Source: Fimbriosthenelais zetlandica (lineage: Eukaryota). From it: 64,000 nucleotides of DNA. Location: the NCBI GenBank assembly GCA_977030845.1, contig OZ365111.1, positions 13,764,001 to 13,828,000 of the forward strand. Reading direction: 5' to 3'. Of the stretch, positions 1 through 64,000 are shown piece by piece (positions within the stretch are counted from its first letter, which is position 1; every line of letters begins with the position of its first letter). The position numbers were made by a program, and so were the translations under genes. A model generated the notes under the pieces. The model was not told the origin of the DNA. It worked only from the letters and a program-made list of their open reading frames with translations, and did not search any database.

Positions 1-3000
1 CTTTAGATACTTTTTATTATAGGGGACACCTAGACAGAACAGAGACATGATGCCTATCTGAGTCGCCAATAACAACATGAAAGTTAAAAGAAACGACCAA
101 AAGACGAAGATAGGAAAGAAAATACAATGATTACCACTGTTAACCAATTATCAATTACCTTCTGGGGCAATAAACAGACAAGGTAATTACTTAATCTATT
201 AGCTTATTCCCTCTTTTTCCTAAATGACATATTTGCCCAGCGGGATTAAGCTGCCAGCTGTAGAAGAAATAACAGAAGGAGTAATGTTTTTACCAATCTA
301 ACGAATGTCACTGTTAACACTGGGGGCAATAACTCATATTTTACCAGCAACAAGCTGCTATCTCATTTCTCACACCTCTCGGAGACAGTTTTCTAAAAAA
401 TACTATTTATAAATCAAGCTCTGTCAAGATAGAGAGAGACATTGGCCATAGGTGCAACCGGTAGACTTGTAGAGATGGGGAGGGGAGGAGGATGGACAGG
501 GGGAGGAAAGGGTGGCAAAAGCAGATCCAAAATTGGGTAGGTGTGTCCATATGGCCATTTCAGAGATGACTTTCTACTAAAATACTATTTTTGGGCCACA
601 AGGTTGAATCCCCTCATATTTTCATAGGACTGAACCCCCAACCCCTTCCTCCGAAATCCTGGATCCACCCCTGGGTGGATAAGGCTGGATGTTTGCCCCA
701 AGGCATTGAATAAAATACAGATATGAAGGAGGCAACGAGAGAGACACCTGGATGCTTGAAAAACAAGCAAAAACTCCACCCCCCAACATCAGTACTGATT
801 CACAGCTTGGCTGAGACCATCATTTACCCCTGCACTTGATCTTTAATTGAATACCGATAAAAGTATGACATATTTCACCCTGCCCCAGTGACAGCGCTGG
901 AATGTGATCCATTAGGGGGCCTGTCAGGGGTTCTTGATAAACCTATCCCTACAAATGTGAACCTGCTTTGAGGAAGACATTTTTATAATTTTTTTAAGCA
1001 AGGAAAGGTGGGTGAAGAATGAGCACCTGGTCGGGATTGGGAGTTTGGGATGTGATATGTAATTGCTGGTCTATCCCAGGGTTAAACGGGGAACCATTTT
1101 TAACCCATGTATTTTCAGAAATAACCAGGTAAATAAAATGAACTCGATATGTATCTGCCCATAATGAACGTAAAAGAATATAGAGAAGTCATAGACGATG
1201 CTCTCTGAGACATAGATTAGAACCAAGCCAGAAATCGTATAGGGTCTCTGACCATGGCATGTCTCCATTCCTCCTTACCCAGGCTGCTGCCATAGAGTTA
1301 GCCATACATGTTAGACATGCTGTAATTCTCTGACGTGCATGTTAATGAGGGCAGACATGTATGTGATGATTGTCATGAATAGTAATGAGACTGTCATGAA
1401 TAATAATGAGTCTCCTCCCCCTGATGAAGAGGGACATTGGCCTTCATTCACCAAAATTTTACCCTCCGCTTTCCTCTATTCTCACTGTTCTTCCACAGTG
1501 TAATACAGATGTATACATATGCATGTCAAGGCATAAAAGAAAGCACAACTATTTAGAAAACAATTTGATGCTCTTTATTTTGTTTAGTGTCATATAGCCG
1601 AAGATAATAAATTCAATAACAATATCTGTTTACCAAGCAGAACTCCAAATATCTGAGCAATTGTTCATTGTGCGCAGAAACTATAAGCGATAATCCAAAG
1701 GGAAGTTTCACCTTACACTTTTTGCACTCTCAGAACTTGTGACACATTTTAGATACATTATCAATGACAAAACAATAAAGCGATATCTATGGTGCCATGG
1801 ACTTGAAAGTACAGACAAAACAAGTACATTATTTACCTGAAAGTCATGGATGTCAGCTGATAGCTATAAGCAATTGCAGATTGGTGAGTGCTGGCTAGCT
1901 TATGGGCGGGAGTTGGTAAAAACAAAACTAACATACTAACATGGAGATAGATCTGTACATGTAGCTTTAATTAAAAATATTTTAATCAACAATGAACATA
2001 TATCATCAGAGATATGGCATATGTAGGTCGGGTCTCTGACTTCGGCCCATATCAATAATGTCCAGTCCCCACCAACTGCTCATTGAGAAGCAGTGAGGTA
2101 ATAATGCCAGCTTTCTCCACAGTTCCTAACCCAAGATAAAATATCACCAGATCAAAGGGCCCGCTCTCCTGATACGACCTCCACTTGTGCATTGTGCGGT
2201 TCCTTTAATGTAGTAAAAATATCAAGATAAGACCGGGCCCTTATCTCGCCTCTCTTCTCCGGCTCTCTAAACTCTCTCGACCCAATCCAATCATATCTCC
2301 CACCCCAGTCTCCATCCCTATGTTTTTATCTCGAAATTCAGGAAAAAACTGCACCGGATATTTCCTTCCTTCTTGGCACATCTTATGTGAATGTGAAAAT
2401 TTAAATAAACGTTCCATTTCAATAAGATAAGAACAATTGAATAACAAAATAATTCAGGCTTTTCCACTTGGCGAGTTTGAACACTTTCAAGTGGAGAAGT
2501 CTAATGACCAATTGAGAATAAAATACGTTGAAACTGGTTCATTTTTTGACATGGATTTGTAAAACTGAAGACTAATGGGCAATGTTACTCAACATGTGTT
2601 TCGCGCTTGTAAATTGCTGAATCTTGCATGGATCCATGACTAAGATGTTGGGGAGCACACAACATTAGATACAGGTCCCATCTCTATGGGTGGCCTTACT
2701 TTTTTAACCTAAGTAATAGGCATCAGATGTGATACATCCTTGTGATGCAAGGACACATCCATCAAAGTTATCAATTTACTTTTCTTGTCGTCAATTTCTT
2801 TCTTTCTCCCTCTCCTCCATTCCCTTCTCACCCTCACCTCGATCTATGCTATTTTTGCCTCTCCTTCCCATTCATTTTATTACTCCGGTTTATTTGGGGT
2901 GAGCCACCAACAAAGCATCTGTGACATGATCCCATAGTGTAAATCTGGGGTGGGGATGTAATCCAATTATCTCTCGAGTATGATGTATCATATATGTTAA

Positions 3001-6000
3001 CATCTATACTCCATGTGTTAATATGGGACATGCCTGTGAGAGATATCAACTTCAAAGGAAACATCCAAGTACTCCAAACATGATAATATTATGAATGCTT
3101 GAGCAAGGACCATTTTACTCCTCTTTGTTTTTTTCTCACATCCAACATTCTGCGAACCTGATATTTCCCATATTTATGGAAAAATTAAAACATAAATACG
3201 TGTATCAAAATAAATACAACTTAGAGATAACCCTCCTGCTTATCACATTATTTGATATGATTGTATTATCTAAATCACTATTAATAGATTCAATTTTCTA
3301 TTATGAAACCAGCTGGTAAAACCATCAACACTCTGTCGCCAGCTCGTACAGTTAAGTGCGTTCCAACGGTCCGAAATAATTTAATATGGACTATTTTTTT
3401 AATTGATTCATTTCCATTGAGCAAACAATATCATTGACATTTCATAACTGACAGTTAAATAATGTAAACACGAAATTTTGACCTGAAAGGGGTTTAAGGC
3501 TCTTGTAATAACATTTCAAGACCACCTGGTCCATGCACCTGGCTTTACGGTTGGCATTCCTCATTTTACTTCCATTTTCAATGTAAGACAATTTTTCATT
3601 GACATTTTTCATTCAGCATCAATTCTTGATTGCCAATTGTAACAATTATTAAATTTTGAGAGCATTCATAATGGAACTTGTAAATGCAACATCATGGCTA
3701 ATGAATTCTTTTATTTCAAAAAGGTAAATTAGGTTTGGCTAAGATTTATCACCATGCATTCAATTTTACTCTCCTTCATTAATGGTGACTACATAGAAAT
3801 ATTTAAAAAGAAAAATAACTATTTATTTTATTAATTTAAGTCATCAAGGATGCCAACAATTAATTCCCTTATAATTTATAGATCACAAGGATATGACCCC
3901 TTCTAATAAAGCATTATATAACAGCCCAGTGGGGATCCGCTTTGTGCGATCCCCCTTTGTTTGGAACTATTATAGTAACAATAGTGCTCCCCCATAAATA
4001 TAGTGGACGGACTAATTTGCATGGGCCATAACTTATGCTGGTGACATGGCCTAACATGTTAAATGTTCATGTCAAACAAGATCAAAGCATTCGGCAGCTT
4101 CCTAACCACTTTGATGGGATGGGTCGGTCAGGGGGAACCTTATCTTCCCATGACGGGGCAGGTATTTGCTTAAAGCCCGACTATAACAACCTTATTAGCT
4201 TTGTCTCTACAGGTCAGATTGGTCACTGGGTCGGGTCAAGGAGCTGTGGGGTCAAGGGTGGTTCCAGTTAAAATTGGACGAAATCTTCATTTCATATAGG
4301 CTACAGATTCTGAATTCAAAATGCAACCATGCGACGATGCATAGGCCTAATTGAGGTAACTGTACTGAAATTTAATTAAATTTTATAATTTGGACGATGA
4401 TCAAAGGTCATTCATATAAGATTAAATGGTCACTTTTAGGAATAATTAATGTGGGCCTATATTATATAGTTTAGGTCCGTTGAACTCCTGCTCTTTCGAA
4501 TCAACATAAGAAAGGACGCTGGGACTGCTCTGCATGGAAGGAATAAAATGTATCACATTCACCCACATGCACTGATTGAATTCAGGGAAGAAAGAACATG
4601 ACCAAATACAATTTACAGACATAGCTACCTCCCCAATCCGTCAGTCTTCAGACTGAAATCCAATTTTATGACCCAAGGTAGGATAGGGGTCCATTCACGA
4701 ACATGGAAACCCCAAACCTATCAAGGTCACACTGGACAAGGCATTATTTGTCAACCCAACATACTGCATGGAAAGGAAGAAATTTCTTGAAATCTTGAAG
4801 AACTTCATATTCGAACAGAATAAAGAATGTATTTTTTTTAGTATGGGAGGGAGGGGCGGGTGGCAGAGGTGTGAGAGAAAAGAGAAAGAGACCAGGGAGA
4901 GAGAGAACAGATTGAGGATTGTGGCAGGTCGCCATATCAGCCACGTGTGCGTGTATTGGCGCCTGTTATCACCATTTGGAGCCCTGCTCTGCTCTCTCTT
5001 ATCTATTGAGGGCCGCATTCCTAGAGGTGTGGCGAGTCGCTCAAGGTGTTGCCCAGCAGAAACTCGAGCAACTCGATCCCCATTATGAGCAACTCCTGCT
5101 GTCAGGTGCGGATCGGTCAGCTGGCCATGGGGTGGGGGTTGTGGGGAGGGACGAGGGGATATTCAGACAGAAGGCATTGTATGGGTGAATGAATGGGTGA
5201 ATTCGTACCAGTATGAGATGCAAAGTATAACCCAAAAGTGTTTTGGTTTGGAACTTTTTCTTTAGGAAAATGTAGCAAAAATTCAGAAATAATTTGTCAT
5301 GGTCCATGGAAATATCCATTTTAAGTTAAAAGTCACTAAAAAATTTACCCCAATATCATGAATAATGACTTTTCCCTCCGATCATTGTTGTGGGCGTGGG
5401 TGGTGGGTAGGGGGGTTAGGTAGGTGGGGATGAAGAATGCACTAGCAATGGGGGAAATGGGAATAACTGCTGGCTGCTTTTGATGTTAACCCATACAAAC
5501 ATTTTTTCTTCCAGACTAGGGGGACTCGTACGCAGCATATCCACAGTTATCTGACAACCTCCCACCACATAAAATATCACCTGTGATACACCTGGCCATC
5601 AAATCACACCTCTGTATCATATATATCTAAGATTGCCACAAGTGTGTTTACTTTTCATTAGTCAGTAACACTGCAAAGAAAGCCACTAAAGTTAAGTGTA
5701 TTGCTCGATCTATGCATATAGTGTTTAGCGTTTCCATCTGTACTTGAATGATGGACTCGTACTTGATGACATAGCATAATTAGCTAAAGATAGTTAACCT
5801 AATTGCATCATCTCCATAGGTGGGTTTCCATTTTTTGGTATATAGGCCTAACAAGTTCCGTTATTTTACGAAATCCATCTTCAGTTTATTCGCAAATAAT
5901 TTCCGATATTCCTTACCTGGTAATAAACTGATCCTTACATTGTAATAAACTGATCTATATAGGCCTATTTTTGCCAAGCTTTTATAAACTTTCTAAGTAC

Positions 6001-6899
6001 ATTTTGTGCAAGTAAAAGATTGGTGTTACATGTATACGGTTTCACATATATCACAACAACCTTTAAGGAAGACAGAACAAAGGGACAACTAACGTACATA
6101 CATAGAGACATGTATATATATGTTCAGTAGCATCTATACTGAGGAATGATCCCTAACGCCCGAGCCTTACAAGCTATTCCAAGCACATGCTGGTTGCTCA
6201 TTTGCAACTGAATTCCTTGATTTCGGCGGAATTCCTCAGGCGCTCTGTGGACGCCACTTCAAAGGGACAGGATGAAGGGACCATTGGTCCGATTAGGCAT
6301 GCGTAGTTGGTTGGGAGAAAGGCAGGCCCCCGCGTGCGAGGCTTGTGCCCGTCCAACTACTTTTTCTCTTCAACTATCTCATATTTTGGTATTATATGAT
6401 TTGTATAAAAGTGGGGGCAGAGTGAGATCATGATGGAATATATTCACTTGAAAACAAATGATCGAACAAATTATAATCTTACTTACAAAATAATGATTGA
6501 AAAACTATCTATGAACTTTTTCCGTTACAAAAGCAATGATTTATGGTTAAAAGCTTATTTTACAAAGTAATCCAGAAGAGAAATTCCGAAATTTTAATAT
6601 AAATAATATTATAGATATTTACCTCTAGGAAATAAGGTTTTCACTTCACGAGTTAAAAATCAGATACGTTTTATATTGTTTATGATGATCTAATTCTCTC
6701 CAGACAACCCCCATGTTGTGGTCCACAATATTATATTTCACAGATCTAAGCCCATACCATTTCCCTGATCTTTGTTAGATCCTGTTCCTTCTGGGACCCA
6801 TCACAAATCCAAGAGCCCAAAATAGCCCTGTGGGGGCCAGCCCTAATACAAGCCATCTCGCCATAGACACACAAACACACTCATACCCACTTAGCACCG

Positions 6900-9800
6900 G
6901 TGAAAACCCAGGTTTTTTTCTTGCGGCACATACAACGTTATTGCCATATGCTCAAATCCAAACTATCCTGAACTCAGTATGTGTCTCTGGTAGTATTTCT
7001 CTCAGCCTTGATTGATTTAGCTGTCGGTTTTTTTGGCCTGCAGTCATGCAATGGAGCATTGTGTCAAGGACCTTGAGTGTTTCTTCTGATCAGAGTGACA
7101 GCTGGTGGCCATACTAAAGGTGGATCTTAATGAAGCCCTCCATCTTAACTCAGTGTCAACTTTCCTCCTGCTTCTCTCCACCTCAACACGTGGTGGTAAT
7201 TCCAATCAGTGGGGGTTACAAAGATGAGGATTGTCAGGGAAGACGTTGTGGGTATTTGTCAATATTTTTTTCTCAATATGTTCCGAGAATATTTGGGTCC
7301 TCAAATAAAAAATATTTAACTTTTAGGAAAGCAGTACAAGATGTAAACTACCCCACGTATTTGGTTCTTTTTGCCTTAGTTTCCCTTATGAAAGTCGGGG
7401 AGTGAATCTGCAAGGAAGCTCTGAATTCAGTTCTTTCATGTGGCCTGAACTACCAAGACCTAAAATTCTGTCCACAATAGTTCTACCGGGGCTACAGAGA
7501 AAGACAAAAGACAAGGACGGAAATACAGGATGACCTCCAAAGCCACATATAAATTCTACTTGGAAGATTAATCTTAAAATTATAAAAATTAATTTCACAT
7601 CAAAACAAAACACTTTTATAATGCCCTCAGTCAGCTATATAGGTGCAGGACTGTGGATGAACTTTTGGGTGGGACATTGCCTCCAGTATAAACCGGGGTA
7701 ATGGCAGCTGAGTAACGACTGGCCCAGATCCATGTTTATTTCATGTAGATGTCCCGTTGGCTCTTCCTTCATCCCTCTTTATTGAATCAGGTGGGCTGGC
7801 ATACCATAAACTCCTGGTGCATCCTTCCGTGTACACCTTGTCCTCAAAACATATCAAGAATGCACTAAAGAGAATGGTGCCAACTTTTTTTTCTGAACCA
7901 CAAAATACTTTCAGTGGGATTTGCTTGGCTTTTTTCCTACTCATTCTGAACCACAATGATATGGAGATGTTTTATCCTCTTGACTTTTTTTCAGGCCAGG
8001 TCCTGACCACCAATAGTGATCATGAGAATCAGTGCAAAATGACTGAGATTGACTCATTCCAAATGTCATCGATTTAAAAAAAATTGGTCAGTTGGTTCTT
8101 TTCTTTGTATATTTGGTAACCTATTGCTAGTCACTGCCTGGGAACAATGATATAGCAAGTCAAAAATATGGAAAAACACTGTTTGTAGCCATAACCTTGA
8201 GTGAATCCACTGTGGTTACGCATGAGTTGGCAGCTCATCTCAAGGCTTTTCAGCGTCCGCCTGGGTACAGATGTTATACCTTGGCTTAGGGCGGGCACAC
8301 AAATGCTATTGTATCAGCTATTTTGTTACTTCCCCATGGCAAATACAGCTTGTTGTCGACCTCCAAGGTTCACCGGGACTAGTTCAAACAGTGCGAGCAA
8401 ACATCTCCAGTCCCCAAATCTAGCAGGGACAATCGTGCTGGTGTCAGGTACGTCACCTTTCTCATTTATCCATCAATGTGTGATCCACCAAAACAATCTC
8501 CACGCTACTGGTACCATTCAGAAATAGAAAAAAGCTTCACAGATATTTTTCTTCATTGAGTGTGGAAAGTGGGGTTCATTGCGAAGGTATCATTGCAACT
8601 GCCAAGATGGAAACCTAAGGCATTTCTATAACAATAATGAATATTGTTGCTCAAACATGAATGATTCTATTCCAAATTAATGTCAATTTCTGAGAAAAAA
8701 CGTCATACAAAATGGTTTCTTCGACCGTAGTGATGAAAGTGTCTCATAAAAAGTTATCATGAAAAGGAAAAACTGTAATACATGTACTTAACTGTGAACT
8801 GTTGGTAGTTGTGAAATTCTAGTAAGAAAGATGAAGCAACATCCCGAGGACTCTGTTGCAAATAATGTTATTGGCTCAATAGGAATTTCTCTTTATATTA
8901 AGGATAATTTTGGAGGCAGTAGTGATGTATGTAGTAATACTGTAGCCTACAAAGTCTTTCTTTGCCTTTGGTATATGACTCTACTAACTTTGATAATGTG
9001 TAACTATCAATGCGCATCCACTCTCTCTTAGTCAATACACATCATTTGAATTACTTCAGAGAATACCTCATAGGAAAAGATGCCACCGGAAGGAGTGAAA
9101 GTTGAAAAGCTAGCAAGGTAAAGTGAGAAAGCGCTTGGGGATTCTTTGCTCCTCGCACTGACCCTCGTCTAAGCAGCTGACTTTTTGCCAGTTTTTCCTG
9201 GTTTGTGTTATTTGCGCGTCCCACACTCCGTTTCTGGTATTGGATTACCGGGTGTTTGGCGGTGGGAGGGCCCGGTGATGCCTCCCCCTTGTCATGTCCA
9301 TGTAAACATGGAGTACACCCTGCCACACACCAATGTGGATTGTTGTGCCGGCCCAGTCTTTGATAATGCTTACCTTTCGTGGGGTATCATAGTCAGAGGT
9401 GCATGAGACTTGGCACTATTTAACGTGGTGAGGGTAGGGGGACTCACCTCACTTAACTAACAACTCTTCCAACTTACAAAACTTTTTAACCTCTTTCACT
9501 AGTTTCCTATTCAATTATACAATACTGTATAAAAAAAACACAGGAGTGATTCTTTGCTCTCCCAAAATTGAGTTTGCCAGTGCTAAGGAGCGCTATCAAT
9601 GAAGCCCATTCAACGGTATGGATGGGTGTCAATCCAAAATTACGTAATGTCAATTTGCTACAGATTTGCCGTTCAGTATAAGGCAGTGCTAAACATGTAT
9701 AGGGGCTATTCAAAAATTCCGTAACACCGTTTTGCTCCAGAACCTCTGTGACACTAGACGTATAAAGCAATGCTCCCCTTTCCACTTCCAGTTACGTAAT

Positions 9801-10650
9801 TTTTGAATGGCCCTATACTGGTAGGAACTCGTATTAAAACTGGCTATTGTACCTATAATTGAAATCAGCCAGTCATTTCCTTATGGTGCAAATTTGAAAG
9901 TAAAAGATAGCTTCTAAACCTCAACTCGTTTATATAGCCATGACGCTAACCAATGAGAATAGAACCATTCTATGCTTGTTGCACCAAATGTTGCATATAT
10001 ATAGAGAGATCAATTATAGTGAAGGGCACAGAATGAAGGACCTAATATTGCATAGATCTAAACAAAATATCCCACACAAGTTGATCTAAAATGGACCGCT
10101 TGAACAGAAGAAACAATTTCAGAGGTCATTTCATTCGCCAAGATGAGACATCAATATGATAATCTTTCATAAGGGCGTTTCCTCTACAACTTGATGATGC
10201 TGTGCATCCTGTAGGCTCTCACCACTTCCCAGCCCTCATCTTCCCTTCTGCCTTTACCATCAAGCCATTTCACCAACTCCTCCTTCCTATATCCCCAACC
10301 CAAGACGGAGTTCATCTGTCGTTATAGATCAGCAGTTCTATGGGACGGAAGCATTTACTCCACCTAAATCCCGCTGGAGTACAATGTGGTTGAGGTATGC
10401 AGGAGTCAGGAGTGTTTTTTCTGCGTGTTGTGCTCGTGGTCCCCCCTTTCTGTGTACCTACTTATTTGGCCATGTTGACACGGATTTGGGCCTCACAATG
10501 CGTTCATAGGACCCCCATACCTATCCTGATCCTTTGGGTAACTTCTTCAACCGCAGCTGTGTTGGGGGATGGGAGTTAAGGCTGTGCTCCACTGCTGCGA
10601 CACAGTATATTTACATAAATATTAGGTAACAATTATGAGTGCAGTTCAAT
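6900..10650 (-). mobile_element. Decayed DIRS1-like tyrosine-recombinase retroelement (relic A: RT, methyltransferase-like, YR)
   Basis: Stop- and frameshift-riddled minus-strand translations give DIRS1-type motifs in the expected order: DLGGVNASVP*NC*SITTD at 10310-10370 (cf. VGGRL..FW.NW..ITTD at the RT N-terminus); IWGLEMFAR and AFVCPP*AKV at about 8270-8420 (cf. MT domain W..P.IDLFAT / YAFPP..L.KVL); W-DLGQSLL near 7710-7735 and LGLGSSGHMKELNS at 7420-7460 (cf. YR WDL..VL and LALASGRR.SELHAL). Boundaries approximate. Confidence 0.5.
9702..9813. mobile_element. 112-bp MITE with ~23-bp TIRs and TA target duplication
   Basis: Left GGGCTATTCAAAAATTCCGTAAC vs reverse complement of the right end GGGCCATTCAAAAATTACGTAAC (21/23 match); TA(TA) flanks both ends. 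Confidence 0.7.
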
Positions 10651-13600
10651 GTGCCTAAAGGCTCAAATTCACCACTGGTGCATTTATCCTTGTGACAAAA
10701 GCGTCGCTTTGTCGCACTTGTGTCGCAAAGAAAATCGCACCCAGTGGATAACAGCCTTTATCATCGCACCGCCTGACTCTCTGGAGGGTGTGTGTGCCTT
10801 CCACACATTTCTTTTATGTCACATCCACCAGTTTTGAACTTCCTCTGTGTCCCCCTCTATCTATTCAATGCTGGATAAGTTAGGTGGTTTACTGAGAAAG
10901 AGGAAACAGTTTCAAGGAAACAATTCCAACCATCAAGGTTAGGTACACTCCATGTGTACTATGATATAGGGGTCAAAGATAGGTGAGAGGAAGGTGAAAG
11001 ACTGAGAGAAAAGACAGAGATGGATGGATGATTATGAATATATTGTTTTTGTTATTTCACGAGGCAGTTTTCAATTTTTCATTTACACGCCTCTCCCCAT
11101 ATGCAGACAGTGGACTGGCCTTTGATACATCCCAGTTAGCAGCACTGGTTGGAAAAGAAGAAATTTAAAGAATCTATGGGGAATTGAACCCAGGCTCGCC
11201 CATTCAAATGGAACACTCTAAAGTACAGCCTGAGTAATGATCCTTACCCACGAAATAAAAGACAGAGAAAAAAATGAAACGAAGAATTATATCCTTTTAG
11301 AAATGTTATTTCCACGCAGACATGACAAGTGATAAGGGTATCCATTCAGGTATCAGCATGCTCAGAATCATGGGAAGGCAAATTGCCATGTAACATCAAT
11401 TATGGATGCATGTTCCATGCAGGGAAAGCCTAGACACCCGGGCTGGTTATAATTGTTAGGGCACGAAACTGAAGTTTGAATGCCAACAGAGTTTGTTGTC
11501 CAATAAATGAGAGCATGTAACAAAGTGTGGCAGTCTGTAATAGGGACCATCCACCCTGAAATAACTCTTAAAGTTTAGACAATGGTTAACATAAGCGAGA
11601 ACGATATTTATAGTATGGGAAATTCGTTTCAATTTGAAATAGATCAAATCTGATGATAGAAATCCAGGATTTCCACTTGGGACCCATCTATGGACTTTAA
11701 ATTTTTAATTTGCAGAAGAGACAAATCCGTCTGATTTCCATTGACAATGTCCCACAAGGAAATCATCACTACATCACTTCCCATTGATTTCCCATTCTTC
11801 CAGTGGTGCCAAATCACTGACAATAGCCCCTTCTGGCATCCGGGAAACTTTTAAAACAACAATTTCCCCAGACTGCCCCTGTGGTTTCTGTATACAATGA
11901 TGGGCAGGCTCCTGGGGCAAGGGTAAGTTTTGGAATCCAGCAGGGGAGTTTGTTGTGTTTGGATGGGGCGAGGGCGATCATCGGCAAGGTGACAAGGCTG
12001 CGAACAGCACTCCCGCCAGGCCGGGGGTAACTGAAACCAGCCAGGGGTGACCGGGGTCACACCACTGGATCTTTTTACCCCACCATTCTTACCCCGGATA
12101 GGGGTGCTAGTCACTTTACCCCCTGTTATGGCGGCCATAAAAAATAGTGCGGGACGAATGCATCCATAATAGTGTAACCTTCTGACATGGCCCCTTCTCC
12201 GTTTACCCCCGGTCTTTCCTACTTCTCCATCCGATAAGGCATTAGAGACTTTTTTATTCGCTTGAAATGAATTTATCACGTACAGGTCATGATTATCCTT
12301 AATTATCTCACTTCCTGAGATGTGATCGTACACACATGTTTGCTGGGGATGGTCGTAAAAGAAATGTATCTTTTTAATATTTTTTTTTTGTGCACCAACG
12401 TTTGGAAGTGTGAACTAGTTCAATGATTTCCGGAGCATTTCTACTTGCATAACTAGATCATGCCATGGAAGCATAAATATAAGTCTAATACATTGTTGGA
12501 TGAATAGCGTAAAACATTAAAATATAATTATATAAGTGAATATCTGAATATCTTTTAAAAAAAATCAAAGCCATAACTGAGAGTAACGAAACAAAATATT
12601 GACTAAATTTTAACCAGCTCTATTCCAGCTATCAACGAATATCCCCATTGAGTATTCTCCAATCCATCGGTGGACAGAAAAGATAATGTCTAATATCTAT
12701 GATGAAAGTGGGATCTTTCATCGCCTATAAGTCCCCCTCCTTGCCTTTTACTCCCTCTCTGAGTGCTTTGCGGTGCACAAGTCAGTGGGTCTGGGCTAAC
12801 TCGGTCAGAGCGAGCAGATCAAAGGGACCCGGCCATGACACTGACAAGCTGTGAGCTTCTCATCCCGGCTGATGTGCTCCATACGTGCCTCCCTCCTCCT
12901 CTCATCCACTACAAGAAGGAATGATCCCGCTCTCCGATACCAAGCCACTGATTTCTCTTATACCTTCACCTCAAACCGAGTGCAATTTTCAGGTTTTTAT
13001 AAGCCAGGACCAATAGAAAAACCATTAGGAAAAGATGGATTGAAGGGGTGGGGAGCTGCACAGGAGTATCAAGTGCTCAATTAAATTTATATCATGACAG
13101 TCAACTAGTGATTGGAGAGAGGGGAAAAAGTGTAACATGTTCCAGCTTCTAGCCTTGGAACGGTATCACAGCATATAGGCCTAAATAATAACATTGCATG
13201 ATCTAGGATTTCGGATTTTGGGGAGAATCAAATCCAACAAATTGATTTGGGGCAAAATCATCTTCAACAAATATTAAATGGACAGAACAGAATGGATAAT
13301 ACTGTTGTCAGGAGGATTTTTTAGTAGACCTAGGGCAACCAATGGTGGTATAGGCCTAATAAATAGGAGTTGAAACCCATTACCAATATGACGAGGGTCA
13401 CAACCCTGGCACTCCCTGGGTCACATACTATCACAAACTGAGTCAAATTTATTTAATTTGTGTACAAACACTGCCATGTTAATGGTCTTATTAGTCCCTG
13501 CTCACAAATCCTAACTTTTTTCTGAATGTGGCAGGCCAGCTGTTGGTGGAGTGGGAGCAGGAATCACTCACCTCCCACTTGCCAGCTGTGCTGGGAGGGG

Positions 13601-14743
13601 GCGCCACCGGTGAGCGACTCGCCGCCACAGGTAGAGAGCTGCTCTCCACATGATGTGGCTAAAGGATCCATGCACAATTAATCTACTGTCATCATAGACC
13701 CCATATATAACCTATAACGTATGGCAATCCAGAGGTGGATCCAGGGGTCGGGGGTGGGTTCATGGTGGTCAGGACCCCCTCCCCTAGCTTTTGGAGAAAG
13801 ACCAAACATACTGGATTTATATATTCGTTTCAGAGTTCACGATTTATCAACTAGAGACAAAATTATCAACAAATTATGAAATGACAGTTGTCAAAGAAAA
13901 AAACTCATTTAGCAAGCTAAAAATACCACATGTAATGAGGTGCTTTCCAAAATCATTTCACGGAACAACGCAATTTGAGCCTCTTAAATGTGTCTGTAAG
14001 CATTTCAGCACAATAAATATTACAGAGGGAAATTCGAAAAATGAGGGAAAGATCGAGGGTAAGGTGAGGTAGGGTGAGTGAAAGAAGGAGCCCAGGGATG
14101 GGGGGAATGGAGAGATGGGAAGGAGGTTCGAGAAAATCTTCATAATCTATCCAAATGTACATTTTAATATTGAGCACTATACCTATCAGTGTATCACATC
14201 TGCCTTAAAGGACCAGGCTAATGAGTGATGGTGGGAGGTTAGGCCTAGGCCTACATGTATACATACTGACCCACAAATGGTGTATAAGTGGCTCCACTGA
14301 TCAAGTGGTAGGGGGGGGGGGGTGATAAAGACGACACCAGTGGTCACTTAGCCTCAAGTGGCCAGTCATTGTGTCCTCCTATACCGGAGGCCCTATTCAT
14401 GACCCAATGACCACCTATAGTGCCCCCATTGTACGGGCCTCATTGAAGCAGATTAAAAACTGGCAAAGCTCTTATGAATGAGATGCTATCGGTGGAGTTT
14501 GTACACACCTTTGGCTAGGTGCACGAGTCAGTAGAGTGTGAAGAAAATGAGTGGTTGGAAGGCGGTCCCTTCACAGGTGACAATGGGGGTCGGGGGTGGG
14601 TGTGTAAAATGGGTGGGTGGGGGCTTATAATATAGGACCACTCACTGTGGGCCTCTTTGATGTATATATATGGGAGACAGGGATTTAGGTGAATCTATCC
14701 ATTGTGGTTTGGGACCTGGTGTCAGACTAGTGGGGGATAAATA

Positions 14744-14922
14744 CAGTAGATTTTCACCAATGCGACCACCCTTGGGATTAAAATCAATATGGGCATACAC
14801 TGGGACAGCTGCTTTAACGAGTAGGCCCTGTCTAAGTGTATAAAAATTGTTTCTGGTTCTTTAATGGTCAGAAAGTGAGATGGTCGTTTTAGAGAGGTGG
14901 TCGTTAAAGCGAGGATTCACTG
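14744..14922. mobile_element. Tc1/mariner-pogo-type MITE (CAGT termini, TA TSD)
   Basis: TA|CAGTAGATTTTCACCAATGCGACCACC ... GGTGGTCGTTAAAGCGAGGATTCACTG|TA: degenerate TIRs sharing CAGT...CGACCACC, with TA on both sides. Confidence 0.6.
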
Positions 14923-16324
14923 TATAATAGGGAGGCAGTAAAAGTGGGGATTACAAGGTGGAGGATAGGAGGCCTATCATATGTGTCATCAAACGATTCA
15001 AGAGCTTCAGTCAAACGTGGTGGAGTGCTTCAACACACACCAAACATCAAGGGGAAATGGAAATTCTACCTCCCATCTTCTCCCACCTAGTGATTAAAAC
15101 ATTTGAAAAGAATAATAAAATGATACCAGCTTAATAATGTTTTTGGGAGGAAAGGCATGATGTATAAGCAATGTGCAACAGCTGTTTCTGTAGTAGACAA
15201 TTCTATTGGGGAAATGAGGGCTATAGTAAAAGAAGATGATATATTAAATTAATAAAGCTCTATTAATGCTGTAGGTTTTTAAAACAGAAAGTGGTACAAA
15301 AAAGATAACTATAGATCATTGAAGGCCTAGACCACCTGCCTGTAATACACTTCAATTTGATTAACATGTATAAAGGGATTCTATATGCTGAAGGTATGAG
15401 AGCACCTTTATATTCTTTTAGTTTGAACATTGTATAACATTGTTCTTAATCATTCAGCTGGGTCCCTTTCAAAATATATTATTGTAATGTAATGTATTGT
15501 ATTACTATCTATTGTGAAATAGCAGGTGTAAATGCAGGTGAAATATTAAATAGAAAAGATGTCAAATCCCATCAATTCTTACAATTGGGAAGACGTAGGT
15601 GTTAAGCTTTTACTAAAGGCTATACAATAGAAAGTTATGATGCAAAACCTTTAGGCTTTTTCTTCTCCCTTCAAGGCATTAACACATAACCTAACATCAA
15701 AGGATATTCTTGGAGATGTTGCCTTTGTTTAGGGAATTAAGAAAAAACTGTGTTAATCCCTTATGTCAAGATTCAAAACATAACAGAGTGAAAGCTCTTT
15801 GATAAGATTTGGATTAAATTTTTGCTTGACCAACTCATAGGCAAGAATCTTCTCTATGACTTTGTACAGCATATAGACTTTTATTTAATCCCACTATTGA
15901 TTAGTTATTAATTTGAGAAAGAAGTCAATTTAAAAATCAAAGACTACTTCCTTTGAACATTACCGCCTCTGTAGGGCCTACTGCAGCTTTGGTACTATAT
16001 TAGCCTGTTGAATTTCCCAAGTCCCAAGTCAAGTCTGTTTGTGTTTACTGAAAACCACATGGTCGGGCATGGAGAGAAGGAGGGGGAGTGGGGAGAGGTG
16101 AACGGAGCTGGGCCACTTATAGACAGGGACCATGGGTTTGTGCCATGCCCATGGATATCATGGGTTGTGTATTGAACACAATACACAAGTGACTATGCCA
16201 CTACATGTACCTTGGTTGAGAAGGACCAAAGTTGGAAGTTCCAAACTAAGATCATGGACCTGTTATATTATTTATGAAGAACTGAAAGAAGTAGATATTT
16301 ACAAAACAAGTAAACATATCCTAC

Positions 16325-16519
16325 CTGAACTATGGTGCCCTCGGCACTACCAAGAGCCCCAGCATTGGTGAAGTGTCCACTAAGTTTGTACTCGTAAGTC
16401 ACCACATCTCCATTCTCAATTTGTTCGTAGAGGACAATTTCCAATAAAGCTCTCTCTTTAATAGCCACAGCCACCATGACGCAATGTGTTATAAAGAGAA
16501 GCTGTAGCACTCCTCTCAT
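16325..16519 (-). CDS. ZNRF3: ZNRF3/RNF43-family transmembrane PA-RING E3 ligase, first coding exon (rest of gene lies left of the window)
   Basis: MRGVLQLLFITHCVMVAVA (signal peptide-like) + IKERALLEIVLYEQIENGDVVTYEYKLSGHFTNAGALGSAEGTIVQ matches the vertebrate ZNRF3 ectodomain start as I recall it (KETAFVEVVLFE...GDYTTY...LTGRFSRAGATLSAEGEIVQ). It ends at a phase-0 donor CAG|GTAGGA at 16325/16324. No exon 2 (MHPLGLCN-like) found in 1-16324. Confidence 0.88.
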
Positions 16520-16619
16520 CTTGCAGGTACAAAAATCCTCCGCCTCCGCCACATATTTAGCGAGGTTGTCTATAATCCTAAGTTTTGTGAAGGTAGCGTA
16601 CTCCTAAGCATCACTGGGC

Positions 16620-17300
16620 TAACTAAAGTCTCTCTCGGCCCGCATGCTTCCACCGGGCCAGGTCTCAGTCACGTGGCCCAAGGGGTTTCCCGCTCTCCGC
16701 CAATCACAGGCCGGCGTCTCTCACTCCACGACTTCCACGGCGTCTGGTGGGGATTCCCTAAACTAAGGTTTCCCGCCACAAGAGTGGAGAGCGAAGACAC
16801 ACCTTTCCACGCGGACAGAGCAGTTTTCAAGAGATCAAACTACATTTTGATGCAGCCAAATATAATTAAATCCATATTTTCTTCTGTACAGAAATGGAAA
16901 AAGATTGGATTAGGCCTACATTTACTGATGGTGATTCAAATGCTAGAAAAAGAAATAGGGGCCTATAAGCCTACATAGCCATAGGGCCTAGGCCTATATT
17001 ATTTTACGTCCAGACCTTTGAAAATATAAATAGTTTACTTTTGATATCTACTTTCTTTTCACTGAAAGGCCAGGTTCCTGTTTTCAATAAAATTGTTTGG
17101 TAAACAAAATGTTCGTAGTCCTATTTTTGCCACTGCGTGGAAGGTATGTAAACACATGTCATTTTTCTAGGTCCCATTCCAGGGCCCAGAGCATGCAGGT
17201 CCCTCAGCAGGCCTCTTCCACTCGATTTTCTCCAGTTTGTCGCTTCGTTGAGAAAACCTTCTTTGATCTCCTCCGACCAGGTAAACATCAAAGTGTAACC
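16620..17300 (-). promoter_or_regulatory. Candidate ZNRF3 proximal promoter
   Basis: Locally GC/CpG-richer than its flanks; CACGTG near 16670, CCAAT near 16700, and two TCF-type motifs in opposite orientation (CTTTGATCT 17261-17269, ACATCAAAG 17285-17293). TSS not determinable from sequence. Confidence 0.4.
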
Positions 17301-18019
17301 GTCTTTGGCACGCGACTGGTCCGCCAGGTGATATCATACTACTGACGACGGTTTCTTCCCACTGTGGACTTACTTACTGAATAGGCTCCTCATGCTCCCT
17401 TTCTCTGCTGTGCACTAACCGTGAATTATTGTATTCTTTGCAGTAAAACACGTTCTTAATGGAAGTTAATGCATGAGGAACTACTTCATGGGTTAAGAGA
17501 TTTTTTTTTAAGTTTGAGTGTACAAGTCCTGTGATGGACTATTTGTCAATTATAGTTTCCTCTTGGGTGATCTTTATAATCATTGGACTGAGGATGCACT
17601 TTGGACAAATGAAAAAATGGTTCGTTGCAGTCGACTCACGCGAATAATACAATTAGTTGGTCAGATGGAGAGACATAATAATATTAACGGGCAGTGGAAC
17701 AATACAACCACCCATAATACGACAAATTAACATAGAACTACTGATATTGAAATTCACTTACAGTTTTTATACCTTTTTTGAAATTGTAAAAGAATGATTT
17801 GGATTTATATAATCGAATATTGTCTACATGATTTATCAACCTACAAGACGAATTCATAAAAATAAAACATTCTAAAATTATCGGACAGTCTTCTTTTCTA
17901 CCATTCAAACAAACTAAATTTATGCATAGAATAAAAAAAAAGATTTGACACGACTATTATAAATTTCGATAAAGGCTATACGATTACAAATACATTTTAC
18001 ATCCAGAGCTACATTTTGA

Positions 18020-19260
18020 TCTTTTCAAGGGCGTTGATAAATTTCCCAGAGCAGACACGTTGTAACCAAAGTTGAAAGATAGACGAGAACATCACCAGGC
18101 CTGTCGATATCATCCACTCCAGTTTGACCAGTTGCTTCCTAACTCAATTTGCATGCTTCGAGCCGTGGATTCAATGGTGGCCCTGATCACTGGTTGAAAT
18201 CCAATGCCCTCGGGTTAGTCCCAAGGGAAGACCCTGAGTCAGAGCTTCTCTACTGATGTCCCTCCACCCAAGAACCTCAGAGTGGAGTATTCAAAGCAAG
18301 CTGTTGTAATGATTTCTCATTACGAGCTCTCGCCAGTCCCTTCTCTGAAGGCACATGGCCATTCCAAGGCCCTGGTAATGAGGGGTGTGGAAGCCAGGAT
18401 GCGGAAGTGACGTAGAAATGTTCTGACGTGCATGCGCGATAAGGACCTGTTGATGGATGTATAAACTTGTATCCTTGAGAGGAAAGCGATGTAGTTGCAT
18501 TTTATGGGCCATCAAGAAGTTTACAGTAGTCCGTCAGGATAAAATATTGATTTTGATGATTCAGGCCAATGGTATTAAGGCACGAATTATTAACTAGTTA
18601 ATATAGGTTGTCTAAAAAAATCTTATTGTAATTAGGCCTACATTTGGGACTAAAGTTGAGGTCAATGAAATATTGGAAGATACTGTTAATATGTTATGTT
18701 TGAATTCTATTCCAGAGCTAGATTTACGTCATTTCCAGTAGGCCACAAACAATTTACATTACTTGGTGTCCATCATTTTTGCATTACTTTAGATTGACAA
18801 TACTCCACAATAAGTAATTATGATCTGTATGTTTATGCCATTGTAAATCTAACCCATTAAGCAAGGAAAAATTATGAGAAGCTAACATATCGCTAAACCA
18901 AGCGAGAGGACTTTTTAAGTGCTTCTAAAATATTTAGAGGTCTTGGTCTGATAGGGATTTCATGAATGTAGCTATCCTTTCTTCTGCCCATAAACAATGG
19001 CATAGCAGTCAGCAACATGATGGTAATTAAGGCTATTGAGGAAGGAAAGCTTGCAGAGGCAGGGCTCCTCATCCCCAGTGAAGTATTGTCAGGGATCAGG
19101 AGAGAGGGAGACGATCAATGATAGACCGTTAAGCACTGGAGTTGGCTGAACGTTTGTCTTCTGATAGACTTCATTCCTGGCCAATTGCGATGAACTGTTA
19201 CAGTAGATGTTCAGGAGCGGATCTGGGGGAGTAGGGGAAAGGGTGTCAGGGGATAAAGAA
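18020..19260 (-). mobile_element. Decayed DIRS-like reverse transcriptase fragment (relic B)
   Basis: RPLNILEALKK at 18909-18944 (cf. RPILDLSALNK), LKDTSLYIH within ORF 18291-18515 (cf. DLKDAYFHIPIH), and LGW-x4-EK with a 1-nt frameshift near 18245-18275 (cf. LGW.IN.EKS). An AT-rich insertion appears to lie at about 18530-18880. Confidence 0.4.
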
Positions 19261-20899
19261 CACCCCTTTCAGAGGTGAAATGTTTTTAGTTAGTCGCCCT
19301 AATAATAAACCCCTCACCCCGACCCCAACCGGGCTGACACCCAATTCCGATTTTTGGTGGTCAAATTTCTTATCAGTTTATGGGCCAAGGGCCAATTGCA
19401 ATAAGAGCAGATTTTCGTTTTCATATCTCTAGGCTTATAGGCCTGCAGGCATATAGGAGATCTGCTTGGATCCAGGCGAATGAGAGGAACGTTCTGGCTG
19501 AGACTTGGTAAATAAGCACTCGACCCTGGAGTCCTTATTGTGTGTCGAATAGCAAGTGACATTCTCCATCAGGCCCAGTACAGAGGTATATTTGCACGAA
19601 GGCAATTGGTTTTGACGAACACGGGATCTATCTTTATTCACGCTGGTTATGTAAGATCGAGAGTCATGTAATGCATTAATTACAAAATTAATGATTAACT
19701 AAATTTATGCAATTTGATCAGTCGTATTGAAGTGCATATCCTTGTGTTCTGTCTCAATGAGTCCTAGCTTATCATTAACTATATATATATGTATAAGACA
19801 AGTTAATGAATCTACATGTATATAGATAGGAACATCGCTGAGGGTTTCTTGTGCATGATGCATCTAAATGATGAAGATGACGTAAATTAGCTCTGAATCG
19901 AATGTCAAAGTGATTTATGAAATGTGTCAGATGATGTACTGGTACATTTTGCTATTATATATACAGACAGACCTATTTGTTATATGAATTTTAAACTAAG
20001 GAGCGATAGGAATGGAAAGCCTTCAATCAATTTGACGCAGCATCAACTATGGAGGCGCTTTTGTGCTGTTTATCAATAACTCACAATGGGATTACACTTT
20101 ATTTTCAGACCTCAGCATGCCCTTCTCCAGGTAAAGCCCTTCAAGATTTATTGGCTTTGTGTTTGCCAGGGGCTTCTGCGGCACAGAGCGTGGAGAACAA
20201 GAGCAGACCTTGGTCTATGATGCATGGGTCTAGCTGAAGGCTTGTCCGAGGGTCAAACAGCAGTGGCATTAAACTCTCACAATTCAGGAGAGTAAGGCTG
20301 AGGCTGAGCGCTCCAATAGACAGAGTGATATATTTCAGGGCCATAAATCACGTCTGTCCAAATCACTAGCTCTAACAGGCACTTTTGGAGGCTAATAGTA
20401 GCGTGATTTCCCAAAGAATGTATAATGAGGCAAATCTAACTTCCCTCATACATGTAGAGAACCTTGTCTGGTATCCATTTCTTCTATAGAGTGCTTTCCA
20501 CACGATCTTGACAATCTGACAGGCTTAAGTGTTTCAACCAATATAGAACTTTGCCCCACTAAAGTATAACTAATGGATAGTCAGAGAGAAATTATAGAGG
20601 TTTTAAGAGACTGGGAAGATGTCGTTTCTCCAGGGAGGCATCGCTTTCCTGAGAAATGTTCGATCAGAAAATGTCTGGTTTTTGCAGGCAATATCATAAC
20701 TCTGGGCTCAAAGGATATCCTCCATAAAACAAAGAGGGAGGATGGGAGACCAGGAACATTCTTCCGTGCTTCACTCCCGCCCTGATCCATATTACATAAA
20801 TGAAGGCGATACCAGGATTGCCCCCAAGGGGTCACTTTCCTGAATGTTCGAGCATCCTGCTATTCCTTCCACTTCATAGGTCTTCTGTCCAGGAGGGCA

Positions 20900-21800
20900 T
20901 TCGGGGCCTTATTGAGCGATAATACAGCATGATCTATAGTCGTCATGGTAACCATAACTATAGGTAACAGCCTCCCTAACAGCCAGCATCAGGTCGTAAA
21001 TATGTCGCCAAAGGCCGCGAAAAGGCCATACAATGTTTCTCATTCTGTCGTCAAGTTCGTGAGCACATTTGTCTTCATTTGCAGCCGACAGTGCCCTTCT
21101 GGACTCTACCACAAGACCAATTGGGACAGAGTGTTCGATGTACAAAGTGAACCTTTGCAGGCAAATTCATAACTATGTACACAGAATTGAATTTGAAATA
21201 TCATAAACATTTTAAGCCACGATACACGATATATAAATGGGAATAGTGCGTTCCCTGATGGTCAACATGAGTGAAGCCAGAGGATTAGGAATATTCCCTA
21301 TACTACTAACTGAAGCCCTGGCGTCGTCCAATGGCGCCAGAGCACCAGGACATTTTCCATATACTTCTGGTCACCAGACTATCCCAGGCCCTCCGGTGAG
21401 AGCCGACCTTCACCCTATAGCATAGAGAGAGGGTAGGCCTATTCATCTCTGTTACATAGAACGGACTTAGGTGAAAGCTAGTTAGGACGTTTGTCAACTT
21501 GGCTTGGCCAAGCTCTCTCTCCCTCTAGCCTGGCCTCGCCTGATGATCAGGATACACGCACAGCAAGGGACAGAATGGAATGGGACCAGGCTCCTATATG
21601 ACCCCCATCAAATCTATATGTTTGTGCTGATAGCTGAAAGTCTGTTTATTAGAGCTGATGTGTCAGGGGCAGGCCCCCAGGAATCTGCCAAGCCAATGTA
21701 TAGTCCATCTGAACACACGCAAAGGTTTTAAGCATGTGGTCCTTTATCTGTATACGTATCTCCAACTGAACACGACTGGGACTAATGGACCGACATACTG
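20900..21800 (-). mobile_element. Decayed DIRS1-like tyrosine recombinase (relic C)
   Basis: ORF 20909-21145 reads ...KCAHELDDRMRNIVWPFRGLWRHIYDLMLAVREAVTYSYGY, aligning by eye to the DIRS1 YR C-terminus RAHEVRA.ATSWA.F.G.S..DI..AA.W.S..TF..FY. Upstream, AWDSLV..IWKM and GRRQG (about 21320-21400) resemble WDL..V / TWKT / ASGRR. Confidence 0.55.
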
Positions 21801-24309
21801 CTTATCATTTTAACACCCCCTCAGTGACACTGGCACGAGGGTCATTGACATTGACAGCAGGAACTTTCTGATATCCATCGATCTCAAAAGAAACGTACCT
21901 CTGTTTTGCATTCTATCAGGAAATGGGAATATGACACCAGATTCACTTGGGCAATGCTATCGGTATAGAACTCATATACATGAATGAACCAATGGTTCTG
22001 TTGATCACATGTGATAGAATATTCATTGGACCCCAGGTCGCCCCGACATGTAACATTGCGTGTTGACTTGGGTTACAAAAGTAACATTTCATTCGTGAAT
22101 CTTCGAGCGCTTCCACTACTGTGCATGCTATCCTCCATACACAAAGGCCATCAAGTATTAAACAAAACCGTACAACTCGGGCGTCTGATGTATGCCCGTG
22201 GATGAGTTACCTGTCTTTAATTTAAAGAAGGATATGAACCTCTCAGCCGATTGGAGCTTAGATGATTCGTTATGTCTACGCCCACAGAAATGACTTGTTT
22301 TCTCCTCGCCGGCTTGACATGCACATGTATGTGTATAATTGAATGGGACTCGTTTGTCAAAAGATAGATACACTGTCCTTGCTTTCCGTTTGACCACAAT
22401 GAAACCTCGTTTTTTTTACGCAAAATCTACCTAATCCGCCAATCTTGTATAATTACAAGATTGGTTTCCGCATTCTACGTTCCCTCGTGTAATTATGAGA
22501 TTAGATTCCCCACTTTACGAGGTAATACATTATACGCCCCACTCATCTTACGATGTAGTTACGTAATACAAGATAGGACCATCGAGGAGTGACTTCCTCC
22601 TCCACATCCCTGCCCCACCACCAGTCGAGTGACCACAGACAAGCAAGCAAGTTCTCAAGCGAGGAGATAGGCTTCATGTATTCACCAAACCTTGAATACT
22701 GTGTAAAATTTGGATAATTTTAGGCACATGTTGGATCTAAGCATATGGCAAACATGTAAGTAACTACCTCAATTTAATAATATCAGATGTGTGTTTTCAC
22801 CGGTACATTCATAAGTTCTTTGATTAGAAGTTTAGATTTGTAAAAAAAGAATGTATACATGTGGAGGGAGTTCAGCTTAACTTGGAAGCTGTTATGGATG
22901 CATTTCACACCTATGGTTGTACAATGGTCTTGTCTTATATTAATATTATGTCACTTATTTTGTTATCTTATAAGGAATTCTCGGAGATGAAGAAACTCGA
23001 GAGGGATATAAACAGTGCGAGGACAAAGTGGAGAATTCAGATGAAAGTAGGTATAATGTATTTATTTTAAGGGTCAGGCAGCAAGTGTCTGGCTATCGGG
23101 AGGGCGTGTGTACTCATTTCCCTAAGCTTTTATCCCGTATAGTATTAGAGGGCTTTTAAGCTTGTATTAAGATTTGGCAAGTTTTGTTAATATAAAGTTA
23201 CCATCTCTAAAAAATATAAAGTAACAGATAACCGTTTACTAATAAATTAACTTTCCGTATTGATTTTCTTTTTCAGATCTTCTGCCTCAACATTTATTCA
23301 TGTGCAGTTGCCTTCTCTTCGCCTCTGTGACAAACCATCTATCTACATCTATCTATTTTCTATATTTAAGTTCATTAGATCTGTTCCATATAGATTGGAG
23401 AAAGTTTTACTTAATGGATGCGTGATGTTACTTACTTATAATTATAACCATAATTATTTACCTTTATTGGTCCGGTTTAATTTAACTTGGACAAAGGTTT
23501 ACTTGATATATCTCTGTCAAATTACTGGTCATTTTTAAAAGTAACTCCTGAGTGAGCACATATGTATACATGTAGTTATAACAATTGTAACAAGCCATTG
23601 AACCATTGTCTACTAAGCTTACATAATCTCAGTACAATAGCTTTGTTCAAGTTCACACATGGCCGACCTGGACTGGGGGACTGTGAACAGGGGGAGGGAT
23701 GGGGGTAGGTCAGACAGGATGGCGCGGACTTTCCTCCCCTCTCAGACTCGGTGTTTGAACTCGGATTAAATATTGGGTAGCTTATCGAGAGAATGAATGT
23801 ATAATTATGGATTCATTTGTCAGATTTGTAAGGTCGACTTCAGAGGAATTTAAACTTATTGTTACCCAATGGTTTTTCCTTTTAAATGACATTTCAATAC
23901 AAAGAGTTAACACCAAATTAAAACTCAACCATGTGGTTTGCATTTTGTTACTGGTGTCTCAGATATGCTGTTTGCAATATATGTATAGGCCTATCGGGTA
24001 GTTTAGCATGTGAAAGAGCAATTGAAATTATATTCATCCAATTGTTTTGTGCAGAGGACAGCTTCAATAAATAAAATTGACTAAATACATTTTGTTGACT
24101 TTCTCATACCCTTCCATATTCTCATCCTGAAATATTGTACATTATATAATAAACAAAATCTATTTGAAAGAGAAGGGGGATCAAATCAAAACACCCATAA
24201 TTATCAATGAATTAATATTCCATATTACTGCCTATATATACCATAGAAGCGCAGGAGCTAATAGTATTTATAGCGGCCGCCTGAGCGCTAGTAGTGCGTC
24301 CTTAATCCC

Positions 24310-24456
24310 CTAACTTACGAAGTCACTAACTTACGAAGTCCCACCTTACGATGCGCGGCGTCTTACGAAGCGCGGCCCCTTACGATGCGCGGCGTCTTAC
24401 GAAGCGCGGCCCCTTACGATGCGCGGCGTCTTACGAAGCGCGGCCCCTTACGAAGC
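24310..24456. repeat. CpG-rich minisatellite: 17-bp subunit / 34-bp dimer (CCTTACGATGCGCGGCGTCTTACGAAGCGCGGCC) x3
   Basis: Nine copies of CTTACGA(A/T)G; TTACG starts at 24315, 24331, 24346, 24363, 24380, 24397, 24414, 24431, 24448. Confidence 0.95.
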
Positions 24457-24799
24457 CTCTATTCATACGGAATATGCCATTTTACAAGGATTTAAATATA
24501 CGAGCGATGAAGGAAGAATTACCGAGGTTTCTTCGTTTAAATACACGATCCTTATGGACAGTGTATTATACAGTGTCTGTTAGGCTTCACTAGGATATTA
24601 CCTGTCACTGTGTTCATTCTTTGGCTTCTTTTAATTTGCAGCCATTTCCAGTTTGACACTTTGGCACTTACATAACATTTTTTTCTCTCTAATTTCTGTT
24701 AATCTAGTTTATACAATTTGAAGCCGCGCAATGCCATCAAAAATATTTCCCCCCGGAAATCTTGGTCACATACGGCCATGACTTCCAAGCCTAATGATG

Positions 24800-26150
24800 A
24801 CTAAAGAAAAAAAACCTTAGCGCTAGCCCAGACAGACCAATAACATGTTGATGTCAAATAACTATCGAGTATTTGATATGTGCCAGCTGTTGGAACTCTC
24901 CCAAGTGTCATCCTTCTCACAGTATCTCATCTTGTATTGCATGTCAAGGAACCATAAACTGGCCAGTAGTGACCAAGTCAACAGGAGTCTTTCCTCTTCT
25001 TAGCACAACCTCCATCCTGGCAATCTTTGGCCCTTCACTCGCCTTTCCCTCCAGTCATGCCCTTGCTGTAGAGGTCATTTCATCAGCAGTCAAGCACGAC
25101 CCAGGCTGGATTGTCGCGTAAATATTTAAACAGGTCTTCCTGGCCACTATCTATCAGTATGCAGGTCATCGTTTCATTAATTAGGATAAATGACCGTCAG
25201 GGCATCCGTCCAGGGCTAATATGGAAACTAAATGGCAGATCATTGAGTTATATCTTTGATCTCGTGCCCGAATAAACTACTTAGCTTCCGGTGCCAGAGA
25301 CCATCAGATCATATTGGATAAAAGGAAGGATTCCATCGATGGTTGCTGGAACGGCCATTTTGTAGCCCTGCCTTGTATAGTGGTGGGCTCTATCTATAGA
25401 AGGCTTTTAAAGTCTGTAGTCTAGGTATAGGACCAAGAAACCACCTGCAGAATACCCTTGGGGAATATGTTCCCACAACATGGCGAGAGATACAAATCGA
25501 TCTAATACATACTGATACAGATGTGAAATTTCATTCTCATACACTTCTCAGGTACTTTCCCAGAATATTTTGACAAAAAGCTGATTGAAGTTTTAAATGC
25601 ACACACTCTATGGACTCCGACATCCTCATGAATATATAACAGGAAGTAAAGTGCCTCAAGAAATATGAATTTATATGCTCAGTCAGTTACATGCTAAGAG
25701 AGCATCAATTACTTGGTATTTTATGAAGTATTTATGTGTTGAAAGTCTGGAGAGAAAAGATCATACATCACTCTATAAAGCGGAGCTTGCCTTATGCTAT
25801 ACAATGTATATATATGCTCGCCTGCAGTGATCACAATTCTAGACATGCTCTTGGGGCCAGACTCCAGGGGCGCATTATCCGCTCTCTGACTCCCAATCTA
25901 CCAAGCTTTCTCACTCCTCGCCCCACCATTCACCTTGTCTTCGCCAACCTTCAAAAGCAGTGGGCTTAGCCGGCAGTTTCCCTGGTTAATTCTCCTGCTT
26001 TCACACAACAAGGGTCCAGGGACACCAGTGGTGTCTGACCAACATAGTGTTATTGATTCTAAGCACCATGGAGATTAGTCTTCCTCGCCCACCACCGTTG
26101 ATCCCCGGGTGTCAATTTGTGTCCAGTAATTGGCCCTTCCCGTGCTGGGG
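24800..26150 (-). mobile_element. Decayed DIRS-like RT/RNase H (relic D; possibly the same element as relic C)
   Basis: VG(G)RL...PWTLVV near 26000-26100; GFLV near 25430; then RNase H-like IARMEVVLR-RGKTPVDLVTT (24965-25025) and AHI...GLS (24830-24886) (cf. IN.LE.EAVL..., K.V.V.TDNTT, A.HIPG..N..AD.LSR). Many stops and frameshifts. Confidence 0.4.
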
Positions 26151-27949
26151 CTCCAGGAAGAAATTAGCTTCTAATTCTACAAGAGTATTTAGGTTCCCTG
26201 GCTGAAGAAAGAAAGAACTTCTTTGTTGTCGTTGGCATACAGTACTTCCTTAAAGCTTCGTATTTTCCTTTCGACAATTCTGAGAGCATATTCTGTACCA
26301 CACATCGAGCATGCAGGTGTAACCTTAGCATTTAATAACATTTTTCTTCAGATTCTACCGAAGACACTTTCTTTTGAAAAATCAGCAGTTCAGAAGACAG
26401 AATTATAAATATGAAAAGATTCTATGATGTGACGGTAAAATATTCATGCTTTGCTTTGAGGACAGTAATATACATTCTTTATCAGGGTATAACGAGATAA
26501 GATTCTATTTTGTCAACGTCAGAGTTGCCTTCTGAGGGACCAGGGTCTTTAACCCTCCCTTCAGACTCTGAACCTGACAGCTTTATGCTCTTAGAAGGAG
26601 ATCTAAACTCCTCCGGGAGAGCCCCAGAGATCTCTCTAAGTCAGAAGGCTGGGTCATTCAGCACTTCTCAATACTTGCAGAAGAGAGGCCTGTCATAAAA
26701 TAATATTTGATATGAGCTGTGTGCTCTGAGAGGGCACTTGGTAAATGGCAGCTGCCCGACCGTCTGCAGCAATCCAGTTACGTTTGGCCAAAGTGAGTAA
26801 TGCTTTCATTTCCATGTAGCTTGACATATAATATCACTGTATATCATTGGGAAGAAGTGGCGAGGCCATGAAAAATAGATCTGGGCGTTTGTGGTCTGGT
26901 CCCTTTGGAACTATGATGTACCTATAACACTTGGCCTTTGTGGTACGGAATAGAAGCATGCTTTATGACTGCTTTCTCTGCCTTCAGCACTTCTTGCCTC
27001 TAAACACTCTGGTTTAACTTCCGCATTAAAGGCGATAATTGGTGAAGGTAACCAGTAATAACAACAGATGGGTTTGGATGGATGGGACAGTTCGTTTAGT
27101 AGCAGATTTAATGACCAGTCTAGTAGATTTAATGACCAGATTTAATGATTTAATGAAGCAGGGTTGCCACAGACATCTGTAATTGAAATTCTATGACTTT
27201 GGCAGGATTTTCCAAAACCAAAACAGGGCAATTTTCAAAGATTTTCTTCACCTGTTTTTGTGAGCTGGTTTCCGGTTTTGAGAATGCCATGAGTGTTGGG
27301 AATATTGCTGCAGGCTTGTATTTATATATATAGTCGAAGGAATAAAAGCAAACAAATCGCGGATAACTTGTAATTTCTGTATTGGATCTTGCCACTCTTT
27401 TGGACATATCTTCTAAAATCAATTGATTCTACCGATTCTGGTAGTGCTAGGTTTCCAGAACAATAGTGAAGCATATCACTACGAGGAAGTTGTTGGGATT
27501 GCAGTCGTGTTCAAGGTTTAGTCCTCGTAGATGGACTTTTCTTGTCTCGCTACTTGAAGATGTACAGTTTGTTATCCTAGTGCCAACGTCACACCTAATG
27601 GTCATCACCGTCTCCATCTGTAAATAGACAAAACCAAGATCAGTCTTCAACAATGTAAAAAAAAACCTGAGTCAAAGTACGAGTGGAATAAGCCCTCAGA
27701 GAAATACTGATGACCGAAAAGATCTTTCAGATCTTCTGCTGGAATGTTCGAAAGAAAGGTCAATATTAGCCTAAACATTCCGAACATCTCTTGAAACAAA
27801 TCAAGGATCGATGTATGGGAAACTTCATCCTGAACACCCCGAAAAGCAGTATATACTCTAGCAGTATGTACTGTCTTTAAAAAGAAAAAAGACAGAGTAA
27901 AGACAGTGTTGCAAATTTATAGAAAAAGTGAAGATCTCAAGATGAAGTA

Positions 27950-28620
27950 AAGTTTGAAGTCACTCAATGATGAATGTATGTTAGGACAGAACATGCAGTC
28001 AATCCAAGGAGCAGCTCAGCGGATGACTCAGCTGATCAAAGAGCAGCTTAAGTGGCATAGATTCCTTGAACTCCCTATGTATACACTGGGGACAAACTCA
28101 GCCAACTGTTTTTATCACATTTAGCTCAGGGCTGATGTCTTGCGCTTAATAATTGATGGCATCCACAAGCATGGCACTGAGTCAGGTTATTTACCGTTTT
28201 CATCACATTAAACGACAAAAGAGTTCGCCAAGCGAGTTCCGTTACCAAAAGTTGTAATAGCTAGGTATTGGCAGGAATCGTGGCAGTTAGCAGAACTTTG
28301 AACTGGCCACGATTGCAGACGCTAGCTGTCCTGATAACAAAGGTCCACGCGACGCAAGTATTTGAACTAAATCACCTGTTATGCTTCAATTTGCGTCCAG
28401 TGCTTGTTGACATGCAATTGAATGTGTGACAAAAAGTGGCAATGAACAGCCAATTACTGAATAAATCTTCTTTTCTCTACAAAACTGTTACTTTAAGACA
28501 TGGCAAATTTCAACAACTGATGCAATGTAATCTTCTATTTTCAGATTTCTGGTTATTGATATCAAGGGCATATTTCAGTGGGAAAATCTGTCAGATTGGG
28601 TTAGGGGCGTTCATCGAAGT
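27950..28620 (+). mobile_element. Possible decayed YqaJ/lambda-exonuclease-like ORF of a DNA transposon
   Basis: Fragments QRMTQL...KWH, HGTES, DASCPDN, ELNH and QQLMQCNLLFSDFWL are colinear with the YqaJ motifs (..LWH, .G..E, GASPDG, EIKCP, Q.Q.Q.....WCDF). Weak, by-eye match. Confidence 0.3.
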
Positions 28621-30315
28621 GTGAAGGGAGTGTAGGAGTTATGTCCTTAACACCTGGCCTTGCTGTTATTTGCTAAATATCACAGGTGATTAGTTAGCCT
28701 TGCGTGTTGAACCCATGATGGCTGTTAGGGACACGTGTTATGTTGAGGAGAATTCATTTATGTCAGTACCAACTCAGACATTCTCTTTTAACCCTTTTCT
28801 CCCGGCCATTTTGTCTCAGTTCAGCAGGTAGTCCTGCTTCATTTCATTTAAAAGAGACTCAACAAAGGACTGCACACCACCAATGTTCTGTGCCTATCCA
28901 CTTGTTGGTTTTATTGGAAAAGCTGGGAGGCAATTAAACCATTCATCAGTTGTAACTACCATTTAGTTACAGTAATACAATATGGACATATACCGAATAT
29001 TTCTTTGGGGCCGATTTATAACAAGATTTATAACCTCAAAACGGGTTAATGTTTCAAATTATAATTCTTGAGTCCTGAGATTTCTTGCAAAAGGAGAGTT
29101 CTACATATTTTTTAAAAATAATATTTGAAGCATCAGACAACATCGTGTTCTTCAGATACGCAGTGGGGCTTATTGCTATCTTGGCCTTCGGGGAATATGC
29201 AAGTATCCTCGTTCAGTGAGAGTCCTCTTGGGATTGCTTTTGCTGTGCCATGGGAACACTAACGCCCCCGTAAACACCCAATCCATTATCTTTACTACAA
29301 ACGCCATCCATTATGTTTAATGCCAGAGAAAAGCTATAAACTAAACATGAACGGGATCGGAAATAGCATAGCAAAGCAATTTAATACCAGGACCGCCTCA
29401 GAGAATGAAGTCGTAAAAGCCATCTTTGGGAATTATTAAATCACTGATTTCCTTTGGTATGCCTGAATGGTTGGTGGCTGGGGTAGGATGAATATGGAGG
29501 ACAAGGAGGCTGGTAATGGCAAAGAGAGGAGCTTGGAGGACAATATAAAGAGCTCGAAGTGGATGGTAGATGAAGACGGAACTCACAGAAGTATATGAGG
29601 AAAGAGCAGAAGAATGGATGAATGAGAGGAAAGGAATGATCGCAAGGAAATAAAAAGACTCTTCGAAATTCCCAGGGCATAGCCTCCTGTTAGTTTTCCC
29701 CATTGATTCCCTGCTCATCACAAAACAAATCATCAATCAAAGTTTTGAATTGGAGGTTAATGAGTTGAATTTGTGGAAAAAATAAAAGAAACCAATCAAC
29801 CCAATTATGAGAATCAAGATTTCCTTATTATTGAAGAAATTTCAAAATATGATGTATAACATCTTAGGAAGGGATAATTTTAGGTGATAATCATAACTAG
29901 ATCTAAACACCAAGGTCACTTGTACACAAATCAAAAATAACCAAATGAGAAAGTAATTAATTTAATTATTGGTAATTCATTTTGGCAGTCCCTGAATGGC
30001 AGATAGCCTGGGGCTGTGACGTTGGGGGGTGGATTGGGGTAGGGGGTAGGATGTGTTTTAGGAGGGTGGGGGTGTTCCGGGTGGTGTTTGTGGCCTGTAT
30101 AAAACCGTGCGTGTAGACCTCTGGTCCCTCATGTCAACTCGCCTTATTTGGTCCCACCCCTTGCCCCATCGCCAAACATGCAAAGCTGCCAATCCTGGCC
30201 TGGCACCACTGAGAAGTCAATCCCATCAAGAGTACAGCCTGAGGCACGGGCACTAAACTAACCTTTCAACCATCCATTATATACCCCCTAAAACTTCATA
30301 TACACTCATGCTATT

Positions 30316-31534
30316 CCCCCTCTTGTATAACATCAGCGAGAGGAGGCTGCGAATTTTCGCAGAAAAAAAATTCGCAGGAAAAATCCTGCGAAAATTTCAG
30401 CGAGCCCTCGCTGGCCTGCCAGCGAGCGAAAACGCTTCCTGCGAAAAATGTTGCGAGAGAACTCCAGCGAGGAGTCCTGCGAGTTGAACATCAGCGAGAG
30501 AACATCAGCTGGCATATCACCAGCGAGAGGAGCCTGCGAAAATCTCTGCGAGAAAACCCTGCGAAAATCTCTGCGAGAAAACACTGCGAAAATCTCTGCG
30601 AGAAAACACTGCGAAAATCTCTGCGAGAAAACACTGCAAAAGCAGGGATTTTTGTCCATAGCAACAGCGAAATTGTCCATAGCAACAGCGAAAGCAGGGA
30701 TTTCTGTCCATAGCAACAGCGAAATTATCCATAGCAACTGCGAAATTCGCAGCGTTGAAACGGGTAATCAAAAAAGGTGTATGATTTTCTAGTCAGCCCA
30801 AAACTGACACAACGCCGTAAGAGGAAGGAATATTTATAAGACCTGTCATTCTTTATTAAAAACGGGATTTTAATCTGGCCATTTTATAACCATAGACTAA
30901 CGGTTATGTTTGGATTAGGCTATTTAAAATTGAAGCTGAGGCCACACCCCTCTTCTCAGCTTGTCCCTATGTAAATCAGCCTAGGCCTACAAGATTAGAT
31001 AACTTAATTATCTGATTAACAAAAGAGTGTTGCGTCAGGCGTGGTAGATAGTAGGAAGGATAGATTAGATAGAGGGGAACTGAGATTAGGCTACCCAGGA
31101 CTCGGTGAGTAAATCAGTAACCACGTAACAAAGGGAACTGTCCTACCGTTTTTTATATAGGGCGGGAACCTAGGGAGAGGTTACTGGTCCCAGCGCGAAA
31201 ATTCGCTGTAGCTATGGAAACAGCGAGCGGAGGCTGTGAATTTTCTCCTCTCGCTGCAGCGAGAGCAGGCTGCGAATTTTCTCCTCTCGCTGCAGCGAGA
31301 GCAAGCTGCGAATTTTCTCCTCTCGCTGCAGCGAGAGCAGGCTGCGAATTTTCGCAGCCCACCGCTCGCAGCGTCTACTCGCTGAGGGACGTCTCGTTAA
31401 CTCCAGCGATGCGAGGGATGTTATGCAAGCGGGAGTCAGCGAGGGCTCGCTGGACTTTTCGCAGGACTTGTGCTGCGAGAGATTTTTCTGCGAAAATTCG
31501 CAGCCTCCTCTCGCTGATGTTATACTACAGGGGG
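30316..31534. mobile_element. 1.2-kb non-autonomous foldback-type DNA transposon with long TIRs and subterminal repeat arrays
   Basis: Perfect 43-bp inverted repeat GTATAACATCAGCGAGAGGAGGCTGCGAATTTTCGCAGAAAAA (from 30325; partner ends 31525), extended after a 3-bp mismatch by CCCCCT/AGGGGG; ATT on both sides (30313-15, 31535-37). Internal 25-bp x4 array (30534-30638), TCCATAGCAAC x4 (about 30655-30740), 36-bp x3 array (31232-31339). Confidence 0.85.
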
Positions 31535-32993
31535 ATTGTTTTAAGACAATACTTGGGTGTGAACAAGCATAGAAAGATATGTAATTATTTAACGATATTA
31601 GAAGTGCTTGTCTGACTCTATAATACTCAACTGTCTGGCCCATAATATTTCATTTGTAAAGCATTTTTAAAACAAAGAAAAATGGCTGGAAAGTGCACAA
31701 AAGCCAATCCTGGCCTGGATTAAGCTTGGAGTAATTGTATAATACATTGTACCTGATGTTTAAACGGCAACTAAAGACTGAAGTCTTGTTTTGAAAAGGT
31801 TTAGGTCTAAAACGGGTTTTAACGTTATTATAGTGTCAATCTTCATCGTAATTACTTATACAGCCTGGGGGTATTGGGAGAATTAATCACAATGATTGCA
31901 CTAACTACTTGTTGAACTCGAGGTCACCAAGTATAGCATCTATAATCTATGTCCTAGTAACGTGGCCACGTGTATGGCATTGCTGGACCAAAACGGCTAG
32001 CCACGGTGTAAGCTATAAGCTCTATCCTACCCAGATTTATTTAATAGGCAATAGAAATGTTTCCCAATAGATTTGGTAATATGTGAAAAAAATGTCAGGC
32101 TACCAAAAACAATCTAGAAAATGCTCCTGGATACTGGAATATTAAGCTATGTAATCTGTATGTAATGCATTATAGAAACAGCTCTGACCCTTGTGGGACC
32201 CTTTGCCAATTTTTCTGTGAATACCCGTCTGAGATTGAATTCGATCAGTTATATTGGCATCTATATCGTTATCAGAATTGATTCTGAACTTTTTATTCAA
32301 TCTTCATAAATAATCTATGTAGAATTAATTATCATTCTACAACGGTCAGTAGAGTTTCCTTGTACATGCCGAATCAAAGGATTCGTTTAGATCAAGGAAT
32401 TTTGAGAGAAAATATACTATATATACAAAATAAGACCATCCACTAGTTTTCGAATAAAAAAGTTTGGGGTTCTGTTAAATAATCTCGCCAAACTTTTAGT
32501 ACTGAAGCTGGAGGTCCGTATACATGAGATGAACGCTTCAGATGGCTGGAGACAATAACCAGATATGTCCCAATGGCCTTTTACTTATCTCCGCCAACAG
32601 GCCTCCACAGTGAACCCCTTTCAATGCCTTACATACAGGCCTGCATCTCCATTTCCCTTTATTAGCCCCTCCACCTTGACAGTTTCAATGCAATGCCTTT
32701 AATTCAGAATGTCAGGAGAATGCTAAGTACCCTCATTAATTCATTAGAGGATCGTTTACAGATTGATGGTATACAACAATGGTGGGTAGTCCATTAAAAC
32801 AGTGCTCTTCTTGACAAAAAAATTGCCTGCCCCGACTGCTGCATTGTGTATAAAATATGTAAATTTGAATCCGCCTGAGACAAGGGTGCATACAGCCTAC
32901 TGTTCTCTATCTCTTAGTACAGGCGATAAAGAATCCAAGGTTGAATTTTTTTATGTATGAAACTACATACATATTATAGGTACGTTGAATATA

Positions 32994-33637
32994 GGGGAGA
33001 CCAAGGAGAGTTGTGCCAATTTTTCGATTTTGTGCAATATCTTTTCGCATATTCAACTTAGATGGAGAACTTTGTTACTATTATAAAGTAGTATTATTTT
33101 TTTGCAATATGGGCTGGGTAAATTAAATCCAAAGTCATTGGCTATCTCAGAATTGCCTCATATATAACACATGGTCAACTGGCTCAACTCTCCTTTGGAC
33201 TGAGGAGAGTTGAGCATGGCGTTAGATTTGCTTGGGGAGAGTTGAGCCATGTGCTGTAAATTATATTAAAAGTAATTAAAACTGAGGCTTGTGGTTATGT
33301 GGTTGGTAGAAGGGGCGTAGGGGTGATGAGGACCTTCCCAGGTCCTTTCTCTCTTTATTCTCCCATCTCTCCCTTTTCCCATTTCCCTCTCTTCTCTACT
33401 ATATCTTCTCTCCTGCTTCTCTCTTCTACTATACCTTTTTTCACCTATAGGCCTACCATTCTTCTCCATCCCAGGCACGGATTTATTGGGGTTTTGGGTT
33501 TTTATTGGGTTTAGAGATTTCTTAGGGTTGACCTAACCCTAACCTAACCCAAGGTTTTATGATTAAGGTTAACCCTAACCCAAAGCTTACCCTAGGGCTA
33601 ACGCTAACCCTAGGGTTAGGGTTAACTCTAGGGTTAA

Positions 33638-33671
<34 letters not shown>

Positions 33672-34364
33672 GGATAGGCCTAGTTTCTTCGCGTTCTAAT
33701 TTAATAATAGGCATGTCTCAATAGGGGAGACCCACTCCATCCACAACAAAGTATTTTTCTGCAGAGTGGATACTGTGACAACCCTAAACGGCTTCTGTTG
33801 CACGTTAGAGACCATTTACCATCCCAACAAGCTCTGATTTCCGTTTGCATTCTTGTGGCATTGTGTTAAAAAAGGACAACATATGCCTATTTAAGACATT
33901 GGCCACCTGGGAGCAATATATAGGAGAGATTTGACATGGTAGAGGAGAGTTGTGCCATGCTCAACTCTCCTCATGAAGAGTGGCTCAACTCTCCTAAAAC
34001 GGCCATTTTGGACAACAGTCATTGTTTTATTGCAACAGCTGTATAGAATTGGCTACAACCTATCATGGTAAAATGATGTTCTATAGACTACATTATGCAA
34101 CATTTACCATAGGGCTGAGCGTTGCCATGAGATGGAAATAAAGATCCAAACATGTACTTCTGAAATCCACTTTTAACTCACAATTTATGTTATATAGCCA
34201 CAGCTTTTTAATAATGATCCTACCGGTTTGCTTTCTTTTGCTAAAATGAAAGTATCAATTAGATGCACCATAGGGTGCCTTGGTGATTGCGACTCATTAC
34301 TATAAATAGTAGTTTTAGGGGGTGGCTCAACTCTCCGCGTGGCTCAACTCTCCTTGGTCTCCCC
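32994..34364. mobile_element. 1.37-kb non-autonomous TA-TSD DNA transposon (Tc1/mariner-pogo-like)
   Basis: TA|GGGGAGACCAAGGAGAGTTGTGCCA ... TGGCTCAACTCTCCTTGGTCTCCCC|TA (24/25 TIR match). The GGAGAGTTG(A/T)GC motif recurs internally in both orientations (about 33180-33250, 33940-34000, 34322-34352). No transposase ORF. Confidence 0.88.
33522..33671. repeat. Degenerate telomere-like (TTAGGG/CCCTAA) repeats in both orientations followed by (CT)n
   Basis: TTAGGG, CCTAACCCTAACCTAACCC, AACCCTAACCC, AACCCTAGGGTTAGGGTT at 33522-33638; CT microsatellite at 33639-33671. Confidence 0.8.
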
Positions 34365-35599
34365 TACTGATTGAAGAGAAACGAGAAGACTTCGAAGGGG
34401 TTGTCAGAGCAGCTTTAAAAAACCTTTTAAAGGTTCTTATTTAAATCCACACAAAAATATATCAGACATTTAGTATATAGCTGATTCAGCAACTATTCTA
34501 AGGCATCAGCATCTGTAGTTGCAGACCCGAAAAAGAGTATGGAATCATGATGTATAGAAGTCTCATGAGTAGGGAGAAATAGCACTGGGATTGCCCATTA
34601 AATAATATGAATCCCCAAACTTTCCAGACATATGGAAAAGTTGAAAAAACTGTCCTCCCGGAATTGAATGCTGCTTTGTGCGACAGAGAAAGGTGAGGGG
34701 TGGGAGACTGATAAATGGCCCTTCCCGGAGGGCGGAGTGACGAGTGTCGGAAGAGCGGATATGCGCAAAGGTTTAGTTGAATCACACTTCCGGCTATGGA
34801 ATTTACAACACCATTTACCGGCACTAGATGGCGTGTACTGCCTGACCCAGGCCATGAGTAGAAAATATGGCATGCTTGATTCAAGCAAGAACTTGCCATC
34901 GATCAGAATAAAGAATGCTTATTAATTCCAAACAAGTGGCTTGTCTTAGAAGAAGCCAACAATGATGATAACATATGGAGGGACGGACGGCAGTAATGGC
35001 AATTATTGTGAGTAATGGTGGCTGCAGTTTCTGTCAGAGTTAAGCTGAGAACTCGGCAGGCAAACGTCAGAAATTGCATCCCTGAAGAAATGCACTGACT
35101 TTATGGAGACAAAGTGAAGATTATATATGCACTCAAAGAGGTTGTTACCCCAAACCATTCATTTTAATAGACATCCAGATTCCTTATAAGTTATATATCT
35201 CATACAAACATCCCCTCATGTTAAACTTTCCTCTGACAAAAGTGTTTTTTTTAAAATCATAATCGATAAATCACCATAATGAGGGAATTTATGTAATTTA
35301 ATTCCAGGATAACATAGTTTGCATAAAACAGTACTCTGCACCAAGCACCATTCACACACCATATACGCGGGCGGAAAGCCATTGGAGAAGAGGTTATAGG
35401 GATCCTGTGAATCCCTGTCTACCGATAAAATTCCAATAAATGAACGTTATGCCTCACTAACGAGGTCGTTAGCTAAGTGTTACATTCAGTACCTCATGTT
35501 GGGGTGACTCAACGAAAACCGCTAGTAATGATATTGTATCACAATTTTCCGATGACCATCATTCATGAGATCTACAGGAGGTGAACTCAAAGGACGCAC

Positions 35600-37200
35600 C
35601 AAGAGGCAGGAATTTGCCTGAAATCTCTGAACGCTGCATAGCCAATAACTAGTCATGGCCATACCACAGACATAAACTTGGCGAGTTTAAAAATACTTAG
35701 GCTAAGTAGGTTTGTGATAACCTTTTGTCATCCCTAATGCCTTGCCATTAGCAAACACTGCATTGGCGATTTTATACAGTGGCATATAAAAAAGGACCTT
35801 CAGTCAAGTAAAACAATACCGGGGAATAACTAGTGGGGAAAAACCTGTGGCCTTTCCAGCACATATGGGTCGGGAAAAAGGCCATCATTAGAGCTGATAT
35901 ATGAGCGAGCACGACTTATTGCTCCATTCTGCCAATGGCAGAGCAGCTCGTTGGCCACTGCCCTGCCTTGTGTCATTTGCGCAGATGCTCGCTTTCCCTC
36001 CCCCACCCCCCCATAAAGTTATCTTCCATGAATAATGTATGGCTTCAGTTTGAGGCGCTGAAAACTTGGGGGAGGCTGAATACAAGTGGGTTACGCATAC
36101 ACAAATAGAGCTGGTGAATTGCGGAGTTCTGCTCGGCCGAGTGAATGAATGCATACGGAAGGTGGGAAATGTTGGAGGAGGGAGATATGAATCACACAAT
36201 CCCCATGTTATCCTACTGTGAGAGGGAGGGTAGTAAAAGCAGTTATTACACAAGGCCAGCTCAAAGGGCTTTATATTGGGAGTAGGGCATTACGAATCAG
36301 AACTGGAGGATGGCACGGGGTGCCATTGAGTATTGACTTTCACAAAAGAGTTGTATACAGTATTTTCTATTCCAAATGGACATTTTAGATTATTTATAGC
36401 TCTTTTGGACTGGGAGATCCAGAGAGTACAAAAGCCGTCCTATTCTCCACAATGAATAAAATAGAGAAATTAAGAAGGGTGCAGAATACCATCATCTTTA
36501 GAAAAAGAGCTCCTACAAAATGGCTAGTTCATAGATACAATCCTTGGGCTTGAGGAATATTTATTTACCAAGAAAATATTGGATTTGAAAAAATAGTTTG
36601 CCCGTCAAAGTCAATCAACAAAATCACATCGAAAAACGTGGATCATATTTAGTGGTCCCACCAATCTACCAATTTACTACCAACATGTCAAATAATTTCC
36701 ATGTTATGTGCCCACTGGGTACATATATTTACAACGAAGAAAATATTGGATTTAACAGTACAGTTTGAGTCCAGTTCATTCAACACATAAGCCGCTTACG
36801 GCATCATATTCTAAACACTTCCTTAAAAAAGCAACAAAACAGATAGCTTTCCTCACACTTTTTCCTCATCGAAGGCCCACAAGGCAAACACGTTCATCCT
36901 TAATTCATTTCTTTTGGGAGCTTGGCTAATATGTTCTTTTTTTTTTAAATCAGGAGCCGGGTGGTGGATTGATCACATGGGATTATCACATGTCACCAGT
37001 GATGAAGACAGACAAGGGACTAATTGTTTATGCCACCGGCTTCTCCACACTATGGGGTCACCATGGCAACTGGATGATAAGTGACTTCCATACTACAATG
37101 CTCGGAGCCTCCCCTCGTATCCGACCTCAGACGACCACTCCTCTAAAACGACCATGTGTGTTTGACCCTTAAAATACCCCGTGTACAGAAATAACTTCCC
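35600..37200 (+). mobile_element. Possible decayed Harbinger/ISL2EU-like DDE transposase plus YqaJ fragment
   Basis: HCIGDFIQ and NNTGE*LVGK...WVGK near 35750-35890 (cf. IDCTEIFIQ, HNT.K.LVGI, W.GR.SD); LWG.H and MLGASP near 37050-37110 (cf. WG..HE, LGASPDG). Weak, by-eye match. Confidence 0.3.
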
Positions 37201-37499
37201 CATGGAGTCACTTCTGGTCAGTCCCATTGTACTTTTCCATAGTTTGAGACAGTGTCTTAATAATATATGCAGCAATCTCCACACAGTTTAATGTTCGGAA
37301 TATATGGTACCTTCCTTATCAGTTTATCATTGAAAGATTTTCTTGCCTTAATAATTTGTCCAGTGTGGCACTTGACGAGCTTCAGGAACTGACAATACTG
37401 TCGTGGATAGGTTGCTATAATACGGCCTATAAATCACAGAATGAAACCGTGGGTGGGCTTGAAAGCAGACTGTATTCCCCCACCAAGAGCCAGCCATAT

Positions 37500-38420
37500 A
37501 TTTAGTCCTTCATACATACATCCTACCCACGCCCCCAACCTCCCCTCCCATATATAGTATGTCAGCAGGCGCAGAAGAAAGCTTTCTTCTGATACACACC
37601 TCCCTCCTGTGCCTCTATAAATCATCAAGACGAAATAAATAATGGACGATTTGGGGCCAACTGTGGAGTCATTTTTGTCAATAAATTCTTTCTTAGACTC
37701 CTCTTATACGACTTCGCTTCTCCCAATTGAGTGCTTGGCTAAATCGCTCCATCCGTCCATCCACAAGCCATGCTGTTTTTCTACTTTAACACATCTTTTA
37801 CTACTCATAAATATTTCAGTGAAATCTATGAGACAACCAGCCTCAGGTAGCTTGAGGAGAGGGCTAAAGTGAACGTTTTTTAATTGAGTAATTATTCAAA
37901 ATTCATTTCCAAGCCTGAAGTTGTTAATTATAAAACTCTGAAAGAGGAGACCCCATCGACATTGGTTAATTTCCTTATACTACTAGGAAGGAGGGTTAAG
38001 GTGAGACTTCCAAGTATGGTACTGGGGAAACTATTCTCTAGATAGGCATCCCCTGACGACCATTTATATGGAAAGGATGCTTTAACAAATCTGTAACATA
38101 TTCAATTTAAACATCTGCCTGCACTATAAGAGCCATCTTGCTTCCAAATTGTCAAACGTTAATCATTATTTCAGGAATGCAATCTCAAAAGATTTGATGC
38201 AATTTTTTAAGCCTGAAGGTGTTTCTATATAGATCAATACAAGTGTCCCCGAATCAGATTTGCCGACTACCTTGAACACCCTACGGTCATAAGAAGGTCG
38301 AAAAGTGACCAGTGCAAAATTCAATTGCCACAGATCAATTCTAAATCTGTCCCGGTGTGTCTGCTATATAGGTTGGTGAGCCAGGATGGAGCCAATGGAG
38401 GCTGAATAATGATAAATGGA
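37500..38420 (-). mobile_element. Decayed L1/Tx1-like LINE RT fragment
   Basis: TFDNLE (about 38140-38160), GRQG-frameshift-PLS-like (38040-38061) and SGLEMNFE (37892-37918) appear in RT order (AFD / RQGCPLSP / SGL.IN.EKS), but spacings are shorter than canonical. Confidence 0.35.
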
Positions 38421-41400
38421 TTCCTTGGCCACAAGTGCTTGCCTCCTGGGCACTTGTATAGGCGTGGATAATAAAAAGAGCCATAGCAGCGAGAGCAGGG
38501 CAAAGCTACAACCCTGTACTCCTATACCAATGCCCTCTCATAATATGCCCATATGATGGCAGCTCCCACCAACTATCAATTAGGCGTGATTTTTTTTTGT
38601 TTTTGTACATTCAAGACCCTTCTCGCAAAACATCCATTATCATTGGACATTCTGCGTTATAAGCTATGTATGCCGATGGCTAAAGTTGGAGAGGCAATTG
38701 AAGGGCTTGCTCAAAAGCTTGTGCCCAGTTGTTGGGGCAGTCAGTGCAGAAGAGGGGTGTGGGGTTAAAGGGATGGAGCGTTCAAAAGTATATTGAAGTT
38801 AGTTTAGGAGTGGGAAGGATAACAATTGATAAATCAATTGCACTGGGTGAGATTTCTATATCCAAAATCTGCATGTGTACCTTTCATTTGTTTGTTTTGC
38901 TTTCGATCATGATGTCTATCAGTCCTTGAGACAATATGATTTGTATGTATAGCATAATATAGGGACACTCCATCGCAATATATACATTATTACACTACAT
39001 TATATGAGATTGGAGCTGAAGATGCCAGGATATTACTTATTTGATGGGGTGGCCAGGTGGTCATACTAACAGCATTCAATTAATTGTTGCTGGGTGGGCT
39101 ACGATGAGCATTAAGACAGGATTTAATATGGAAACAGCAGCAGCTGTACCTCTCTAACTCACACCTCTTTCCTCCCAAAAATGACTGAGTGAACTCGTGA
39201 TGTCTCTTCACCTATTGACAGAGAGTCTGTGATGGATGTAGCCAATACGTGCCTTATTAAATCTGACTGGCGAGCAAATGATTTATTCTAGACTCGGGGG
39301 TTTATGAGACTCCTCCGCTTCATCACACTCGGTTTGACAGTAAGGATCTATTCACTATTGTGCATTGCATTTTAATAGCAACAGATTGGTCGCTTTGACT
39401 CATGAATCAAGAATCATTTTAAGCTCAAACACTATCTCTAACTCGTCCTCAGACAGCTGAAGTATTGCTGACTGTACGATCAACAAATAGGGAATTCACT
39501 TACTCACTCCTAAAAACTCGAATACGTGGAAGGGTGCGATGCATTCTTTGAAATTTAATTTTCTTATTAATGTCTCAAGTTATGAATTCAGTTCCAGTAT
39601 AAATTATTACTTTTCGGATTAATATCTAGGCCCTAATTTTTACCCTAAACAAAATAGCTTCAATCCAATATGTATCGACCTTGCATCAATTATGATTAAC
39701 CCAGATATTTGGCATCAAGGCCCCCACTGTATACACAATAATAATATTATTACGAATTGCTTCCATACACTCCTCACAATTGCCTCTAAGTAAAGATAAT
39801 TCTAGGAGGAAGTCTCAGAAAGAACAAAATGATTAATCGTGCACAATATACCTGACTCTCCCACTTTACATTGGCTGAGAACATGCGATGAAAGTATCAA
39901 TTCTCATCAGAGATCATTGAAGGCACTGTGTACATCTTCAGCACACAAATAAACACTATTTGGGGGCTTCGCTTTATCTGGCGTGTTCTGATCGGAATGG
40001 TAGAAGGTAAATGCTAGCATCTCCCTGTCCTCCAGCATCTATCCCTATTATAGCAATTCTGTCATTTGATAAGATCTGTCATGCATCCACTTGGGAAAAT
40101 CTTCTCAACGTTTCTCAAGAATATTGTCAGTGCAATATAGGACATATTGTTAACTATTTTAGGGCAATATTTTTTAGGGCAATATTGTTGTCTCCCCAAT
40201 ATCTGTACATTATATAGAACATAATGAATTGATATTTTTTTTGTTTTAATATTCTGAAATAACATTGCTAAGGACAGTGCAAGAAAAGGAGAAACTCTTA
40301 ATAAATTATGGAGGAATATGTTCAGATATTTCAATTGAGTACTTAAAGACATGAATCCTTAATACATTGACCCTAACCCACTCTTCTGCCATCCATCTTC
40401 CCAGACTGCAGGCTTTTCCATCCCATTTCACCAGGCTGCAAAAGCATGCAAGAAGGATCAGTCAAGAGGGAAACCATTTACCAATGAATGTTAAATCATT
40501 TGTTTACCAATCCATCTCCAATATAGTAATTGATGGCTGGAGACAAATAGGTCATTAGATTGTGGCGTGAGAATGGGGAGAGGAACTAACACAACTAAAG
40601 TGATGATTAAGAGTGGGGTGTTGGTGGGTCAACCCGACAAGTGTCAATATGTGATAGATGGCCATGCTAGACTTGCATCGAACCCAATTTTTTAAATTCT
40701 TCTTTGTGCAATGCTTCCTAGGATGGAAGATCCCACTTTATGTTTCACTATTGGTGCTCATTTGCTTCTATTAACCCATTTAGGTACAATGATCCACCAC
40801 TATTATGGTGCAATATGCATCTATGCCTATTCATTTTAGAATTCAGACCAGACTTCTGGAGTTTCTCGTCCTGGAAGGGTTAATGCAGAGCCCTTGCCTC
40901 TAGTGGAGTTATCCGGCACAATTGGGATGCATCTTAAAACGGCCTGATTTCCTTGTTTTATTCCCATTGAAGGCTGTTAAACTTGGACCTTATTGATCCT
41001 GTCTTGAGACCTCACCCGCACCGGCAGTCAACCTCGACTGCCAACTATTCCTCACGGACTGCAGCTTTAAAATCCAATTTCCACTACTATTCTAGTTATA
41101 AAGGTCCTCCATAAATCTGAGTTGGATGCAGTGACATGGCAAGGAAGTGACCTCTTCAACCCCAACTCTGCAGGGTTTATATAGAGGCATGGAGAAAAAA
41201 GATAAAAACTAAAAAGATCAATGCAGTCCATTTACCAATCTTCATCTCCATGCACTGCGAGTGGGTGGTATACGTGTAGATAACACCAGCCCACCTTCTC
41301 TGACCCTTCCTGACATGTTTCATAGATTATTGTCCGGTTGGGCATGTTTAAGATTCAGAAAAGGTCTGGAAATTGACTCTGAATATATCAACGTAATACT

Positions 41401-44400
41401 GTCAACCATTCTTGTCATCTTCTCTTCTAAACTGTATCAAGGGACCCACAAGCATGTCTTTAAAAGCCTTTATGTATGAATAATCCCCTGCTGTTGAGTT
41501 GTCTCCTGTCATATCCATCCATTTCATCCATATTGAATGGGTGTCGTTCGGTACTGGTCCCATGGGCCATAAGGGTCCGTAAGTGCATGGACGTATATAA
41601 AATAATATAGTAGGCCTACAGGGCATGAAAAGGACCAAACGTAAGGGGAAATCAGGTGTTTACATCAAAATGCCATATGTAAAATACTTTTTATTGTCTT
41701 ATATGAAATGTATTTGAAGTGAATTTCCTGTGCTTGAAATACTACAGAATGAGATATCACATGGGTATAAATTGTGCATGTTTGTTCAGCATGTGACAGA
41801 ACATGAATGAGCAAATTGATAAGCGAGATAGACCGAGGATCAACTGGCACATCAACATGCAGCCTTCATTGCATTGCGAGGGCCCCAATCAGACAATCTA
41901 GAACGCGCATGTTTGGGACTTGAAGTACATTATTTCATCAGTGCAAGACCAACGCCTAAAACAATATTCGAGAAAGACTGAAACTTACATTAAAAATAAC
42001 TGATAATCGTGGAAGCCAGGTGCAAAATTGAATAAATCAGAATGTAAGATTTGCTGGAAATAAAATATAAAGAATTCAGCACTAATTGCTGCAGTGATCA
42101 TCCTTCCAATACTAACTTAATTGCCATTACCCCGGGACTGCAATCATTAAAATGGATGGAATTAAAAAATTAATCCCCACAAGGACAAAAATAACAATTT
42201 ATTCTTTCCTGAAGAACCGACGCACCACCGTTAAGTCGTTACGAATCTATACTAAAAAATAATTTCAGGAAACTTAAGGAGGAAACTTTAGAGGGAGGAA
42301 ATACAACGGGTGGAATCAGAACTTTTATTGAAGGCTTCCAAGCTCTGGCATATATGTCATAACAGATAAACGATAAAGTCATAGTACTAGTCTATTTCTT
42401 TCTGTTACTATCTGGGAGCTTTGGGAACAGACACACTCCGTCAATCGACCTAATGCAGTATTGTGACTGTAAACATGGTTCAATTTTCTGTGCCATCAAC
42501 GTGAAGGGCTCCTCTATTTGTGGATTAAACGAGTCAGACAATTTGCTAGGCTAAAAAGAGGAGGATGGATGTGCACCTCAGACTGTCCGCTAAGACAATA
42601 AATACTCTACCACAAATAAAACCTTCACTAATTAAAACAATTCAATTGCCATAAAATTCCAACACCAAATCCTCACTTCTTAAAATAATTCGACTTCTAT
42701 AGATTTCAATTCATTCCATAAGAATCTGATTGGTATTCTGACTATATCCCGCGTATCCAAATTTCTATATTAAGTAATATCACATTTACAAAAGTTATTT
42801 TTCATACTATTTTAGATGTCAGTTAATAAAAACACGGGATTACAGTTTAAATCCAAGTATAGGGCATTATAGGAAATGGCCGCCATGGAAAAAATCCGGC
42901 GCTCGCTGTATTTGAAAGCCCAACCATTTTGAATGCTGGCGCCAAGGATGTGGGCTTATCCCTCTGATTCCTATAAGCGATGAACCTGTCTGGTATAAGA
43001 GAATCAGAATGTGCTGCTTACAGGATGAGAGAAAGGTTTTATGGGCAGGGTGGCAGCCTGGGCCAGCTGAGACAAGGGGAGATAAAAGAGAACTATTAGA
43101 CTAAGCACCTTACAGGCCACCTCTCGCATGAGTCTTACCTTGAGGGGGATCATTATCAATAATGACATTACCCGACCATCATCCTTATCATTTATTTACA
43201 TCTCCCACTTTTTTTCTCTCTCCTGACTTTTTCTACCCATCTATAGCTCTTATTGATTGAACCACTTTTTACAGTAGGCCTACATGAGAAGTGTACCCAC
43301 TCTCTTTGAACAATAGGGTTCATTCAGTCACCTACTCATTCACATGTATAGGTTTATGGGCTCTATATGAGCAGTGCTAGTGCCATATTTTTCCATATAT
43401 GTAATGGCTTTGATCCATCATTGGATTGGGTAAGTTACTATGAGAACAGGAACAGATAAGCAGGTCTCATTAAGACAGAAGACAGCTACCACATCATCAA
43501 TCTTTCTCAGAGCTCAGGCCCACCCCTCAATCTCTCTATATCAAAGCCCAATTCACCAAAGAATGTGACATACCAATTTAAAGGAATCATAATCCATTAT
43601 GGAACGTCTTTTACCTATAGCAGTATAGACCTAATGACTATGTCAACTCTATATAGTTGCTTTGGGGTATATAATCAAGACATACGCACACGCAGTGCCA
43701 CATGAACCCTAACAATATGTTCTGGTGAGCCTATGACATTTTCTTGGGTCTAACCAGTTTACATCAGTTGATTGAATTGCCAATTTGATGAGCTCATCTA
43801 CATAACGAAATAAGCAGCGCATTTCCTGTCGACACATCACATGACTCACCACGTGATCCTGATGACCTTGACATGCAAGGGTCAGCCATGGGCTGTGAAG
43901 CCAGCCGTCTTCGTTTGCAATCTCTCTGACTTACATTGCGCTCAATGAATTGACTAAGCAGAACATTCATGGCTTTATTAAATCAGCCTACTCAAGCCTG
44001 GTAGACAGTCACATCAGTCTTGTAACCTCCTATGCAATTTCCCCCAAATGCTGGGACCACAAAACACCAAAAGTGTTCCGGTCCCCTCTCCATAATGGTG
44101 CTTTTAGTAGGTATTAATACCAATCGTCCTGCCATAACATGTCTCATAGCCATCAGAATGCCTGAGTGTTGAAACAAGTACTGTAGAGGAAAAAGTGCTT
44201 GCTTTTATCCCCAATAAACTCAGATGAATATAAAAAATATTAGATTTTGTACTGGGGCTAAAGCCTGGAACACACTAATCCTATTCTGGCTCAGGCTCCG
44301 GCTCCATCTGATAGCTGTCTGAATGTCATTGGATGCCATTAGTGAGGGTTCGGATGTCGACCTATTGGAGAATCGGAATAGTCCTTTTCAGGCTTTAAGG

Positions 44401-46829
44401 TGAAGATGGGAAAATACTATGGAGCTATGAAGTGACTCAGAATGATAGGTTGATTAAAATTTGTAGGGATATAGATAAGCAGCATGTGACAGCGTAGGGG
44501 ACTGGGATGCATCTGTGAATTCACACACCTGATTATAAGAAACATCTTGCCTAGCAACAGCTATAAGTGAGATCTTCTCACATCTAAGTCGGTCCAGACC
44601 ATCCCTTTATGCACCTCTACTCAATCTCCAGAGTAGAAGCATTCACTACGGTACCTCCCTGAAGCAGATCCTATGGTACTACAATATACACCCCATAGTA
44701 GATTGCCTTATATGGCGCGCCTTAATTCCTTGTGTGCAATGGTGATAGTCTACATTCAGCTATGGGAACTGGAAGCTCACAGATATAGTCTCTTCTCAAA
44801 TCGACCAATCAAAGGATGGGCCAGTAGAAAATGAAGCCTGGGATTAAGGGATTTAAAATTGGGAAGAAAAACCATGGAGGAATTATTAGACGGGCTTTTG
44901 AAATTATAGTCACAGCGGGAGGTAGTGAGCGATGCGGTCATCTCAGAGCTTCCGCTAACTTATAAGCTGGGGGATTTGAAGTATGGGCCGCGGCAGAAAG
45001 GTCTTTTATTTGTCTGGCGTCAACAAGTAGAGAGGGACGAAATGTTTCATTAACACTGAAGGCCAAGGCAACACGCTAGGCTAATGAGTCGGAGGAACGT
45101 GAAAAGAATACATGAATAGGAAGTGCCTCCTTGTTATGCTGCCAATGTCCGGATGGCAAATAAGGTGAAATTCAATGATAAAGAGCTATTCAAATTTTGA
45201 TGGACAATTAACGTCTCCTTTGGCTTCAAATAAATGAGTTGAAGACCTAAGGTCTAATTCAATTCTATTGTATTAGATCATTATTGGACGGCACGAAAGG
45301 GAGAGGATGGGCAGTTACTGTGGATATTATTCGAAAACTTGTATTGGCTTCCAACCATTTAACACTTTACGATTCCTTAAACACTACATTTATTCTCTTT
45401 TTACTCATCTTGTTCGAGTCAATAGGGAACACGTGCATTTAAGAAAATAAAGGGCGCATATGTAGTGAATAACTTATAAGACAGATGAATTAATCAAGGG
45501 GGCTATAACGTAAATGTAAAGCCCCCTATGTGGGGTGGGGGGCTGGGGGTGAGAACTAGTTAAACAAAATGTTGGTCATAAATGAATATAGTGTGCATAA
45601 TGACACCATTTCTACGGTAATTCCCTGCAAGATCCTGATCTGCGCGAAAACTGATAAAGCTGAGAGAACCTTGTTAAAAGTCTTCCCTGACACAATCATC
45701 AATTACAAGGTATAGAATGGGGGGTGACTTGGGGCCGTCACGCCACTATAAATACCTCTCCCCTCCACCTCCTCTCCCTCCCATCAACAAATCAGTGGCT
45801 GAACGCTTCAAGGCGACAGTCGTGGTAGAAGGTCGATAAAGGCGAGTGTGGAAAACACAAAGGAAATCTACGAGGACCAAGGTGATGGCCATCAAAGGCA
45901 ATCTCCGGGGGAGGCCTCTGAGATTTATGTTTCCTGTAATACAATAGGAGGAGACAGATTTTGACTAGGGGTGGGGGCAAGAGAGGTGCCCTGCCGCAAG
46001 CACTAGCTCTTCTAGGAGGTTGATGGCCATTGTATTACCTGTTTTTTGTCCCAACACTTCCTCATTCAGTAGCCATAAGAGCAAGGGGTTGAATTGGACA
46101 GGTCTCCTATACTTGATCTAGAGTGTCTCAAGTACGCATATTAGTAGTCTTTTCTTTACTGTTTCTCACATTGTTTTAGGTATGGACTCATTGGTAGCCT
46201 AAGCACGAGTCTTAGCACAATTTTACACGAGTCAAGCACAATTTTACATAGAGCCATTATTATTTGGTTTTTCTTGACTGGCATTTTTAGGATCAGCCCC
46301 AATAAGATCAGTTCTGCTTGAGCTCTGATGAAACTATTCAAGGTGGGTCTGACAACGTTGCCATGGAAACATTTGACACGGTGGCAACCATTGCTTGACC
46401 GGATTGATGGAATCAACCCAAGCAATCCGGCCCAATAGGGAAGTGGGTGTTCAATCCAATCGGGCCTGATCAATTTTTTTGTCAGAAAAGTTCTGCCCTA
46501 TCCAACCATCGTGGATTTTCAGGCTATTGGTGGCTACTTCCTTGGGGACAGAAAGAGAGTGCTTCTTACTACATAGGGATGTCTTGATTTGACTCAAGGC
46601 AGGCTTTGGAGTTTCTTTGGCAAAGTTTTCGCTGATCAAAATTTAATTAGACCGGCTTCATTTCGGCCAAATTAGATCGGATGGAGGGGAGAGAGGAGAA
46701 GGGGCTTGATACATAAGTGGGTAGGAGACATGAGTGGGGTACATAGTGGGTCCATTACAGGCTGGGCAGGGGCTTGACCGTAAGGCAAGGATGAAGGGAA
46801 ACCCCGAGACTCGGACCATCTCCGCGCAT

Positions 46830-48100
46830 GTATTATATATGTGATCTGCTCCATTCTATGAAGGATTTGAACATTGAAGAGACAAGGGAAGTCATAGATG
46901 GAAGTTTAAAGTACATAGGAAACTGCGAAACGGAAGGCAGATCAGAGAAGACTCTATCTAGATACATGTATTTACCTTTTCGTTCTAAGTTCTTCAATTG
47001 TTCGAAGAAAATTAATGAGGTCCATATTAGGTCTTCCAAGTAATGTTGCAATACAAAAACTGATTATGCCCCCTTTTGTATAGCGGCCAGTCCAAAGGCA
47101 TCATCTTGGCATAATATTGATTTTTAATATCACAATCAAAGTAAATTTTGTTTTTGGATTCAGCCAACAGCCTACCATTCTCCCTCAAGATGTTGCCTCC
47201 AGGTCTTGAAAATAACAAACAGTTTCAATGTCAACTGATAGGCTATTAGTAGGTCCCAGAAGAGACCATAATTCAACTAGTGCACTTTCACCCTGCCTGC
47301 AACCTGTTGCTTGAGCGAGGGAGGAATAGCTCATGAATAATAATGGCTGATGGTCCCCAGCCCTAGCCAAGCCTGGCCTAATAGCTAGTTACATCCCCAC
47401 CACCGCCCATAGAGAAGGGCCAGTATAGATCCATACAGGGGAATGGGAATCATCTTAATCTTCATGAAATATTGCCTGCAGGAGGAAACTCATAGTGCCT
47501 TCATCGTGATTTCCTAACTAAAGCACGAGTTTGTATTTAAACAGAAAGCATTTATGTTGTATTCTGGTCAAAAGAGGAAAAGGGCATTACCGTACTGTAG
47601 GGCATTGTTCAAGAACAAGGTTTGGGTAAAACTAATGGTTTTTGTATTCGATCAATAGGTTTGTTGCATAAAACAGCAGATAATGATAAGCCAAGTGTCA
47701 GTGTTCCAGCATGGGGAACGGACTTATTCCAATGTATTCAGTAGAACTAAACCCATGGCTCTGGCAAGGATTGATCATGAATTTCGAAACCATGAATCAC
47801 TTTCATACTTGTAGTTAAATTCATCCAAGGTTGAAGCGGAAAATGAAAGTTATAGTTCTAATGGACCAATATGTGTACAAAGCAAAGATCCTCTGTTTGT
47901 CATTGTTTGAAATAAACGATGAATATTCCTTTGTCTTCAGTCTTCTTCAATCTTAGTGTGCCAATGTGGTTGATCCCAGCGGTCAAATAATGACCCTAAA
48001 TGATCAGTGTGTCAGAGAGTGCTAACACCAAAATATCCCTGATGGCAGATTCACAACTGAGTCCACATAAATTGATCTCTTCTGGAAAACAATTCTTCTC
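46830..48100 (-). mobile_element. Decayed L1/Tx1-like endonuclease/linker fragment
   Basis: FLNNAL near 47610 (cf. WKLNNSLL) and ESKNKIYF near 47150 (cf. GEK.TKYF). Weak. Confidence 0.28.
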
Positions 48101-50509
48101 TAATGGCAGCAAAGTTTCCTTTACAGGCCTATGAGGCTCTCACCATCTTTGCTTAGGGAATTGAACCGGGTATCTCCCAAGACCCAATGCATTCAACTGA
48201 CACCCTGAGATAGAAGGAATGGAGGAGTCATTACTATATCTGAGACCAGTCAGATTGATGAAGGAGTCGGGCGTAACGGTGATCAGTCTGACAACTGCCA
48301 TGGTTTCATCACCCAGTAGTCCCGAGGAGGAAGATCCAGCAGGTCTTGTCTGAAGGATCCACTGATTGACGACTGCTCAGTAAGCCTGGATATCCGACAC
48401 AGAGACCTGAACACCGACCTTCAGAGGTCTTCTCATCCCCCAGCAAAACAGATGATTTTATCACAGAAACGAGAAAGGAGAAAACATGCACGAATGAATC
48501 ATCAAGGATTTTTACGTGGACAGGGCCATGTTTGTGACTGATTTCCTCTTCCTGTTACATTAGATTGACCAATGACATGTAAAAAACCAAAGGCCCGGGT
48601 CAAGTGGATGACTTCTATGTAAAAAATGCTCTTGTGGAAATGATCAAAAATTAGGAATTTCTGGAGTATTGTCCAACCAGAATATTTGGGTAAAAGTGAC
48701 AATACTTAATGCAACCGTTCCCATATATATTTCTCCAATACATAGTAAACATAGCAAGTAAATTTATTAGGGGCAAATATTTAGTGAGTACTCAATAGAT
48801 ATAATTTGCTTTAGCCGGAGGCTTCTATTACAGGGCCTTCACTTGTTGTTCCTAACCACATCTTGTTGTCTGACCCTTCCTACCTCTCACATTGACCCCC
48901 CCCCCCCCCACCTACGGCCATGTCCAGCTAGTGCAATGAACACCCCACACCCCAAGGAGTGATAAATAGCCTGTACCTAACAACCCAGTTAAACTTCATT
49001 AGCCTAAATAAGGCTAACCTAATTAGAAAATCCCTCAACGAGACCATTGTGTACTCGCGCCGTAATTTATTTAGAGGAGTGGTTTTTTAAAACTGGAAAC
49101 GTGAATTACTATCTCATGAAGGTGCTCCTAATTGAGGGTTACTTTGAAGGGTCTTCTTTATTCCTGTTCCCCTAACAAGACTTTTAAACCAGTCAAACTG
49201 TTATTTAAGATTCTGGGAAGGCCCATCTTATTCCCAGTCAACATGCCAAAAATGTATAGATCTATATGACATATCTATCCATATGACTACCCATATCTTC
49301 AAGGAACAACAGGTAAACTAAGACTTACAAGTAACTTACTTGCTAATACCTGATTATATAACATTGTTATACATAGATGATTACAGACTGCTTTGGTCAC
49401 CTCAGGTTGACCCCTCTTCTAACATACCTAGCTCCTTACCGACGGAAGATGATAATGAAAATGAGCAACTGCTGCCAGTAATCGCAGCTTTCAAGAGAGA
49501 GGGCATCAATTATGTACCACATAATGCCACTTAAAATCTTCGATTTCCAGTTACGAAATCAAAACATGGAAGAAATATTCACAAGGCTAACCGCTACATT
49601 ATAGTAAAAATGTATTATCAGGACAAAAAACCTAGGATTGTACACTACAATGATCAGTTAGTAAATTTAAAATAATGTCATTCAGAGATACGAGTCCCAA
49701 TGAAAGTGATATTGGGAAGGTCGGCCATAACTTTTCTTCATTCAGATTTTGACAGGAGAGAGGTAGAGACTACAACAAATGATGAATGTAATTTTCAGTA
49801 AATCACCTAGTTCTAACTCAACCTGAGCTGGGATGACAAGCCCATGTGCTATCTGATCACAAAAGCGTCAATGCGAAGATCTTCCTCATTTCAATGCTAA
49901 AGTAATGGATTCACTGCTTTCCTTTTTCCACAGCTAAAGCCCTCATCCCAGCAGAAACGCCTGGCCATTCTATCAGCCATCTAGTGTAGAAGAAAACTCC
50001 TAGGATGGGCCAGCCTCATGTTTTATTAATGAGTTCCCATAGAGGGAATGAGTTCCCTACAAGAGGGGGTAATGATGGAGTGAATGATTTATCGATGGAC
50101 ACCAATATGCCAGTATTCATCGCTTTCTGCTTGATTATGATGTAATGTGTTCAAGGTGTGATTCCTAGGCTGGGTCGCATAATGTTGTCACAGGTATTAC
50201 TTAAAGTGGTGCATTAAAGTAGGTTCCAGTGGAAGAAGAGTGAGGTGGGTAACAGGCGTCCAAATAAGAGACAGTTTTCACATGGTCACAGGGCCATTAG
50301 ATCTCCAAACCATTGTCAACCATTGGCCTTTGTCAAAATCAGATAGGTCGAAAAAGTGCGGTCTATGATAATTATCTGATAATTTTTAATGATAACCGGC
50401 CCATTTTGTTAGTGAATCAAATGGCCAATCTCAAAATCGTATGGTTTCGGGCCACTGGCCAGTGGGCCATCGCTTATTTCGAACCCTGGGTACGAGTGGC
50501 AGTGAGAAT

Positions 50510-50720
50510 GGGGCTAAGAGAAAGAGAAAATGAGGGAGAGAGAGAAAACGGGGGAGGGGGGCAGAGGAGAGTGAGGGAAGGAGAAAGGGGAAAGGGAGAA
50601 AGAATAAGACTGAGAGGAGGGGGGTGGAGGAAGGGAGAAAGATCGGGAGAGATAGACTTAGAAGGAGAAGGAGAGAGACGGAGAAGGGAGGTGAGGGAGA
50701 ATGAGAGGTGGGTGGGAGGG
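50510..50720 (+). repeat. Purine-rich (GA) low-complexity tract
   Basis: About 200 bp almost entirely A/G; explains ORFs 50313-50735 and 50431-50757. Confidence 0.85.
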
Positions 50721-51375
50721 CCCCATTATCCTTGAATTCTGTGAGGCCAGAAATCAATATAGAATGACAAGAGGTTAATCAGATGTAGGGACAAAATAGA
50801 CAATCTGTAGAGGGGTGTTAATTTTGCAGTCAATAATCCAAGACTTGCATTATGTTGAAAAACCTTGCATCATGTCACTAATGAATCCGTGACTTGCATC
50901 ATGTCAATTACATAATCAAATCAATAGGCGGGAGTATTAAATTGTAGGCTATTGATGGCCTTTCTGGGCCATAAAATGCAAAATGACGGACCGCTATATT
51001 CCATAAGCTGCTATGAGTCCATAATAAGAATTCAGCAACAGAAAATTCAGAAATACAGAAATTAATGAAAGTAAAATTTCTTTTAATATATCTATATACA
51101 ACAAAGGAATCACCATTCATTCATTGCATTTCTCAGAAAGGTGGTGCCCTCTGGTAGAAAATGTGGATCCAGTCCCAAAGCAGAATCAAAGTAGCAAAAT
51201 ATACAAGTTGGAAATAACACACACGGAATGAAAGTGAGGAAAAATGTATGCATGCCACCTAACTAATGTGGGTGTCATTGTTCTGCCGTTATTTATAACC
51301 TTGATAAATCGGCAGAACTACGGTACCGGGTATAAAACAAAATTTTTAAAATAAAATAGCAATTAGTGAACTCAC

Positions 51376-54300
51376 AGTTTGAGGACCTTGTCCTTCCCCC
51401 CGCTAGCCACTCGTTGACCATCAGGACTCCAGTCTACAGCAAACACCTCGTCAGCGTGGCCGGGCAGGTCGTGCAGGAGTTTCTTAGTTTGTATGTCCCA
51501 CACCTTGAGAGTGGAGTCCGCGCTGCCACTACATAATAGACGACTGTCAGCCGACCAGGCTACCTGATAACACTGCTGAACGTGGCCTCTCAACGACGCT
51601 ATGTATCTAAAAGAAAGAGAAAAGAAATTAATATAAATTATTTTTAAAATTTAAAGTAATTTCTCAGAATAAACCGATTTTGATTAGGTAAATATACCTG
51701 GGAAAAAGATAGATGTGAGCTAAATATAATCCAAGATGAACCGACCGGTAATATCTTGAGTCACTCAAGCCATATTCTTACATATATGCTATGTAAGAAT
51801 ATGAACCATGAATTAACATTGAGATTCTTCATAAGGATGTGAATAACAGAGCAAAACCATCGTAAAGAAGAGAAATCTTGCTTAATTAATCTTGAAAAAA
51901 TAGTTCAACAACTATGTACAATTGGAATATGTCTTGTAGGTATAGGATATTGAGTTCTTTTACCCGGCAATTACTTATGGATTTGAAAATCGATTTCCCA
52001 TGGATTTATTTATAATATTTGATAATATACTTACTTTCCAGTGCGGCCATCCCATATTTTGACAGATTTATCAAAGGAAGCGCTGGCCAGGAGTCTGGCA
52101 TCGGGAGAGAAGAGGACCTCGTTGATGAGCTGGGAGTGTCCAGTCATCCTGGCTACGGGTTTCTTATCATTCTCAGGCGTCCATAGAATCAAGGTGAAGT
52201 CGTCAGACCCCGAAACCAGGCGCTCAACGTCATTCTTCTGATCATAAAAACATCAACAATTTTATTGAAAATTTCGAATGGAATAACAGAGAGAAGATTA
52301 AGTATCTAAAATTAGTAAAATCTGACATTAGGATATACGACAGAGCTATAACAGCTATATTTAAACTTTGGTTATGAATTAGATCTGGATTCATAGATTC
52401 ATTCAAAAAGACACCTCATCTGTCTGGTCTGACTGAGGAAAGCACTCCATACATGTTCGATCCACTAATCTAATAGAAAATAATTAGAATGGAGAGGAAA
52501 AGAATAACAAACCTTGGTAGAGTCATATCTTCCTTTTGCCTTCATCTGAAGTTCATCAGCTGAAAAATTCATGATTATTTAATAATGACGTTGAAGTATT
52601 TTTCAAATAATGCTCTTGACAAATGAAAAAATTATTTATATAAATGGCTCAATTAAAACTAAAAGGCATAGTACATCGATGAAAAGTTCTTACGTGTGTC
52701 AGTAACATCTTTGTAAACGATGGATGCCTTGGCTGGATCGAAAGCACCAGTTCTCATAACATAGTCTGTACTTAGAGCTAATGTATTAATCCAATGACCA
52801 TGGCCTTGTAGTGTACGACATAGCATTCCCTAAAGACAGAGGAAGAGACTCAAATTAAACTTGAACCGAAATAATCACCGACTGATTCAGATTATATGTA
52901 CAATGACTTTCAAATCAAAGAACGAATCCTATCCGAGAAAATTGGAACGGCTGGATTTATGTCTCATTTTTCTTTTTAAAAACTTGTTCAGTAAAATCAT
53001 TGTATTGTTTTCTACGATATTTCAAGAACTGTCATAATAAGAAAGAAGCTTACATCGTCAGCTTTCCACACTTTGATGGTCCGGTCCTGTGAGCCTGTAT
53101 ATAGGAGGTTTGTACCTCCCCATTTGATACAAGTCACAGACTGTAAATGTCCAGACAAAACTATTTTACATTGTCCTAAGACTGTGTCCCATATCCTAAC
53201 TGTTGCGTCCTGAAAGAAAACAAAGTTCATGAGATACATTCAACTATGAATAGTGGATATTTAATTACGCAAAGAATATTTTCTATTCCAAAATAAATAA
53301 ATATATTGCGGTTCAATGATTTACTTACTTTTGAAGAGCTTGCTAGTAACCTTGACTCTCCATCTCTGCAGAAGAAATAAGAGATCCATTAGGAAAACAC
53401 AGTTAAAGGCAACAGATTTCCCTGAAAAATTATATCGAATTAGTTTGATTCATAAATTATTTCTGTGTATACTTACAAATGTAGGGGTTTCCAAGCTAAA
53501 GCTGTTATCCATTGTGTATGCCCTGTCAATGTTTTACCTAATTGCTTTCCTGTGCTCGGATCCCAGATACAGATCTAGGAGAGAATGCCACAATATAAGT
53601 CTTGAAAATAGTGTATAGATTTTTGATACTTTGGACAAAAAATATTTTAATAGCGCAGAAAATATCATTATTAGGCCTAGACTCATTCAACACTCACTTG
53701 ACTCTTTTTACATCCAGAAGCTAATTTTTGACCATTTGGAGACCAGGCGATACAGAGAACCCAATGCTGGTGTCCTACAAAGAAAAGAAGCCAATTTGTC
53801 CCAGAAGTTAAACATAATAAAACCATGAGTGAATTGTGCTTATAATAGGCAACATATGAAGCCCACCTTTGCATGTAAACTGTGGAGTTTCCGTGTTCAC
53901 ATCCCAAAACCGAACTGTTGTATCTCCAGATCCGCTAGCCAAATACCTAGAAAAAAATTTAGCCAGTGGTTCGGTTAAAGCGTTTCAACCATAGTGAGAG
54001 TGAAAAGGAGATTCTAAATTGCATCGATATTTTTCCTATGGTACCTAGCATGCCTAGTATCACTGATACACTGGGCGAATATTGAAATTGAAATTTGAAT
54101 GCTACACTATCATACATAGGCTTCAAGGACTGTGACATACCTTCCATCTGGACTGAATGCCACTGATATAACTGCCTCTGCGTGGCCCTCTATTGTACTC
54201 GTACATCTAGTAACAGCTCTCACTTTGAACACAGCTTGAGGTTGATAGAGAATCTCCAAAACATCTTCAGATCCTTCAAGGATCTTTGGATCCAGACTCT

Positions 54301-54748
54301 TGGCAAGGGTTTCAGTAATCTCAGCCTCATTGACAAAGAAGGAATAGGGCGTACTTTCCTCCTGAAAATTTACGGGAAAATCTCTTAAACTTAAACCTTG
54401 AACTTGTTGAACTAAAGTGGACCGGAGAACAAAAATTCGAAAAATATTTTTTAAATTTAGGTCTACTGTGTCTAGTGTAGGCATGTTAGTTACTGTGGGC
54501 ATGTATGATCCCACATAATATTGAAATATAAAATACATGTAGGCCTATAAGAACTTGACTCTCGGACACCAATAACATTTAGTTAAAAGACTTACATTTT
54601 GTAATAAAGCGTTGCAAACAAGCTGCAATTTTTCAGCAGTTATATCAACAGGCAAATCAAACGGAGCTCCAGTTGTTTCACCAGATTCCGATTTAAATAC
54701 ACACAACAATCTCTTGTCGGTTTTCCCGGGTTCCTCAGTATTCTCCAT
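51376..54748 (-). CDS. NLE1: Notchless protein homolog 1 (Rsa4; NLE/UBL domain + WD40 repeats; pre-60S assembly factor)
   Basis: Exons 54748-54596, 54361-54141, 53946-53867, 53774-53698, 53574-53477, 53365-53329, 53209-53054, 52829-52694, 52559-52513, 52237-52035, 51606-51376. All are GT-AG with consistent phases, total 1439 nt (479 codons + 2 nt). Diagnostic peptides: [88 protein letters not shown]. Untranslated exon donor at 55011 (GTGAGT). The terminal few codons were not located. Confidence 0.96.
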
Positions 54749-55010
54749 AGCGGCACAGTTCAAGACAACACCTGAAGAATTTTAGACGAAGTACAGAATA
54801 TAAATTCAAGTTGAGCGTCTAGACTAAATAAATCGCATCTATGATGAAGCAATATCAAAAAGTAAACAAACCCTATTATCGCCCAGGCCAAAGCCGTGAA
54901 AAATAGCATCAACGAAAGAACATGTACTCAACAGTCAAATACCTATATAAATTCAGAAACCTCGAACATAATTAAACAACAAAAACACTAACGGAATGTA
55001 TTTAACTCAC

Positions 55011-55200
55011 TCTGTTCCTATGGGAGAGAAAATAACTTGGAATTTCTGGAGCAAGCTTCTTTCACACGTGCGGCTGCATTAATTCCTCTACAATCCGCTA
55101 GTCGCTGAACTGGCAGCACTTTCCGGTGTCCAACCGGAAGTCAATTTTTAGCCACTTCCGACAAGCATTGGGCTTGTGTGTCCTTGAAGTAAGTAATATT
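55011..55200. promoter_or_regulatory. Bidirectional promoter shared by NLE1 and MRPL18
   Basis: Start codons are 452 bp apart and divergent. ETS/GABP-type motifs ACTTTCCGG 55118-26, CCGGAAGT 55134-41, ACTTCCG 55154-60; E-box CACGTG 55065-70. Confidence 0.7.
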
Positions 55201-58200
55201 ATGGCTTTACGATTGATCCCCAAGGTTTTCCCAACAACGCTGTCTACAGTTTCACACTTCAGTGCATCCAGAGCCTCCAGAGTCCATGGTGCTTTTATTA
55301 CAGGTAAGATTTTATAAATAAATTCGTGCACATTTAAACCGGCGTGGGCGATAATTGATGAATCGGGCTATTAATATTATCGGTAGGCATCAAAATAGGA
55401 CTTCATTCTCCCTTACATTCTTTCAGTATGGCGAGGGACATATAGGCATAGTTCAACAACAGCTGACGATTCAAGGGAAGTGTCAAAAGTGAATAACGAT
55501 GTTGTTAATCCCGAGTTCATAAATAGGAACCCAAGGTAAGCATTTCCTGTTTTTTTTTATTTGCCAGTTTTAGTTTTGCCCATGCTAATACTATTGCTAA
55601 TACTATTCTAATTAATGAATTAATGAATATCCATGGGATAGGCTTGCTAGATAACCACTGATAAGTAGGCATGGGACTTAACTCTAGATCCATTAATTAG
55701 AATTAGCACAAAACATAAATATAACAATGTACTATAAATTTATTGCAGAAACCTGGAAAGAATGGGTATCGCGAGGAAATCCAAGGGCTGGATGTTTCAG
55801 TATCCATCTAAAGCTTTTTACCACAGGTAGGATAACTGATTCCCTTCTATTTAATTACGATAAACTAAATAAATTCTCATTATTCTACAATAGCTGAAAT
55901 ATAAAAATAATATGATATCAGTACGCCTGGGAATAACAGGCTAAAATTCAGGATATTAATTCTGATCAGATTTAAGAGCGCCATTTGCATTTGCAATTAT
56001 GGCCGCCTGAGAACAAACTCTTTACGGTACCAGGACATTTTGGAAAAAGTGAGAAAATCAGGACATTTAGAAAAATGCATAAACGACCAAGATGCTACAG
56101 CTACGCACAATACTAGGCCTTATGCCTACTTAGTACCGTACTATCGGTATTATTTTTATGTCCTTAGATTAAGATTTGAATCCACTAATCGGCACACCAT
56201 GGGATGGGTCGAACATTGTTCTGGACGAACTGTTGTTATTGCTTCAACCAACGAGTTCTCCATTGGCAAACACCTCTATAGGTAAGTTTTCACTATCTTC
56301 ATCATTTAGACATTCTTTATTGATCATATTTTTTTGGATTAACGTATATTGTCAGATCATCTGAATATGCGTTTAGTGCAATGGAGCACGCCCGTGTCTC
56401 CATGGCTATATCACGGGGAGAGGGAGTCATAGTAACTCTAGTGACGTCATGGCGCGTCATTCCAACGCTCTCCGCCTAACTCACACACCGCACTAGAGTT
56501 GGAGAAAAACTTTTTATTGGTTTTTAATAGTTTTTCATCGTCCGAATATGGGCAAAAGAAAGGAAAGGCTTTGTGCGAAGTGTGGCGTACGTCACCCCAA
56601 ACCTACGGGGACCAAATGTACTCGAAATGCGGAGTTTGATCCAGTTTTGGACGCGGATAATCCCAGGTTCACCACCCAGCCTGAGGATTCGGAATCGGTC
56701 GTCTCATTAGGAACTGAGTGTGACGAGAAAGAAGTGGAAGACGGGGGGAAAGAGAAGCGTATGGAGAAGCGATTTGAGACTTTGGAATTATTGGTGCAGA
56801 AAATATCCAAAGTGGTTCTTGAAGATAAAAAGGGGTTACCAGATAGGCCTACGTCAAGTGACTCGTCGCGCAGCTCCAGCCACTCCACCGTCCGACGTTC
56901 CCGTAGGCATAGCCATACTAGGTCTAGAGCTAGGCCTACTCATCATAGATCTCACTCTACCAGCCGCTCTTCTTCTCGTTCCCGTTCAAAGTCAAGATCA
57001 AGGAAAGATAGGAGGAGAAGAAAATACTTCTCACAATCCAGACATCTTGACAGAGGTGAGCAAATCAGCTCTTTCGAACAGTTAATGGTGGCAACTTTTA
57101 AAACTATTCGTGACATGCACGAAGATGGCAAGGCGATTGATGGTATGATTAGTCACGGGCTCACGTTGGCAGAAAAAGCTGCCACAGCCTCATATATGGA
57201 TCGTGCTTTTGTTAGCTACGATGCGGCTGTTAGAAAGAGGGCATCGACCGTCGGATCATCTGCTTTCGGCCAGCCTAACAATGAAGATGTGATCAAATAC
57301 TTCTCGTATGATAACTCCCGTAAAGCATCAGCGTCAGAGAGGGGGATGTCAGAGAAGGGGAAAGCTGCCAACCACAAGAGTTTTAGAACATGTTTTAGGT
57401 TTAATTCTGAAGCCGGGTGTCATGCAAAGCATTGTGTTTATACTCATAGGTGTAGCGGTTGTAAATCAGATGGTCATAGCGTAAAAGATTGCAAAGTGGA
57501 CAAATCCAAAAGCAAATAGGATTCGGCCTGTGAGGGGGAAGTTGGTTGCCTTGCAATCAGGGACCCGGATAAGGTTATGAACTGGTCCCCGGCTTCTCAA
57601 GATGGTTCTCTTGAGGTCCCGTGTGTCGAGGAAACTCCCAGCCCTTCACAGCCTCCACTTTGCATGATCCCGGTAAATGACACTACTGGTAATTGCTTGG
57701 ATAACTTGTTAGTCAGCAAAGAAATTGATGTTAGTTTAGGTAGTGGGTTAACTCCGGAATTTGCCCTTTCTGTACCCGGTATTCATCAAGTTGATGTTGA
57801 CGTTGACACGGTATTATTTACTACTGATGTTTCGCCCGCTGGCGCTTGTATTACTGTTTATAAGGCTTGTGCTCTTGGAATTTGTAAATGTGCATTTAGC
57901 CTAGACGGCATTGTAAGTCAGTTGAAACCTTGTCGCTTTGCGTATTTATTGTATGGTTGTATTAATGATCCATGTTTGCACATAGACATGTTTACTGGCA
58001 TAGTCGATGGTTTTAAGGTTGTTGATACTGATAGTGTTGTTACTGTTAGGGGTTATGACCAGCCCAACTACAAATCAATCTTATCTAATGACAACAAAGG
58101 AAAAATGAGTAAGATTGTTAGCAAGGAGCTAAATGAAGGTTTCATATCTATCAGTGACTCTAAACCGAGATGCATTCACTCACTGGGTGCAGTTCCAAAA

Positions 58201-60809
58201 GGAGATGGGTCAATCAGGCCCATCACGGATTGTTCCCGTCCCGCTGGTTTATCTATTAATGATCATTGCTCCTCCTTGGCTCAAAAATTTTGTTACAATG
58301 GGGTACATTCAGTAGTGGACATCCTCCAACCAAATGAGTTTATGAGTGTAATTGACATCCAGTCAGCGTACAGGTCAGTGCCCATCTATCCCCAGCACAG
58401 AGACTTGTTGGGATTTAGGTGGGAGTACAATGGTGAAGAGTTGTTCTTCAAGGATAACCGTTTATGTTTTGGTATGGCCACAGGCCCATACTATTTCCAC
58501 AGTATATCCTGTTTTGTTGGAGATGTCCTAACCCAGTGCTTTGCCATCCGGAATGTCCATTACTTGGACGATTATATAACTATCTCGGAGTCCCGTGATG
58601 CATCTCTGCGTGCTCAGTTGACTGTGATTAAATTACTGAGATACCTAGGCTTCCATGTATCCTGGAAGAAAGTTACTGCCCCTTCACAATCCGCTACTTA
58701 CTTGGGCATAATTATTGACAGTAGTAAGATGGAACTCCGATTGCCTGATGAAAAAGTGGTGAAAGTAAAGGAATATATATCAAAGTATGTATCAGCCAAA
58801 TATATTTCCAAACATGAACTTGAGAAATTGAACGGCCTACTCTCCCATGCCAGCCAAGTGGTGAAGGGTGGCAGGATTTTCACGAGACGTTGCTACAATA
58901 CATACAAAGATTTAATACACTCCAGAAGGCGACGTGTGAAAATCTCCAATGGGATGAGGGAGGATCTCCAGTGGTGGCATCGCTTTTGTCCCGTATTTAA
59001 TGGCAAAGCAATCATACCTCATGAGGTCCATGACACTTTCTTAGTGACAGATGCATCCTTACGTGGTTTTGCTGCGATCTATGGAGAACAATGGATTGGT
59101 GGTTTCTGGAACAAGTCAGACTGGTGCTTAGCCTATGACGGCTGTGATCATTCAGCCCCCTCACCGGACTTAGATGAAGAGGCTCTTAAGAACATTAATG
59201 TGTTAGAGTTGTGGGCCATTGTCGCTGGTGTGGAACATTGGGGCCATTTGTTTAGAGATAAAATTATCCAGATCTGGACTGATAACCGTCAAGTTATGTG
59301 CATGCTACGAAACAATGCCAGTGTTAATCCCATATGTATGGGTTGGCTGAGACGTCTCTTCTGGTTCGCAATGTTTTACAATCTTCGTTTTGATTCGAAC
59401 TACATCTCTACCCATGACAATGTGGCTGCTGATACCATTTCCCGCCTTGCCTACAGTAACGTCAAACGTTCAATTTCTGAGAAATTACAGCCCTACAAAC
59501 TTTGCTGTGGTGATAAACTCATCTCTGATGTCTATTCCAGGTATGGGGAATTTGGAATCTAAAGTAACCCATCTGCGCCTTCAATCAGTCTCATCGGCAA
59601 CTAGGAGACTTAGAGAGCAGCAGTGGTCATGTTATGTGAAGTTTTGTAGGGTTCACCGCATGGACCCTCTACCCTGCACAACACAAACAATTTGTTGTTT
59701 TATTGCATCACTTTCTGACTCAATGAAGTATTCGTCGATTGTCACATACATTCAAGGCTTGAAATTTTACCATGTGGTGCATGGATTACAGCCACCTGAT
59801 TTAAATCACCCTCACATTAAATCAACTTTAGCTGGTGTGAAGAAGACCCTAGGCTCGGCACAGAGTCAGAAAGAGCCCCTTCTACCATTGCACCTTGTAA
59901 AGATGTCTAAATATGTTAGTTCTTCGGACAGTGTGTTATTTCTGGTGTGGACTGGGTTGCTTTTAATGTTCAGATGCCTACTGAGAGTGGGTAAAGTGGT
60001 GATTTCAGAGCATACCCTGACTAGAGGAGACATTGAATTCACTGACTATGGATTGAGATTAAGAATTCAGTCATCAAATTGCCCATTTAGACATTCTTTA
60101 TTGATCATATTTTTTTGGATTAACGTATATTGTCAGATCATCTGAATATGCGTTTATCTCCCCAAATTTTATGTATAGCAACTAGTGAAAGTAAACGCAA
60201 TATTTGATCTAAAATCTATAAACCTTTATTTAACAGTTTCATTGATGTTTCTGCTGCGGAGAATGTGGGACGGATTTTGGCGGAGCGTTGTCAGAAATCT
60301 GGAATTACTGTCATGTCGAACTTGGAACCAGAACACGGGAACAAATCGGAGAAGGTAAACTAATTCAAGGATTCCTCGGTGTTATTATCTGTAACATTTG
60401 TGATTCTAAAGGAACTTCTATACTAGTGATACACAGTATTATTGGAAATAGCAAGTAGAATTTCTTTTTAAAAAGGCGGTGGCGAATTAAGAGGAATATT
60501 TATCAAGAAGGGTTGTATATATAGGCTTGATTTCTTTGGAATGCAGATATTTGTTTTTTTAAATTAAAACTCTTTTTATTTCTTATTCAGTATTTGGCGT
60601 TTTATGATGCTATAGTAGATGCTGGAATCTCATTAGAAGAACCAGATGAGGTATTGCCGCATTACACGCCAGGAATAAATTACGACGATCAATGGGAAGT
60701 ACAGGATCTAACTCGGAGACAACACAAAGCTAGAAGAAATCCGAGGAGGACAGTTTTCAAGTACGGAGAAAAGAAAAAGAACATCAAAGTAAAAAAATAT
60801 AGAGACTAA
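55201..60809 (+). CDS. MRPL18: Mitochondrial large ribosomal subunit protein uL18m
   Basis: Exons 55201-55303, 55427-55535, 55749-55826, 56168-56281, 60237-60354, 60591-60809 (741 nt, 246 aa), GT-AG with consistent phases. Basic presequence MALRLIPKVF...; signature NPEFINRNPRNLERMG, ASTNEFSIGKHLYS, AAENVGRILAERCQKSGI, DAGISLEEP. AATAAA near 60870. Confidence 0.93.
56303..56375 (+). repeat. Left copy of a perfect 73-bp direct repeat flanking the retroelement
   Basis: CATTTAGACATTCTTTATTGATC...CATCTGAATATGCGTTTA, identical to 60084-60156. Confidence 0.97.
56548..57519 (+). CDS. Gag-like ORF1 of Ngaro/DIRS element
   Basis: 323 aa; N-terminal CAKCGVRHPKPTGTKC knuckle, Arg/Ser-rich middle, C-terminal CFRFN...C...C.YTHRCSGC...GH...DC Cys/His fingers. 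Confidence 0.88.
   Translation: MGKRKERLCAKCGVRHPKPTGTKCTRNAEFDPVLDADNPRFTTQPEDSESVVSLGTECDEKEVEDGGKEKRMEKRFETLELLVQKISKVVLEDKKGLPDRPTSSDSSRSSSHSTVRRSRRHSHTRSRARPTHHRSHSTSRSSSRSRSKSRSRKDRRRRKYFSQSRHLDRGEQISSFEQLMVATFKTIRDMHEDGKAIDGMISHGLTLAEKAATASYMDRAFVSYDAAVRKRASTVGSSAFGQPNNEDVIKYFSYDNSRKASASERGMSEKGKAANHKSFRTCFRFNSEAGCHAKHCVYTHRCSGCKSDGHSVKDCKVDKSKSK
57577..59562 (+). CDS. Reverse transcriptase / RNase H ORF2 of Ngaro/DIRS element
   Basis: 661 aa; RPITDCS, DIQSAY, RLCFGM..GP, YLDD, YLGIIID; RNase H motifs TDAS, NINVLEL, TDN, NVAADTISR. Confidence 0.95.
   Translation: MNWSPASQDGSLEVPCVEETPSPSQPPLCMIPVNDTTGNCLDNLLVSKEIDVSLGSGLTPEFALSVPGIHQVDVDVDTVLFTTDVSPAGACITVYKACALGICKCAFSLDGIVSQLKPCRFAYLLYGCINDPCLHIDMFTGIVDGFKVVDTDSVVTVRGYDQPNYKSILSNDNKGKMSKIVSKELNEGFISISDSKPRCIHSLGAVPKGDGSIRPITDCSRPAGLSINDHCSSLAQKFCYNGVHSVVDILQPNEFMSVIDIQSAYRSVPIYPQHRDLLGFRWEYNGEELFFKDNRLCFGMATGPYYFHSISCFVGDVLTQCFAIRNVHYLDDYITISESRDASLRAQLTVIKLLRYLGFHVSWKKVTAPSQSATYLGIIIDSSKMELRLPDEKVVKVKEYISKYVSAKYISKHELEKLNGLLSHASQVVKGGRIFTRRCYNTYKDLIHSRRRRVKISNGMREDLQWWHRFCPVFNGKAIIPHEVHDTFLVTDASLRGFAAIYGEQWIGGFWNKSDWCLAYDGCDHSAPSPDLDEEALKNINVLELWAIVAGVEHWGHLFRDKIIQIWTDNRQVMCMLRNNASVNPICMGWLRRLFWFAMFYNLRFDSNYISTHDNVAADTISRLAYSNVKRSISEKLQPYKLCCGDKLISDVYSRYGEFGI
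59543..60145 (+). pseudogene. Tyrosine recombinase ORF3, truncated after ~180 aa and running into duplicated host intron
   Basis: ATG at 59543 overlaps the end of ORF2. SAM-like N-terminus (W..YVKFC....PLP), then FRCLLR (first catalytic Arg); it ends at LRIQSS where SKT, HxxR and the catalytic Tyr would follow. The tail RHSLLIIFFWINVYCQII* is encoded by the 73-bp duplication. Confidence 0.88.
60084..60156 (+). repeat. Right copy of the 73-bp direct repeat
   Basis: Identical to 56303-56375. Confidence 0.97.
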
Positions 60810-61613
60810 CATTTCATTTTTCAACTTTAGATTATACATTGTATGTAGCCTAGGTACTGTATGTGAAACAATAAAGGAAATTACTTGAAATATGGATCCG
60901 ACTTCTTTCGACGTTTTCTAATTTGCCGCCTGAACGTAAGGAATATTTTATTTTGAATTTTTTTTTAACTTCCTTTCTATCCAGGCCGCACACACGTCCT
61001 GCCTTTCTATCCAGCAATTTTTTTAGATGAGATTTAGATCTATAGATAACCTATCATAGCATAGACATATTTCCCTTTCTATGTGGTATCTATGTATGTC
61101 TATGCTAGTATGATCAGGCTCGGACGTATTAGCAAAGATAGGCCTACTAATACCGGATAATAAAAGTTGACCGTCCGGTATCGCCCTCGTGACCTATACG
61201 GCAAACGAAGGAACTAAGATTTTTAATCACTTTCGGCTCCATGCGACTACCCAACCACCGGCAACTTGGGGAACGAACGCTCAATGCTAACTCAATGTAG
61301 CCTGACATCCAAGCCTCACGAGGTCCACAGACACAAACAGAACAGTTCTATGGACAGGTTTATGAAACCACCCACATGAACCAAACTTGAAATCCGTCGG
61401 TAGATTTTCATAAAGCAACAGTGGTATGCAGCTCGGAATGTTCAGACGATGTTTGTAGATTTATAGAACCACCTACATGAACCAAAATTGAAATCCTTCG
61501 GTATAGATTTCCATAAAGGATTTATTGCATCCAAAAGAACTGAGCTATTCTGGCTGTAAGCTTATACAAACAGCGAAAGATAAATACCATTAGTATCGTT
61601 GTTATTTAGCCTA

Positions 61614-61877
61614 GCCTACGCCACCATCGGACAGTGAAGAAACTAACTAAATGAGTAAAAGTTACAACCCCACTAGCCGTTGCAACGGACCAAGATGGCC
61701 GCCTACGCCACCATCGGACAGTGAAGAAACTAACTAAATGGGTAAAAGTAACAAACCCACTAGCCGTTGCAACGGACCAAGATGACCGGCTACGCCACCA
61801 TCGGACAGTGAAGAAACTAACTAAATGGGTAAAAGTTACAAACCCACTAGCCGTTGCAACGGTCCAAGATGGCCGCC
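61614..61877. repeat. 87-bp tandem repeat, 3 copies
   Basis: Units start at 61614, 61701, 61788 and differ by a few substitutions; each contains the palindrome CCGTTGCAACGG and CAAGATG(G/A)CCG. Confidence 0.96.
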
Positions 61878-63553
61878 GTTACACTAGCCAAACCCAAAAT
61901 GTAATTTAAAGCTAAAACATACAATGATGTCGTTTTAGAATACAGTTATTAACTTGAAAAAATATCAACACAAATCTGTTGTGTAGCGTGAAACCGATAA
62001 CCAGAAAGACGATAAGTAAACGAGCTGAAACGGAGCTAGGCGGAATCCGTATTTTGTCTCAATCAATGTTTACAATCACTATTATCGCCCAGCAGCTGTG
62101 GAACCACAGCAGAAGTATTTTTCCATGAATATCTTGGTTGCATGAAGGTAATTAAGCGATATATCCCTACACAGTTTGTATTTATAACTGCCAGGCACCG
62201 TGAATGTTGATTTTAGGTAGATTTGTTTCGTGGAAACTTGGGAAGGTTACTTTCTGGTGTTGCACAACGGCAAATGCAAATGCCGATCCCAATGGCAATG
62301 GTCATTATGGTGGCAATGGTAATGCAGTGCCAATGGGCTAATGGCAATGCCAATATTAGTGTATTGCCAGTTCCAATGTATTTGCCACGTGTGGGCCAAG
62401 GCCCTAGCCTAGGCATTGACCTTTACCGACTTTAGGTCTAGATTCTATGGCTTTTAAATTGTACCCGGTAATATCGGTAGGCTTATCAATTTCTAACATC
62501 TGAAAATATGAGGTGTTTAATTATTATTGCAATTTACAATAGGGCTATATATTAAGACCATACTCATAGAACTATATCTCCTATTGTTCTATGAGGAGAT
62601 GGTGAAATGCTGGCTGTAGATTTAAAAAAATATCAGATCTGAAATTAATTTTATTCGAGGGGCAGGCTTCAAAATTGATTTGTAGACTACAGTCTACTGG
62701 TAGCGGGTACTTTGTTCAGCATTCAGCATTGTGAAACTAGGCAATCGTAGTTCACGAATTTGAATTTTATCAATTGTGTAAAAACATAAAAAAATGTTTA
62801 TTATCTTTGGAACACTGGCATATTCTTATTATAGCTAGCCTATCTATAGGCAGGGGCTATGATGGGCCCTTTCTATATCTAGTACTAGGTACCGGTATAT
62901 CCCATTAATAATATTACCAGGTACCGATAAAGGTCAAACACTGGCATGTAGGTGTTTTGAAACCTGGCAGGTACCGGTACTTTAGGCCTATAGCCTGACT
63001 CTGCCCTATAAATTTATATTGAGATAAAAAGACTCCGATTGATTGATCTCGTTTAGTTAAACTTGTACCTGGAACCAGAGCTAGCATAGTGTGTGAGCTT
63101 AAATATCACGGGGAGATTTCATTTATCGCAAGCTGTATAGTACCAGAGTAGCCTATAGTCTTTTGTCGCCAATTTCTTCAGAGAGGTTTGTAATTTCTAT
63201 GGTATCCAATCACTACAAGCTATACAAGGACATGAGTTACCGTAATTTTGTATCTGAAAAAAGGGCCAGTAGCAGCAGAGAGACTACAATCGAGCAGTTA
63301 CACCTTAGACCTATTATAGACTAAAACTAACGGGATATTTTTCTCACTACATTTCACCACCTCGCCATAATATTATATCAAATCTGTAAAGTTTTGTAAT
63401 ATCAAACCATTTCACATAGAATTAGCTTCTATAATATGCAAGATTGTAAACATGCAAGTTGCCTCCTCAGTTGGCTTTGAGTACCATATTCAAAACTTTA
63501 AAAAATATTAATAATAATGATTATTTTATGTTATTTTTATTTACAGAAAAATC

Positions 63554-63739
63554 ATGGCTAGCCCGAGACCTAAGTTTATCATAGATGTGGACACAGGAGT
63601 GGACGATGCGCAGGCCATTATGATGGCCCTCAGTCAGGACGTGGACGTCGTGGCCATTACTTGTGTGGCTGGTAATACTAACGTGGATCAAGTGGTAATC
63701 AACACGTTACGTGTACTGGACACGTGTGGCCGTCTTGAT
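63554..63739 (+). CDS. Inosine-uridine preferring nucleoside hydrolase family protein, first coding exon
   Basis: MASPRPKFIIDVDTGVDDAQAIMMAL...VAITCVAGNT: DxDxxxDD motif and GN of the IUNH family. Acceptor TTACAG ends at 63546; phase-0 donor GAT|GTAAGA at 63739/63740. Confidence 0.92.
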
Positions 63740-63830
63740 GTAAGATTATCATACGATATGAGTTGAAATTGATAAGAAAGTTCACAACTGATTAGGTTAT
63801 ATTATTTATGGTCAATATATTGTATTATAT

Positions 63831-64000
63831 CATTCATTGATTGAATGGGGTTTAACGTCACTTTTGAACAATTTTTCAGTTATATCATGACGGTGCCTAC
63901 TTGTGACAGTGAGCCCAATGCTCTTTTATAGTGCTGCCTCACTGAGGTATCATGTCGCAGGCACATGACATGATATCTCACCCAGTCACATTATACTGAC
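63831..64000 (-). mobile_element. Probable SINE 3' end (antisense) in the nucleoside hydrolase intron, running off the window
   Basis: Begins with a (CATT/GATT)n tail followed by GGGGTTTAACGTCACTTTTGAACAATTTTTCAGTTATATC, resembling as I recall SINE 3' ends seen in marine invertebrates; not verified. Confidence 0.45.

What the first reader, a model, noticed from the sequence alone, without database searches (positions are those of the whole stretch)
4342..62990. About 25-fold excess of the palindrome TAGGCCTA, grading into TAGGCCTACATGTA: a possible motif-writing mutational or repair process
Seen: TAGGCCTA at 4342, 5843, 5960, 13176, 13351, 14240, 14246, 16911, 16989, 18633, 21434, 23986, 30982, 33448, 33675, 41611, 43275, 53672, 54540, 56844, 56931, 61139 and 62983 (23 by eye, about 1 expected from base composition). 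Five extend to TAGGCCTACAT or its complement, including TAGGCCTAGGCCTACATGTA (14240-14259) and TACATGTAGGCCTA (54534-54547), as if cut from a (TAGGCCTACATG)n template. TACATGTA alone occurs about 9 times versus about 2 expected. The flanks are unrelated, and copies lie in introns, spacers and inside unrelated transposons (DIRS relic, both large MITEs). Two copies are in frame within gag. Inference: these are not a transposon's body or a gene-specific binding site, but short sequences repeatedly inserted, for example by an RT or polymerase writing a fixed template at DNA breaks, or left as hairpin-resolved excision footprints.
Basis: partly seen in the sequence, partly recalled or inferred. Interest (0 to 1): 0.75.

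Follow-up and report, generated by a model that had tools for sequence, protein, structure and literature searches.

The report
Transposon excision scars at TA sites
The eight-letter palindrome TAGGCCTA is about 20 times too common across this invertebrate genome because six letters were slipped in at TA sites about 100,000 times, most likely as scars of a cut-and-paste jumping gene that I could not find.

Summary
TAGGCCTA occurs 23 times in the window against 0.8 expected, and 113,146 times in the 447-Mb genome, about 20 times the number base composition gives. It is a property of the whole genome, not of this window.

Where a diverged second copy of the surrounding DNA exists, that copy has a plain TA. 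The motif copy has exactly 6 more bases (TA to TA-GGCC-TA), or 12 for the doublet.

Among all 256 words built as XY + 4-base palindrome + XY, the four most enriched all have XY = TA: cores GGCC, CATG, CCGG and GATC. This matches a duplicated TA target plus a few retained end bases, the known scar of Tc1/mariner-type excision.

Composites such as TAGGCCTACATGTA are only 3-7 times more frequent than independent stacking on neighbouring TAs predicts. No (TAGGCCTACATG)n template is needed.

The scars decay like neutral DNA. Some ride inside younger repeats: window sites 33448, 56844 and 56931 are shared by copies of their repeat elsewhere.

A TA-flanked miniature element with CCG...CGG ends exists and could account for the CCGG scars. 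No parent with GG(C) ends was found.

The read-based test for polymorphism could not be run. Earlier notes of this scan on other DNA of the same genome reached the same reading. It is a striking instance of a known mechanism.

The parts
4342..4349 (.). TAGGCCTA scar, unique-sequence context
   Evidence: exact match; flanks
5843..5850 (.). TAGGCCTA scar (TA-TAGGCCTA)
5960..5967 (.). TAGGCCTA scar, 117 bp from the previous one; TACATGTA at 6027
13176..13183 (.). TAGGCCTA scar
13351..13358 (.). TAGGCCTA scar (TA-TA-GGCC-TA)
14240..14259 (.). Stack of three scars sharing TAs: TA-GGCC-TA-GGCC-TA-CATG-TA. Holds the TAGGCCTA sites at 14240 and 14246 and TACATGTA at 14252.
16911..16918 (.). TAGGCCTA scar
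16955..16996 (.). Chain of degenerate TA-delimited modules (TA-GGGGCC-TA-TA-AGCC-TA-CA-TA-GCCA-TA-GGGCC-TA-GGCC-TA), ending in the intact TAGGCCTA at 16989
18633..18640 (.). TAGGCCTA scar
21434..21441 (.). TAGGCCTA scar
23986..23993 (.). TAGGCCTA scar
30982..30989 (.). TAGGCCTA inside a 1.2-kb element with 99-nt inverted ends (30315-31535)
33448..33455 (.). TAGGCCTA carried as a passenger in a young, high-copy 1.1-kb repeat (33236-34336)
   Evidence: All 84 genome copies matching its flanks carry the 6-bp form and none the empty form. 40 scored copies are 94-99% identical.
33675..33682 (.). TAGGCCTA in the same 1.1-kb repeat, next to a (CT)n run; sharing by other copies not tested
41611..41618 (.). 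TAGGCCTA scar
43275..43282 (.). TAGGCCTA scar followed by CATG
53672..53679 (.). TAGGCCTA scar
54534..54547 (.). Stack TA-CATG-TA-GGCC-TA
56844..56851 (.). TAGGCCTA in frame in the ORF upstream of RT; shared by 99-100% identical copies elsewhere
56904..56938 (.). In-frame chain of six mostly degenerate 6-bp modules (TAGGCA TAGCCA TAC TAGGTC TAGAGC TAGGCC TA), ending in the intact site at 56931
   Evidence: shared by a 100% identical copy on another chromosome
61139..61146 (.). TAGGCCTA scar
62983..62990 (.). TAGGCCTA followed by TAGCC; TACCGGTA at 62890 and 62972 nearby
1956..1963 (.). TACATGTA, the second scar class. The others not listed above are at 6027, 8779, 16202, 19813, 20449, 23567 and 46963.
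62890..62897 (.). TACCGGTA, the third scar class (also at 62972). TAGATCTA is at 10053, 29898, 49257 and 61035.

Best explanation
TAGGCCTA is the scar left when a TA-targeting cut-and-paste DNA transposon of the IS630/Tc1/mariner kind leaves a site.

Insertion duplicates the target TA. Excision by staggered cuts leaves the element's outermost bases on both flanks. End joining then seals the break as TA + GGCC + TA, a net gain of 6 bp.

The inferred ends of the parent are GG(C)...(G)CC. Sister scars TACATGTA, TACCGGTA and TAGATCTA would come from other families with CA(T), CC(G) and GA(T) ends.

The favoured geometry is a 3-base 3' overhang, as in mariner and Sleeping Beauty. Overhangs whose first and third bases pair give 7-mers: TA-G[G/C]C-TA, TA-C[C/G]G-TA and TA-C[A/T]G-TA. 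Overhangs whose last two bases are self-complementary give the 8-mers.

Each scar offers two TAs, so later insertion and excision cycles stack further 5-6 bp modules. This yields TAGGCCTAGGCCTA, TAGGCCTACATGTA and longer degenerate chains.

Scars are not removed and decay neutrally, so about 10^5 have accumulated while the element itself is rare or gone. Scars that landed in other mobile elements were then copied with them.

Shown here: the enrichment, the TA frame, the +6/+12 bp insertion at TA, the stacking statistics, the neutral decay and the passenger copies. Inferred: that a transposon is the agent, its end sequence, and the overhang length.
For: Enrichment:
- 23 sites against 0.8 expected in the window.
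- 113,146 sites genome-wide.
- It is the top non-simple 8-mer in a 264-kb sample of six chromosomes, with 61 sites against 4.3 expected.

TA frame:
- In a scan of all 256 words XY + 4-base palindrome + XY, the four best all have XY = TA (z = 37, 24, 15, 9). The next best has z = 7.
- The GGCC core is enriched only between TAs. ATGGCCAT has 18 counts against 19 expected.

Insertion at TA:
- Second-copy alignments show exact gaps. L004:1733 against L019 reads GTTG-TAGGCC-TACAAG versus GTTG------TACAAG. L004:1795-1808 shows +12 bp (alignment A2).
- L024:6303, L024:5125, L024:5261 and L018:1787 behave the same way.
- 4 of 6 best second copies have an exact 6- or 12-base gap, against 1 of 120 control TANNNNTA sites. 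Fisher p = 7e-6.

Flanking preference:
- The flanks read T-R | motif | Y-A, like the palindromic AT-rich targets of Tc1/mariner. ZB prefers a palindromic AT repeat (PMC7913693).
- The same paper states that Tc1/mariner footprints are 2-4 bp.

Overhang model:
- TAGSCTA 85 against 26 expected, TACSGTA 30 against 9.7, TACWGTA 59 against 38.
- TACATTA, TAGGTA and TAGGCGCCTA are not enriched.

A parent for one class:
- A miniature element TA|CCGTATTTGCCGG...CCGGCAAATACGG|TA has homology starting exactly at the TA (alignment A1).
- It has 461 exact ends genome-wide, many paired 100-260 bp apart.

Stacking:
- 2,800 doublets against about 380 expected from independent hits.
- 1,581 mixed pairs against about 480 expected.

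Neutral decay:
- The excess of one-mismatch derivatives is 0.9 times the excess of intact sites. They are mostly transitions, implying about 10% mean divergence.

Transposases:
- 21 DDE_3 matches genome-wide, four of them in open frames of 480-537 aa.
Against: - No TA-flanked element with GG(C)...(G)CC ends was found in 276 kb. A family of more than about 5,000 copies would have shown up.
- The two candidates I followed (L018:567-1680 and GGCTGATTGTAT) failed on inspection.
- No filled/empty/scar allelic series was seen.
- The insertion evidence comes from only 6 events at 3 loci of my sample, none of them in the window.
- For TACATGTA, TACCGGTA and the 7-mers I found no second-copy pair showing an insertion.
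- Chains of 5-7 degenerate modules (16955-16996, 56904-56938) are far more frequent than independent hits predict. Strong local re-targeting or slippage must be added.
- Many genome-wide TACCGGTA sites lie in satellites.
Confidence: 0.7

Rival explanations
1. One reading: a reverse transcriptase or polymerase writes pieces of a fixed (TAGGCCTACATG)n template into DNA breaks.
For: The 20-mer TAGGCCTACATGTAGGCCTA occurs 33 times genome-wide. One of these (L001) continues into a second CATG unit. Long chains of modules exist in the window.
Against: - Only 1.4% of TAGGCCTA sites adjoin CATGTA, 3.3 times the independent-hit expectation.
- Single units dominate: 2,800 doublets against 113,146 sites.
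- Every unit is framed by a duplicated TA, and four different cores share that frame. A single template does not explain this.
- The two motifs are not regionally associated.
Confidence: 0.04
2. TAGGCCTA is the seed or remnant of a hexanucleotide microsatellite (TAGGCC)n that grows and shrinks by replication slippage.
For: - Doublets are about 7 times more frequent than independent hits predict.
- Runs of 4 units exist at C1:6984749-6984774.
- Degenerate 5-7 unit chains lie in the window, and there is a 1.6-kb field of TAGGCTA-like modules in L024.
Against: - About 97.5% of sites are single units.
- The word is enriched in one phase only: TAGGCCTA has 61 sites against 8 for GCCTAGGC.
- Slippage cannot create the first unit from a bare TA, yet the second-copy comparisons show exactly that.
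- Three other cores share the TA frame.
- Slippage may still lengthen chains once they exist.
Confidence: 0.06
3. TAGGCCTA is a functional palindromic binding site, for a transcription factor or insulator, kept by selection. Earlier scan notes report crowding near promoters.
For: It is a perfect palindrome. Earlier notes of this scan report sections around gene starts. Same-motif sites cluster within 100-300 bp.
Against: - It arises as an insertion, not by point mutation.
- Its one-mismatch derivatives show neutral, transition-biased decay.
- G+C content and CpG observed/expected within 250 bp do not differ from those around random TA sites.
- Sites lie inside retroelement ORFs and other repeats.
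- Later co-option of some sites is not excluded.
Confidence: 0.05
4. The scars come from a TA-duplicating element outside Tc1/mariner. One candidate is an undescribed branch of the PIF/Harbinger-ISL2EU-Spy (PHIS) superfamily, whose ends usually start with GG. Another is a host nuclease derived from such an element.
For: - PHIS inverted ends usually begin with GG (PMC4482050).
- Sailor ends, by contrast, usually begin GT or CC (PMC8533490).
- No GG-ended Tc1/mariner-like element was seen here, and DDE_3 transposases are few.
Against: - The six described PHIS groups use TWA, AT, none, ANT, CWG or TNA targets, not TA.
- The ISL2EU-type scar ATGGCCAT is not enriched.
- No PHIS element was examined in this genome.
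Confidence: 0.15

Closest known systems
Tc1/mariner excision footprints (Tc1/Tc3, Sleeping Beauty, Minos, ZB)
   Same: There is a duplicated TA on both sides of a few bases that come from the element's ends. The footprint core is 2-4 bp (PMC7913693), giving net insertions of 5-6 bp. The target context is palindromic and AT-rich. From my own knowledge, not checked here: Sleeping Beauty leaves TAC(A/T)GTA and Minos leaves a 6-bp footprint.
   Different: - The parent of the main scar is unknown.
- Its inferred GG(C) ends are unusual for the family.
- The scale is large: about 113,000 copies make it the top 8-mer of the genome.
- Stacking into multi-module chains was not found described in my literature searches.
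PIF/Harbinger-ISL2EU-Spy (PHIS) superfamily
   Same: The terminal repeats usually begin with GG, and the targets are short and AT-rich (PMC4482050).
   Different: None of the described groups duplicates TA. The ISL2EU-type word ATGGCCAT is not enriched here.
Sailor (DD82E) elements
   Same: - It is a TA-type target family present in annelids and molluscs, and its ends often start with CC (PMC8533490).
- The CCG-ended miniature element here has TATA on its left flank in both copies.
- An earlier scan note reports a Sailor-type transposase fragment in this genome.
   Different: It could explain the CCGG scars at most, not the GGCC scars. The link between the miniature element and Sailor is untested.
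P-element, hAT or RAG-type footprints
   Same: These too are short palindromic remnants at excision sites. An earlier scan note reports P-like scars in this genome.
   Different: They sit in 7-8 bp duplications, or consist of nucleotides copied from the variable flank. Here the core is fixed and the duplication is TA.

Membership tests
Tc1/mariner-type excision footprint | The scar is flanked on both sides by the duplicated TA target, and the empty site is a single TA | tested here: met
   Exact +6 or +12 bp at a TA in 6 events. Only TA-framed words are enriched among the 256 XY-palindrome-XY words.
Tc1/mariner-type excision footprint | A core of 2-4 bp between the TAs | tested here: met
   Cores are 4 bp (GGCC, CATG, CCGG, GATC) and 3 bp (GSC, CSG, CWG). 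The 2-4 bp range is stated in PMC7913693.
Tc1/mariner-type excision footprint | The core equals the terminal bases of an element present in the genome | tested here: inconclusive
   Met for CCGG: the TA|CCG...CGG|TA miniature element. Not met for GGCC: no TA|GG(C) element in 276 kb. The whole genome could not be scanned.
Tc1/mariner-type excision footprint | An allelic or paralogous series of empty, filled and scarred sites | not testable with these tools
Tc1/mariner-type excision footprint | A matching transposase is encoded in the genome | tested here: inconclusive
   21 DDE_3 matches, four in 480-537 aa open frames. Their ends could not be read.
Hexanucleotide microsatellite (TAGGCC)n | Arrays of several units dominate, and all phases of the unit are equally enriched | tested here: not met
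   2,800 doublets among 113,146 sites. TAGGCCTA has 61 sites against 8 for GCCTAGGC.
ISL2EU / PHIS footprint | The duplicated target is AT (A|AT|T) or TWA | tested here: not met
   ATGGCCAT has 18 counts against 19 expected. The gaps are 6 bp, not 7.
One dispersed repeat consensus | Sites share extended flanking sequence | tested here: not met
   There is no information beyond 2 bases either side, and no second copies among the window sites. A minority are passengers in repeats.

The most novel reading that the evidence does not exclude
The GGCC scars may not come from an ordinary resident transposon family at all. They could come from an undescribed TA-duplicating agent that leaves almost no copies of itself. 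Candidates are a new PHIS-like or other superfamily with GGC ends, a repeatedly invading and vanishing element, or a host-domesticated nuclease that cuts at TA and preferentially re-targets its own scars. Such an agent would write a cumulative, datable log of DNA breaks into the genome.
Probability: 0.12. Interest if true: 0.8.

Novelty: new member of a known kind. Interest (0 to 1): 0.45.

Why it matters
If the reading holds, about 0.7 Mb of this genome consists of readable scars that record more than 100,000 past transposon excisions. The record includes the order of events in stacked chains, and the ages of scars can be estimated from their decay.

That gives a rare way to measure cut-and-paste traffic, target choice and local hopping over evolutionary time. 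Copy counts cannot show this, because such elements do not multiply when they move.

It also matters for annotation. The scars add 6 bp, so they can persist in frame inside coding sequence, as in the ORF at 56548-57519. They also dominate k-mer statistics and could be mistaken for regulatory motifs.

Identifying the missing GG(C)-ended parent could reveal a very active transposase.

Tried and rejected
Searches for the parent element:
- A scan for TA-flanked inverted ends first gave 126 'CA' pairs. These turned out to be two inverted arrays of a 36-bp satellite in L005, and they vanished under stricter settings.
- TAGGTGATAC looked like an end but is a 27-bp satellite in L022.
- TA|GGTGCC...GGCACC|TA in L018 looked like a GG-ended element. 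Its inverted homology runs 23 bp beyond the TA, so TA|GG is internal.
- GGCTGATTGTAT has no inverted partner.
- An all-against-all BLAST for insertions within second copies gave nothing useful.
- The large ORFs of the sample are retroelement genes only.
- The two inverted-repeat elements of the window have other ends: ATTCCCCCT for one, and sub-terminal GGAGAGTTGAGCC repeats for the other.

Tests on the window's own sites:
- The gag-like ORF has no detectable homologues.
- Neither retroelement ORF is on record elsewhere.
- Length differences among copies of the 1.1-kb repeat are blurred by a (CT)n run. I therefore used a flank pattern with a 0-6 base gap instead.

Tests on the sister motifs:
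- Second-copy tests for TACATGTA, TACCGGTA, TAGATCTA and the 7-mers were uninformative in 276 kb.

Tests that could not be run:
I did not try to read further letters through N-rich patterns.

Other:
- Literature searches for the motif as a genomic phenomenon found nothing.

Full report
**1. Observation**

All 23 TAGGCCTA coordinates are exact. Dinucleotide-preserving shuffles give a mean of 0.80 and a maximum of 3. TACATGTA occurs 10 times against 1.24 expected.

Counting both strands, TAGGCCTA has 46 counts against 1.7-2.6 expected under Markov orders 0-3, 4.3 under order 4 and 13 under order 5. It is by far the most enriched 8-mer of the window, with z = 24.6 against 8.2 for the runner-up, which is TACATGTA. 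23 of the window's 34 AGGCCT hexamers carry the T...A frame, so the unit really is the 8-mer.

The flanks are unrelated.

**2. It is a property of the genome**

The window is C11:13764001-13828000 of a 447.1-Mb assembly in 79 contigs. Earlier notes of this scan call it a spiralian, marine-worm-type animal.

Genome-wide counts are:

| Word | Sites |
|---|---|
| TAGGCCTA | 113,146 (one per 3.95 kb; about 5,800 expected at 40% G+C) |
| TACATGTA | 71,537 |
| TACCGGTA | 18,503 (many in satellites) |
| TAGGCCTAGGCCTA | 2,800 |
| TAGGCCTACATGTA | 1,581 (both orientations) |
| TAGGCCTACATGTAGGCCTA | 33 |

In a 264-kb sample (the window plus twenty 10-kb stretches from six chromosomes), and leaving simple repeats aside, the three most enriched 8-mers are:
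- TAGGCCTA, 61 sites against 4.3 expected
- TACATGTA, 61 against 8.8
- TACCGGTA, 15 against 1.4

TAGATCTA follows with 16 against 3.6.

**3. The shared grammar**

I scanned all 256 words of the form XY + 4-base palindrome + XY. The four best all have XY = TA, with z = 37, 24, 15 and 9. The fifth has z = 7. The GGCC core is enriched between TAs only, and ATGGCCAT has 18 counts against 19 expected. So the signal is a duplicated TA around a short core, not GGCC as such.

**4. It is an insertion at TA**

I compared motif sites with diverged second copies inside the sample.
- L004:1733 against L019 reads GGTGTTG-TAGGCC-TACAAGAAAATCG versus GGTGTTG------TACAAGAAAATCG.
- 60 bp further on, the doublet in L004 is +12 bp against a TA in L019 (alignment A2).
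- L024:6303, L024:5125, L024:5261 and L018:1787 show the same pattern.
- Taking the best second copy per site, 4 of 6 show an exact 6- or 12-base gap. Among control TANNNNTA sites the figure is 1 of 120, Fisher p = 7e-6.

None of these events is in the window itself. Its sites are either in single-copy DNA or shared by other copies of their repeat (section 7).

**5. Mechanism**

TA to TA-NNNN-TA is what a TA-targeting cut-and-paste element leaves behind. Insertion duplicates the TA. Staggered excision leaves terminal bases on both flanks, and end joining seals them. Tc1/mariner footprints of 2-4 bp are the stated norm (PMC7913693).

The flanking preference T-R | scar | Y-A fits the palindromic AT-rich targets of that family.

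The minor forms discriminate between cut geometries:
- Enriched: TAGSCTA (85 against 26 expected), TACSGTA (30 against 9.7) and TACWGTA (59 against 38).
- Not enriched: TACATTA (68 against 71), TAGGTA (115 against 108) and TAGGCGCCTA (0).

A 3-base 3' overhang x1x2x3 explains this pattern. If x1 pairs with x3 (as in GGC, CCG and CAG), the overhangs anneal with a central mismatch and give 7-mers. If x2x3 is self-complementary (as in GGC, CCG, CAT and GAT), two-base microhomology plus fill-in gives the 8-mers. This step is inference. Two-base or four-base staggers also give the 8-mers, but not the 7-mers.

**6. Parents**

For the CCGG class a parent type exists. It is a miniature element of about 150-230 bp, TA|CCGTATTTGCCGG...CCGGCAAATACGG|TA. 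Its homology between copies starts exactly at the TA (L006:4105-4269 and L023:1054-1238; alignment A1). It has 461 exact ends genome-wide, many in facing pairs 100-260 bp apart. Sailor elements, which occur in annelids, often have ends starting CC (PMC8533490).

For GGCC no parent was found. A family of more than about 5,000 copies would have appeared in 276 kb.

Tc1-type DDE_3 domains are few. There are 21 matches, four of them in open frames of 480-537 aa. Few parents and many scars is what cut-and-paste predicts, but the identity of the agent remains open. PHIS elements usually start with GG but use other targets (PMC4482050).

**7. Composites, clustering, decay and passengers**

*Composites.* With about 33.5 million TAs (7.5% of positions), independent hits predict about 380 GGCC doublets and about 480 mixed GGCC/CATG pairs. 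The observed numbers are 2,800 and 1,581, which is 7 and 3.3 times more. So the 'grading into TAGGCCTACATGTA' is stacking on shared TAs, and no 12-base template is needed.

*Clustering.* Same-motif sites cluster: 10 pairs lie within 100 bp against 1.8 expected. TAGGCCTA and TACATGTA associate only when abutting. This pattern looks like family-specific local hopping rather than general hot regions.

*Long chains.* The window holds two longer degenerate chains, at 16955-16996 and 56904-56938. These are too frequent for independent hits, so strong re-targeting of scars or slippage must contribute. This part is unexplained.

*Decay.* The excess of one-mismatch derivatives is 0.9 times the excess of intact sites, and transitions dominate. 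TACCGGTA decays to TACTGGTA and TACCAGTA, as expected of a methylated CpG. The implied mean divergence is about 10%, with no sign of constraint. G+C content and CpG observed/expected around sites equal those around random TAs.

*Passengers.* Site 33448 lies in a young 1.1-kb repeat, with 478 candidate copies and 40 scored copies at 94-99% identity. All 84 copies matching its flanks carry the 6-bp form: 81 intact and 3 with one substitution. None has the empty form. For the gag-like ORF, a 601-bp stretch holding both sites has a 100% identical copy on C10. Two 99% copies cover only its first 289-297 bp, and so only site 56844. Hence some of the 113,146 sites were multiplied by other mobile elements after the scar was made.

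**8. Limits**

Literature searches found no description of this motif as a genomic phenomenon.

Earlier notes of this scan on other windows of the same genome reached the same reading and also failed to find the parent. I treated them as leads only.

**9. Verdict**

The best explanation is excision scars of a TA-target cut-and-paste transposon, confidence 0.7. It is a striking, large-scale instance of a known mechanism with the main agent unidentified. Interest 0.45.

Noticed in passing
window 33236-34336: A young, high-copy 1.1-kb non-coding repeat with several sub-terminal GGAGAGTTGAGCC motifs at both ends. There are 478 candidate copies, and 40 scored copies are 94-99% identical. Its true ends lie outside the stretch I queried.
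   Followed up: partly
window 56548-60145: A retroelement with an intact 323-aa ORF with no detectable homologues, followed by a 661-aa RT/RNase H ORF. A 601-bp stretch of the first ORF is 100% identical to C10:15458513-15459113, which suggests very recent activity.
   Followed up: partly
L006:4105-4269 and L023:1054-1238: A TA-flanked miniature element with CCGTATTTGCCGG ends. It has 461 exact ends genome-wide. Of the first 100 listed, all on C1, most lie between 3 and 17 Mb. It may derive from a Sailor element.
   Followed up: partly
L024:4980-6600: A 1.6-kb field built almost wholly of degenerate modules such as ATAGGCTAGCCTAT and TAGGCTA, interrupted by about 400 bp of other sequence. It could be a satellite born from stacked scars. 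Its origin is unclear.
   Followed up: partly
L005:560-1060 and L005:4590-4880: Two arrays of a 36-bp satellite (CACCCTTCACTATACAGTAGCTCACATAAGTGAGTA) in inverted orientation, about 3.5 kb apart.
   Followed up: no
L022:300-800: A 27-bp satellite (GGTGATACWTGGTCTGCCTTTTGTTTA) lying inside a 966-codon open frame that has no Pfam match.
   Followed up: no
G000:C1:152134-152661, 268955-269566 and 308720-309371: TACCGGTA recurs at 40-bp and 20-21-bp periods, so it sits inside satellites. This inflates its genome-wide count.
   Followed up: no
G000:C1:1220631-1340060: The doublet TAGGCCTAGGCCTA recurs eight times at a spacing of about 17 kb, which points to a tandem array of 17-kb units.
   Followed up: no
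window 30315-31535: A 1.2-kb element with 99-nt inverted ends (89% complementary) that start near ATTCCCCCT and are rich in CTGCGAAA/TTTCGCAG repeats. It carries the TAGGCCTA at 30982.
   Followed up: partly

What the first reader, a model, noticed from the sequence alone, without database searches (positions are those of the whole stretch)
56282..60236. Tyrosine-recombinase retroelement bracketed by a perfect 73-bp host duplication and cut just before the recombinase active site
Seen: structure [73 bp][element 56376-60083][same 73 bp]. Removing the element and one copy restores a 174-bp MRPL18 intron (now 3955 bp). The YR ends at LRIQSS, with no poly(A) and no 3' repeats. TCATCA occurs both at the element break (60071-76) and overlapping the start of the left copy (56299-56304), with 7 nt (AATTGCC) before the right copy. 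Known: DIRS/Ngaro elements integrate via YR without target-site duplications, and LINE-type retroposition truncates the 5' end. Inference: this copy arose non-canonically. Either element cDNA was captured at a staggered break, or a normal insertion was later broken and repaired by template switching to the empty allele 73 bp upstream. Intact gag/pol and identical repeats indicate a very recent event in an essential gene.
Basis: partly seen in the sequence, partly recalled or inferred. Interest (0 to 1): 0.8.

Follow-up and report, generated by a model that had tools for sequence, protein, structure and literature searches.

The report
Broken jumping gene with repair scar
A young Ngaro-type jumping gene sits in an intron of the mitochondrial ribosomal gene MRPL18, has lost its last ~790 bases and is followed by a second copy of 73 host bases, most likely because a normal insertion later broke and was patched from an insertion-free chromosome; it is a neat but single and unverified repair scar.

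Summary
A perfect 73-nt direct repeat (56303-56375 and 60084-60156) brackets a tyrosine-recombinase (YR) retroelement in a uL18m (MRPL18) intron. The 73-mer occurs nowhere else in the 447-Mb genome.

Three near-identical sister copies (0.16-1.0% substitutions) define the family as Ngaro-like: A1-gag-RT/RNaseH-YR-B1A2-B2, about 4.5 kb, with no target-site duplications.

- The window copy starts at the exact first base of A1, as the sisters do.
- Element homology stops at 60078, inside the YR gene. About 790 nt are missing: five of the six catalytic YR residues, plus B1, A2 and B2.
- Five unassigned bases (TTGCC, not seven) follow, then a contiguous piece of empty-site sequence.

Best reading (about 0.55): a canonical YR insertion was later broken in its 3' part. 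The break was repaired by copying 73 nt past the insertion point on an insertion-free template, then end joining. Capture of cDNA at a staggered break is disfavoured by the canonical 5' end.

No sequencing runs were listed, so an assembly artefact is not excluded (about 0.1). The truncation removed both sense-strand AATAAA signals, which may explain why the gene tolerates the insertion. Interest is modest. Other Ngaro/PAT-type elements were noted earlier in this genome.

The parts
56169..56281 (+). MRPL18 (uL18m) exon upstream of the interrupted intron
   Evidence: In-frame splice to the next exon. The joined peptide matches uL18m of solved mitoribosomes across the junction.
56282..60236 (+). 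MRPL18 intron, 3955 nt now and 174 nt without the insertion and one repeat copy
   Evidence: GT...AG boundaries read; arithmetic.
56303..56375 (+). Left copy of the 73-nt host repeat (original flank)
56376..56519 (+). A1 terminal repeat of the element (144 nt), starting at the canonical first base
   Evidence: Identical to the A1/A2 repeats of sister copies. The same first base GTGCAATGG... follows unrelated flanks in the C10 and C19 copies.
56548..57519 (+). gag-like ORF, 323 aa, Cys/His-rich C-terminus
   Evidence: Same length as in the C10 copy. No Pfam hit.
57577..59562 (+). pol ORF, 661 aa, reverse transcriptase plus RNase H; no methyltransferase domain detected
   Evidence: RVT_1 2.5e-14 and RT_RNaseH 0.0017, the latter below Pfam's cut-off. 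Homologues at up to 54% identity. The nearest Atlas clusters lack Dam.
59528..60078 (+). Truncated tyrosine recombinase ORF: the first ~183 of ~318 codons counted from the ATG. It ends ...LRIQSS, just before the hairpin Lys.
   Evidence: The full frame in the C19 copy hits Phage_integrase at 2.7e-8. The alignment of the copies stops at 60078.
60079..60083 (+). 5-nt junction filler TTGCC of untraceable origin
   Evidence: Not part of the element at this position and not part of the intron. TTGCC does occur at +32 and +47 of the missing element sequence.
60084..60156 (+). Right copy of the 73-nt host repeat, contiguous with the downstream intron (empty-site sequence)
60237..60356 (+). MRPL18 exon downstream of the interrupted intron

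Best explanation
The element is a young Ngaro-like tyrosine-recombinase (YR) retrotransposon. It entered the 174-nt MRPL18 intron in the sense orientation by the normal YR route. That route joins the circle's B|A junction to the target between 56375 and the base now at 60157, and makes no target duplication.

Later, or in the same cell cycle, the insertion broke in its 3' part. The right-hand end paired with an insertion-free copy of the locus, most simply the homologue in a heterozygote. It primed synthesis leftwards across the empty site for 73 nt. The new end was then joined to the degraded left-hand end inside the YR gene by end joining, leaving 5 extra bases.

The result is [flank][A1-gag-pol-YR']TTGCC[73 nt of flank again][rest of intron].

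Shown: the anatomy, the canonical 5' end, the missing 3' part, and the empty-site continuity. Inferred: the order of events, the template, the repair pathway, and that loss of the two poly(A) signals eased selection against the insertion.
For: 1. The family's full structure comes from three sister copies. It is A1(144)-gag-pol-YR-B1(69)|A2(144)-72 nt-B2(69), 4489 nt in the C10 copy.
2. The sister copies have no target-site duplications, and their flanks are unrelated.
3. The window copy begins at the same first base of A1. It aligns to position 60078 and then lacks all downstream element sequence.
4. After TTGCC the sequence runs 56303-56375 and straight on into the downstream intron. That is exactly an empty site, so one template switch suffices.
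5. The 73-mer is unique to this locus.
6. Youth: 0.16% substitutions against the C10 copy and 0/73 between the repeats.
7. Another copy of the family (C19) carries a ~917-nt internal deletion with a 20-nt, partly templated filler. Repair-type scars therefore occur in this family.
8. Sense-strand AATAAA lies only in B1 and B2 of the full element. None is left in the window copy.
Against: - No read-level confirmation: no runs were listed.
- No empty or full-length allele of this locus is present in the assembly, so the two-step history is inferred from one allele.
- Repair from a homologue rather than a sister chromatid is the less common choice outside meiosis.
- The filler and the nearby TCATCA do not map onto a simple microhomology junction.
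- A one-step aberrant integration would give the same product.
Confidence: 0.55

Rival explanations
1. One-step aberrant integration. The recombinase inserted one strand, or completed only the first strand exchange, which made the canonical left junction. Host synthesis primed from a nick 73 nt upstream on the other strand displaced the old strand and copied the flank and the element up to position 3703. It then aborted and was ligated, with 5 extra bases, to the displaced flap that begins at 56303.
For: - It gives exactly the observed order with a canonical left end.
- DIRS-1 has been reported to amplify through linear single-stranded cDNA (PMC7192593), so single-strand intermediates are conceivable for YR retroelements.
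Against: - There is no direct evidence for such an intermediate in Ngaro elements.
- It needs a nick, aborted synthesis and flap ligation all in one event.
- The three sister insertions show no such signature.
- It cannot be told apart from the two-step model by sequence.
Confidence: 0.15
2. Assembly artefact. A chimeric join between an insertion-bearing haplotype and the empty haplotype created the truncation and the duplication.
For: - A heterozygous 4.5-kb insertion is the kind of site where assemblers err.
- No reads could be laid.
- No second haplotig is present.
Against: - The two sides of the join share no overlap that could justify a join.
- There are 5 extra bases found in neither haplotype at that position.
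- There is no N gap.
- The duplication is exact and ends exactly at the insertion point.
Confidence: 0.1
3. Capture of an incomplete element cDNA at a double-strand break with 73-nt staggered ends, or target/R-loop-primed reverse transcription that first copied intron RNA and then switched to element RNA. Either way the duplication was made at insertion, without the recombinase.
For: - 3' truncation, filler bases and a long flank duplication are all seen in repair-mediated captures of DNA.
- The TCATCA hexamer lies near both break points (P of about 0.03).
Against: - The left end is exactly A1 base 1, as in the recombinase-made sister insertions.
- By the standard models, transcripts of split-repeat elements start inside A1 and the termini are rebuilt from B1A2. 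No linear product is therefore expected to end there (PMC7192593; own knowledge of the Goodwin and Poulter models).
- The chance of hitting that base by accident is of the order of 1 in 4500.
Confidence: 0.07
4. Campbell-type reinsertion. A circle holding [73 nt flank + element 1-3703], closed by end joining, was cut out of an earlier insertion. It recombined through its 73-nt homology with an empty allele.
For: A single crossover of such a circle yields the same direct duplication around the insert (inference).
Against: - It needs more steps than repair synthesis.
- 73 nt is a short homology for crossover in animals.
- There is no independent sign of such circles.
Confidence: 0.04

Closest known systems
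Ngaro retrotransposons (tyrosine-recombinase retroelements, DIRS order; Goodwin and Poulter; definitions in PMC8547959 and PMC4157794)
   Same: In the sister copies:
[quoted passage not shown]
- No methyltransferase domain detected.
- No target-site duplications.
   Different: The window copy keeps only A1 and lacks 3' YR, B1, A2 and B2. It is bracketed by a 73-nt host duplication, which is not a feature of the family. Phylogenetic placement among named Ngaro lineages was not tested.
Synthesis-dependent strand annealing followed by end joining at transposon-induced breaks, as in P-element gap repair in Drosophila (own knowledge: Adams, McVey, Sekelsky and colleagues)
   Same: The product combines a tract newly copied from a homologous template with an end-joined junction that carries a few filler bases. 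This leaves partial deletions of the element.
   Different: Here the template would be the insertion-free homologue. The copied tract therefore duplicates flank rather than element. The break is not known to be transposase-made. Nothing was observed experimentally.
DIRS-1 of Dictyostelium (PMC7192593)
   Same: A YR retroelement whose termini are rebuilt from an internal junction sequence. Many genomic copies are fragmented.
   Different: DIRS-1 has inverted terminal repeats with an internal complementary region and a methyltransferase domain. The family here has split direct repeats and no such domain.
LINE-type target-primed insertions
   Same: A truncated retroelement copy flanked by a duplication of target sequence.
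   Different: LINEs are 5'-truncated, end in poly(A) or 3' repeats, and have short duplications. This copy is 3'-truncated, has an exact 5' terminus and no tail, and its family uses a recombinase.

Membership tests
Ngaro-like YR retrotransposon | Reverse transcriptase and RNase H in pol | tested here: met
   RVT_1 2.5e-14 passes Pfam's cut-off. RT_RNaseH is weak (0.0017, below the cut-off).
Ngaro-like YR retrotransposon | Tyrosine recombinase instead of integrase | tested here: met
   The full YR frame of the C19 sister copy hits Phage_integrase at 2.7e-8, with R..K..HxxR..W..Y motifs read. In the window copy only the N-terminal ~58% remains.
Ngaro-like YR retrotransposon | Split direct repeats A1-[ORFs]-B1A2-B2, internal repeats downstream of YR | tested here: met
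   Met in the sister copies C10, C19 and C33. The window copy has A1 only.
Ngaro-like YR retrotransposon | No methyltransferase domain (separates Ngaro from DIRS1 and PAT) | tested here: met
   No such Pfam hit in the 661-aa pol. The nearest Atlas clusters carry RVT_1 only, and Dam-bearing clusters rank far lower. Absence of a hit is weaker than a positive test.
Ngaro-like YR retrotransposon | Insertion without target-site duplication | tested here: met
   Met in the sisters: no duplication at the C10 or C19 copy, whose flanks can both be read. The C33 copy lacks its 5' end, so only its right flank is known. The window copy's 73-nt duplication is an exception and is attributed to repair.
Ngaro-like YR retrotransposon | RT/YR phylogeny inside the Ngaro clade | not tested
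Transposition-generated target-site duplication | A duplication of family-typical, fixed length at every insertion | tested here: not met
   Sister insertions have none. 73 nt is seen only here.
LINE-like target-primed retroposition | 5' truncation with an intact 3' end and poly(A) or a 3' repeat | tested here: not met
   The 5' end is intact, the 3' end is missing, and there is no tail.

The most novel reading that the evidence does not exclude
The structure records a one-step, non-canonical integration. The recombinase joined only one strand or one side of a (partly) single-stranded cDNA. Host repair synthesis from a nick 73 nt away made the second strand, stopped early, and was ligated to the displaced flap. 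That would be a natural snapshot of a single-strand integration intermediate for Ngaro/DIRS elements, whose integration chemistry has never been observed directly.
Probability: 0.12. Interest if true: 0.65.

Novelty: new member of a known kind. Interest (0 to 1): 0.3.

Why it matters
- Young YR family: it documents a very young, low-copy Ngaro-like family in an animal genome that holds well over a hundred related reverse-transcriptase copies. It also gives exact termini and shows that the family's normal insertions make no target duplication.
- Possible marker of homologue-templated repair: the rearranged copy is a clean natural example of what may happen when a heterozygous transposon insertion breaks. 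Repair from the empty homologue would leave a flank duplication plus a truncated element. If confirmed in reads and populations, such scars could mark interhomologue repair.
- Tolerance in an essential gene: the scar could explain how a sense-oriented insertion in a single-copy essential gene became tolerable, because both of the element's poly(A) signals were lost.
- Limits: as a single locus without read support, it does not change what is known about YR retroelements.

Tried and rejected
- Read support: two searches for public runs (junction only, then the whole insertion) listed none. Read laying could not be used.
- Second haplotype: the left flank matches only this locus, so no empty or full allele is in the assembly.
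- '73 bp belongs to the element's split repeat': rejected. It is absent from the sister copies and from the rest of the genome.
- Templated origin of the filler: the only 8-mer match (TTGCCCAT, reverse strand at the gag start) is at chance level. TTGCC lies at +32 and +47 of the missing element sequence (P for at least one is 0.056, for two 0.005), but without flanking microhomology, so this is unresolved.
- TCATCA as the junction microhomology: rejected as the join, because the observed junction is not ...TCATCATTTAG.... P is about 0.03, and local alignment of the two regions is no better than random (P 0.44).
- Same-chromatid replication slippage: rejected. It needs a second switch exactly at the element's right end.
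- Pre-existing tandem duplication of the intron: rejected. The insertion would have to hit its boundary exactly.
- Genome-wide screen for other truncated YR elements with flank duplications: not possible.
- Orthologue intron length in a related species: not attempted. The full protein has no reference and would have had to be typed.
- gag has no Pfam family.

Full report
**What is there.** The window holds a perfect 73-nt direct repeat at 56303-56375 and 60084-60156. There are no Ns in the region. A search of the whole 447-Mb assembly with the left flank finds the 73-mer only at these two places. It is therefore host sequence, not a transposon terminus, and far beyond chance.

Between the copies lie 3708 nt, richer in G+C than the surroundings, with three ORFs:
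- a 323-aa gag-like protein;
- a 661-aa pol with reverse transcriptase (RVT_1 2.5e-14) and a weak RNase H match (0.0017, below Pfam's cut-off);
- a third frame that ends ...LRIQSS and runs on into intron sequence.

**Host gene.** The exons at 56169-56281 and 60237-60356 join in frame. The joined peptide aligns across the junction with mitoribosomal uL18m/MRPL18 of solved structures (E 2e-14; weak Ribosomal_L18p hit). The gene is single-copy. The intron is 3955 nt and would be 174 nt without the insert and one repeat copy. The element lies in the same orientation as the gene.

**The family.** The genome has three other copies that are 99.0-99.8% identical in substitutions. Together they define the structure A1 (144 nt)-gag-pol-YR-B1 (69 nt)|A2 (144 nt)-72 nt-B2 (69 nt), 4489 nt in the C10 copy. 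This is the A1-[ORFs]-B1A2B2 split-direct-repeat layout that defines Ngaro elements (PMC8547959). Lack of a methyltransferase domain separates Ngaro from DIRS1 and PAT (PMC4157794). Here:
- no such domain is found in pol;
- the nearest Atlas clusters carry RVT_1 only;
- the complete third ORF, read in the C19 copy, hits Phage_integrase (2.7e-8);
- that ORF shows the R...K...HxxR...W...Y pattern (residue assignment is my inference from the known motif order).

At each junction that can be read, the sister copies have unrelated flanks and no target-site duplication. C10 and C19 begin with the same GTGCAATGG, and all three end with ...GGGTATAT.

| Copy | Lesions |
|---|---|
| Window | Lacks the last ~790 nt |
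| C10 | Premature stop at pol codon 637; 16-nt deletion in YR |
| C19 | ~917-nt internal deletion joined by a 20-nt, partly templated filler |
| C33 | Lacks the first 86 nt; 8-, 567- and 67-nt deletions |

A 240-nt fragment lies between (TA)n tracts on C25.

**The window copy against its sisters.**
- It starts at the exact first base of A1.
- Homology runs to 60078 and stops inside the YR gene, after Ser229 of the frame. The presumed first catalytic Arg is kept. Lys, His, the second Arg, Trp and Tyr are lost, together with B1, A2 and B2.
- Five bases follow (TTGCC, 60079-60083).
- Then comes 56303-56375 again, running without a break into the downstream intron. The right side of the junction is therefore a contiguous stretch of the empty site.

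**Mechanism.** The exact A1 terminus argues that the left junction was made by the recombinase at the B|A junction of the replication intermediate. In the standard models for these elements, transcripts start inside the terminal repeat and the ends are rebuilt from the internal junction (PMC7192593; own knowledge). No linear cDNA is therefore expected to end at base 1. An accidental hit on that base has odds of roughly 1 in 4500.

The right side needs only one event: DNA synthesis on an insertion-free template that ran 73 nt past the insertion point, then end joining to a broken end inside the element with 5 filler bases.

- Most economical history: a canonical insertion, then a break in the 3' part, then synthesis-dependent repair from the empty homologue, then end joining. 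This resembles products of P-element gap repair in Drosophila (own knowledge). One conceivable source of the break is abortive cleavage by the element's own recombinase at the internal B1|A2 junction, about 500 nt downstream. That is speculation.
- Same-chromatid slippage would need a second switch exactly at the element's end, so I reject it.
- A one-step variant gives the same product and cannot be separated by sequence. In it, single-strand or half-completed integration is followed by displacement synthesis from a nick 73 nt upstream, early stop, and ligation to the displaced flap.

**Microhomology and filler.**
- TCATCA lies at 60071-60076 and 56299-56304 as reported, but the junction is not built on it.
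- A shared hexamer in windows of this size has P of about 0.03.
- The two regions are otherwise no more alike than random pairs (P 0.44).
- The filler has no convincing template. TTGCC does occur twice within the first 51 nt of the missing element sequence, so it may be a remnant or a short templated copy.

**Consequence for the gene (inference).** On the sense strand of the full element, AATAAA occurs only in B1 and B2. The window copy has none, only two internal ATTAAA. A full-length sense insertion would have put two likely poly(A) signals and a second promoter copy (A2) into an intron of a single-copy essential gene. The truncation removed them, which may be why this allele is the one seen.

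**Caveats.**
- No public runs were listed, so the junctions have no read support.
- An assembly chimera is unlikely, because there is no overlap, there are extra bases, there is no gap, and the end points are exact. It is not excluded.
- The genome is rich in related elements: at least 129 reverse-transcriptase matches, many with open frames.
- Two earlier notes of this scan describe other split-repeat elements elsewhere in this genome.

**Verdict.** The element is an ordinary, young Ngaro-like retrotransposon, and the 73-nt duplication is best read as a repair scar. Interest is modest until reads and population data exist.

Noticed in passing
window 53680-54770 (- strand): A Notchless-type gene (NLE domain 1.4e-7, then WD40 repeats) lies head to head with MRPL18. 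The two starts are a few hundred bases apart around 54800-55200, so a shared bidirectional promoter is likely.
   Followed up: partly
L005 (G000:C19:6085000-6094999), about 8190-8211: A sister copy has a ~917-nt internal deletion closed by about 20 nt of filler. Part of the filler (GCCCGCT) repeats the sequence just after the deletion, a templated-insertion type of scar.
   Followed up: partly
L034 1501-1740 (G000:C25:20245188-20245427): A 240-nt fragment of the element's 5' region (positions 15-254) is embedded between long (TA)n microsatellites, next to short palindromic repeats.
   Followed up: no
L006 and L038 (G000:C33:898048-904864): The C33 copy lacks its first 86 nt. A 61-nt piece of the A repeat lies about 3 kb further on, as if the 5' end had been split by another insertion or rearrangement.
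   Followed up: no
L032 (G000:C10:11719315-11723247): A related family (about 80% identical) is present as an internally deleted derivative in which the B1A2 region abuts the first ~1.7 kb.
   Followed up: no
G000, whole genome: At least 129 scored matches (652 candidates) to this reverse transcriptase at 32-67% identity, many with long open frames. The genome carries many lineages of YR-type retroelements.
   Followed up: no
window 61356-61500: Two 44-nt direct repeats 101 nt apart (86% identical) lie downstream of MRPL18; probably part of another repeat family.
   Followed up: no
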